Source: an uncultured virus (IMG/VR IMGVR_UViG_2061766007_000276)
Lineage: Duplodnaviria > Heunggongvirae > Uroviricota > Caudoviricetes
DNA length: 31,997 nucleotides
Virus record (IMG/VR): IMGVR_UViG_2061766007_000276
Strand: one strand, 5' to 3'
The notes below the pieces were generated by a model. The model was not told where the DNA came from. It made no database searches and worked only from the letters and a program-made list of their open reading frames with translations. Below, in pieces: positions 1-31,997 of the stretch (the stretch's first letter is position 1; the number at the start of each line of letters is the position of its first letter). Made by a program: the position numbers and the translations under genes.

Positions 1-11
1 CGCCGCAACAG

Positions 12-497
12 GTGCCCCAAATAGTGAACCTGGCTCCTTCCAAGGAGAAAGCCAAACGCGATTTCAGTGAGTTCTACGAGGCCGCCGCAGAACTCGGGTC
101 CGACGTAGGCTTGCCGCTCCGTGCGAGGAATTGCCTGTTCAGGGGTGGGCTTTTAGATGCTTGGCCGGATATCGACCTGGACGATCTGCAATACATACGC
201 AAATGCGGTCCGAAGACGAAGGAACTGATACGGAAGGCACACGAGATAGCGAAGGCCGCCGAAGGAAAGGAGACTGAGATGCTGGTGGACGAGATCTACA
301 TAGAGCGTACGGACGCGGAATCGGAGAAGGCGATATTCGTGGCGTGCCTGAACGAGCCGACTTGCCTGAACACGTCTATCCAAGGCAAGGGAGACGGCCA
401 CTGGGTCGTGATGGTCGGATGGGCGAGCCAGGAAGACCGGGACCGGTTCAAGGAATCACTGGAGGAGAGGTTCCCGGGATGGACGACCTGGAGGTAG
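12..497 (+). CDS. RNA polymerase alpha-subunit C-terminal-domain-like protein fused to a phage C-terminal module; true start may lie upstream of the window
   Basis: LPLRARNCLFRGG...DLQYIRKCGPKTKELI resembles the alpha-CTD consensus LSVRSYNCLKRAG...DLLKIRNLGRKSLEEI. The C-terminus (G..VG...EDRDRF...LEERFPGWTTWR) is paralogous to the end of ORF 2050..3081. Confidence 0.65.
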   Translation: MPQIVNLAPSKEKAKRDFSEFYEAAAELGSDVGLPLRARNCLFRGGLLDAWPDIDLDDLQYIRKCGPKTKELIRKAHEIAKAAEGKETEMLVDEIYIERTDAESEKAIFVACLNEPTCLNTSIQGKGDGHWVVMVGWASQEDRDRFKESLEERFPGWTTWR

Positions 498-523
498 GCG
501 GATATTCGAGAAAGGGGCAAGGA

Positions 524-670
524 ATGGAACAAGCCATAGACTGCATCTACTGGGGGATATTCTTCGACGACGAGGAAGTCCTGCCCGGTCTACGCCAAGC
601 CGGGCGATGCTGGAATGGACCTCGTCAGCATGGAAGGTTCGGGTCCACGGGGGAAGGAGCAGGGAGATGA
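524..670 (+). CDS. short hypothetical protein, truncated paralogue of the N-terminus of ORF 2050..3081
   Basis: ATG 524 follows AAGGGG/AAGGA. MEQAIDCIYWGIFFD matches MGNMIDCIYWGLFFD. The stop overlaps the next start (ATGA). Confidence 0.5.
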   Translation: MEQAIDCIYWGIFFDDEEVLPGLRQAGRCWNGPRQHGRFGSTGEGAGR

Positions 671-1095
671 CGAAGCCGAAAAGGGCGTTGGATGTCGCAT
701 ATTTGTGCGACGGTAAGAAGGAGCAATGCGAGGGTAGCGCCGGGTGCTACTGGCAGAACTACGGTGAGTGCAAATGGACGTCGGATATCTCGCATGCCAG
801 GAACTTCATCCCGGTGCACATCGACGACACCATAATGCGGTACGCGGAGAAGGACCGTTTCGACTCCGTATCGTACGAGTACCACCTCGTCTCGGAAACC
901 GAGGATGAGTGCAAGAAGATCGCGACGTCGTTCCACAACAAGCTCGTGGGTAACCTGGACTACGTGGAGAACCGCATAATCGTGAACTGCGATGCGAACG
1001 AGCTGACGTTGACCGTCTTCTACGACTCGTTTACGAAGGTGCGGGTGCAGAACGACAGCCGGGGATTCCCGAAGCTGGTGCTCTGGGACAAGTAA
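667..1095 (+). CDS. Cys-rich hypothetical protein, paralogue of the middle module of ORF 2050..3081
   Basis: ATG 667 follows GGAGCAGGGAG. VAYLCDGKKEQC...GECKWTSDISHARNFIPV...YAEK...YEYHL is shared with ORF 2050. Confidence 0.75.
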   Translation: MTKPKRALDVAYLCDGKKEQCEGSAGCYWQNYGECKWTSDISHARNFIPVHIDDTIMRYAEKDRFDSVSYEYHLVSETEDECKKIATSFHNKLVGNLDYVENRIIVNCDANELTLTVFYDSFTKVRVQNDSRGFPKLVLWDK

Positions 1096-1119
1096 GGATA
1101 TTTCGAGGAAGGAGCGAGA

Positions 1120-1452
1120 ATGGGCAGGGTAGTCAGAGTTCTGCTGGCTATGTCGGTATTGGCCTTCTCCATATTCGTTTCCGCGGGCTGTTCCAAGTCC
1201 GGGGACGAAGCCGACAATAGGTACGGCCCGTTCGCAGAGGAGCCGTGCGAGCAGGTGGTCGTCCTATACGGGGACGATGGCAAGGAGATACGGCGCTGGA
1301 CTGGCTCCATTGCGATATCTTCGAGCAAAGACGGCATGGTCAAGTTCTACTGCGACGACGTGAGGACGATGATCTACGGGGGAACCGTAGTAGTGGTTCA
1401 GGAAAGGAGCGAGGATGGGCCGGATATTCGAGCTGGATCCTCTGGGGCCTGA
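1120..1452 (+). CDS. putative lipoprotein
   Basis: GAAGGAG RBS; basic N-terminus, hydrophobic stretch and lipobox-like VSAGC. Confidence 0.65.
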   Translation: MGRVVRVLLAMSVLAFSIFVSAGCSKSGDEADNRYGPFAEEPCEQVVVLYGDDGKEIRRWTGSIAISSSKDGMVKFYCDDVRTMIYGGTVVVVQERSEDGPDIRAGSSGA

Positions 1453-2046
1453 CGGATCGACTTTGTACGGCAACCCCACGTTCGAGTTCGAGCCTGGGGT
1501 GANNNNNNNNNNNGCGCGGGGAAGACGACGCTGATGGCCGACATCCAGTACGAGCTGAAAGCCCTGGATATTCCCTACGCCAGGCACTATGTCCACGAGG
1601 CGAAGCAGAAGCTGTCCTACAGGGCTTCCGTCGCGGGAGGAAGCGCATTCATGGACTACGCTGGCAGCGTCTTCGCCAGCGAGGGAGAGGGGATATCCAG
1701 GAGGTTCCAGATCCTGCTGCGGGACGTAGGCCATTTCGTCCTATCGGAATGTTCCGGCAAGGAGGAATGCTGGGTGTTCTTCGACTCGCTGGATTCCGGC
1801 CTGTCGGCGGACATGATGCAGGAGATCGTCGAGTTCCTCCAGGACATGGTGGGCGAGANNNNNNNNNNNNNNNNNNNNNNNNNNNNNNNNNNNNTGGCAG
1901 TCAACTCGTTCGAATTCGCCCGCGCCTTCGACTGCCTGGACGTGCAGACGGCGAAGCACCTGCGGTTTGACGATTACGACGACTACGTGTCTTTCGTCAA
2001 GAAGAGCAGGGAACGCAAGGAAAAGCGTTTAGAGGAAAGGAGCTAG
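1415..2046 (+). CDS. ABC/AAA_21-type ATPase, interrupted by N gaps
   Basis: ATG 1415 follows GAAAGGAG. After the gap come Walker A GAGKTTL (1513-1533), signature-like SEGEG and Walker B/D-loop VFFDSLDSGLS. The frame offset across the 11-N gap suggests the gap length is not exact. Confidence 0.7.
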
Positions 2047-2049
2047 ACA

Positions 2050-3081
2050 ATGGGAAACATGATCGATTGCATCTACTGGGGGCTGTTCTTCGACCAGAAG
2101 CTCGGATATTCGCTGGAATGTCCGGTCGAGGACCCGCATGTAACGTTCGGTTTCAAGACCCCGATGCCGGCGGAGCTTCTCGGGAAGAAGGCGACGGTCA
2201 CGGTGATAGGACACGGCTGCGACGGGAGGAACCAGGCCGTCATGGTAGACCTGGACTGCGAGTGCTGGGATGTTTACCAGGGTGCCCAAGTCCCGCACAT
2301 CACGCTCTCGACGTCTAAGGACGGGAAACCCGTGGACAGCGCGGACCTCGACTTCGAGCAATGGGATCCGTACGAGTGGTACGATCTGATCGGGCGGTTC
2401 GGATATTTCGACGGGACGATGGTCCGGTTCAATCCGATGCCTGCACAGATAGTGCAGGATCTGCCGGTCGAGAACTCCGTGGCCTACCTCTGCAACGGGC
2501 AGAAACCGGAATGCAAGGGCCACGCCGACTGCTTCTCGAATCCTGCGTCGGCCGACGATCCCATGGGCCAATGCCGTCGCACCACGGATATTCGCTACGC
2601 CAGGAACTTCGTCCCGGTAGACGGAGATAGGACCAAGTACGCCGAGAAAGAGGGGGAAACGGGCAAGGACATCATCCAATACGAGTACCATCTGGAGACA
2701 GATGCCGCCGAACTCGCGGGGAAAATCGCCAACGAGTTAGACAAGAAACGTTCCAGATCCGAAATCGCGGAATCCCTAGGAATCTCCGAGGCGACAGTAA
2801 GGGCGCTCTCGCGAACAGAGAACGACGAGTCCGATACGATCCCGTTTACGAAGAAGATGGAATCGTTCTACATGGTCGAGGCCGTGGTGAAGTACGAAGA
2901 CGTAGAGGATGTTTTCGAGGCTTTCCGCGTCGACCCTCTGGCCCAGGATCCGATAGCCGAGACGCACGGAAGCGAAGACGGATATTACAGCATAGTCTGC
3001 GGGTTCAACAACCGCAGCGAACGCGATGAGTTTACCGGGAAGATCGATGAGATGTTCCCAGGAAAAGTCAGCTGGCGTTGA
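2050..3081 (+). CDS. mosaic protein: 2H phosphoesterase domain, Cys-rich module, HTH and C-terminal module
   Basis: Two HxT motifs (PHVTF at ~2137; PHITL...GKPVDS at ~2296), HTH-like RSEIAESLGISEATVRAL, GAAAGGAG RBS. Confidence 0.7.
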   Translation: MGNMIDCIYWGLFFDQKLGYSLECPVEDPHVTFGFKTPMPAELLGKKATVTVIGHGCDGRNQAVMVDLDCECWDVYQGAQVPHITLSTSKDGKPVDSADLDFEQWDPYEWYDLIGRFGYFDGTMVRFNPMPAQIVQDLPVENSVAYLCNGQKPECKGHADCFSNPASADDPMGQCRRTTDIRYARNFVPVDGDRTKYAEKEGETGKDIIQYEYHLETDAAELAGKIANELDKKRSRSEIAESLGISEATVRALSRTENDESDTIPFTKKMESFYMVEAVVKYEDVEDVFEAFRVDPLAQDPIAETHGSEDGYYSIVCGFNNRSERDEFTGKIDEMFPGKVSWR

Positions 3082-3111
3082 TCTCAGGATATTCGGAAAG
3101 GAGCGTGACGT

Positions 3112-3516
3112 ATGGGCGAGAAGATGCAAGTAGGAGACAAACTCTACCGGTACCGGTTCGATTTCGCCTCCGGGGATATCTCGATGCACACGTTCGAGGT
3201 CGTGGAGGAGGCATCGTCGTGGAGCATCCAGCAAGTGAGAGCCGAATGCCCCGAAGACCGCAAGCTGACGATCAACTCGGGCCTTTCGTTCGTGCCGGAC
3301 GAGATCATCGGAAAGGTCAGCACGAAAGGCAATTGCAAGTACGTGGTCCTGGCCGAGCAGGACATCGGGAAGGCCCTGCGGATCCTCATGGGATATTTGG
3401 AGCTGCGGTTCGAGAAGGCCAAGGCGAAGTACCTGGAAATGGAGTCCATGGTCCATCTGGTCGAGGAGTGGATGTACTATTCCACGACCTGCCAGGATAT
3501 CGTGGAGGAGGCTTAA
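3112..3516 (+). CDS. hypothetical protein, paralogue family A (copy 1)
   Basis: GAAAGGAG RBS; GDKLYRYRF...KYVVLAEQDIGKALRILMGYLE is shared with 3889 and 4593. Confidence 0.75.
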   Translation: MGEKMQVGDKLYRYRFDFASGDISMHTFEVVEEASSWSIQQVRAECPEDRKLTINSGLSFVPDEIIGKVSTKGNCKYVVLAEQDIGKALRILMGYLELRFEKAKAKYLEMESMVHLVEEWMYYSTTCQDIVEEA

Positions 3517-3741
3517 ATGCTGGCGGAAGACGTGATCCTCACGATCGTCCTGGCGACGGTCCTGCTGGGGATATTCCTCTGGTACGACCTCAAGGTCCGG
3601 AAGGGCAAGGCCAGATGGGAGGATCTGGAAAGGGCGGTGCTTCCGCCGGAGAAAGGGGGCGAAGGACCTGATGGCCGGATATCTCAAAGAGGCGATCGAG
3701 AAGGAGCTGGAGAAGATAGAGTCCTTCGAGATGCAACTTGA
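3517..3741 (+). CDS. small membrane protein
   Basis: GGAGG RBS; single hydrophobic helix VILTIVLATVLLGIFLWY followed by a basic patch. Confidence 0.55.
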   Translation: MLAEDVILTIVLATVLLGIFLWYDLKVRKGKARWEDLERAVLPPEKGGEGPDGRISQRGDREGAGEDRVLRDAT

Positions 3742-3889
3742 TAGGCTTCCAGGTCTCGAGCTGGGCGCGAACGGATATTTCGAGGAGGACCCGTCGAACC
3801 CGACGGAGACGGTTTACGGCTACGTGCCGAGGGAGACCGTGCTGGATCTGCTGGAAAAGCACGGAGGAATAGAGAAGGGACTGTTCTGA
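3671..3889 (+). CDS. hypothetical protein; C-terminus paralogous to 7484..7807
   Basis: VYGYVPRETVLDLLEKHGGI matches IFPWVPAEIVEQLVENHGGI. Confidence 0.65.
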   Translation: MAGYLKEAIEKELEKIESFEMQLDRLPGLELGANGYFEEDPSNPTETVYGYVPRETVLDLLEKHGGIEKGLF

Positions 3890-4248
3890 TGGATATTCAC
3901 GACGATAGGATCTACAAGTACATGTTCGAATCCGAAGGGAAGCTCGTGGTCAAGCGATGCGAGATCGTGGAGGTGGTCGAAGGACGGATATTATTCTTCG
4001 AGGAACGCAGCGGCGACGTGACGAAGAAGAAGGTCATGGACGTCGACGATCTGGAAACCGTCTCTCTCGGAGGAAAATACAAGATGGTCTATCTGGATCA
4101 CGAGGACCTGAGGCACGCCAAGGATATTCTGATCATGTACTACAGGAATAGGATCTCGAACCTCAAGGACCAGATCGCAGACCTCGAGGCCGCAATAACC
4201 AAGGTCGAGGAAACGACGATCGTCCGGGAGGAGACCGGAAATGCCTAG
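3889..4248 (+). CDS. hypothetical protein, paralogue family A (copy 2)
   Basis: DDRIYKYMFESEG...KMVYLDHEDLRHAKDILIMYY; start overlaps the previous stop. Confidence 0.75.
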   Translation: MDIHDDRIYKYMFESEGKLVVKRCEIVEVVEGRILFFEERSGDVTKKKVMDVDDLETVSLGGKYKMVYLDHEDLRHAKDILIMYYRNRISNLKDQIADLEAAITKVEETTIVREETGNA

Positions 4249-4747
4249 GAACCGTTGCGACCGCCTGCGGGAGTTCCGGGAGAACCGGGGCATAAGCCGG
4301 AGGATGTTCGCGGAGCTAACCGGATACGGAGAGGGCACCCTGGCCCGCATCGAGAGGGGGAACGAGGTCTCCGAGGGGACGCAGATTGCCGTCTCCATCC
4401 TGATGGACAAGGTGGACATCCTGGACCTCATGGTCATAACGGACCGCAGGGGATATTACTACAACATAAGCTACCGAGATTTGGAGGACGCCGAGAAGCC
4501 GAGGATATTCCGGAAAGTGCCGTTCGGGCACGACGCCGTGAACATCGGCAGGGAGATCGGGCTCAGCGTCCCGGATAGGAAAGGACTCTTCAATGACGGC
4601 TTTTCGAAAAGGAGATCTGATCTACAAGTACACGCTCCACTCGGAGGGGATCCTCGTGAAGGGCGTCTACCGCATCGAGGCGGTGAACCAGCTATGCACG
4701 GGGAAATATCAGGTCGAAGCCGCTCCGACACAGGGACGGTCCAGTAA
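4241..4747 (+). CDS. XRE/Cro-type helix-turn-helix protein
   Basis: LREFRENRGISRRMFAELTGYGEGTLARIERG is a typical HTH_3 pattern. The C-terminal ~50 codons overlap the next gene. Confidence 0.7.
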   Translation: MPRNRCDRLREFRENRGISRRMFAELTGYGEGTLARIERGNEVSEGTQIAVSILMDKVDILDLMVITDRRGYYYNISYRDLEDAEKPRIFRKVPFGHDAVNIGREIGLSVPDRKGLFNDGFSKRRSDLQVHAPLGGDPREGRLPHRGGEPAMHGEISGRSRSDTGTVQ

Positions 4748-4955
4748 GGTGTACCTGCCCGTGGACGACATCGATTCCAAGATATTCCATTCGTCCAAGA
4801 TCAAGTCGGTGTACCTGTCCGAGGACGATCCCGTGCGGGCATGCGACATGGTGCTCCGATATCTTGAGAACAAGATGAGAGAGCTCCTGTCGAAGCTGGA
4901 CTCCTGCTCCAACATGTACGACGCCGTCAAGAAGGAGCGTGGTAAGATTGGTTAA
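4593..4955 (+). CDS. hypothetical protein, paralogue family A (copy 3)
   Basis: GAAAGGA RBS; GDLIYKYTLHSEG...KSVYLSEDDPVRACDMVLRYLE. Confidence 0.75.
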   Translation: MTAFRKGDLIYKYTLHSEGILVKGVYRIEAVNQLCTGKYQVEAAPTQGRSSKVYLPVDDIDSKIFHSSKIKSVYLSEDDPVRACDMVLRYLENKMRELLSKLDSCSNMYDAVKKERGKIG

Positions 4956-5286
4956 CTGCCCGAATTGCGGCGCGCCGATTCAGGGCCGGATCTGCGAGTA
5001 CTGCGGGACCCCCGACCCATCCGCGTTCCGGATGCTCCACGGGAAGCCTGTTCGGATATCCTACGAGATGGAGGACGGGCATAGGTACACGTTCGAGCTC
5101 CTGGTCGAGTCGATAGGGATGGAGTACGAGTGCTCCACGCAAGACCTCTACTCTTTCGGCCAGGATATTCCTTACCTGACGTTCACTAGTTTCGCGAAGA
5201 CGAACGTTTCGATCCAGGGAAGCATCGTGCCGATGGAGATGGGAGGCGGAAGGCAAGCGATGATGCTGGAGGAGGTTCCGAGATGA
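4939..5286 (+). CDS. zinc-ribbon protein
   Basis: NCPNCGAP...CEYCGT (two CxxC motifs); GAAGGAG RBS before GTG. Confidence 0.7.
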   Translation: MVRLVNCPNCGAPIQGRICEYCGTPDPSAFRMLHGKPVRISYEMEDGHRYTFELLVESIGMEYECSTQDLYSFGQDIPYLTFTSFAKTNVSIQGSIVPMEMGGGRQAMMLEEVPR

Positions 5287-5501
5287 GCAAGGGATATTTG
5301 ACGGGGATGCTGGTCCTTCTCTTCCTGCTCTCGACCTTTCTGGGCCTGAACGGCGCGTTCCTGGTCATGGACCTGGTCTGGGGACATCCAGGCACGATGG
5401 AGATCGTCGGAAGGGTCATGGTGGTCGTCAGTCTGATCGCGGCCTGCACCGGCATATGCAGGACCATACTGAACGGATATTCCGAAAGGAGCTTGAAATG
5501 A
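5283..5501 (+). CDS. small two-helix membrane protein
   Basis: Two hydrophobic segments; GGAGG RBS; ATGA overlaps at both ends. Confidence 0.65.
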   Translation: MSKGYLTGMLVLLFLLSTFLGLNGAFLVMDLVWGHPGTMEIVGRVMVVVSLIAACTGICRTILNGYSERSLK

Positions 5502-6229
5502 AGCATGGGAGGATTCCGATCGCGATGATCTCGGCCGTGTTGGCGTTAGCGCTGACGACGCCGGCCTTCGCGGAAGAGCTTACGGCAGGAACGCAGGATA
5601 TTCCGGCAGACTCCACGGCGCTGACCGCTGAGCAGGAAGCGCAGATGGAGCAGGCTAGGCTGCTCGAGGAACAGGCCAGGAAGAAGGCCGAGTTGCTGGC
5701 CAAATGGAAGGCCAAGGCGAAAACCAGGTACAAGACGTGCAGGAAGCTCTACGTGAAGATCCAGAAAGCTTCCGTATATTTGAAGCTGTCCGACGCGCAG
5801 AAGAGCTACAGCAAGCTGTGCAAGCACGTAAAGTACCTCAAGAAGCTCGCGAAGAAGGACAAGTCCCTCAAGAAGTGGTACAAGAAGGCCTACGTGCTCA
5901 AGAAGGAGTGCAAGTCCGTCATCAAGACCATCAAGAAGGACTTGGCTACTCAGAGGGCCAATGCGGCGTCGCTCAAGTACAACGGCGAGGTATATTCCGG
6001 AGGATGGCGCTACACGTGGTACAGCCAGAACGTCCTTCCTGGAGGAGGATTGAAGATACCGGGGCGGCATGTCGGCAACGGGGGGCTGATCATGGACAAG
6101 TGGAACAACGTCGTGGTCGCATCCGAGGACCTCTCCAAGGGAACGGAGCTCGACACCCCGTACGGACGCGCCAAGGTCTACGACAGCGGATGCCCTGACG
6201 GGACGATCGACGTCTATACGAATTGGTGA
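5498..6229 (+). CDS. secreted protein with a Lys-rich coiled region and a C-terminal 3D (MltA-like) cell-wall-hydrolase-like domain
   Basis: Signal peptide ending AFA; C-terminal VVVASEDLSKGT...G...VYDSG...IDVY carries the three-Asp pattern of 3D domains; GAAAGGAG RBS. Confidence 0.65.
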   Translation: MKHGRIPIAMISAVLALALTTPAFAEELTAGTQDIPADSTALTAEQEAQMEQARLLEEQARKKAELLAKWKAKAKTRYKTCRKLYVKIQKASVYLKLSDAQKSYSKLCKHVKYLKKLAKKDKSLKKWYKKAYVLKKECKSVIKTIKKDLATQRANAASLKYNGEVYSGGWRYTWYSQNVLPGGGLKIPGRHVGNGGLIMDKWNNVVVASEDLSKGTELDTPYGRAKVYDSGCPDGTIDVYTNW

Positions 6230-6275
6230 GGAGATGTGGCGCTATGAGGAAGTACGCCAACGGAACGGAGGAAAC

Positions 6276-7273
6276 ATGATCGAGGAAGCACGACTGCTGG
6301 CTGACGAGCTCATGAAAAGCCCGGTTCCGGATCCCATCGACGCCCTCGGAAAGCTCGGATACGGATATTCCGCAGTCAAGAGGTTCAAAGACCTGAACGC
6401 TTCGATGCAACGCCCGCATATCTGGGACATGCCGGGGATAAGGGAGATGTCCGAGGATCCCGTCCTGCAGATGGACGTAGTCGAGGAAGGAGAGTACCAT
6501 GACGCGGTGATGTCCGCGCTGGCGTCGAGTCATCCGTCGGACTATCTGATATGCAACGAGATGCTCGTAGAGCGGATGTACGACCTCCTGTCCAGCGCCG
6601 GAGTCGACAAGGAAATCGGGGTCCCATCGGATATCTTCGTGTCCGGCACCATCCCGATACCGGACATGGTCATGTCGTTCGAGGGCGACGTGGACACCAA
6701 GTTCCGGATCCTAACCGGGAACCGCGGGGGATATTTCGTGTTCGACGATTGCGCAGGGACGGAGAGCTTCTCCGTGGCGTTGACGTTCGGCCCTCCAGAG
6801 GACGTCGGGGAGGACGTGGGGGTGTTCTTCATGGATATCTCCACCTCGGTGTCCACGCACCCCGAAGTTCTCAAAAGATATTTGGACAGGTACCACGCCC
6901 TCGAAATGTACCTCCTGTTCGACCAGGTGCTAAAGTTGTGGTACGCCTTCCAGATCCTGCTGCTCAACCCGGCCACCAAGCCGGTGCTCATGAAGAGGTC
7001 CGGCAAGGAGAAGTTGAACGGAGCATGCATGACGTCGAGGAAGACCGGGAAGCGCAAGGCGTGCTACGTAAAGCGCCATCGCGTGGAAACGGATATCTTC
7101 GATCGGGAGACGTCTACGGACGGCGTCGACCGGAAGACGCTGAGCTGGNNNNNNNNNNNNNNNNNNNNNACTACCAGTCTGGCAAGAAGAGCTTCGTCAA
7201 GGGATATTGGAAGGGACCCCTCAGGCATCTGGAAAGGAACCTGGACGACGGGCGGGAGAGGAGGCTGGCATGA
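6276..7273 (+). CDS. conserved phage protein, interrupted by an N gap
   Basis: GGAGG RBS before ATG 6276. After the gap the natural continuation is in another frame (W...YQSGKKSFVKGYWKG), resembling the common phage 'VRGHWRxYKSGK..W...YWKG' ending. The stop overlaps the next ATG. Confidence 0.6.
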
Positions 7274-7434
7274 TACTCGAATGCCCGCAATGCGGTTTTA
7301 CCGGCGTGTTCACGTCCTACCCGGTTTACTTGAGCGATGGCCGGGCGGTTTTCCTGTGTCCAAAATGCTACGAAGAGCACTGCTACAAGGTCAGGAAGCT
7401 ATACGCGCAGGACGAAGACGGCTACGGACGATAG
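7270..7434 (+). CDS. small zinc-ribbon protein
   Basis: GGAGG RBS; CPQC...CPKC. Confidence 0.6.
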   Translation: MILECPQCGFTGVFTSYPVYLSDGRAVFLCPKCYEEHCYKVRKLYAQDEDGYGR

Positions 7435-7483
7435 AAAGCCAGGGTGAAAGGCGCCTTGGAGAGACGCTACCGTAGAAAGGAGA

Positions 7484-7807
7484 TTGCCGGAGATGAAGGC
7501 TATAGAATGGATAAGGCAGCAGAAGGAACGGAAGCTCCGAATCAATCCGTTTGGATGCACGGAGCTGATCGTGCCGAGGGCCAAGATGGCTGACGGCTTC
7601 GAGATCAGCATCCAGGCCAACCGGTTCGCCTATTGCTGGCCAAGAGAGGATATCTGCGACTCCTATTCGTCGTTCGAGCTAGGATACCCGTCGGATCCAG
7701 ACGACCTGATAGAGGGCTACCGCGAGGACGACATATTCCCGTGGGTCCCTGCGGAGATAGTGGAGCAGCTCGTGGAGAACCACGGCGGGATAGTCGGGCC
7801 GGCTTAG
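7484..7807 (+). CDS. conserved hypothetical phage protein
   Basis: GAAAGGAG RBS; DGFEISIQA...YCWPR...ELGYPS...HGGI pattern. Confidence 0.7.
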   Translation: MPEMKAIEWIRQQKERKLRINPFGCTELIVPRAKMADGFEISIQANRFAYCWPREDICDSYSSFELGYPSDPDDLIEGYREDDIFPWVPAEIVEQLVENHGGIVGPA

Positions 7808-7820
7808 GAAGGAGGTTGGC

Positions 7821-8055
7821 ATGGACAGATCGGAGAGCAAGGAGGTCGTCAAGTTGACGGCGTCGTTCTTCCTGTTCCTTGGGTTGACCATCGCCGTGAC
7901 GGTGTTCGCGGGCGCTTGGCCTTACGTGCATCCCGAGGAAGNNNNNNNNNNNNNNNNNNNNNNNNNNNNNNNNNNNNNNNNNNNNNNTGTTCGTGTCCTT
8001 GATGTGGTTCGGCACCGGATCCATGGCCAGGGACCTGTCAGACAAGTACATTTAG
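7821..8055 (+). CDS. small membrane protein, interrupted by an N gap
   Basis: GGAGG RBS; hydrophobic helix before the gap; FVSLMWFGTG...KYI* after the gap in a shifted frame. Confidence 0.5.
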
Positions 8056-8069
8056 AAAGGAGAAGCGAC

Positions 8070-8591
8070 ATGGCAAATAGGATAGATTGCTCCTGGTGCG
8101 AGATGGCCAAAGACTACGGCTTCGGGATCTTCGCGATGCATAAATGCGGGATCTGCGGGGAGGAGTTCGGATGCCACGGTTTCAGCCTCGAAATCCGGGA
8201 CAAGAACCGCAGCGAGACGACTACGTACGACGTGGTCTGCCCGATCTGCCAGGGACGGATATTCAAGACGATGATAGAATGCTCGCAAGGCGATGGGAAC
8301 CGGATGAGATGCCTGCTGGAAGGAGAGGAAAGTGGAACCGCTGAAAAAACGGAAGATAAGGGAAGCGTTAAGGCAGGCGTTCATGGGAAAGAACGTGGTG
8401 ATAGTGACCCCGACGCAGATGAGGGCATCGCACCTGGCGTACGAGATAGAGAACGTCCTGCTGGATTCCAAGTCCGTCTACAGTCCGTACCGGATATTGC
8501 CGCAAGGGCGGACGGTCGAGGTGGGGAAGGGCCAGGTGAGGGTCGTCGCCCCGAAGAAGAGCCTCAGGGGGATCCGGGGGCTCAAGCCTGA
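8070..8591 (+). CDS. Cys-rich zinc-finger-like protein; 3' end uncertain because it overlaps the next gene
   Basis: GAAAGGAG RBS before ATG 8070; CSWC, CGIC and CPIC motifs. Confidence 0.55.
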   Translation: MANRIDCSWCEMAKDYGFGIFAMHKCGICGEEFGCHGFSLEIRDKNRSETTTYDVVCPICQGRIFKTMIECSQGDGNRMRCLLEGEESGTAEKTEDKGSVKAGVHGKERGDSDPDADEGIAPGVRDRERPAGFQVRLQSVPDIAARADGRGGEGPGEGRRPEEEPQGDPGAQA

Positions 8592-8652
8592 CGTCGTCAT
8601 CCTGGACGAGGGGGATATCCTGAAAGGAGCATCCTATGGTGGAGAAGCTTAA
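8332..8652 (+). CDS. truncated terminase-like/helicase-like P-loop domain fragment
   Basis: VVIVTPTQMRA and RGIRGLKPDVVILDEG resemble motif Ia and Walker B of TerL-type ATPases; no Walker A. Confidence 0.55.
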   Translation: MEPLKKRKIREALRQAFMGKNVVIVTPTQMRASHLAYEIENVLLDSKSVYSPYRILPQGRTVEVGKGQVRVVAPKKSLRGIRGLKPDVVILDEGDILKGASYGGEA

Positions 8653-8872
8653 GCTGACGGTCTTCACGGTGGACCAGGAGGGATTCCGTTACCTGGAAAT
8701 CCTCCTAAAGAGGTTCGTCGGGGAGGCCTACTTCCACTCGGACCGCAACTCCGCCACAGGGGAATGCGGGTACGAGAACGAGTACGCATACACCGCATGG
8801 CTGACCGAGAGGGAGAAGGCGATCATATTCTCGGCCCTGAAATCGGAGAACGTGGAATTCACCATGATGTAG
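8636..8872 (+). CDS. hypothetical protein, paralogue family B
   Basis: GAAAGGAG RBS; FTV...LLKRFV...YTAWLTEREKAII resembles 8884..9165. Confidence 0.65.
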   Translation: MVEKLKLTVFTVDQEGFRYLEILLKRFVGEAYFHSDRNSATGECGYENEYAYTAWLTEREKAIIFSALKSENVEFTMM

Positions 8873-8883
8873 GAAGGAGGATC

Positions 8884-9165
8884 ATGTCATATTTCTACGG
8901 TATTCCCAGGAGGATAGCCTTCACGGTGAGGAGCGATGAGGCCAAATCCCTCCTGCTGGAGGCTCTTGCCAGGTTCATAGAGGCTCCTTTCGGCGTCACC
9001 ATCGCCGCAAACTGGGACGATGGTTTCTACAGGATCACGTGCTTCCTCGACGAGGAGGAGATGGCGGTCCTGTCCGACATGCTGGAAGGATATCTACACG
9101 AGGACGGAACCAGCATCGACTGGGACGACGAGCTCCGCAAATTGCAGGAGGAGACCGATGAGTAG
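8884..9165 (+). CDS. hypothetical protein, paralogue family B
   Basis: GAAGGAGG RBS before ATG 8884; FTV...ALARFI...ITCFLDEEEMAVL. Confidence 0.65.
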   Translation: MSYFYGIPRRIAFTVRSDEAKSLLLEALARFIEAPFGVTIAANWDDGFYRITCFLDEEEMAVLSDMLEGYLHEDGTSIDWDDELRKLQEETDE

Positions 9166-9352
9166 GCGATATTTGACGATCCGAGAGTATTGCGAAGAGC
9201 ACGGGGTCACCCGCACTACCGTGCAGCACTGGATACGGACCGGCAAGCTGCAGGCGGTCACGTTCAAGAGGCCGTACCTGATCCCGGACGGACAGCCAGT
9301 TCCCTACAAGGACCCGCTCGTCCACAAATGGCGCTACCAGTGGAAGGATTAA
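9158..9352 (+). CDS. excisionase-like (HTH_17/MerR-type) DNA-binding protein
   Basis: YLTIREYCEEHGVTRTTVQHWIRTGKLQA...YLIP is a classic HTH_17 pattern; GGAGGAG RBS. Confidence 0.75.
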   Translation: MSRRYLTIREYCEEHGVTRTTVQHWIRTGKLQAVTFKRPYLIPDGQPVPYKDPLVHKWRYQWKD

Positions 9353-9356
9353 CAGA

Positions 9357-9385
9357 TCGCGATATTTTCAACTCATAAGACGGAA
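9357..9385 (+). promoter_or_regulatory. TCGCGA-W5-YC element, copy 1 (putative phage promoter)
   Basis: TCGCGATATTTTCAACTC starts just after a stop codon and aligns with copies at 12096, 13456, 14783 and 27280. Confidence 0.5.
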
Positions 9386-9430
9386 GCGCTGGAGTTTTGA
9401 ATCCTCCACGCTTTCGATTTTTTTTTCTCT
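9381..9430 (+). terminator. rho-independent terminator
   Basis: Stem GAAGCG(C)TGGAG / CTCCACGCTTTC followed by a T9 run. Confidence 0.65.
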
Positions 9431-9471
9431 GACCGTAGACTCGTCGACAGATAGGAAAGGAGCGAGCGGAA

Positions 9472-9738
9472 ATGGAAATGGTCTGGTTGAAAGAGGAACG
9501 CGTAAAGGAGGCCATGGGGAAAAGGGGCGTGAAGGTCGCGGATCTGCAGAAGAACGGGATCATGAACCGTTCCACGTTCCAAAGGTCCATGAACCGCGGG
9601 ACCATGAGCAGGCCCAAGGCCGAAGCCCTGGCCGGATATCTCGGGGTGCCGTTCAAGGAGATCTTCGGAGAATCAGATCCGGTCTCCCTAGGAGACGCAA
9701 TCCGGGAGGCCACAGACAGGATAGNNNNNNNNNNATAA
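9472..9738 (+). CDS. Cro/C1-type HTH protein; 3' end in an N gap
   Basis: GAAAGGAG RBS; VKEAMGKRGVKVADL...NRSTFQR...AEALAGYLGVPFKEI. Confidence 0.65.
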   Translation: MEMVWLKEERVKEAMGKRGVKVADLQKNGIMNRSTFQRSMNRGTMSRPKAEALAGYLGVPFKEIFGESDPVSLGDAIREATDRIXXXX

Positions 9739-9758
9739 TTTTCGGAAAGGACGGCGAT

Positions 9759-10046
9759 ATGGAGAACAGCAACGGCGTGTCGGATTACGACGTTTTCGAG
9801 GCCAGGGTCGAGGCCCTCGCCGGGAAATGGGACGGTATCGCACCGGATATTGCGGTGGACGAACTGCAGGGCCTTGCGGACCTGGTGGCCAACGTCGAGT
9901 CCGGGAAGAAGGTCAAGCATCCCAGGAAGAAGATGGTCAACGCGCTCGCGGACGCCATGATAGCCGCCGAGATCCTCAGAATCCATTACGGGGTCTCCAA
10001 GAAGAAGCTCGGAAAGACGCTGTTGAAGCGGTCGTCCAAGATGTAG
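9759..10046 (+). CDS. degenerate MazG-like (all-alpha NTP pyrophosphatase) protein
   Basis: VDELQGL...VNALADAMIAAEIL follows the EExxEL...EExxDV layout, but several acidic residues are lost. Confidence 0.45.
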   Translation: MENSNGVSDYDVFEARVEALAGKWDGIAPDIAVDELQGLADLVANVESGKKVKHPRKKMVNALADAMIAAEILRIHYGVSKKKLGKTLLKRSSKM

Positions 10047-10056
10047 GAGGCACGCC

Positions 10057-10296
10057 ATGCAGAAGGCGATATTCGAGGGAAGCGACCCGGCTGGCATATT
10101 GAAGAGGTCCAAGACTTACAAGCTCAGGGTGGTGTTCCAGAGGGAGCTCGTGCCCCCGATATTCGAGGTCGAGCTCGACGACCTCAAGCCGTACGTGTAC
10201 GTATACAATCTGCACGAGGAACATCCCGACATGTACTGCCGGGTGCAACAATACGAATCGTTCGACGAATTCCTGCTGAACTGGAGCCTGCTATGA
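10057..10296 (+). CDS. hypothetical protein, paralogue family C
   Basis: GGAGG RBS; LKRSKTYKLRV...YESFDEFLLNW. Confidence 0.7.
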   Translation: MQKAIFEGSDPAGILKRSKTYKLRVVFQRELVPPIFEVELDDLKPYVYVYNLHEEHPDMYCRVQQYESFDEFLLNWSLL

Positions 10297-10529
10297 AAAA
10301 GGTACGCAAAACGACGTCAACGGACGGATATTGCAGGTGCTACTACTTGGGACCGGACGATTGGGAGGCGGGCCTTCAACATGGGAAGATCTACAAGGTC
10401 AAGGCGGAGGAGATGAAGTCAGGCCGCATATCCGTGGAGATCGAGCCGGAGAACTATCATTTGAAGATACGGCGCCACAAGTACGCCGACATGGAAGAGT
10501 TCGAGATGAACTGGAAAAGGAGCGGATAG
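10293..10529 (+). CDS. hypothetical protein, paralogue family C
   Basis: ATGA overlap; LQHGKIYKVKA...YADMEEFEMNW. Confidence 0.7.
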   Translation: MKKVRKTTSTDGYCRCYYLGPDDWEAGLQHGKIYKVKAEEMKSGRISVEIEPENYHLKIRRHKYADMEEFEMNWKRSG

Positions 10530-10532
10530 GAC

Positions 10533-11237
10533 ATGGACGATAAGAACCTGAATACTGCGGATATTCCCAAGGAGGGTGCTATCAAGTACTACGTGGTGTG
10601 CGACGTGTGCTCGGCTGAGAAGGACGAGCCGGTGCGCATCGAGGGCGAGTACGGAGAGGACTGCCCCCTGGAGGACCGTTCCCAACGGATATTCGACCTG
10701 GTGTACGACCACATAGAGACCCACGGAGATCCTGACGAGGGCTACGACTACTACACCTACATGCGCGGATACGAGACCCACATAGGCAGGGTGCCGGCGG
10801 AGAAGACTGCCGAGAAGTACGTCGAGGTTCCGGCCGATACGGTGGCCGAGGATATTCCCGGGAAAGACGTATACGGCGAGGAATTCGATCCGGTGGACCA
10901 TCCGGAACACTACGCCAAGGGGACCCTCGAGTGCATCGACTGGATCCGCTACGAGCTAACGAGAGAGGAGTACCGCGGATATCTGAAGGGGTGCATGATG
11001 AAGTACCTCTGGAGGCACGAGGACAAGGGTAAGCCAGTGCAGGATCTGGAGAAGCTCCGCAAGTATGCCGAGTTCCTGATAGACGACTACGAACGCGAGG
11101 AAGCCGACGAGAACCTGGGATTCGAGGAGCCCGGCAGGTTCGTGCCGGAGAACCCTAGAGCCGCTCTGACCGGGGTTACCGACTTGCGGGAGGCGGCCGC
11201 GNNNNNNNNNNNNNNNNNGCCACGAACCGTCCCCTGA
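10533..11237 (+). CDS. DUF3310 (SaV/T7 gp1.7-like putative nucleotide kinase) domain protein with an acidic N-terminal extension; 3' end uncertain
   Basis: DPVDHPEHY...ECID...GYLKGCMMKYLWRHEDKG.PVQDLEKLRKY is the DUF3310 signature. Confidence 0.8.
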   Translation: MDDKNLNTADIPKEGAIKYYVVCDVCSAEKDEPVRIEGEYGEDCPLEDRSQRIFDLVYDHIETHGDPDEGYDYYTYMRGYETHIGRVPAEKTAEKYVEVPADTVAEDIPGKDVYGEEFDPVDHPEHYAKGTLECIDWIRYELTREEYRGYLKGCMMKYLWRHEDKGKPVQDLEKLRKYAEFLIDDYEREEADENLGFEEPGRFVPENPRAALTGVTDLREAAAXXXXXXPRTVP

Positions 11238-11327
11238 CCAACGCGGACCTGTGCGACGCCCTCGGGACCATGGTTACGATAGCGGAAAAGCATTACGCGA
11301 AACTTCCGACGGAAAAGGAGGCCTCCG

Positions 11328-11579
11328 ATGCGCCTGAGCGATGAGGAGAAGGTGGTTCTGAACGAGATCCTCGGCGAGAACGACAGCAAGATCCTCGAAT
11401 CCGTGGAGAATCTCCTGAAAGGATATCCTAACAGCGTCATGGTGAGGAGGGCGTGCCTGGACATCGCCTACAGGATCGGGTTCGCCGCCGCCGTCAGATG
11501 CGCCGAGTTAGACTCGGAGGGTATTGCAGAAGGGGGTGAATGCGAATGCTCGTGCAAGACGGGTTCTTCTTCGGAATAG
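11328..11579 (+). CDS. hypothetical protein
   Basis: AAGGAGG RBS; ORF fits the operon. Confidence 0.6.
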   Translation: MRLSDEEKVVLNEILGENDSKILESVENLLKGYPNSVMVRRACLDIAYRIGFAAAVRCAELDSEGIAEGGECECSCKTGSSSE

Positions 11580-11720
11580 GGTTTATGGGCGCTGTGCTGG
11601 CGGCCGTCATATTCGTCCTGANNNNNNNNNNNNNNNNNNNNCGTCAGCTACCTGACGTCGAAGAAGGACAAGACCAGGAGAAGGGAAGACGACGATGAGC
11701 GCTATGATGGACGGGGTTAG
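11540..11720 (+). CDS. small membrane protein, interrupted by an N gap
   Basis: GGGGG RBS-like run; MRMLVQDGFFFGIGFMGAVLAAVIFVL hydrophobic helix; charged tail after the gap. Confidence 0.4.
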
Positions 11721-12078
11721 GGAGGCCAAGCTGAAGGAGATCCGAAAACGCCTCACGATCGAGGATCTCCTGATCCAGCTGGCAGAGGAGGCTTCCGAGC
11801 TTTCGCAGGCCGCGACGAGGATGCTGCGAGGAATGCGTGGGCACAACCTCCCGAAGGGCACGTCCCTGGATATTTCGGGGAAGCTGGTGGAGGAGGCTAC
11901 GGACGTGTTCGTCTGCCTGGAACTTCTGGGCGTCGAAGCGTGTACGGACGTGGCCGACCACAAGATCTCCCGGTGGGTGGAACGCCTGGAAAGGGAAGAC
12001 GCGGATATTTGGAAACGCTACTTCGAGAAGGGCGGCAAGCCGCTGGATTTCAAAGCGAAGAACCCGAAGCTCGGCTGA
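11695..12078 (+). CDS. MazG-like nucleotide pyrophosphohydrolase
   Basis: QLAEEASELSQAA...LVEEATDVFVCLELL carries the EExxE...ExxD metal-binding pattern. Confidence 0.75.
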   Translation: MSAMMDGVREAKLKEIRKRLTIEDLLIQLAEEASELSQAATRMLRGMRGHNLPKGTSLDISGKLVEEATDVFVCLELLGVEACTDVADHKISRWVERLEREDADIWKRYFEKGGKPLDFKAKNPKLG

Positions 12079-12095
12079 GCGCTAGCGTAGGCCTT

Positions 12096-12122
12096 TCGCG
12101 ATATTTTCCGATCCTCTACGGA
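12096..12122 (+). promoter_or_regulatory. TCGCGA-W5-YC element, copy 2
   Basis: Intergenic TCGCGATATTTTCCGATCC upstream of an RBS. Confidence 0.45.
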
Positions 12123-12145
12123 AAGGATACGACGAAAGGGGACGT

Positions 12146-12460
12146 ATGGTAGAAAAGCTTTTCGGCGTGCTGGTGGTTTTGGCCTTGGCAGCATGCGTGA
12201 TAGGAGTATTGCTTATAATGCTCGATTTCATGCTAGATGTCGGGGCGTTTTGGCTGCTGGCAGCCGTGGGCCTGGGGACCGNNNNNNNNNNNNNNNNNNN
12301 NNNNNNNNNNNNNNNNNNNNNNNNNNNNNNNNNNNNNNNNTATCTCCGGGAGAAGGGAGATTCTATGAAGAAAAGCCTTTGGATATTGGCCGCGTTCAGC
12401 ATACCGATATCTTGCGCGTTCGCGTGCCTTATTGGAGCCATCGCCGGAGCGGTGCTCTGA
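12146..12460 (+). CDS. membrane protein(s); probably two small genes joined across an N gap, with a second ATG at ~12365
   Basis: Strongly hydrophobic helices; a second RBS GAAGGGAG precedes MKKSLWIL. Confidence 0.5.
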   Translation: MVEKLFGVLVVLALAACVIGVLLIMLDFMLDVGAFWLLAAVGLGTXXXXXXXXXXXXXXXXXXXXYLREKGDSMKKSLWILAAFSIPISCAFACLIGAIAGAVL

Positions 12461-12471
12461 ACGGAGTGAAC

Positions 12472-12867
12472 ATGGACGATTGCGCAATGGAATACAAGTT
12501 CGAACGCCTTTTCACGAAGGACTACGAGAAATGGCTGACGGAGAACACCCCCTGGAAATGGTATCGTCCGATAGACACGTCGAAGGATTTCGTGTTCTTC
12601 AACCAGGTATCGAGGAAGCTGACGTGCATCCCGTACGACCTCATATCCAGGAGCATGTTGTACATGCCTACCAACACGCCTGGAACCGGCGAGAGGTACA
12701 TCGCCGTCATTTTGGCCGTCAACGGGAAGTACGACATCAACTACGATGAGGACGATTGCCGGTTCACCGAGGGTATGGAATACGTGTCCGACGACCATCG
12801 GACCAGAATAGACATATACGTCAACAAGTCGGCGAAGAAGCCGAAAGAAGAGAACGAAAACGATTAA
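12472..12867 (+). CDS. hypothetical protein
   Basis: GGAG RBS before ATG 12472; globular composition. Confidence 0.65.
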   Translation: MDDCAMEYKFERLFTKDYEKWLTENTPWKWYRPIDTSKDFVFFNQVSRKLTCIPYDLISRSMLYMPTNTPGTGERYIAVILAVNGKYDINYDEDDCRFTEGMEYVSDDHRTRIDIYVNKSAKKPKEENEND

Positions 12868-12873
12868 ACGGAT

Positions 12874-13101
12874 ATGGAAAAGGAGCGAATGGAAATGGCA
12901 AACGCTATCAAATGCACGAGCTGCGGGAACTTCGAGGAAGGGCTCGGATATTCCGTGAGGATCTACCAGCACATGATGAACGACGAGCCTAACCGCCAAA
13001 GGGAGTACGTCCGTCGGGTCGTTACGCAGGACTGCCTGTGCTTCAAATGCGCGTCCGCCGCCGCGGAGGCCGTCCACGAAGTGCTCATCCCAGAGGAATA
13101 G
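12874..13101 (+). CDS. small Cys-rich (CxxC...CxxC) protein
   Basis: CTSC and CFKC; AAGGAG RBS suggests the start may be ~12889. Confidence 0.6.
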   Translation: MEKERMEMANAIKCTSCGNFEEGLGYSVRIYQHMMNDEPNRQREYVRRVVTQDCLCFKCASAAAEAVHEVLIPEE

Positions 13102-13110
13102 GGGGACCCG

Positions 13111-13449
13111 ATGGCATACGGTAAGAAGTTCGTGCCCGTCGTAGACGAAGACGGCTCCAACGAGGTCGAGGACCTCTGGGACGTCACCTTCTACCTGGAC
13201 AGGGACCTTTGCTTCACCTTCGGGTATTTCACGGACGAGCTGTCCGCGAGGACGTTCTCCTCCAAGATCCTGATGGGGGACCTCGGCAGCATCCAGGACC
13301 AGTTCGTAGGCAACCTGGTGGAGCTTGGAGAGGACGCCAAAGTCCTTATCAGGCCCAACAGCGTATGCGCCGTGGAAATCGGCCACCCTTTCGAATGGGA
13401 GGTCAGGAGGAGCTGGTGGGAACGCGGCGACGATAACGCCGTGGGATGA
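13111..13449 (+). CDS. hypothetical protein
   Basis: GGGGG RBS; ORF fits the operon. Confidence 0.65.
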   Translation: MAYGKKFVPVVDEDGSNEVEDLWDVTFYLDRDLCFTFGYFTDELSARTFSSKILMGDLGSIQDQFVGNLVELGEDAKVLIRPNSVCAVEIGHPFEWEVRRSWWERGDDNAVG

Positions 13450-13455
13450 GGGACC

Positions 13456-13500
13456 TCGCGATTTTTCCAACCTCTCTAATAGGATGATATTCCGAGAGAG
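13456..13500 (+). promoter_or_regulatory. TCGCGA-W5-YC element, copy 3, with an overlapping CTCTC/GAGAG inverted repeat
   Basis: Intergenic TCGCGATTTTTCCAACCTCTCTAATAG upstream of gene 13514. Confidence 0.55.
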
Positions 13501-13513
13501 AAAGGGAAATATT

Positions 13514-13756
13514 ATGAAGTTTTTCGGGAATCTCAAGTCGAATATTGTGGCTAAGAAGGACGACGCCGTCGAGGCGATCGGCGACTGGGCAGTCGACCAT
13601 CCGGTCGCGCTAACGGGAATTTGCTACGTCATCGGGCTCGCAGTGGCTATGCCGCTGTGCGTCTGGTCGTACAAGTACATGGGTAAGCGCATCGGGCGCG
13701 AGACCGCAAAGGAGCTGGCCGCTGCAGGCGTCCGGCTAGGCTACAACCACGACTGA
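13514..13756 (+). CDS. small single-pass membrane protein in a stand-alone cassette
   Basis: GAAAGGG RBS; hydrophobic helix; flanked by the motif upstream and a terminator downstream. Confidence 0.7.
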   Translation: MKFFGNLKSNIVAKKDDAVEAIGDWAVDHPVALTGICYVIGLAVAMPLCVWSYKYMGKRIGRETAKELAAAGVRLGYNHD

Positions 13757-13762
13757 TATTCC

Positions 13763-13796
13763 GAAAGGACTCTTAACGGGGTCCTTTCTCTTTTTC
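13763..13796 (+). terminator. rho-independent terminator
   Basis: Stem GAAAGGACTC / GGGTCCTTTC followed by TCTTTTT. Confidence 0.7.
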
Positions 13797-13946
13797 TCTC
13801 GCGTATCGCGTACGTTCCATTTGTCATTCGATGGGATTCATATGAGCGAGCTTTACGACAACGTGCTGCTGTGGGGCGGCAACTTCAAGGTGGTGAGACC
13901 ATATCCGTCCGTACGGGTGGTCCACATAGGAAAGGAGCAGGAAACG

Positions 13947-14273
13947 ATGGAAGAGAACAAACAAGTCAAGACGGATATTCCGGAGAAGGATCCGATGAAG
14001 TTCGACTTCGGCCATGGGGACGAGACCGTCGACGACTTCGTCGCCAGGCGCAAGGCCGAACGCGAGAAGATCGAGAAATCCTACAAGAAGCTCGACAAGG
14101 CTCTCGGATTCGTATTGATGGCCGCGGTCGGCGCCGAGATCTACCTCGTCGGCAAGTTCGTGGGCCAGAAGGCAGGCTACGCCAAGGGGCTGGTAGTTGG
14201 GCAAATGCTGGGCGAGCGCGCCGTGTACAGCGAGATCGTGAATATTGTCAAGGGGGCAGGTGGTGCGGCATGA
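13947..14273 (+). CDS. membrane-anchored hypothetical protein
   Basis: GAAAGGAG RBS before ATG 13947; hydrophobic helix followed by GxxxGxxxG. Confidence 0.65.
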   Translation: MEENKQVKTDIPEKDPMKFDFGHGDETVDDFVARRKAEREKIEKSYKKLDKALGFVLMAAVGAEIYLVGKFVGQKAGYAKGLVVGQMLGERAVYSEIVNIVKGAGGAA

Positions 14274-14545
14274 GGGCGCTAGTGGGAAAGACCGAGAGCA
14301 TAACGCTCGAGGAGGCCATGGAATTCCGGGACAAGGCCAACACCGAGTTCCTCTACTACATGAAGTCGATCGTCGACGAGGCTACGGACGACGAGGACGA
14401 GAGGGCGGATATCTCCGTGAACATGGCCGAGAAGCTCGGGAACCTGATGTCCATGTGCGAGCTGGTAGGCGTGCTCATGGACGACGACATGTACGTTTCT
14501 AGGATCCCGCACAACGAGGGGGTGCGGATAGAGGAGGTCGGTTAG
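14270..14545 (+). CDS. hypothetical protein
   Basis: ATGA overlap with the previous stop; acidic helical protein. Confidence 0.6.
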   Translation: MRALVGKTESITLEEAMEFRDKANTEFLYYMKSIVDEATDDEDERADISVNMAEKLGNLMSMCELVGVLMDDDMYVSRIPHNEGVRIEEVG

Positions 14546-14546
14546 A

Positions 14547-14819
14547 ATGGACGACGGGACGTTGCTGATGGAGAAGACGGAGGCGCTCTGCGATAGGCAG
14601 GACCGTTTCGTCGCCGCCATGAACGCCGGGAACGTCTTCGAGATGTACGGGGTGTTCCTCGAGGAGGAGCTAGCGCACATGGAGATGTTCTCGGATATCG
14701 TGCAGGATCCGGAGCTGAAGGCGTACGCCGCGATGCTGATAGCCGATTGCAGCATGAGGTGCAAGATGACGCTCGAAGCAGTTCGCGAAAAAATCAACTC
14801 CATGAATGAGGACCAATAA
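14547..14819 (+). CDS. hypothetical protein
   Basis: GGAGG RBS; ORF fits the operon. Confidence 0.6.
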   Translation: MDDGTLLMEKTEALCDRQDRFVAAMNAGNVFEMYGVFLEEELAHMEMFSDIVQDPELKAYAAMLIADCSMRCKMTLEAVREKINSMNEDQ

Positions 14820-14828
14820 GGGTCCTCA
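14783..14828 (+). promoter_or_regulatory. TCGCGA-W5-YC element, copy 4, followed by an 8-bp hairpin
   Basis: TCGCGAAAAAATCAACTCCATGAATGAG, then TGAGGACC-AATAAG-GGTCCTCA; precedes gene 14847. Confidence 0.55.
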
Positions 14829-14846
14829 GGAGAAAAGGAGTTTACT

Positions 14847-15077
14847 ATGGCAGAAGAGAAAATCGAGGCTGTGGAGAACACCGAAGCCAAGAAGGACAAC
14901 CCGGTGGTTGCCTTCGCGAAGGGCATCCCTGGCGGGATCAAGAGGAACGCCAAGGGGATCGCTGCTGGAGCAGTTGCTGCCGCTACCGCGANNNNNNNNN
15001 NNNNNNNNNNNNNNNNNNNNGAAGGCGACTTCGAGGTACCGTTCGAGGAGCCGAGCGAGGAAGCACCGGAAGCCTAG
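14847..15077 (+). CDS. small membrane-anchored acidic protein in a stand-alone cassette
   Basis: AAAGGAG RBS; Ala-rich hydrophobic segment; terminator directly downstream. Confidence 0.65.
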   Translation: MAEEKIEAVENTEAKKDNPVVAFAKGIPGGIKRNAKGIAAGAVAAATAXXXXXXXXXXEGDFEVPFEEPSEEAPEA

Positions 15078-15100
15078 ACTTCGACGTGTTCCCCGGGCCC

Positions 15101-15137
15101 GAGGAGCATCTGAAACAGGTGCTCCTTTTCTTTTTTC
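15101..15137 (+). terminator. rho-independent terminator
   Basis: Stem AGGAGCATCTG-AAA-CAGGTGCTCCT followed by a T-rich run. Confidence 0.75.
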
Positions 15138-15176
15138 CGCCGTATTCTTTTTTCTCTTCGAAAGGAAGGAGCGATA

Positions 15177-16019
15177 ATGGATTGGAAAGGTTTGGCGAAG
15201 ACCGTAACGAAGGCGGCGTCAAGGCACTCGCCCGCGATATTCACCGCTCTCGGCATAGCCGGTTTCGGGACCACGGTCGTGATGACGGCGAAGGCTGCTC
15301 CTAGGGCAGCGGACGTCCACGCGAGGGAATCGTGGGAGAGGTGCGACGCCGCGGACGAGAAGGAAGACGGGATCATATCCGAGGAGGAGCTCAAGGCCAA
15401 GGTCAGGGACTCCTACATCAGGGAGGTCAAGGACCTGGCGCCCCTGTACCTCCCGGTGGCAGGCATGGGGATATTGTCGATCGGGTGCTTCCTGATGGCT
15501 AACAAGATCCACGTGGACAGGGAGGCGGCGGTCATGGCCGCATATTCCCTGAGCGAGAAGACTTTGGCCACTTACCAGGACAAGGTCATAGAGAAGCTCG
15601 GCGAGGAGGTCCATAAGGATATCCTGGACGAGGCCACCAAGGACATTGTCAGGAACGAGGCGCCGGAGGACCTATCGCCGGACGCGATAGTGGTCCCAAA
15701 CGGGGGAGCCACCGTAAGATGCTACGACAACGTGACCGGGCGCTACTTCTTCAGCAGCAAGGAGCGGATATTGGAGGCAGAGGGGGCCGTCAATAAGCGC
15801 CTGCTGAACGAGACGAGGGTTCCGTTACAGGAGTTCTACTACGAGCTCGGCTTGGAGGAGAACTTCGTCCTCGGCGAAGCCATGGGATGGGATATCTCGA
15901 ACCCGTACTTCGGAGGGGACAACGTCCTGAGCATATGGTTCACCCCGATGCTGGACGACGACAAGAACCCGTGCCTCGCGTTGAACTACCACGTCCTCAT
16001 ATTCGAGCGTTCGGCTTGA
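15177..16019 (+). CDS. DUF6353-like phage protein (paralogue 1)
   Basis: SPAIFTALGIAG..TTVVMTAKAAP...AAYSL...YDNVTGRYF...L.EFYYELGL...GW pattern, recalled as DUF6353. Confidence 0.7.
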   Translation: MDWKGLAKTVTKAASRHSPAIFTALGIAGFGTTVVMTAKAAPRAADVHARESWERCDAADEKEDGIISEEELKAKVRDSYIREVKDLAPLYLPVAGMGILSIGCFLMANKIHVDREAAVMAAYSLSEKTLATYQDKVIEKLGEEVHKDILDEATKDIVRNEAPEDLSPDAIVVPNGGATVRCYDNVTGRYFFSSKERILEAEGAVNKRLLNETRVPLQEFYYELGLEENFVLGEAMGWDISNPYFGGDNVLSIWFTPMLDDDKNPCLALNYHVLIFERSA

Positions 16020-16048
16020 ACGACGGGTAAGGACGAGAGGTGCGAGTT

Positions 16049-16258
16049 ATGGGAACGTTGACTGCGTGGCTCGAGAACAACCCGGAATATTCGGTGACCT
16101 TCCAGTCGCAGAGGGACGGCCTGGTGCTGGTGACGATGAGGACTGGCAAGATCGTCTACGGCAGGTCCGAGCATCCGCACTTCCTGGAATTGGGCGACGC
16201 ACTGGATATTCTCGACCACATGAGGGAGACGATAGACGAGTATCTAAAGGAGCGATGA
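16049..16258 (+). CDS. hypothetical protein
   Basis: GAGG RBS; ORF fits the operon. Confidence 0.55.
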   Translation: MGTLTAWLENNPEYSVTFQSQRDGLVLVTMRTGKIVYGRSEHPHFLELGDALDILDHMRETIDEYLKER

Positions 16259-16259
16259 C

Positions 16260-16634
16260 ATGGCAAAACAGTACTACGAGTTCGACACGGAGGAGAACAA
16301 GATAACCGCGAACGTCACCGACAAGGTGAAGTCCAAGATGGATGAAGCAGGAGGGATATTCGCCAAGGTGGACAAATGGAAGATCTTCAAGCAGGTGGTC
16401 GGGATGGCCGCCAGCGGCTGCGCTTCCGTGGTGGTGTCCAAGTACCTCAAGGCGAACATCCCCGAAAGCTCAACCGCGTTCGAGAAGGGGGTGATGGGCG
16501 TCGGCATGTACATGATCACCGGGGTCGTAGGATCAAAGGTGGCCAAGTACGCCGAGCAGGAGCTGGACGAGTGGAGGGATTCTGTCATGATGGTGAAGGA
16601 GGCCGCCAAGGCAGAGGATCCCGAGGAGGAATAG
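16260..16634 (+). CDS. hypothetical protein, possibly membrane-associated
   Basis: AAAGGAG RBS; two Gly/Ala-rich amphipathic segments. Confidence 0.7.
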   Translation: MAKQYYEFDTEENKITANVTDKVKSKMDEAGGIFAKVDKWKIFKQVVGMAASGCASVVVSKYLKANIPESSTAFEKGVMGVGMYMITGVVGSKVAKYAEQELDEWRDSVMMVKEAAKAEDPEEE

Positions 16635-16637
16635 AAA

Positions 16638-17315
16638 ATGGAAGAGAAGATCGGCAACCCCTCATATCTGGAGGGCAACGCCAAGAGCGAGGGCCAGAAG
16701 GCCACCAAGAAGGAATCGAAGGCCATAGCAGAGCAGAAGCCGGAAGTGAAGTCCGTCGTGCAGGGGCAGGTGACGCATAAGAAACCTCCCGCCAGGAAGA
16801 GGCTGCGCGAGTNNNNNNNNNNNNNNNNNNNNNNNNNNNGCACCGTAGGGGACTACCTGGTATGGGACGTGCTGCTCCCAGCCGCGAAGGAGACCATAGC
16901 GGACGTGGTGAAGAAGGGCATCGACGTGTTCCTATACGGCGGAACTGGGCGATATCCTGCGGACAGGCGAAGCGGACGTCCGTCCAGCCACGTTTCCTAC
17001 GAGGGATATTACTCGAAGCGCGGCGACTACAAGTCCGAACGCAGCCGTTACAGCTACCGAGGCAGGGCGGCGATGGACTTCCGCGAGTTCGTCTTCGACG
17101 ACCGCAGGGACGCCGAGATGGTCCTCAGCGAGCTGTGCGAGATCGTGGACACGTACGGGTTCGCCAAGGTGTCGGATTTCTACAGCCTCGTGGGAGAGAC
17201 CGAGAGGAACTTCACAGACCACGGGTACGGATGGGACGCACTCGGATCCGCCTCGGTCGAGCGAGTCCGCGACGGATGGGTCGTCGACCTGCCTAGGCCC
17301 ATACCGCTCAATTGA
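16638..17315 (+). CDS. conserved phage protein
   Basis: GGAGG RBS; DVLLPAAKETI...AEMVL..L.E.V..YG...VSDFY...YGW..L...V.RVRDG...DLP.P ending. Confidence 0.75.
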   Translation: MEEKIGNPSYLEGNAKSEGQKATKKESKAIAEQKPEVKSVVQGQVTHKKPPARKRLREXXXXXXXXXXTVGDYLVWDVLLPAAKETIADVVKKGIDVFLYGGTGRYPADRRSGRPSSHVSYEGYYSKRGDYKSERSRYSYRGRAAMDFREFVFDDRRDAEMVLSELCEIVDTYGFAKVSDFYSLVGETERNFTDHGYGWDALGSASVERVRDGWVVDLPRPIPLN

Positions 17316-17363
17316 ATAGACGCGTGCCCTCCATGGGAGGAGTAGAAGGGATATTCGAGCGGG

Positions 17364-17579
17364 ATGGAATGGAGAGGATGGGAGAGCGTCAAGAAGGCGA
17401 TGGAACTCTCCCGGAAAGTGTCAGGGGAGCTCAGATTGACGGAGAAGGACCTGATGGGGTTGGGGCTCACCAGGTCCAAGTACGAGAGCAAGGTCGTGAA
17501 CGGCGGGTTCAGCCTTCAGGAGTTCATATTCCTGTGCGACGTCGCCGGCTACGACGTGAAGATCGAGAAGAGAGGATGA
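17364..17579 (+). CDS. small HTH-like protein, paralogue family D
   Basis: LGLTRSKYESKVVNGGFSLQEFIFLCDVAGY aligns with 18135..18410. Confidence 0.6.
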   Translation: MEWRGWESVKKAMELSRKVSGELRLTEKDLMGLGLTRSKYESKVVNGGFSLQEFIFLCDVAGYDVKIEKRG

Positions 17580-17764
17580 ACGTGGAGGATAGTTGCGATT
17601 GCGGGGCCTTGAACCCGAGAATCACCCTAGTCCAAGCCAGGAACGAGATAGAAGAGACGTACCCGCCGTCTCGCGAGAAGAGCCTTGTGCTGACGAAGAT
17701 CGACGAGGCTCTCCTCTGGTACAACCAGATGGAGGCAGTGGGAAACGGAACGGACAGGGAGTGA
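17576..17764 (+). CDS. Acb2/Tad1-like helical hairpin protein (candidate anti-defence nucleotide sponge)
   Basis: PPSREKSLVLTKIDEALLWYN matches the RE.S...TK.EEA.MW hairpin motif; ATGA overlap; GAGAGG RBS. Confidence 0.6.
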   Translation: MNVEDSCDCGALNPRITLVQARNEIEETYPPSREKSLVLTKIDEALLWYNQMEAVGNGTDRE

Positions 17765-17771
17765 GGAATAC

Positions 17772-18125
17772 GTGATGATTGGAAGCAGGCTGATAAGCCA
17801 ACGGATATTCGACGAGACCGGTTACAACATGACTGCGTCGTGTAAGAACGCGGTGCTGTCACTCGACGTCCCGGGCAGCACGTCCAAGGAGGACTTGAGC
17901 CGGATATTGGAGGAGGTCGGGCACATGCTCAGCCCTAGCCTGAAGGACGAGATCCTGTCCTTCGGGAAGAAGGCGGGGAAGCTCGCCAATACCGTGTCCG
18001 AGCTATCGGAGGACATTGACACAGCCGAGGCGGATATCCCGGAAGAAGACGAGATCTTGGAGGACGATCCGGAGAACCAGTTCGTCGAGGAAGACGGCAA
18101 GACGGATATCCCGGAAGGAGAATAG
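17772..18125 (+). CDS. hypothetical protein with an acidic tail
   Basis: GAGG RBS; ORF fits the operon. Confidence 0.6.
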   Translation: MMIGSRLISQRIFDETGYNMTASCKNAVLSLDVPGSTSKEDLSRILEEVGHMLSPSLKDEILSFGKKAGKLANTVSELSEDIDTAEADIPEEDEILEDDPENQFVEEDGKTDIPEGE

Positions 18126-18134
18126 GGGGACGAC

Positions 18135-18410
18135 ATGACGAAGTTCCCATCGCCGGAGCAGCTGTCCAGGAAGAGGAAGCAGGAAATCGGGTCGTGCTCC
18201 AAGGAGGCCAGGAGAATGGCCAAGGAGATGCTGGACGGGGCCGACCGGACCAGGATAGCCGGATATCTAGGAGTACTTGAGGACACGTTGGCCGACAAGG
18301 TGAACCAGGGCCGTTTCAGCATCTCGGAATTCCTCCTGATGGCGCACCTCTGCGGATATACGCTGGAGGCCGTCCCGAGGCACAAGGACCTGATAGATGG
18401 GGAAGCCTGA
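18135..18410 (+). CDS. small HTH-like protein, paralogue family D
   Basis: IAGYLGVLEDTLADKVNQGRFSISEFLLMAHLCGY. Confidence 0.65.
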   Translation: MTKFPSPEQLSRKRKQEIGSCSKEARRMAKEMLDGADRTRIAGYLGVLEDTLADKVNQGRFSISEFLLMAHLCGYTLEAVPRHKDLIDGEA

Positions 18411-18717
18411 CATGGACGCCATGACAGACGTAGGCCTTGTGGATGACATGGAGTTCGACTACGACGGGACAGTGTTCTCCAAGATAGTAGAGGATGTCGT
18501 GGTAGTCGTGGAGGAATCGAGCGTCCTACCGGATTCGTGGGTCGTGCACGCGGAGTCCATGTCCAACGGGATATTCGTCGTGGATACGGTGTCTGCGCCG
18601 GAAGTCGATCCGTTCGTCGACTCGGCGATAAGGGTACTGTCGTCAGTGGACGAAAGGGGCGGATACGTCCGAAACGGAGTCTCTAGGAACGACGACGGAT
18701 CCAGGTCAAGACCGTGA
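18397..18717 (+). CDS. hypothetical protein
   Basis: ORF fills the operon; acidic and Val-rich. Confidence 0.55.
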   Translation: MGKPDMDAMTDVGLVDDMEFDYDGTVFSKIVEDVVVVVEESSVLPDSWVVHAESMSNGIFVVDTVSAPEVDPFVDSAIRVLSSVDERGGYVRNGVSRNDDGSRSRP

Positions 18718-18732
18718 GAGGAGCGATATTGG

Positions 18733-18975
18733 ATGGCTAGCAGGAGGACGGTACGCGGGAAGTGCTCGCAATGCGGCATCGAGACGGACCACGACATAGT
18801 CGCCATGCACAGCGACGGCGTAGGATATTGCATAGGCATGGAGTGCCCGGCCTGCGGGAAGTTGGTCCCGGAGGTCGCGTGGAACAAGTACCAGAAGACC
18901 GGGGACGTGATAGTCCCCAATTTGAGGAGGGGGAGCAACGGAAGCTTCCCCAAGGGAAACAAGAACTATCTCTGA
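18733..18975 (+). CDS. zinc-ribbon protein
   Basis: CSQC...H...CPAC; GGAG RBS. Confidence 0.6.
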   Translation: MASRRTVRGKCSQCGIETDHDIVAMHSDGVGYCIGMECPACGKLVPEVAWNKYQKTGDVIVPNLRRGSNGSFPKGNKNYL

Positions 18976-18991
18976 GAAAGGAGAGAAGCAT

Positions 18992-19954
18992 ATGGAAATC
19001 TCGATATTGAAACCGGTCCTTTCCAAGGTCAAGCCGGTCCTGTTCGCGCTGAAGAAGCGATCGCCGGAAATCCTGGTCGGGCTTGGCACGGCCTCTATAG
19101 CCGCAGGAACAGTGTTCGCATGCAAGGCGGCGCCGAAGGCGAAGGAGCTGTGGGAGGATCCCCTGGTATCCGAGATCCGCAACGAGGACGGAACCGTCGA
19201 GATAGTGGAGACTCCGAACGAGGTCAAGCTGCGCCATACCGTCAACAACGTCAGGAAGGTCGCGAAGCTGTACGCTCCCGGCATCGGCTTGATTGCNNNN
19301 NNNNNNNNNNNNNNNNNNNNNNNNNNNNNNNNNNNATCGGCCAAGCATATAGAGCACTCGAGGTTCACTGCTATGCTCGGAGCGTATTCCAGCCTACAGG
19401 GCATGTTCGAGGAGTACAGGAGCAACGTCATCAGGGAATGCGGTGCCGACACGGATATCCGCTGCATGAACGGCTCCGAGATGGTGGAAGTCGAGATCCT
19501 CGAGCAGGAGGAAGGCAAGAAGAAGCCGAAGAAGGTCAAGGAAGAGGTTCTCATGTTCGGATCCGAGAACCCGTACCACAGGGTGTTCGACGAGTGCAAC
19601 TCCCCGACGGAATGGCAGGACAACATGGAAGCCAACCGCTTCTTCCTGGAATGCCAGCAGACGGTCCTGAACCAGGAGCTGAACAGGGAGGGACGGATAT
19701 TCCTCAACGACGTGTACAAGCGCCTCGGGTTCGACTACTGCGAGATAGGACAGTTCGTAGGCTGGCTGGCATCCGATATCGAGGGGTGCAAGGACGGATT
19801 CATCGACTTCGGCATCGACTACGCATGCATGAGGCGCGAGGTCGAGCAGGCGCAGTACGAGGGCCGCAAACCCGAGCCCAGCATCTGGCTGACGTTCAAC
19901 TGCGACGGCGAGGTCTGGGACAAGCCGCTGACGAAGAAGCGCGAAGATGTTTGA
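18992..19954 (+). CDS. DUF6353-like phage protein (paralogue 2)
   Basis: SPEILVGLG...GTVFACKAAP...AYSSL...FLNDVY..LG...GQ.VGW...FN.DG; GAAAGGAG RBS. Confidence 0.75.
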   Translation: MEISILKPVLSKVKPVLFALKKRSPEILVGLGTASIAAGTVFACKAAPKAKELWEDPLVSEIRNEDGTVEIVETPNEVKLRHTVNNVRKVAKLYAPGIGLIXXXXXXXXXXXXXXSAKHIEHSRFTAMLGAYSSLQGMFEEYRSNVIRECGADTDIRCMNGSEMVEVEILEQEEGKKKPKKVKEEVLMFGSENPYHRVFDECNSPTEWQDNMEANRFFLECQQTVLNQELNREGRIFLNDVYKRLGFDYCEIGQFVGWLASDIEGCKDGFIDFGIDYACMRREVEQAQYEGRKPEPSIWLTFNCDGEVWDKPLTKKREDV

Positions 19955-20020
19955 GACGAGGGATTGGACGAATACCTGCGAATCTGCAGGATATTCGGCA
20001 TCGGAAAGGAGTGACGGCTT

Positions 20021-20774
20021 ATGGGTATCGAGAAGCTGACCGGATTCGTCAAGAGCGGATATTACTGGCCGGCGGTGGCNNNNNNNNNNNNNNNNNNNNN
20101 NNNNNNNNNNNNNNNNNNNNNNNNNNNNGATATCCTCCAAGGTCAAGAGCCCGTCCAAGGAGACGGTCGAATGGGCTTCGGAGCATATGGACGAGCTGTA
20201 CGGCCTGAGCGGGTTCGATGGCGACGAAGACTTCTCGTTGCCGTTCCCGGAAGGGGTCAACATCGTAGACCAGGACAAGGTCGACAAAGTTGTCAACGAC
20301 GAGATATTCGTGAAGCCCGACATCGCCAAGATGAGGGACTACACGAAGTACGCCAACGTCCCGGGAAAGCACGCGAAGTCCCTCGACCCGGAGGAAGGCG
20401 AGGAAATTTCCGAAGACGGAGGAGAGATGGTGGTCGACGTCCTGGATGACGACAGGTTCGAGATCATATCCGAGCAGGAGTTCGTGCACGAGGTAGGGAA
20501 CGAGAACGGCTACGTGTCCGCAACCGGGACGTACTTCACCCAGGACGGGATATTGGCCGGATGGAACGACGACCTGGTGGAGAAGGACATCCTGAACACC
20601 GTGGGGATGAAGGCGATATCCGCTTTCGACCAGCAGTCGACCAAAGCCGTGTACGTCAGGAACGACCAGCTAAAGGTCCTGTACGAGATCGTGAGATGCG
20701 ACGATCCCATGGAAGACGTCCTACGCGAGAACGAGGAGGCGTCCGTGGACGCCATCCAGGAAGACTCCAAGTAG
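20021..20774 (+). CDS. membrane-anchored acidic phage protein, interrupted by an N gap
   Basis: GAAAGGAG RBS before ATG 20021. After the gap the protein-like frame is that of ORF 20187..20774 (II.EQEF...TYF..DGIL...VYVRND.LK..YEI). Confidence 0.6.
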
Positions 20775-20784
20775 GGAGGACGGC

Positions 20785-21363
20785 ATGGTATCCGAATGGG
20801 ACGGTTCCTGGAAGGAAGAGGATTTCGCCAACGCGTACAGGAACTGGCTGGCCGACTACATGGAAGCCGAAGGCTACTCGATATTGTTCGACGTGCTCCA
20901 CGACACCGAGTTCGAATGGGACCACGCGAGGTTCCCGAGGGACTCGGACAGGGAGGCGGACGGGCGGTACCTCAGGCTCAGGTTCTCCGACGAGTCCGGC
21001 ATGGATATCATGGAGGATTGGCTGGCCTGGCCCTGCAGCTTCCTGGAGTTCCTGATAGCCTTGGCGTGCGCCATAGACGACAAGATAATGTACGATCCGG
21101 ACACGCCGGAAGGACCGTGGACGTGGTTCTGGGAGATGATGGCCAACTGCGGGCTCAAGACGTGTACGGACGAGTGGATGATGGAAGCCGGGATATCCGG
21201 ATGGAAAAAGGTGTCGGAGATCACGAAAACGATCATGGGACGTAGGTACGAGTACAACGGGAACCTCGGACTGTTCCCGTTACGCCGTCCGGAGATGGAT
21301 CAAAGATCCGTGGAAATCTGGTACCAGGCGAACGCATATTTCATAGAGAAGTACTTCGAGTGA
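20785..21363 (+). CDS. conserved phage protein preceding the primase/polymerase
   Basis: GGAGG RBS; D.DR..DG..LR..F...CSFLEFLIALA...WFWEM..N.GL...R.Y...G..GLFP...DQR.VEIWYQ. Confidence 0.75.
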   Translation: MVSEWDGSWKEEDFANAYRNWLADYMEAEGYSILFDVLHDTEFEWDHARFPRDSDREADGRYLRLRFSDESGMDIMEDWLAWPCSFLEFLIALACAIDDKIMYDPDTPEGPWTWFWEMMANCGLKTCTDEWMMEAGISGWKKVSEITKTIMGRRYEYNGNLGLFPLRRPEMDQRSVEIWYQANAYFIEKYFE

Positions 21364-21389
21364 GGGGGCCGAGGCGAGTTGAAACCGAG

Positions 21390-21430
21390 TTATTTTTAAC
21401 AAAAAAGTAACACAAAAAGTAACACAAACG
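21390..21430. repeat. AT-rich tandem repeat AAAAAGTAACAC x2 (candidate replication origin)
   Basis: Perfect 12-mer copies at 21402-21413 and 21414-21425 in the intergenic region upstream of the replicase. Confidence 0.55.
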
Positions 21431-21745
21431 CCGATTTTCGGTACTTTCGACCCCCGATCCCATTTGTCTAAGACAAATGGAAAAGTGCCCNNNNNNNNNN
21501 NNNNNNNNNNNNNNNNNNNNNNNNNNNNNNNNNNNNNNNNNNNNNNNNNNNNNNNNNNNNNNNNNNNNNNNNNNNNNNNNNNNNNNNNNNNNNNNNNNNN
21601 NNNNNNNNNNNNNNNNNNNNNNNNNNNNNNNNNNNNNNNNNNNNNNNNNNNNNNNNNNNNNNNNNNNNNNNNNNNNNNNNNNNNNNNNNNNNNNNNNNNN
21701 NNNNNNNNNNNNNNNNNNNNNNNNNNNGGGGGACGTGGAAATGCC

Positions 21746-24700
21746 ATGCTCGATTTCGTTCGAATAACCACTTCCACGAAAGTGACGAAAAGGAAGGACG
21801 GGGCGTCGGATGTCACCGTCCGGATATCTCCCGAATTCATAGTGAGGTCGTCGGAGGACCTCATGATAAAGGGATCGGCGTTCTACGCGGTCTGGGATCC
21901 GGATATCGGGATGTGGTCCAAGGATCCGGGGACCGTGTGCAGGATAGTGGACGAGGGGATAGACGAGGCCGCGAAAAGGCTTCCCGACGGTATGAAGAAC
22001 GCTGTTCTGGAGAAGATGTACCTCAGGACGTATTCCACGAAGAAGTGGACGGAGTTCCTAGGATATTGCGCTTCCCTCCCGGACAACTACCACGAGCTCG
22101 ACACCAAGCTGACCTTCGAGAACGACGAAGTGTCGAAGGAGGACTACGTCAGCAAGCGTCTCGGATATTCCCTGAAGCCAGGCTCGATAGACGCGTGGGA
22201 GGAGCTTATAGGAACCCTGTACGACCCCATAGAGAAGCAGAAGGTAGAATGGTCCATAGGCTGCATAGTGTCGGGAGACAGCATAAGGGTCCAGAAGTTC
22301 GTCGTACTGTACGGAAGCGCCGGAACAGGAAAATCGACCCTTTTGAACATAATACAGATGCTTTTCGACGGATATTACAACACGTTCGAGGCCAAGGCTC
22401 TGGCCTCGTTCAACAACTCCTTCGCCTTGGAGATGTTCAGGGATAACCCGCTGGTATCCATACAGCACGACGGCGATCTCAGCCATATCGAGGACAACAC
22501 CAAGCTGAACTCCATAGTATCGCACGAGGAGATGGTCGTCAACGAGAAGAGGAAAGCCCAGTACACATCCAGGTTCAACACGTTCATATACGTTGGGACG
22601 AACAAGCCGGTCACCATCACCGATGCCAAGAGCGGGATATTGCGCAGGTTGATAGACGTCCGTCCTAGCGGCAAGATGGTCGACTTCCAGAGGTACCAGA
22701 CGTTGATGGCGCAGGTCAGGTTCGAGTTGGGAGCCATAGCGTACCATTGCCGGAAAGTCTACAGGACATTGGGGATCTCCGCGTACGACAAGTACGTCCC
22801 TACCGAGATGATGGGCGCGACCAACGACTTCTACAATTTCGTCATAGACACCATGGATATCCTGTCTGTTCCCGGAGGCGTCACATTGGCAAACGCCTGG
22901 GAGGAGTACAAGAAATGGTGCGAGATGGCGAAGGTGAAGTACCCAAAGAGCAAGAGGTCGTTCAAGGAGGAGCTCAAGAACTACTATTCCGAGTTCAAAG
23001 AGAGGGGAAGGGACTCGTCCGGAAACCAGGGATATTCCGTGTACTACGGTTTCAAGAAAGACAAGTTCCGGTACTCGACCGAACAGGAGGAGCTTAAAGC
23101 AGCCATAGAGTCCGTGGACATGTTGAAGCTCGACAGCGAGGTATCGCTGTTCGACGTCGACTGCGCCGGATATCCTGCCCAGTACGCGAACTCGGATGGA
23201 ACCCCTTCCATGAGGTGGAGCAGGGTGAAGACCACGTTGTCCGATATTTCCACCACCGAGCTCCATTACGTGAAGCTCCCGGAGAACCATATCGTCATAG
23301 ATTTCGACTTGAAGGACGACGATGGGGACAAGTCGTTGGAAATGAACCTGAAAGCCGCGGCGAAATGGCCCAAGACCTACGCCGAGCTGAGTAAGAGCGG
23401 TAAGGGAGTGCACCTGCACTACCGATATGAGGGGGACACATCCAAGCTTTCGAACATCTATTCCGAGGGGATAGAGGTGAAGGTGTTCAAAGGCAACGGC
23501 GCGTTGAGGAGGAAGCTCACGCGCTGCAACAAGGAGGAGATCGCGATATTGCAATCAGGTCTCCCGTTGAAGAAAGGAGGAAAGAAGGTGATAGATTTCG
23601 AGGGGCTGGCGAACGAGAAGGCGTTGCGCACCATGATAGAGCGCAACCTCAAGAAGGAGATCCATCCAGGCACTAAGCCGAGCGTCGACTTCATATACAA
23701 GATACTCGAGGACGCGTATTCTTCCGGGATGCACTACGACGTCACGGATATGAGGCCTGCTATCATGGCGTTCGCCAACAACAGCACCAACCATTCGTAC
23801 TACTGCATCAAGTTGATGTCGAAAGCGCATTTCCAAAGCGAGGACCCGTCAGACGGAGTCGATTGGGCCGATCCCGACGATATCGTGTTCTACGACGTCG
23901 AGGTTTTCCCGAACCTGTTCGTCGTCGTGTGGAAGAACGAGGATTCGGAGCAGTGCGTCAAGATGATCAACCCTTCCCCGTCCGATATCGAGAAGCTGTG
24001 CCGGTTCAAGCTGGTCGGGTTCAACAACAGGCGGTACGACAACCATATCCTGTACGCCAGGATGGTCGGAATGAACAACCAGGAGCTCTACGGCATAAGC
24101 AAGCGGATAATCGGTGGAGGCAAGGAGTCGAGGAACGGCTACTTCAACGAGGCGTGGAACCTGTCCTACACGGATATCTACGACTATTCCTCGAAGAAGC
24201 AGAGCTTGAAGAAATGGGAGATCGAGCTCGGCATCCACCACCAGGAGCTTGGCCTGCCCTGGGACGAGCCCGTCGACGAGAGCCTTTGGGAAAAAGTCGC
24301 AGAGTACTGCATAAACGACGTCAGAGCCACTGAGGCGGTGTTTAAGGCCACTTACGACGATTTCGTGGCTAGGTGCCTACTTGCGGACTTATCGGGTCTC
24401 AGCGTCAATCACACGACCCGCAGCCATGGTACGAAAATCATATTCGGTAATGACAAGAATCCTCAGGAAAAGTTGGTCTACACGGATCTGTCAGAGATAT
24501 TCCCGGGGTACGAGTTCGACAACGGGAAGAGCTCTTACAGGGGAGAGGATCCTGGAGAAGGAGGATACGTATACGCCGAGCCAGGATATTACGAGAACGT
24601 CGCCCTTCTGGACATCGCCTCCATGCATCCCACATCGTTGATCGAGCTGAACTACCTAGGCCCTTACACGGAGAGGTTCGAGGATATCGTCAAGGCAAGG

Positions 24701-25558
24701 CTGGCGATAAAGCATGGAGATCACGACTCGGCCAGGAAGATGTTGGACGGCAAGCTCGCTAAGTACATCGACGATCCGGATATCTCGGATAAGAAGCTGG
24801 CCTATGCCCTTAAGATCATCATCAACTCGGTTTACGGGTGGACGAGCGCGAGATTCGACTGCGAGTTCAAGCATCCGAGGAACGTCGACAACATAGTGGC
24901 GAAGCGAGGAGCTCTGTTCATGATAGACCTCAAACATGAGGTGCAGCGTAAGGGGTTCACCGTGGCTCACATCAAGACGGACTCCATAAAGATACCAAAC
25001 GCCACCCCGGAGATCATATCCTTCGTGATGGACTACGGCAAGGAGTACGGATACACGTTCGAGCACGAGGACACGTACGACAAATTCTGCCTAGTGAACA
25101 ACTCCGTGTATATTTGCAAGAGCAGGGAGCACAACTGCTGGGAGCCGACAGGTGCCCAATTCGCGGAACCGTATGTGTTCAAATCCTTGTTCAGTCACGA
25201 GGATCTGGAGTTCAGGGATTTCTGCCAGACGAAGACGGTGACCGTCGGCGATATTTACCTCGACATGAACGAGACGTTAGGGGAGGATGACCACAACCTG
25301 AAGTTCGTCGGAAGGGCCGGATTGTTCACCCCGGTCGTCCCAGGTTCAGGAGGAGGGATATTGTACAGGGTCCAGGATGACAAGCTGTACGCCGTAACCG
25401 GAACCAAAGGATATCGGTGGCTCGAGTCCGAGACAGTCGAAATGCTGGGAAAGCAGGACGAAGTGGACGTTTCGTACTACGAGAGACTGTGCGAAGAGGC
25501 AATAGAGGACATAGGCAAGTACGTGGACTACGAGAAGCTCGTGGAAGAAAAGGAGTGA
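21746..25558 (+). CDS. fused SF3 helicase / primase / 3'-5' exonuclease / family-B DNA polymerase (~1270 aa)
   Basis: Walker A GSAGTGKS (~22313); prim-pol motifs IVIDFD and ELSKSGKGVHLHY; ExoI FYDVEV, ExoII GFNNRRYD, ExoIII YCINDV; PolB motifs LDIASMHP, KIIINSVYG, HIKTDS. Start placed at ATG 21746 after the N gap. Confidence 0.88.
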   Translation: MLDFVRITTSTKVTKRKDGASDVTVRISPEFIVRSSEDLMIKGSAFYAVWDPDIGMWSKDPGTVCRIVDEGIDEAAKRLPDGMKNAVLEKMYLRTYSTKKWTEFLGYCASLPDNYHELDTKLTFENDEVSKEDYVSKRLGYSLKPGSIDAWEELIGTLYDPIEKQKVEWSIGCIVSGDSIRVQKFVVLYGSAGTGKSTLLNIIQMLFDGYYNTFEAKALASFNNSFALEMFRDNPLVSIQHDGDLSHIEDNTKLNSIVSHEEMVVNEKRKAQYTSRFNTFIYVGTNKPVTITDAKSGILRRLIDVRPSGKMVDFQRYQTLMAQVRFELGAIAYHCRKVYRTLGISAYDKYVPTEMMGATNDFYNFVIDTMDILSVPGGVTLANAWEEYKKWCEMAKVKYPKSKRSFKEELKNYYSEFKERGRDSSGNQGYSVYYGFKKDKFRYSTEQEELKAAIESVDMLKLDSEVSLFDVDCAGYPAQYANSDGTPSMRWSRVKTTLSDISTTELHYVKLPENHIVIDFDLKDDDGDKSLEMNLKAAAKWPKTYAELSKSGKGVHLHYRYEGDTSKLSNIYSEGIEVKVFKGNGALRRKLTRCNKEEIAILQSGLPLKKGGKKVIDFEGLANEKALRTMIERNLKKEIHPGTKPSVDFIYKILEDAYSSGMHYDVTDMRPAIMAFANNSTNHSYYCIKLMSKAHFQSEDPSDGVDWADPDDIVFYDVEVFPNLFVVVWKNEDSEQCVKMINPSPSDIEKLCRFKLVGFNNRRYDNHILYARMVGMNNQELYGISKRIIGGGKESRNGYFNEAWNLSYTDIYDYSSKKQSLKKWEIELGIHHQELGLPWDEPVDESLWEKVAEYCINDVRATEAVFKATYDDFVARCLLADLSGLSVNHTTRSHGTKIIFGNDKNPQEKLVYTDLSEIFPGYEFDNGKSSYRGEDPGEGGYVYAEPGYYENVALLDIASMHPTSLIELNYLGPYTERFEDIVKARLAIKHGDHDSARKMLDGKLAKYIDDPDISDKKLAYALKIIINSVYGWTSARFDCEFKHPRNVDNIVAKRGALFMIDLKHEVQRKGFTVAHIKTDSIKIPNATPEIISFVMDYGKEYGYTFEHEDTYDKFCLVNNSVYICKSREHNCWEPTGAQFAEPYVFKSLFSHEDLEFRDFCQTKTVTVGDIYLDMNETLGEDDHNLKFVGRAGLFTPVVPGSGGGILYRVQDDKLYAVTGTKGYRWLESETVEMLGKQDEVDVSYYERLCEEAIEDIGKYVDYEKLVEEKE

Positions 25559-25560
25559 AA

Positions 25561-26055
25561 ATGCCTAAGCAGAGAATAGAGGAAAGACCGATCTTCGAGA
25601 ATTGCCGGATCATATTCCGGAACTTTGCCGGAGAGCAGTCGCAGTACAACAGAGCAGGAGACAGGAACTTCTGCGTAGTTATCGACGATGAGGAGACGGC
25701 GTCGAGGCTTATAAAGGACGGATGGAACATAAAGCATCTTCCGCCCTTGGACGAAGGCGGCGAAGAGACCGCATATTTGCCAGTAGCCGTTTCGTTCCAG
25801 AACGTACCCCCGACCATAATAATGCTGTCTTCCAGAGGGCGCACGCATCTCGACGAGTCCACCATAGATATTCTGGACTACGCTGAGATAGAAACGGTAG
25901 ATTTGATCGTGAACCCGTACAATTGGGAAGTCAACGGTAAATCTGGTGTCAAGGCGTACGTGAAATCGATGTACGTCACGATACGCGAGGATGCATTGGC
26001 GAAGAAATACGCAACCTTCGACACCAACGACCCGTCAGACGACGTTCCGTTCTAA
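25561..26055 (+). CDS. single-stranded DNA-binding protein
   Basis: AAGGAG RBS; IIFRNF.G...YN..G.RNF...VKAY; acidic C-terminal DDVPF tail; lies between polymerase and helicase. Confidence 0.75.
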   Translation: MPKQRIEERPIFENCRIIFRNFAGEQSQYNRAGDRNFCVVIDDEETASRLIKDGWNIKHLPPLDEGGEETAYLPVAVSFQNVPPTIIMLSSRGRTHLDESTIDILDYAEIETVDLIVNPYNWEVNGKSGVKAYVKSMYVTIREDALAKKYATFDTNDPSDDVPF

Positions 26056-26058
26056 ACC

Positions 26059-27273
26059 ATGGGTGTAGGCCTTTACAAGCACCAAGTCGAGGCCGTGGAG
26101 AAGTTGAGGTCCGGCTCCGTCCTTTGCGGCGGGGTCGGATCCGGCAAATCCAGAACAGCGTTAGCCTTCTTCGTGAAGAAGGTGTGCTGCGGAAAGATAC
26201 CTCCTCCGAGAAGCACTGAATCCGTAATGGTAAAATATGAGGTGCCTCTCTACATCATAACCACGGCCGGAAAAAGGGACCGACTGGATTGGGAGAAGGA
26301 ATGCGCTCCTTTCTGCATCGCCACAGAAGGTCCTAGTCTAGTCCCATTGAAAGTGGACTCATGGAACAACATAGAGAAGTACGTCGATATCGAGAACGCG
26401 TTTTTCATTTTCGATGAGCAGCGGATAGTAGGCACTGGAAAATGGGCTAAGACTTTCGTGAAGATAGCCAAGAAGAACAGGTGGGTTCTTCTCAGTGCAA
26501 CGCCAGGAGACACATGGTTTGATTACTGGGCGATATTCGTAGCGAACGGATACTACAAAAACGTTACAGATTTCAGAAGGCAACACGTCGTTTACAGGAG
26601 AATGGCCAAATTCCCTCAGATAGAGAGATACGTGGACACTTGGAAGCTGGAAAAGTTAAGACATGATATTCTAGTGAACATGCCGTTCGAGAGAGAAGCG
26701 GTAAGGCATCACGAGTGGGTCAAAGTCGGATACGAATCGGATATCTACAACCTAGTTGCGAAGAAGAGATGGAACGTTTACGAGGAACGCCCTCTTGAGA
26801 ACATATCTGAAACTTGCTACACCATGCGAAAAGTAGTCAATTCCGATCCGAGAAGGTGCGTGGCCGTAATAGATATTCTTTCGAAAAGGCCTAGCGCAAT
26901 AATATTCTATAATTACAATTACGAATTGGCGATGCTTCGTGAGTGCATGGAAGAGAACGGAATAGAGTACTCCGAGTGGAACGGTCACAAGCATCAGGAT
27001 CTTCCGGATGGAAGGAAATGGGCTTACCTTGTCCAGTACACCGCTGGAGCAGAGGGATGGAATTGCATCACGACGGACACGGTCATATTCTTCTCCCAGA
27101 ATTACAGCTATAAGGTTATGGAGCAAGCTTGCGGGAGAATAGATCGTATGAACACACCCTACACGGATTTGTACTATTACCATATTTTCAGCGATGCTGG
27201 AATAGACAAAGCGATAAGAAATTGCATCAAGAAGAAGCGCGACTTCAACGAAAGAGCTTTTATCACCCACTAA
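26059..27273 (+). CDS. superfamily 2 DNA helicase
   Basis: Q motif LYKHQ, Walker A GSGKS, FDEQR, LSATP, EGWN and QACGRIDR. Confidence 0.85.
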   Translation: MGVGLYKHQVEAVEKLRSGSVLCGGVGSGKSRTALAFFVKKVCCGKIPPPRSTESVMVKYEVPLYIITTAGKRDRLDWEKECAPFCIATEGPSLVPLKVDSWNNIEKYVDIENAFFIFDEQRIVGTGKWAKTFVKIAKKNRWVLLSATPGDTWFDYWAIFVANGYYKNVTDFRRQHVVYRRMAKFPQIERYVDTWKLEKLRHDILVNMPFEREAVRHHEWVKVGYESDIYNLVAKKRWNVYEERPLENISETCYTMRKVVNSDPRRCVAVIDILSKRPSAIIFYNYNYELAMLRECMEENGIEYSEWNGHKHQDLPDGRKWAYLVQYTAGAEGWNCITTDTVIFFSQNYSYKVMEQACGRIDRMNTPYTDLYYYHIFSDAGIDKAIRNCIKKKRDFNERAFITH

Positions 27274-27279
27274 TTTTTT

Positions 27280-27307
27280 TCGCGATAAAATCACCCCCTT
27301 TAATGAG
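27280..27307 (+). promoter_or_regulatory. TCGCGA-W5-YC element, copy 5
   Basis: TCGCGATAAAATCACCCCCTTTAATGAG in the intergenic gap upstream of the nuclease/RNAP genes. Confidence 0.55.
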
Positions 27308-27338
27308 AGGGATAGGGTAACTCCCTCTCATTTTTTTA
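27303..27338 (+). terminator. rho-independent terminator-like hairpin
   Basis: Perfect 10-bp stem ATGAGAGGGA / TCCCTCTCAT followed by a T run. Confidence 0.7.
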
Positions 27339-27353
27339 TTTCCAGGAGGGGTT

Positions 27354-27671
27354 ATGAGAGAAGGAGAGTATCAAAGTCTTCTGAAGAAGCGAATACAGGA
27401 AGCTATTCCGGGATGCATGGTCTTGAAAAACGACTCTTCTTGGTTGCAAGGAGTCCCGGATCTGACAGTCTTGTATGAGGACAAGTGGGCATCGTTAGAA
27501 GTAAAACGCTCGAAGAACGAAGCGCATCAGCCGAATCAGGATTACTACGTCGAAACCATGTCTAACATGAGCTACTCGGCGTTCATATATCCTGAAAACG
27601 AAAAGGAGATACTAGATGAACTTCAACGAGCATTGGGGCATCGAGGGGAAGCATGCCTTTCTGAGTCCTAG
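27354..27671 (+). CDS. VRR-NUC domain nuclease (Holliday junction resolvase-like)
   Basis: E...Q...GVPDL...LEVK...QPNQ is the VRR-NUC PD-(D/E)XK pattern; AGGAGG RBS. Confidence 0.8.
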   Translation: MREGEYQSLLKKRIQEAIPGCMVLKNDSSWLQGVPDLTVLYEDKWASLEVKRSKNEAHQPNQDYYVETMSNMSYSAFIYPENEKEILDELQRALGHRGEACLSES

Positions 27672-28170
27672 CCAATACCACTGGCTCAACTACGACACCG
27701 AGAAGTTGGAAGAGAGATATTTCAACAGCAAGGCGGCCGAGCGTGGAACAAAACTTCACGAATATGCTGCCATGGCTATAAGTTTGGGGAGAAAGCAACC
27801 TAAGACAAAAGATACAATCAACATGTTCGTCAACGATGCTATCGGATATTCCATGGTGCCGGAGCAACCTCTTTACTATTCAGAGAATTGTTTCGGAACC
27901 GCCGACGCGATATCTTTCAACAAAAACCTCTTGCGAATACACGATCTCAAAACCGGAGTCACGCAAGCATCGATGCTTCAGTTGGAGATATATGCAGCAT
28001 TGTTCTGTTTGGAGTATTCCAAGGATCCGAAGCAAATAGACATATCCCTAAGGATATACCAGTCCAACGAGAAAGACGAGCTAATCCCCGAAAGTGAAGA
28101 AATAGCCAGAATAATGGATCAGATAGTGGAGTACGATATTCTGATAGAGAAGTTCAAGGAGAGCATCTGA
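27616..28170 (+). CDS. PD-(D/E)XK (Cas4/RecB-like, DUF2800-like) exonuclease
   Basis: HAFLSPS...A.RGT.LH...EQ...FGTADAI...IHDLKTG...QL.IYA; AAGGAG RBS. Confidence 0.8.
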   Translation: MNFNEHWGIEGKHAFLSPSQYHWLNYDTEKLEERYFNSKAAERGTKLHEYAAMAISLGRKQPKTKDTINMFVNDAIGYSMVPEQPLYYSENCFGTADAISFNKNLLRIHDLKTGVTQASMLQLEIYAALFCLEYSKDPKQIDISLRIYQSNEKDELIPESEEIARIMDQIVEYDILIEKFKESI

Positions 28171-30812
28171 TGGAAGACGTCTTGGTCCATTATGGAACGC
28201 CCAGGCATTCTGGGAGATATCCTTGGGGATCCGGAGAAAATCCCTACCAACATGGAGGAGATTTCTACAACAGCGTCAACAAGCTGAGAAAAGACGGCAT
28301 GAACGACACCGATATTGCTAAAGTGTTCGACATGTCCACCACAGAATTCCGGAAGCAATACAGCATCGCCAAAGATGAGGTGAAGACGGAGAGAAGAGCC
28401 GCCAACGCTCAGCTGATGGAGCAAGGCTTGAACCGATCGGAAAGAGCCAGACGGCTAGACGTCAGCGAATCGACCCTTAGATCTTGGGAAAACGAAGATT
28501 CCATAAAGAGGGCCGAGGTTACCAACGCTACAGTAGACGTGTTGAAAAAGAACGTTGACGAAAAGAAATATATCGACGTTGGAGAAGGCGTTGCCAGTTC
28601 TCTAGGGATCACAGAGAACCGATTAGGGACAGCAGTTCAATCGTTAGTCAACGAAGGATATGAAGTACACAACATCTACGTGGATCAAGTGGCAAATCCT
28701 AAGCAGAAAACAACCGTTCAAGTTTTGTGCAAACCTGGAACGACCAAGAACGAATTATACGAGCATTCTAGTGAAATCGGTTTGATAAACGAGAAGTTCG
28801 ACGATGCCCACGGATTGACGACTAGAGGAATGAAGCCTCCTCAGTCGATATCCTCCAAAAAGGTGCAAGTCGTGTACGCAGAGGATGGAGGAACTTCCAA
28901 AGATGGCCTTATAGAGCTTAGACGTGGAGCGAAAGGCTTAGATCTTGGAAATGCCAATTACGCTCAGGTTAGAATCGCAGTGGATGGAACCCACTATCTC
29001 AAAGGCATGGCCGTATATTCCGACGACTTACCAAAGGGTGTCGACATAAGGTTCAACACCAACAAATCGAACAGCGGCTCCAAACTTGACGCGATGAAGG
29101 AAATGAAAAAGGATCCTAACAATCCGTTTGGAAGCACCATAAAGGACCAAAAGGGATATTTGAACATAGTGCAGGAACAAGGCCAATGGCAAGAATGGTC
29201 TAAAACGCTATCGTCTCAGTTCCTATCCAAGCAATCGGTTGTTTTAGCAAAACAACAACTTTCATTTTCCAAACAGCAAAGGGAGGCAGAGCTCAAAGAA
29301 ATAATGAGCTTGTCCAATCCTACGGTAAAAAAGCACGAATTGGAAGAATTCGCTGAGAAATGCGACACCGCCGCAGTTCATTTGAAAGCGGCTTCCATGC
29401 CTGGGCAATCGAACAGCGTCATATTACCAATAAACTCGTTAAAGCCGACAGAAGTATACGCTCCGAACTATCCTAACGGAACAGAGGTCGTTCTTGTAAG
29501 GCATCCTCACGGAGGAACTTTCGAACTTCCTCAGCTGAAAGTTAACAACAGGAACGCCGAAGCCAAAAAAGTCATAGGCGTGTCAAACGACGCCATAGGA
29601 ATCCATCATTCCGTAGCCCAGCAATTATCTGGGGCGGACTTCGATGGCGACACGGTCGTCGTCATACCGAACAATTCTAAGAAGGTCAAGACCAGATCCC
29701 CATTGAAGCAGCTTCAGGAGTTCGATCCGAAAATATACAAGTTTCCGGAAGGAACGCCAGACTCCAAAATCATAAAGCCAAATATGAAGCAGCGAGAAAT
29801 GGGCGTGGCTTCCAATCTCATCACAGACATGACATTGCAAGGCGCTCCAGACGAAGATTTAATAAGAGCCGTCAAGTATTCCATGGTCGTTATCGATTCC
29901 GAGAAACACAAACTCGATTACAAGCAAGCTCGAGAAGACTACAACATAAAAGAGCTGAAGCGAAAGTATCAGCAAAAGCCAAGCGAAGACGGAAAAGAGC
30001 GTTTTGGAGGAGCTTCCACTCTCATATCCAGAGCCAAATCCGAAGTTAGGGTTCCGGAACGTCGCCAAGTAGTGAAAATAGATCCGAACACAGGCGAAAA
30101 GATATTCTATCCTACGAACAGAGGATACACCAACAAAAAGGGCGTTTTCGTACCTTCTACAGACAAGTCGTCGCAGATGCGAGAAGCCAAAGATGCTATG
30201 AAGTTGGTGTCTAGCGCCAACAATGGCAGCGGAACAGCCATGGAAAGAGTGTACGCTCAATACGCAAACAGTATGAAAGCTATGGCGAATCAGGCTAGAA
30301 AAGCCTCTGTTCATGTGGAGGAGCCATCTAAGAACCCGGAAATGGCCCGAAAATATGAAAACGAAGTTGCGTCCTTAAAAGCCAAACTCGTCTCAGCAAA
30401 GGCTTGGTCGCCTAAAGAGAGAAATGCCCAACTTTATGCGAATTGGGCGTATAAACAAGCTCTTGCGGAAAATCCGGATATGACCGACGACGATAAGAAA
30501 AAAGTTCGTCAGCAAGCCCTTGTTACTGGACGAGCTAGACTCGGAGGATCTAAGCCTACCGTAACGTTCACAGACAAAGAGTGGGAAGCCGTTCAAGCGA
30601 ACGCTATATCCAAAACCACTTTAAAAGAGCTTCTTAGATATGCAGACTCCGACAAAGTAAAGGAAAGAGCTCTTCCAAAGGCTAAAACAGTAATGACGAC
30701 CTCTAAAATAGCAATAGCCAGATCTCGTCTAAGCGCAGGCTATTCGTATCGGGAAGTTGCCGAGATGCTAGGCGTTTCCGTGAGCACGTTGCAATCGGCA
30801 ATGAACAAATAA
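28170..30812 (+). CDS. putative single-subunit two-barrel (double-psi beta-barrel) RNA polymerase with N- and C-terminal HTH domains
   Basis: GADFDGD (aa 488-494, nt 29631-29651), upstream RHP (aa 444-446), KDGLIEL and QVRI...LKGMA motifs; HTH-like ERARRLDVSESTLRSW and YREVAEMLGVSVSTL; N-terminal LVHYGTPRHSGRYPWGSG leader. Confidence 0.75.
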   Translation: MEDVLVHYGTPRHSGRYPWGSGENPYQHGGDFYNSVNKLRKDGMNDTDIAKVFDMSTTEFRKQYSIAKDEVKTERRAANAQLMEQGLNRSERARRLDVSESTLRSWENEDSIKRAEVTNATVDVLKKNVDEKKYIDVGEGVASSLGITENRLGTAVQSLVNEGYEVHNIYVDQVANPKQKTTVQVLCKPGTTKNELYEHSSEIGLINEKFDDAHGLTTRGMKPPQSISSKKVQVVYAEDGGTSKDGLIELRRGAKGLDLGNANYAQVRIAVDGTHYLKGMAVYSDDLPKGVDIRFNTNKSNSGSKLDAMKEMKKDPNNPFGSTIKDQKGYLNIVQEQGQWQEWSKTLSSQFLSKQSVVLAKQQLSFSKQQREAELKEIMSLSNPTVKKHELEEFAEKCDTAAVHLKAASMPGQSNSVILPINSLKPTEVYAPNYPNGTEVVLVRHPHGGTFELPQLKVNNRNAEAKKVIGVSNDAIGIHHSVAQQLSGADFDGDTVVVIPNNSKKVKTRSPLKQLQEFDPKIYKFPEGTPDSKIIKPNMKQREMGVASNLITDMTLQGAPDEDLIRAVKYSMVVIDSEKHKLDYKQAREDYNIKELKRKYQQKPSEDGKERFGGASTLISRAKSEVRVPERRQVVKIDPNTGEKIFYPTNRGYTNKKGVFVPSTDKSSQMREAKDAMKLVSSANNGSGTAMERVYAQYANSMKAMANQARKASVHVEEPSKNPEMARKYENEVASLKAKLVSAKAWSPKERNAQLYANWAYKQALAENPDMTDDDKKKVRQQALVTGRARLGGSKPTVTFTDKEWEAVQANAISKTTLKELLRYADSDKVKERALPKAKTVMTTSKIAIARSRLSAGYSYREVAEMLGVSVSTLQSAMNK

Positions 30813-30827
30813 TGTATAAGACTAAGG

Positions 30828-30878
30828 AAGTTCCGGCTCATATTCCGAAGAAATAAATTCGGAAGAGTCGGAACTTTC
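30828..30878 (+). terminator. long hairpin after the polymerase gene (terminator or structured RNA)
   Basis: Outer stem AAGTTCCGGCTC / GAGTCGGAACTT and inner stem TTCCGAA / TTCGGAA; short T tail. Confidence 0.55.
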
Positions 30879-31030
30879 AATCACAACAATCAGCATAATC
30901 CATAAGGTTTAAATTTACACCATATCCGTACCCCCACCCCCTACACAACACCCAAACCCCTTCGAAAAGAGAGGCGCCTTTTTGTAATAGGACGTTAAAA
31001 GACTCCTTTGCTATTACGGGTCGCGTCTAA

Positions 31031-31080
31031 TTCTATATTTGAAAAATAAGAAAATATGGTTTCTATATTTCAAAAAATAA
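31031..31080. repeat. AT-rich direct repeat TTCTATATTT(G/C)AAAAA with 30-bp spacing
   Basis: Copies start at 31031 and 31061 in the long noncoding region. Confidence 0.55.
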
Positions 31081-31646
31081 ATGAGGCGCTCTTATTCNNN
31101 NNNNNNNNNNNNNNNNNNNNNNNNNNNNNNNNNNNNNNNNNNNNNNNNNNNNNNNNNNNNNNNNNNNNNNNNNNNNNNNNNNNNNNNNNNNNNNNNNNNN
31201 NNNNNNNNNNNNNNNNNNNNNNNNNNNNNNNNNNNNNNNNNNNNNNNNNNNNNNNNNNNNNNNNNNNNNNNNNNNNNNNNNNNNNNNNNNNNNNNNNNNN
31301 NNNNNNNNNNNNNNNNNNNNNNNNNNNNNNNNNNNNNNNNNNNNNNNNNNNNNNNNNNNNNNNNNNNNNNNNNNNNNNNNNNNNNNNNNNNNNNNNNNNN
31401 NNNNNNNNNNNNNNNNNNNNNNNNNNNNNNNNNNNNNNNNNNNNNNNNNNNNNNNNNNNNNNNNNNNNNNNNNNNNNNNNNNNNNNNNNNNNNNNNNNNN
31501 NNNNNNNNNNNNNNNNNNNNNNNNNNNNNNNNNNNNNNNNNNNNNNNNNNNNNNNNNNNNNNNNNNNNNNNNNNNNNNNNNNNNNNNNNNNNNNNNNNNN
31601 NNNNNNNNNNNNNNNNNNNNNNNNNNNNNNNNNGGTAAGAACAATC

Positions 31647-31889
31647 ATGGCAATGTCAATGCTATCCACCATAGACAATCCCTATAACCCCTTCACTGAG
31701 TTTGATAAGTGGTACAATTACGACACAATAAAAGGTTACAATTGCTGTTCTTACTTATCTAAAATTGCAAGAACTGCCGACAGCTTGCCGGAAAGTTTCA
31801 ACCAAGCTGAAATAGAACGTGCTATAGACGAAATTGTTGAAATCAACATAAATGGAATGTATTGTAAAGTGATGGCCGAAGCAGAATAG
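31647..31889 (+). CDS. small conserved phage protein
   Basis: MLSTIDNPYNPFTEFDKWYNYD..KGYN.CSYL..IA...E.AIDEI; ATG 31647 follows the N gap. Confidence 0.7.
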   Translation: MAMSMLSTIDNPYNPFTEFDKWYNYDTIKGYNCCSYLSKIARTADSLPESFNQAEIERAIDEIVEININGMYCKVMAEAE

Positions 31890-31997
31890 GTTTAATTAGG
31901 GCTGATTTAAACGTATTTTAACGTTATAACCACCCCTATAAACCTTATTAACAACCTAGGGAGGGGGTCCCGCGAAAATACCCCCCACCATGCATAA

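What the first reader, a model, noticed from the sequence alone, without database searches (positions are those of the whole stretch)
500..29160. Heavily over-represented, strand-specific heptamer GGATATT in all reading frames
Seen: about 60 copies of GGATATT on the + strand by hand count (e.g. 500, 555, 1096, 1422, 2104, 2401, 3087, 3391, 3891, 4451, 4503, 5475, 12381, 22061), plus many GGATATC and GATATTC variants. I noticed no AATATCC on the + strand. Base composition predicts only one or two copies. It occurs intergenically and in all three frames (G-Y at 2401, D-I at 3891, R-I-F at 4503), so it is not a codon or peptide effect. Density falls from about 22 in the first 6 kb to about 4 in the last 8 kb. 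Inference: a polar signal selected on top of coding sequence. It could be a binding site for a phage DNA- or RNA-binding protein, a processivity or antitermination mark for the phage RNAP, a KOPS/Chi-like translocation cue, or a DNA-modification target.
Basis: partly seen in the sequence, partly recalled or inferred. Interest (0 to 1): 0.85.

Follow-up and report, generated by a model that had tools for sequence, protein, structure and literature searches.

The report
One-strand ATATT word in phages
A short DNA word (GGATATT, core ATATT) is written about every 350 bases on only one strand of this rumen phage and of related phages of very different bacteria, far more often than coding needs explain, which points to an undescribed directional signal for the phage's own RNA- or DNA-making machinery.

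Summary
GGATATT occurs 60 times on the + strand and never on the - strand. The core GATATT is 87:1. Sites fall equally in all three frames. A shuffle that keeps every protein and each gene's codon usage gives 16.2±3.5 GATATT against 80 observed.

The window is the right arm of a siphophage from the Actinobacteria/Firmicutes supercluster. These phages encode an RdRP-like two-barrel RNA polymerase with HTH domains and a helicase-PolB fusion.

The same core, ATATT followed by C or T, with flanks that differ by lineage, is equally polar in relatives. Examples are ReqiPoco6 168:7, Rima 107:3 and Untouchable 149:9. Unrelated phages of the same hosts lack it.

Sites avoid each other within about 50 bp, ignore gene starts, keep their polarity in non-coding DNA, turn over while density is held, and are avoided on the other strand.

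This is not a codon effect, a host Chi mimic or a classical promoter. Relatives carry a separate long promoter-like element.

The function is unresolved. My best guess (0.3) is distributed co-directional entry sites for transcription. Lagging-strand priming is close behind (0.2). I found nothing in print on it.

The parts
332..30106 (+). Array of 87 GATATT sites, of which 60 carry the 5' G (GGATATT; first at 500-506, last at 29154-29160). The wider core ATATT occurs 116 times on + and 13 times on -.
   Evidence: Searches give the positions. The GGATATT starts are 500, 555, 1096, 1422, 1566, 2104, 2401, 2586, 2980, 3087, 3391, 3569, 3773, 3891, 3986, 4122, 4451, 4503, 5163, 5292, 5475, 5596, 6363, 6729, 7202, 8257, 8492, 9845, 10326, 10559, 10687, 10850, 11868, 12003, 12381, 12946, 13973, 15469, 15766, 16204, 16354, 17004, 17349, 17803, 17902, 18569, 18823, 19695, 19989, 20057, 20548, 22061, 22163, 22370, 22635, 23030, 24584, 25356, 27844, 29154.
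28170..30812 (+). RdRP-like two-barrel RNA polymerase with N- and C-terminal HTH domains. It is a candidate reader.
   Evidence: phrog_4291 E=0. Pfam gives RdRP at 9.5e-05 (below its cutoff), HTH_23, and Sigma70_r4_2 at the C-terminus. 250 phage records hold a homologue at 36-49% identity. The ReqiPoco6 record notes that its homologue resembles a structural protein of Lactococcus phage 1706.
21464..25558 (+). D5_N-like domain + SF3 helicase (DUF5906) + family B DNA polymerase fusion. Bases 21491-21727 are masked. No primase catalytic domain was seen. It is a candidate reader.
   Evidence: phrog_4210 E=0. DUF5906. Weak PolB hits in relatives. The N-terminal 175 aa of the G001 copy score 0.96 against D5_N clusters.
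26059..27273 (+). SF2 helicase of the conserved right-end module.
   Evidence: phrog_62 1.1e-58 and Helicase_C. Present in 10 of 10 genomes compared.
27354..27671 (+). Small endonuclease, annotated as VRR-Nuc in relatives.
   Evidence: phrog_93 5e-15. Annotations in Zeina and HotFries.
27616..28170 (+). Cas4/RecB-like exonuclease.
   Evidence: phrog_3953 1e-76 and DUF2800.
16638..17315 (+). Conserved protein of unknown function (phrog_4079), present in all 10 genomes compared.
   Evidence: The family has 6,605 representatives at E<=0.001. The model has pLDDT 74.5. No clear fold match.
4241..4747 (+). Xre-type HTH protein in the early region. No relative was found in the other genomes compared.
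   Evidence: HTH_31 2.9e-08. No tblastn match in 7 relatives.

Best explanation
GGATATT is this phage's version of a family-wide polar DNA word. The core is ATATT, followed by C or T and rarely preceded by A, with flanks that differ by lineage. Selection keeps it at about 2-5 copies per kb on the gene-sense strand and removes it from the other strand.

I think it most likely acts as a distributed, co-directional entry or initiation site for RNA synthesis. On this reading it is a minimal, easily melted, -10-like element. The sites would feed rightward transcription through the whole genome and, after the ends join, into the structural genes.

Shown: the word, its polarity, its selection at DNA level, its spacing, and its restriction to this phage lineage. 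Inferred: that a polymerase starts or engages there, and which polymerase it is.
For: 1. Polarity equals gene direction in every genome examined, and it also holds in non-coding DNA. There, ATATT is 158 on + and 25 on - over 10 genomes, including window 10:0, Rima 17:0 and Untouchable 19:0.

2. The antisense orientation is under-represented against synonymous shuffles in 16 of 19 genomes or loci, with z <= -2.5 in 8 of them. This is expected if antisense starts are harmful.

3. There is a footprint-like exclusion zone. In the window, the smallest GATATT gap is 52 bp, and 0 of 2,000 random placements reach that. ATATT gaps under 40 bp number 0 in Untouchable (20.6 expected), 0 in ReqiPoco6 (21.5), 0 in Rima (9.3) and 3 in the window (12.5).

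4. There is a mild excess in non-coding DNA and just upstream of start codons. Non-coding counts are FP_oengus 33 against 10.8 expected, Rima 17 against 7.1, and Untouchable 20 against 10.2. The bin at -40 to -20 holds 59 sites against about 35 per bin over 640 genes.

5. The word is confined to the lineage that encodes this polymerase. Unrelated phages of the same hosts have ATATT 4:1 (ReqiPine5) and 2:2 (phiC31).

6. Density is low where rightward flux would already be high: at and beyond the RNAP gene, and in the structural genes that follow it on the joined genome.

7. From memory, not checked here: GATATT and CATATT are the -10 hexamers listed for SPO1 gp33/34 and for B. subtilis sigma-E. 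Very short promoters are also known for non-canonical phage RNAPs.
Against: Sites are not placed relative to genes. In the window, 8 of 87 are intergenic against 6.5 expected, the within-gene deciles are flat, and there are 87 sites for about 50 ORFs.

Relatives have a separate long promoter-like element before their early genes, so ATATT is not the polymerase's main promoter.

Both HTH recognition helices of the RNAP are conserved alike in phages with and without the word.

Circum has the same RNAP at 49% identity but shows no enrichment (z = 0.9). L016 and L050 also show none.

In four minus-strand genes of relatives the word does not flip to the gene's own strand (10 observed against 11.6 expected). 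It tends instead to stay on the genome + strand (20 against 15.6, P = 0.06).

No RNA data were available.
Confidence: 0.3

Rival explanations
1. Replication signal on the lagging-strand or displaced strand. ATATT plus a 3' pyrimidine would be a template site where RNA primers begin (primer pppAAUAU..., with the 3' C/T acting as a cryptic base). Alternatively it could be where the helicase-PolB replisome is loaded, so that all forks run one way.
For: Sites are evenly distributed, independent of genes, and kept by density rather than position. Between Untouchable and Avazak, 55 of 104 aligned sites are retained, against 31% of other pentamers. 17 of the 49 lost sites have a new site within 60 bp, and the totals are 149 and 132.

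The polarity never switches along any genome. The word stays on the genome + strand inside minus-strand genes.

The replisome protein is D5_N + SF3 helicase + PolB, with no primase domain found in it or in the 33 window proteins scanned. Primers must therefore come from somewhere else.

The sequence fits the general primase rule of starting with a purine opposite a template pyrimidine next to an uncopied base. That rule is recalled knowledge.
Against: The recalled T7 primase sites are not strand-biased in T7: GGGTC 39:55, TGGTC 79:62, GTGTC 43:42. There is therefore no precedent for enrichment.

Known primase sites are trinucleotides. This model gives no reason for antisense avoidance, for the sparse structural arm, or for the empty RNAP end. 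No primase was identified. Relatives with the same replisome lack the word.
Confidence: 0.2
2. Chi-like or 'self' mark. The word would tame a helicase-nuclease, either the phage's own SF2 helicase, VRR-Nuc and Cas4-like exonuclease module or a host enzyme. Phage DNA would be spared or recombined while word-poor host DNA is degraded.
For: It is a polar, dense, over-represented short word with the wrong orientation avoided, like Chi.

A helicase plus two nucleases are conserved in 9-10 of 10 genomes.

ATATT is rare in the high-GC hosts' own phages: 4:1 and 2:2 in 50 and 41 kb. It could therefore tell phage DNA from host DNA. Low-GC members use a longer word: G001 has TTATATT 70:2 and TGATATT 57:2, and the full form T[GT]ATATTT has no copy on the - strand of the 60 kb held.
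Against: It is not a host Chi, because the same core is used across phyla and is absent from unrelated phages of the same hosts.

The right end, whose + strand ends 3', is exactly where the word is missing in Rima, Untouchable, ReqiPoco6, HotFries and G003. The nuclease module is also present in phages without the word. The module is not of the RecBCD/AddAB type.
Confidence: 0.12
3. RNA-level signal. AUAUU in the mRNA would be the target of a ribonuclease or an RNA-binding protein, as GGAG is for T4 RegB (recalled).
For: All genes are on the + strand, so every site is in mRNA. Avoiding the complementary word could keep the site single-stranded.
Against: The polarity is as strong in non-coding DNA. 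The word does not move to the sense strand of minus-strand genes. This model gives no reason for a 50-bp exclusion zone.
Confidence: 0.1
4. Cue for a DNA translocation step, either packaging by terminase or genome entry into the cell. Genome entry could be transcription-driven, as in T7 and N4 (recalled).
For: There is strict single polarity, regular spacing, and a density profile along the virion map that is low in the left arm, high in the middle and right, and empty at the extreme right. The RNAP homologue of phage 1706 is noted as a structural protein.
Against: There is no precedent for such cues in packaging. If the terminase-proximal left end is packaged first and leaves last, which is the usual rule (recalled), rightward transcription could not pull the DNA in.
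Confidence: 0.05
5. Target of a strand-specific DNA modification or nicking enzyme.
For: The word is asymmetric. Single-strand nicks at fixed words are known in T5 and some Pseudomonas phages (recalled).
Against: A target need not be enriched 15-20 fold or evenly spaced. No methyltransferase or nickase family was found among the 33 window proteins scanned.
Confidence: 0.04
6. No function: a by-product of codon or dipeptide usage, gene duplication or mutation bias.
For: A few copies lie in paralogous segments. Purine-rich sense strands create many skewed words.
Against: Shuffles that keep proteins and codon usage give 16.2±3.5 against 80 observed. Frames are equal at 25, 26 and 28. Non-coding DNA is 10:0. 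Circum and P162, run through the same pipeline, show no word with z above about 6, and their top words are frame-bound.
Confidence: 0.02

Closest known systems
Chi, KOPS/SRS and other skewed 'architecture-imparting' oligomers of bacterial chromosomes
   Same: It is a short word, over-represented, strongly co-oriented and read by a directional machine, with the wrong orientation selected against.
   Different: Density is 10-40 times higher: one per 250-370 bp, against one per 4-12 kb (the latter recalled). There is no polarity switch. There is a 50-bp exclusion zone. The word is AT-rich rather than G-rich. It is specific to a phage lineage and is shared across host phyla.
Short promoters of phage-directed transcription (T4 late TATAAATA, SPO1 late -10 GATATT, phiKZ late TATG; all recalled)
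   Same: It is an AT-rich 4-8 base element that works without a -35 box, is co-oriented with the genes, and belongs to phages that redirect or replace the host polymerase.
   Different: Those elements sit upstream of genes and number tens per genome. Here there are 87-170 sites, mostly inside genes in all frames, with a flat profile around starts. Relatives also have a separate long promoter-like element.
Primase recognition sites (T7 gp4 5'-GTC-3' family; recalled)
   Same: It is a strand-read template word, with a pyrimidine start and an uncopied 3' neighbour, needed at intervals along one strand.
   Different: Known primase sites are 3-5 bases long and are not strand-biased in T7. No primase was found here.
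One-orientation EcoP15I sites of phage T7 (recalled; CTGCTG is 36:0)
   Same: A short asymmetric word occurs in a single orientation along a phage whose genes all point one way.
   Different: That case is explained by avoidance of inverted site pairs. Here the word itself is enriched 5-fold over the synonymous null and more than 15-fold over composition.
   Same: A dispersed, strand-specific word through a phage genome, which that agent read as replication-linked.
   Different: It is a different phage group, with a 10-base word every 1.4 kb. It is an unchecked AI note and I have not tested it.

Membership tests
Chi (host RecBCD/AddAB hotspot) mimic | The word is that of the host's own helicase-nuclease, so it differs between host groups and is shared by other phages and DNA of that host | tested here: not met
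   The same ATATT core occurs in phages of Rhodococcus, Gordonia, Streptomyces and Faecalibacterium and in oral and rumen contigs. Unrelated phages of R. equi and Streptomyces have 4:1 and 2:2.
Chi (host RecBCD/AddAB hotspot) mimic | Over-represented and co-oriented with replication in the host chromosome | not testable with these tools
   No genome is held for the window, and its host is unknown. The window's DNA was found only in bovine gut metagenome runs.
KOPS/SRS translocase guide | An FtsK/SpoIIIE-type translocase that reads the word, with polarity switching at a terminus | tested here: not met
   No such family was found among the 33 window proteins in PHROGs or Pfam. No polarity switch appears in any of the genomes profiled.
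Classical phage or host promoter | Lies in intergenic DNA at a set distance upstream of genes or operons, roughly one per transcription unit | tested here: not met
   8 of 87 sites are intergenic or at a boundary, against 6.5 expected from the 7.5% of non-coding DNA. The profile over 640 genes is flat apart from a 1.7-fold bump at -40 to -20.
Classical phage or host promoter | Co-oriented with the genes it serves | tested here: met
   All called genes and 87 of 88 GATATT sites are on +.
Classical phage or host promoter | RNA 5' ends start at a fixed distance downstream | not testable with these tools
   No RNA holder is listed, and the runs are kept as contigs only.
Primase recognition site | A primase encoded by, or recruited to, the replisome | tested here: inconclusive
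   No primase catalytic domain was found in the 33 window proteins or in the helicase-PolB of FP_oengus and Rima. The N-terminus is D5_N-like. Unknown proteins remain.
Primase recognition site | Lies on the lagging-strand template | not testable with these tools
   The replication direction is unknown. GC skew is positive throughout and is confounded with gene direction.
Type III restriction avoidance (single orientation only) | Orientation bias without enrichment of the word | tested here: not met
   GATATT is 80 in genes against 16.2±3.5 under the synonymous shuffle.

The most novel reading that the evidence does not exclude
The word is a genome-wide 'polymerase entry code' of a kind not yet described. 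A sigma-less, possibly virion-carried, two-barrel RNA polymerase, or the primase-less D5_N-helicase-PolB replisome that it primes, would start RNA at ATATT about every 250 bp and in one direction only. The whole genome would then be transcribed, replicated or even drawn into the cell co-directionally.
Probability: 0.3. Interest if true: 0.9.

Novelty: new variant of a known kind. Interest (0 to 1): 0.8.

Why it matters
If it is real as a signal, this is one of the densest and most strictly polar sequence codes seen in any genome. It overrides codon and even amino-acid choice. It is conserved across a phage supercluster that spans Actinobacteria, Firmicutes and gut, oral and rumen hosts.

It gives a direct experimental handle on two open questions for these phages. 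One is what their unusual RdRP-like polymerase does beyond early promoters. The other is how a helicase-PolB replisome without a recognisable primase is primed.

It also gives a simple sequence marker for recognising and orienting such phages in metagenomes. Finally, it is a caution for recoding or codon-optimising their genes.

Tried and rejected
- **Close relatives.** Megablast of 12 kb against 50,697 phage records gave no match. No whole genome is held. All 34 viral-contig loci and the 2 genome-contig loci are 47% identical or less at the RNAP, so I could not make a site-by-site comparison for the window itself.
- **Sequencing runs.** No RNA holder is listed, and all runs are contigs. Read laying printed 40 of 1,091 variant places, so I could not test conservation of the window's own sites. 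No places where molecules begin or end were reported, which contigs cannot show in any case.
- **Gene presence or absence.** No family is present in all word-bearing genomes and absent from both Circum and P162.
- **RNAP HTH helices against flank preference.** No pattern.
- **Helical periodicity of spacing.** None is consistent across 5 genomes.
- **T7 primase sites as a precedent.** They are not biased.
- **Folds.** The single-sequence model of window 20785-21363 has pLDDT 38 and is unusable. The phrog_4079 family model has pLDDT 74.5. Foldseek found no match at E<=0.001 of 121 listed. The best VIA Z is 3.8 over 48,161 chains. The fold is therefore undecided.
- **ESM Atlas.** For that family the best score is 0.79, which gives no lead.
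- **PDB sequence searches.** Nothing useful. NCBIfam also gave nothing useful.
- **Repeat search in the window.** No long repeated promoter was found.
- **Literature.** Searches, and passages read, found no description of the ATATT word or of the long promoter-like element. The paper on ReqiPoco6 (Summer et al. 2011) is not held and may bear on this. bioRxiv supplements are closed.

Full report
**1. The observation.**

GGATATT occurs 60 times, all on the + strand, and never on the - strand. 100 dinucleotide-preserving shuffles gave a mean of 3.45 for both strands together and never more than 10. The mononucleotide expectation is 1.1 per strand.

K-mer tables show that the conserved core is shorter: GATATT 87:1 and ATATT 116:13. 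Flanks are preferred rather than fixed. G precedes GATATT in 60 of 87 sites, C follows in 46 of 87, and the next base is C or G in 68 of 87. GGATATC is a weaker variant at 35:16.

**2. Not a coding effect.**

About 50 ORFs, all on +, cover 92.5% of the window. The 87 GATATT sites fall in frames 25, 26 and 28, with 8 intergenic or at gene boundaries.

I ran 200 shuffles that permute synonymous codons within each gene. These keep every protein, and hence every dipeptide, and each gene's codon usage. They gave 16.2±3.5 GATATT (max 25) against 80 observed in genes, and 7.7±2.6 GGATATT (max 14) against 58. The reverse complement AATATC is 1 against 4.7±1.9.

The shuffle mean already exceeds the compositional expectation of 3.7-6.0. 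So the word has shaped amino-acid choice as well: D-I, G-Y and x-I-F/L.

In the 2,408 non-coding bases, ATATT is 10:0. At most three copies are explained by paralogous gene segments.

**3. What the window is.**

There is no near-identical phage record. PHROGs and Pfam identify four components at the right end:

- a 1,364-aa helicase/DNA polymerase (21464-25558)
- an SF2 helicase
- a small endonuclease and a Cas4-like exonuclease
- an 880-aa RdRP-like two-barrel RNA polymerase with HTH domains at both ends (28170-30812)

The polymerase has homologues at 36-49% identity in 250 phage records. These are phages of Arthrobacter, Gordonia, Streptomyces, Rhodococcus, Lactococcus and Faecalibacterium, plus oral contigs. 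This is the 'supercluster' of bioRxiv 10.1101/842583, of which I read passages only. Those passages discuss the putative RNAP but no DNA word.

The window corresponds to the early-plus-replication arm, which ends with the RNAP gene. Its DNA is found in bovine gut metagenome runs.

**4. The word is a family trait.**

In relatives the same core is polar:

| Genome or locus | Count (+:-) |
|---|---|
| ReqiPoco6 | ATATT 168:7 |
| Untouchable | ATATT 149:9 |
| Avazak | ATATT 132:2 |
| Rima | ATATT 107:3 |
| G003 (a complete 58-kb viral contig) | ATATT 69:6 |
| contig89 | ATATT 44:5 |
| HotFries | ATATT 25:2 |
| FP_oengus | GATATT 62:7 (TGATATTT 33:0) |
| G001 | ATATT 330:93 (TTATATT 70:2, TGATATT 57:2; no T[GT]ATATTT on -) |

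The flanks differ by lineage. The core is rarely preceded by A and is usually followed by C or T.

I applied synonymous shuffles to 19 genomes or loci:

- Sense-strand z is 7.8-25.5 in 10 of them.
- It is 3.3-6.0 in 5: FP_oengus, Zeina, L033, Tatanka and P162.
- It is below 2 in 4: Circum, L024, L016 and L050. The last two may be the same phage.
- The antisense word is under-represented in 16 of 19, with z <= -2.5 in 8.

A blind k-mer scan with the same null finds no comparable word in Circum or P162. Unrelated phages of the same hosts lack the word: ReqiPine5 4:1 in 50 kb and phiC31 2:2 in 41 kb. The word therefore belongs to this phage lineage and not to the hosts.

**5. Anatomy of the array.**

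Sites repel each other at short range.

- In the window, the smallest GATATT gap is 52 bp, reached by 0 of 2,000 random placements. The coefficient of variation (CV) is 0.80 against 0.98 for random placement.
- ATATT gaps under 40 bp number 0 in Untouchable (20.6 expected), 0 in ReqiPoco6 (21.5) and 0 in Rima (9.3).
- The commonest gap is 100-200 bp, and there is no helical periodicity.

Sites ignore gene structure. Within-gene deciles are flat, and the profile around 640 start codons is flat apart from a 1.7-fold bump at -40 to -20. Non-coding DNA is about 2-fold enriched in several relatives but not in the window.

Density varies along genomes. It is low in the left structural arm of Untouchable, HotFries, FP_oengus and G001, high in the middle, and nil or nearly so over the RNAP gene. 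Rima is uniform.

Between Untouchable and Avazak (76% identity over 36.8 kb), 55 of 104 aligned sites are fully kept, against 31% of other pentamers. 17 of the 49 lost sites have a new site within 60 bp, and both genomes keep similar totals. Selection therefore holds density and polarity, and only partly holds position.

**6. Tests bearing on mechanism.**

(a) Relatives carry a different, long element in intergenic DNA before their early genes. It reads roughly CGCA-N5-TACAC-N3-CCTATAAT-GAGACCCCTA-GAAAGGA. There are about 6-13 copies in Untouchable, Avazak, Rima, ReqiPoco6, G003 and P162, and fewer in D_HF5_2C, Tatanka, Zeina and Circum. None were found in the window, FP_oengus, G001, HotFries or contig89. 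It is conserved across host phyla, so it is the better candidate for the RNAP's main promoter. ATATT is something else.

(b) Both HTH recognition helices of the RNAP are conserved in phages with and without the word.

(c) No gene family tracks the word.

(d) I examined four real or probable minus-strand genes of relatives: the G001 tyrosine integrase and serine recombinase, confirmed by Pfam, the FP_oengus integrase, and one FP_oengus ORF. The word is not enriched on the gene's own strand (10 against 11.6 expected). It tends to stay on the genome + strand (20 against 15.6, P = 0.06; integrase alone 10 against 6.0, P = 0.004).

(e) The helicase-polymerase is D5_N-like + SF3 helicase + PolB, with no primase catalytic domain detected.

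(f) The recalled T7 primase sites show no strand bias in T7.

**7. Reading.**

The extreme polarity, its persistence in non-coding DNA, and the antisense avoidance all require a reader that works on one strand or moves in one direction.

A host Chi mimic, a translocase guide of the KOPS type, a classical promoter, restriction avoidance and a coding artefact each fail a defining test (see Membership tests).

Two readings remain close.

- **Transcription entry.** Distributed co-directional entry sites for transcription fit the antisense avoidance, the footprint-like exclusion zone, the slight upstream excess, the low density where rightward flux would already be high, and the restriction to phages with this polymerase. 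This reading fits poorly with the indifference to gene starts and with the separate long promoter.
- **Lagging-strand priming or replisome loading.** This fits the even, position-free, density-selected layout, the unswitched polarity and the missing primase. It does not explain the antisense avoidance or the regional pattern, and it has no precedent in T7.

I put 0.3 on the first and 0.2 on the second. Smaller weights go to a phage-specific Chi-like mark (0.12), an RNA-level target (0.1), a translocation or entry cue (0.05), a modification or nick target (0.04) and no function (0.02). The remainder is something I have not thought of.

**8. Known or new.**

My literature searches and the passages I read contain nothing on this word. 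The 2011 paper on ReqiPoco6 could not be read.

For comparison, the P23-45 paper (passages) reports an AT-rich motif upstream of 14 of 23 transcription start sites for a virion two-barrel RNAP. That is promoter numbers in the tens, not hundreds.

It is unchecked, and I use it only as a parallel.

I class the finding as a new variant of the known kind 'polar over-represented oligomer'. There is a fair chance that the mechanism is new.

Noticed in passing
L007 (Untouchable) 20197-27779 and 36191; L006 (Rima) 19738-27911; L058 (ReqiPoco6) 12876-22224; L063 (Avazak) 18853-28641; L004/L055 (P162) record 23032-46525: A long element is conserved in intergenic DNA just before early genes. It reads roughly CGCA-N5-TACAC-N3-CCTATAAT-GAGACCCCTA-GAAAGGA-ATG, and the P162 variant is TTTTACATACCCTATAATGAAAGGATATAGGTA. 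It is shared by phages of Actinobacteria and Lactococcus, so it is probably the promoter of the phage's own RNA polymerase. It was not found in the window, FP_oengus, G001, HotFries or contig89. No paper holds these strings.
   Followed up: partly
window 21464-25558; L047 8080-12081: The replicative protein is a D5_N-like + SF3 helicase + family B polymerase fusion. No primase catalytic domain was detected, and no primase was found elsewhere among the 33 window proteins scanned.
   Followed up: partly
L058 46741-49461 (ReqiPoco6 record note): The record says that the RNAP homologue resembles a 'structural protein' of Lactococcus phage 1706. The polymerase may therefore be carried in the virion. 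I did not check this against the 1706 paper.
   Followed up: no
window 20000-31997: GC falls from about 56-58% in the first 20 kb to 45-48% over the conserved replication and RNAP module. GC skew fades towards the right end.
   Followed up: no
window 17312-17764: A 150-aa protein has a weak match to the Acb2/Tad1 hairpin domain of anti-defence sponges. E is 1.1e-4 and the score is 22.8 bits against a cutoff of 27.
   Followed up: no
window 523-568 / 2049-2094; 782-815 / 2585-2618; 3904-3948 / 4614-4658: Segments 78-79% identical link neighbouring small early genes. This suggests paralogous families in the left part of the window.
   Followed up: no
window, whole: The palindrome GATATC is also enriched: 46 in genes against 19.4±3.9 under the synonymous shuffle. 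GGATATC is more common than GATATCC (35:16). This suggests that C can partly replace the last T of the word.
   Followed up: partly
L058 45014 and 45189 (ReqiPoco6): Two copies of CTTAATACCCTATA each face an inverted TATAGGGTATTAAG. They lie between the ligase and HNH genes and could be a terminator or an origin-like structure.
   Followed up: no
L062 (T7): CTGCTG is 36:0 and GCTGGTG is 21:0 in T7. The first matches the recalled single-orientation EcoP15I sites. I did not examine the second, which is Chi minus one base.
   Followed up: no
L047-L049 (G001) 56226-57176 and 59028-59945: This word-rich 61-kb gut viral contig carries a tyrosine integrase and part of a serine recombinase on the minus strand, so it is probably temperate.
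   Followed up: partly

Follow-up and report, generated by a model that had tools for sequence, protein, structure and literature searches.

Locus and gene content

The window analysed here is the whole 31,997-nt stretch of DNA from an uncultured virus (IMG/VR record IMGVR_UViG_2061766007_000276). It is part of the genome of a gut siphophage of the group formed by Lactococcus phage 1706, Faecalibacterium phage FP_oengus and related actinophages. Every gene lies on the + strand. An endonuclease-exonuclease-polymerase operon is encoded as follows.

27354..27671, + strand: endonuclease gene, the first gene behind the element copy at 27280 (phrog_93, E 5e-15)
27616..28170, + strand: Cas4/RecB-like exonuclease gene (phrog_3953, E 1e-76; Pfam DUF2800)
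28170..30812, + strand: predicted single-chain two-barrel RNA polymerase of 880 aa (phrog_4291, E 0, residues 2–879)

The 880-aa protein has helix-turn-helix (HTH) modules near residues 46–127 and 844–879, where Pfam reports HTH_Tnp_1 (76–127) and HTH_23, HTH_3 and Sigma70_r4_2 (847–878). The catalytic DFDGD occupies residues 490–494, and all five residues are invariant in 14 homologues. The top Foldseek matches of its AlphaFold model (pLDDT 75.8, pTM 0.58) are QDE-1 (E 5e-9 to 4e-8) and P74-26 gp62/P23-45 gp64 (E 3e-6), followed by plant RDR2 (E 1e-5), P23-45 gp96 (E 1e-3) and then beta-prime subunits. TM-scores are low (0.30–0.42), so only the core is alike. On this model the protein is a two-barrel (double-psi beta-barrel) RNA polymerase of the clade of QDE-1 and the phage single-chain enzymes, with RNA synthesis as its predicted activity.

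The polymerase has been described as the signature gene of this phage group, and the HTH-flanked family to which it belongs is a purely computational prediction there (Koert et al., bioRxiv 10.1101/842583). Our literature search for a biochemical study of the family found none. The family is widespread: 250 phage records in the isolate collection have a tblastn match. The gene is labelled ‘helix-turn-helix DNA-binding protein’ in hundreds of phage genomes. In phage 1706 the homologue, orf75, was annotated as ‘structural protein’ by the depositors (GenBank record); if that label is right, the polymerase could arrive with the DNA. Relatives carry a small conserved gene after the polymerase. The window has no ORF of at least 50 aa at 30812–31056 yet keeps the motif described below, so that protein is not needed.

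A conserved element at gene boundaries

A preliminary description of this DNA had reported five copies of TCGCGA-W5-YC at gene boundaries and proposed them as promoters. The word TCGCGAWWWWWYC (TCGCGA-W5-YC) indeed matches exactly five times in the window, at 9357, 12096, 13456, 14783 and 27280, against a mean of 0.06 and a maximum of one match in 100 dinucleotide-preserving shuffles. All five copies are on the + strand, at or next to gene boundaries and co-directional with the genes, again as described. The bare hexamer TCGCGA is not enriched in the window (15 observed, 15.9 expected), and the signal is therefore the extended word. Fourteen masked runs of N fall within the window and could hide further copies.

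TCGCGA-W5-YC is the upstream half of a contiguous element of about 32 nt: CGCG-W-AAA-WW-ACA, a 5-nt spacer, a TWTWAT-like A/T-rich hexamer and a purine-rich GRAG. The hexamer is a second conserved block at offset 19–24, and the AAT that the preliminary description saw in the last three copies is the end of this block. From the end of the hexamer (the candidate +1) to the next start codon the distance is 25–90 nt. The copies and the predicted RNA structures around them are as follows.

9357..9390, + strand: weakest copy, 5 nt past the stop at 9352; upstream half intact, hexamer TAAGAC followed by GGAAG; before gene 9472–9738
9382..9426, + strand: hairpin of 12 pairs (9382–9415), then T9 (9418–9426), starting at the candidate +1 of the 9357 copy (RNAfold)
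12096..12129, + strand: weak copy, 18 nt past the stop at 12078; hexamer CTCTAC followed by GGAAAGG, one base closer; before the start codon at 12146
13456..13489, + strand: copy 7 nt past the stop at 13449; hexamer TCTAAT at 13475–13480; before the small gene 13514–13756
13763..13798, + strand: terminator-like hairpin of 11 pairs with a T-rich tail, TCTTTTTCTC, closing the one-gene unit that starts at 13456
14783..14816, + strand: copy inside the last 37 nt of ORF 14547–14819; hexamer ATGAAT at 14802–14807, candidate start G14808; next start codon 14847
14808..14827, + strand: 7-bp hairpin after the 14783 copy (leader fold z = -4.1)
15101..15137, + strand: terminator-like hairpin of 12 pairs with a T-rich tail, TTCTTTTTTC, closing the one-gene unit from 14783 (gene 14847–15077)
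27280..27313, + strand: best copy, TCGCGATAAAATCACCCCCTTTAATGAGAGGGAT, 7 nt past the stop at 27273 and upstream of the polymerase operon (start codon 27354); hexamer TTTAAT at 27299–27304, candidate start G27305
27305..27337, + strand: leader hairpin of 8 bp (27305–27329), then T7, beginning at the candidate +1 of the 27280 copy (RNAfold)

To score the copies we used a weight matrix built from 33 sites in other phages only, with the maxima of 30 Markov simulations as the null (mean 5.1 bits, top 13.2 bits). The copies at 27280 (33.5 bits), 14783 (18.1 bits) and 13456 (15.9 bits) are full matches by this measure. Those at 12096 (6.1 bits, the level of the null mean) and 9357 (-1.1 bits) share mainly the upstream half, which is identical in the two (TCGCGATATTTTC). 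Three of the five copies thus beat chance and two are weak. We retain 9357 as a candidate because it has the same layout as 27280, with a hairpin at +1 and a T run after it. On the minus strand, no site scores above chance with the same matrix.

Two one-gene units each span from a copy to a terminator-like hairpin, 13456 to 13788 and 14783 to 15127. At 9357 and 27280 a stable stem-loop stands directly before the T run, as in a putative intrinsic terminator or attenuator. By its predicted fold, the 27305..27337 leader looks like an intrinsic terminator or attenuator. At the operon copy, 11 of 18 lineages have a hairpin with a T-rich tail at the same position, compared with 28 of 360 shuffled leaders. 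The hairpins of the 9357, 14783 and 27280 copies come right after the element; at 13456 and 12096 one hairpin arm is inside it. Two HTH genes lie near the 9357 copy: 9020–9352, which is excisionase/Cox-like, and 9472–9738, which has weak Cro/C1-type matches.

Conservation and co-occurrence with the polymerase

We examined 23 loci, whose G+C content ranges from 29% to 55%, and in all 23 a copy of the element precedes the polymerase gene by 901–1123 nt. Iteron-like repeats occur near this operon copy in relatives. Over whole records, the motif is present in all seven isolates searched, from seven host genera. Forward copies number 8 in FP_oengus, 7 in Arthrobacter phage Circum, 4 in Gordonia phage Avazak, 7 in Rhodococcus phage ReqiPepy6, 1 in Bifidobacterium phage BitterVaud1 and 11 in Lactococcus phage 1706, with 0 reverse copies in each of these; Streptomyces phage Bilo has 4 forward copies. 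For an eighth isolate, Microbacterium phage Camille, the operon copy alone was examined. All relatives compared carry the polymerase. Absence of the motif from polymerase-encoding relatives, which the preliminary description had named as the observation that would count against its proposal, is not what the seven isolates show.

Phages of Faecalibacterium, Arthrobacter, Gordonia, Rhodococcus, Streptomyces and Lactococcus have several same-strand copies before non-structural genes. Structural modules are without the element. In FP_oengus and Circum each copy comes after a terminator hairpin and before a ribosome-binding site. CTTTAT is the commonest hexamer among the FP_oengus copies listed. 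In the phages of Arthrobacter, Gordonia, Rhodococcus, Lactococcus and Streptomyces the hexamer matches TATAAT, TATAGT or TTATAAT perfectly.

We also scanned the 2.9 million viral contigs of IMG/VR with the DNA pattern alone, which returned at least 136 stretches. Of 79 loci that were fetched, 77 belong to this phage group: 66 have a signature gene within 5 kb, 3 more are on the same contigs, 6 have the polymerase elsewhere in the record and 2 have the group's primase-polymerase. Relative to the signature genes, 105 copies are co-directional and 0 opposite. A run of T5 or longer lies within 45 nt upstream in 48 of 95 distinct instances, and 72 of the 95 have a ribosome-binding site with a start codon at a distance of 37–105 nt, counted from the first C.

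The TCGCGA palindrome itself varies among relatives. Its first base can be A, G, T or C and its sixth A or T, and phage 1706 has CACATG or CGCATG in this block. Judged from these sequences, the palindrome is incidental to the element. The preliminary description, which led with TCGCGA, was right about the enriched word but had only the upstream half of the element. The core is not an N4-type hairpin: the conserved blocks have no self-complementarity, and the only palindrome is the TCGCGA that relatives lose.

Interpretation

The motif occurs non-randomly, is placed as a promoter would be, is conserved and co-occurs with the polymerase. From this we infer a transcription start at the element, its position and the enzyme that reads it. 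Our preferred explanation, which we consider probable, is that the element is the cognate promoter of the phage polymerase. The five copies would be promoters of a phage-specific class, read by the single-chain two-barrel polymerase encoded at 28170–30812. With the HTH modules at both its ends, this protein could bind the upstream block and dispense with a sigma factor, and DNA melting would take place at the A/T hexamer. The predicted start is the purine next to the hexamer or a position just beyond it, which places it 25–26 nt downstream from the T of TCGCGA. Short non-structural gene units and the endonuclease-exonuclease-polymerase operon would be driven by the element. Since the polymerase operon is behind its own element, either the virion or host transcription would have to supply the first polymerase molecules; for delivery by the virion, the single annotation line in 1706 is the only hint.

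The proposal of the preliminary description is borne out in part. As putative promoters, the copies are well backed by their position, strand, spacing to ribosome-binding sites and conservation. The proposed link to the 28170 polymerase is backed by co-occurrence across host phyla and by the conserved copy before the polymerase operon. Several points weigh against the preferred explanation. The element is absent from structural modules, whereas YonO, the one member of this enzyme class with in vivo data in the literature consulted, transcribes late genes. Two of the five window copies are at or below chance with the cross-phage matrix. The place of the polymerase operon behind the element counts on the same side, as do the perfect hexamers of some relatives and the hairpin geometry at 9357 and 27280, both treated below. 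A search for RNA runs that contain the window gave none, and literature searches gave no transcript 5' ends for relatives. We found no paper in the literature that describes the element as a promoter.

The main competing explanation, also raised in the preliminary description, is that host RNA polymerase reads the element with the help of a phage factor. The hexamer would be a sigma-A -10 box with a start about 7 nt after it, and the upstream block (about -30 to -18) would be the site of a phage activator or appropriator. The HTH modules of the 880-aa protein could themselves supply this factor, leaving its polymerase activity for another role such as late genes, as in YonO, or priming. We consider host use unlikely overall, although several observations are in its favour. 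Actinobacterial promoters often need little beyond an ideal -10 box. The perfect hexamers of the actinophages, 1706 and Bilo make host use plausible there. The transcript geometry points the same way. A start at the candidate +1 keeps the whole hairpin. If transcription instead began some 7 nt beyond the hexamer, the 9357 and 27280 transcripts would lose the 5' hairpin arm and pass the terminator, while read-through from upstream would stop. Such a design is sensible, and the layout fits a host-type start at least as well. YonO, moreover, reads late and not early genes (PMC5467207).

Against host use, the sigma-A -10 box requires an A at position 2 (as given in PMC7598289), which the five window hexamers were judged to lack, as does CTTTAT of FP_oengus. 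A at position 2 together with T at position 6 is found in 0 of 5 window hexamers but is present in the relatives with TATAAT or TATAGT, so the verdict depends on the lineage. Neither a -35 box nor a TGn extension occurs at the right spacing. The preliminary description had seen no likeness to TTGACA, and this holds: there is none at 16–18 nt, a sigma-70 consensus scan of 8500–28400 gave 9 sites (9.2 expected) with none at the five copies, and the columns upstream of CGCG are low in information. The upstream block lies in the spacer region, which is not the usual position of an activator. Across 2.9 million viral contigs the pattern is restricted to this phage group, so any such factor has to be particular to the group, where the only conserved HTH protein identified is the polymerase.

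Two further explanations would leave the element without promoter function. It could be a protein-binding site, either an operator for a repressor or Cro-like protein or a site for replication or packaging. In its favour are the palindromic core in the window, the nearby HTH genes at 9020–9352 and 9472–9738, and the iteron-like repeats by the operon copy in relatives. We nevertheless regard a binding site as very improbable: relatives lose the palindrome, a single orientation co-directional with genes (105 to 0) is unusual for a dimer operator, and a fixed A/T hexamer and purine run stand immediately before ribosome-binding sites, with terminators preceding in relatives. The least likely explanation is that the element acts at the RNA level in longer transcripts, as a processing site or as part of terminator or stabiliser hairpins. 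Hairpins do adjoin or overlap several copies, and the operon copy has its conserved hairpin and T tail. The CGCG...ACA block, however, is outside any conserved pairing, and the hairpin arms differ in sequence and position among copies while the linear motif stays constant. An Rfam search gave no family match, and the rigid spacing between upstream block and hexamer is that of a protein-DNA contact.

Returning to the phage polymerase as reader, the explanation can be extended to a self-contained system that uses no host factor. The polymerase would be packed in the virion, enter the cell together with the DNA and find duplex promoters of about 30 bp with its own HTH modules. It would read the early and middle genes as well as its own operon, with the terminator-like leader as a gate. 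A T-A-T-G/R start box in common with the phiKZ late promoters, and possibly with the YonO region, would then reflect an old sigma-independent mode of starting. We offer this extension tentatively and think it more doubtful than the promoter assignment.

Significance

Single-chain two-barrel polymerases (YonO, crAss-like gp66, P23-45 gp64/gp96 and QDE-1) are studied as models for the ancestral polymerase of cells. They raise the question of promoter recognition in the absence of sigma factors. A 32-nt element that travels with the polymerase gene over two phyla allows a direct experiment with one protein and one 40-bp fragment. Cultured systems exist in Arthrobacter, Gordonia and Streptomyces phages, Lactococcus phage 1706 and FP_oengus. 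If our explanation is true, the annotation of hundreds of phage genes as ‘helix-turn-helix DNA-binding protein’ would be corrected. On the more doubtful extension to a self-contained system, the element-polymerase pair would work in phages of both Firmicutes and Actinobacteria, and so might be turned into a portable orthogonal expression system for use in Gram-positive bacteria.

Comparison with known systems

Like sigma-70/sigma-A promoters, the element has an A/T-rich hexamer, an exact TATAAT in some relatives, and lies before genes and after terminators. It differs in having no -35 box at 16–18 nt, and its upstream block is merely 5 nt from the hexamer.

Promoters of coliphage N4 are DNA hairpins; the conserved part of the element, in contrast, is not an inverted repeat. 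A possible likeness is in strategy. Virion RNA polymerases read early promoters in N4 and in crAss-like phi14:2 (gp66) (as cited in PMC10770324), and here too a particle-carried polymerase might read early genes, with packaging putative and the ‘structural protein’ label of the 1706 homologue as the parallel.

YonO of the Bacillus prophage SPbeta is also a single-chain two-barrel phage polymerase, with DNDGD at 535 compared with DFDGD at 490 here. The two proteins have no blastp similarity (best E 1.5), and YonO has zero Pfam matches and hence no HTH match. Its promoter is stated to be unknown in the account of its late transcription (Forrest et al., 2017, PMC5467207). The yonN-yonK gap has two copies of TCATTTATGA(A/G)GGT, one of them between two primers used for YonO start mapping. 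This sequence resembles the downstream half of the element, which we treat as only a lead.

The late promoter of the phiKZ non-virion polymerase is 5'-T(-3)ATG(+1)-3' (Sokolova et al., 2020, PMC7598289). This too is a sigma-independent two-barrel enzyme, with TATG overlapping the start and G at +1. The element ends in TTTATG/RAG in gut phages and in TTTAATG/AG in the best window copy. The phiKZ enzyme differs in being multi-subunit, with a promoter presented in that account without a conserved upstream block, and the actinophage element ends in TATAAT and R instead of TATG. The resemblance amounts to four bases and may be chance.

A structural parallel is with gp64 and gp96 of Thermus phage P23-45 (Chaban et al., 2024, PMC10770324), which belong to the same structural clade as the 880-aa polymerase (Foldseek E 3e-6 and 1e-3). 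In that account gp96 is a virion enzyme that uses an AT-rich motif, and gp64 a non-virion enzyme that uses a GC-rich one. Starts were mapped there by ONT-cappable-seq and ChIP-seq; those of the window element are predicted from sequence. Enzyme sequence similarity to the 880-aa polymerase is not detectable, and the motifs differ. The 880-aa polymerase is flanked by HTH modules; the P23-45 enzymes are not described with such modules in the available text of PMC10770324, and gp96 forms a fusion with the tape measure protein. What the two systems share is a short conserved motif upstream of early genes, and in both the case is argued partly from a motif that travels with its enzyme (PMC10770324).

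Copies in the window

The preliminary description had proposed TCGCGA-W5-YC, repeated at gene boundaries, as a candidate promoter of the phage RNA polymerase, or of host RNA polymerase redirected by a phage factor. The word TCGCGAWWWWWYC matches the window five times, always on the + strand, against a mean of 0.06 in 100 dinucleotide-preserving shuffles, which confirms five same-strand copies at gene boundaries. Bare TCGCGA is not enriched (15 copies, 15.9 expected), so it is the extended word that carries the signal. Every plausible window gene runs on the + strand, and 25–90 nt separate the end of the A/T-rich hexamer (the candidate +1) from the next start codon.

Copies of the element in the window
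9357, + strand: 5 nt past a stop codon; hexamer TAAGAC; position 25 at 9382
12096, + strand: 18 nt past a stop codon; hexamer CTCTAC, one base closer; position 25 at about 12120
13456, + strand: 7 nt past a stop codon; hexamer TCTAAT; position 25 at 13481
14783, + strand: within the final 37 nt of an ORF; hexamer ATGAAT; position 25 at 14808
27280, + strand: 7 nt past a stop codon; hexamer TTTAAT; position 25 at 27305

TCGCGA-W5-YC is indeed present at all five sites, but alignment with relatives shows that the full element is longer and that this motif is its upstream half; positions are numbered here from the first C of CGCG.

Anatomy of the element
Positions 1–4: CGCG
Positions 5–10: W-AAA-WW
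Positions 11–13: ACA
Positions 14–18: five variable bases
Positions 19–24: A/T-rich hexamer
Position 25: purine, usually followed by RAG

Among relatives the upstream block varies, with forms such as CGCGA, CGCGT, CGCAC and CACATG. An AR9-type reading (AACA, 6 nt, T, A/G at +1) was rejected: although the element has the ACA block, +1 would fall on a conserved T within the hexamer at that spacing.

A weight matrix was built from 33 sites of other phages, with the window sites left out. It scores copy 27280 at 33.5 bits, 14783 at 18.1, 13456 at 15.9, 12096 at 6.1 and 9357 at -1.1. In 30 Markov simulations scanned on both strands, the maxima averaged 5.1 and reached 13.2 at most. By this measure 27280, 14783 and 13456 are full members. 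Copies 9357 and 12096, which are identical over the upstream 13-mer and share a variant ending (...AC followed by GGAAG), are weaker candidates. No minus-strand site of the window stands out under the matrix. Further copies could lie inside the 14 masked N runs. Among the sequencing runs listed, none with RNA contained the window; the DNA runs that contain all of it carry the label bovine gut metagenome and may be its source. In four DNA contig sets aligned to 9000–28500, the longest contig (11894–14842, 36 differences) covers three copies; the differences listed avoid them, where about one would be expected by chance, an outcome without evidential weight. Scanning the window for Rfam families and tRNAs gave no hit.

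Occurrence in related phages

The copy at 27280 precedes the endonuclease, exonuclease and polymerase genes, and we call it and its equivalents the operon copy. A search of the 1.8 kb before the polymerase gene placed the best match 901–1123 nt upstream of that gene, ahead of the endonuclease gene, in 23 of 23 loci (the window, Faecalibacterium phage FP_oengus and 21 IMG/VR loci; G+C 29% to 55%). Degenerate versions occupy the equivalent place in Avazak (Gordonia), Bilo (Streptomyces), ReqiPepy6 (Rhodococcus), Camille (Microbacterium) and BitterVaud1 (Bifidobacterium).

Whole-record pattern scans (controls: 0)
FP_oengus: 8 forward, 0 reverse
Arthrobacter phage Circum: 7 forward, 0 reverse
Avazak: 4 forward, 0 reverse
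ReqiPepy6: 7 forward, 0 reverse
BitterVaud1: 1 forward, 0 reverse

This pattern missed Lactococcus phage 1706 and Bilo; a repeated-word search recovered 11 forward-strand copies of C(A/G)CATGTTTTACA-N5-CTATAGT followed by AGAAAGAAGG in 1706 and four copies of the element in Bilo. At least 13 copies of (A/G)CGCGAAAAAWNCA-N5-CTTTATGGAG are present in FP_oengus, mostly after a terminator hairpin and before a ribosome-binding site (RBS). The whole-record scan found no copy in the structural module of FP_oengus or Circum.

In the reverse test, IMG/VR was scanned with the DNA pattern CGCGWAAAWWWCANNNNNTWTWATGRRR alone. At least 136 stretches matched, where chance alone would give about one by a rough estimate. 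Among the fetched loci, 77 of 79 belong to the group.

Fetched loci found with the DNA pattern
66 loci: a group signature gene no more than 5 kb away (in 22, the polymerase)
3 loci: contigs shared with signature-gene loci
6 loci: polymerase elsewhere in the record
2 loci: records holding the group's primase-polymerase
2 remaining loci: fragments rated 15% and 31% complete

In the IMG/VR loci, 105 copies are co-directional with the signature genes and none is opposite. Co-occurrence of the motif with the DFDGD polymerase, which the preliminary description had named as a check, is borne out by the operon copies, and the pattern search leads back to the same phage group.

Other repeated and conserved sequences

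Iteron-like repeats occur in long non-coding regions of FP_oengus (locus L001, NC_047916.1 1–50000, at 26895–27765) and of two further compared loci (L036 at 34097–34506; L037 at 996–1443), just upstream of the operon copy or, in 1706, of the polymerase gene. Their words are GGCCAAAAA and TTGGCCA in FP_oengus and Circum, and CTATCACGAAAAAAC in 1706 (three copies, two continuing TTCGGGA). These regions may be origins of replication or protein-binding arrays. Relatives share a conserved terminal sequence near the end on which the polymerase gene lies (L001 31661–31720; the ends of L036 and of L037–L042), in the order G-rich, TCTCGCAAA..., C-rich, TGCATCGCCGCCCT; it adjoins the 3' cos overhang annotated in ReqiPepy6. 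No clear counterpart exists in the window, only a C-rich stretch at 30925–30960.

The octamer TGATATTT occurs 33 times forward and never in reverse in L001, and has no forward copy in the window. It was rejected as a second promoter class in FP_oengus because its copies are mostly intragenic; possibly it is Chi-like, or tied to packaging or replication orientation. GCACGC(G/A)GGGGAC(C/A) occurs twice in FP_oengus, by the integrase-proximal region (L001 1388–1626 and 3332–3431), with TATCAT or TATATT about 15 nt further on, and may be a different promoter or operator.

Gene context and the polymerase

Genes in the right part of the window
Primase-polymerase: phrog_4210
Single-strand annealing protein gene
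Helicase gene
27354–27671, + strand: endonuclease
27616–28170, + strand: Cas4-like exonuclease
28170–30812, + strand: 880-aa protein, phrog_4291 end to end (E 0)

The 880-aa protein has helix-turn-helix (HTH) matches at both ends, with Sigma70_r4_2 just above the cut-off. In tblastn, homologues at 37–49% identity appear in 250 phage records, with hosts in Arthrobacter, Gordonia, Streptomyces, Lactococcus, Curtobacterium, Rhodococcus, Microbacterium, Faecalibacterium and Bifidobacterium, and also in uncultured gut siphoviruses. Most are annotated 'helix-turn-helix DNA-binding protein'. The phage group was described by Koert et al. (bioRxiv 10.1101/842583), who noted a DxDGD loop in the HTH-flanked protein and took it for a putative polymerase; we found no mention of promoters in the text searched. 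In the window protein the loop is DFDGD (residues 490–494), invariant in 14 homologues.

An AlphaFold model (pLDDT 75.8) matches QDE-1 (E 5e-9) and the non-virion polymerases of P23-45 and P74-26 (E 3e-6), followed by plant RDR2, gp96 and then beta-prime subunits. TM-scores are low (0.30–0.42), so the likeness lies in the core. Only the fold search succeeded: phmmer against PDB sequences returned no match, and blastp against YonO gave nothing significant.

The first 30 residues (28170–28260) carry HYG-x-PR-x-SGRYPWGSG-x-NPYQH, nearly invariant among homologues and predicted to be disordered (pLDDT below 50). Two regular expressions for this peptide found only the polymerase in L001, head genes included. 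A loosely similar N-terminus, HYGVKGMKWG, opens a 163-aa ORF of another compared locus (L026, at 18481). The peptide could tag the protein for packaging or processing. In L035 (10001–12959) the polymerase match has a length that is not a multiple of three and contains stops in one frame. In records G005–G007 it falls in two pieces within one open frame of 965–1012 aa, which suggests an inserted segment near residue 650.

Downstream of the polymerase gene (30813–31997) are 244 nt of non-coding sequence and an ORF at 31056–31889, mostly masked and very poor in G+C at third positions (0.15). Where relatives have a small conserved gene after the polymerase, the window has none, and the region may be a module boundary. 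DUF6353 (phrog_2152) is found in two window genes (15177–16019 and 18992–19954); relatives also carry this family, often shortly after a copy of the element.

Start site and hairpins

Two geometries can be drawn. In one, the hexamer would be the melting region right before the start, and the position-25 purine would be +1; in the other, the hexamer would be a -10 box and +1 would lie about 7 nt further downstream. A hairpin starts exactly at position 25 in copies 9357, 14783 and 27280, and T runs follow it at 9357 (T9) and 27280 (T7), giving a terminator-like look. For the operon copy, a hairpin with T tail is found in 11 of 18 lineages versus 28 of 360 shuffled leaders, its 5' arm being the conserved GAAGAGAG-type start region. 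Under the first geometry the hairpin would act as a promoter-proximal attenuator or 5' stabiliser; under the second it would halt upstream read-through while the promoter's own transcripts pass. In 1706, an extended Shine-Dalgarno-like AGAAAGAAGGT directly follows the hexamer in six of 11 copies, which mildly favours the early start, although the same purine run is also conserved where the RBS lies further on.

Which enzyme reads the element

The element is very probably a promoter. We infer that it is the cognate promoter of the phage two-barrel polymerase, an assignment we hold to be somewhat better than even. Homologous in phages from two phyla of hosts and confined to the group, the element should be read by a conserved group product. 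The group's signature gene encodes the polymerase, the one conserved HTH protein identified, and the window keeps the element without the small gene downstream of the polymerase; both count for the phage enzyme. The main rival, which we consider unlikely, is a host sigma-A promoter with a phage-specific upstream site. The actinophages, 1706 and Bilo speak for it with perfect TATAAT, TATAGT or TTATAAT hexamers. However, in the window no hexamer combines the A at position 2 that sigma-A requires with a T at position 6, the FP_oengus hexamers lack that A, a -35 box is absent, and the conserved upstream block stands only 5 nt from the hexamer, a combination that counts for the phage polymerase.

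Two further points bear on the phage enzyme. By analogy, YonO counts against it as a transcriber of late genes. The element also precedes the polymerase operon itself, which means that the first enzyme must either arrive with the virion or arise through host transcription. In their record of 1706 the depositors label the homologue 'structural protein', a label repeated for ReqiPepy6; if it is right, a virion source would answer this problem. Read by the phage polymerase, the element would be the promoter class of the HTH-flanked putative polymerase family. Exact 13–14-mers of the motif had no occurrence as literal strings in the literature, and a search found no paper describing the element, the 2008 (phage 1706) and 2011 (ReqiPepy6) papers being outside its reach.

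Comparison with characterised systems

YonO, the only relative with in vivo data considered here, transcribes late genes; its promoter is stated to be unknown, and its published start site is coordinate 2225998 of Bacillus subtilis 168 (PMC5467207). The yonN-yonK gap of SPbeta (NC_001884.1 56000–80000) holds two copies of TCATTTATGA(A/G)GGT on the transcribed strand, at about 60440 and 60597 of the record (157 nt apart), one of which falls between the two primers of the YonO start-site primer extension. Two exact-match scans of genome contigs gave no match for placing the published coordinate on SPbeta, so the resemblance of this word to the downstream half of the element, with a possible YonO start on TCATTTATG followed by AGGG, is only a lead.

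The late promoters of phiKZ, T(-3)ATG(+1), offer a model for the first geometry, with the melting region directly before the start (PMC7598289). The closest characterised case to the pairing of element and polymerase is P23-45, which has two single-chain two-barrel polymerases, each with its own mapped motif, and in which the presence of the motif tracks that of the enzyme among relatives (PMC10770324).
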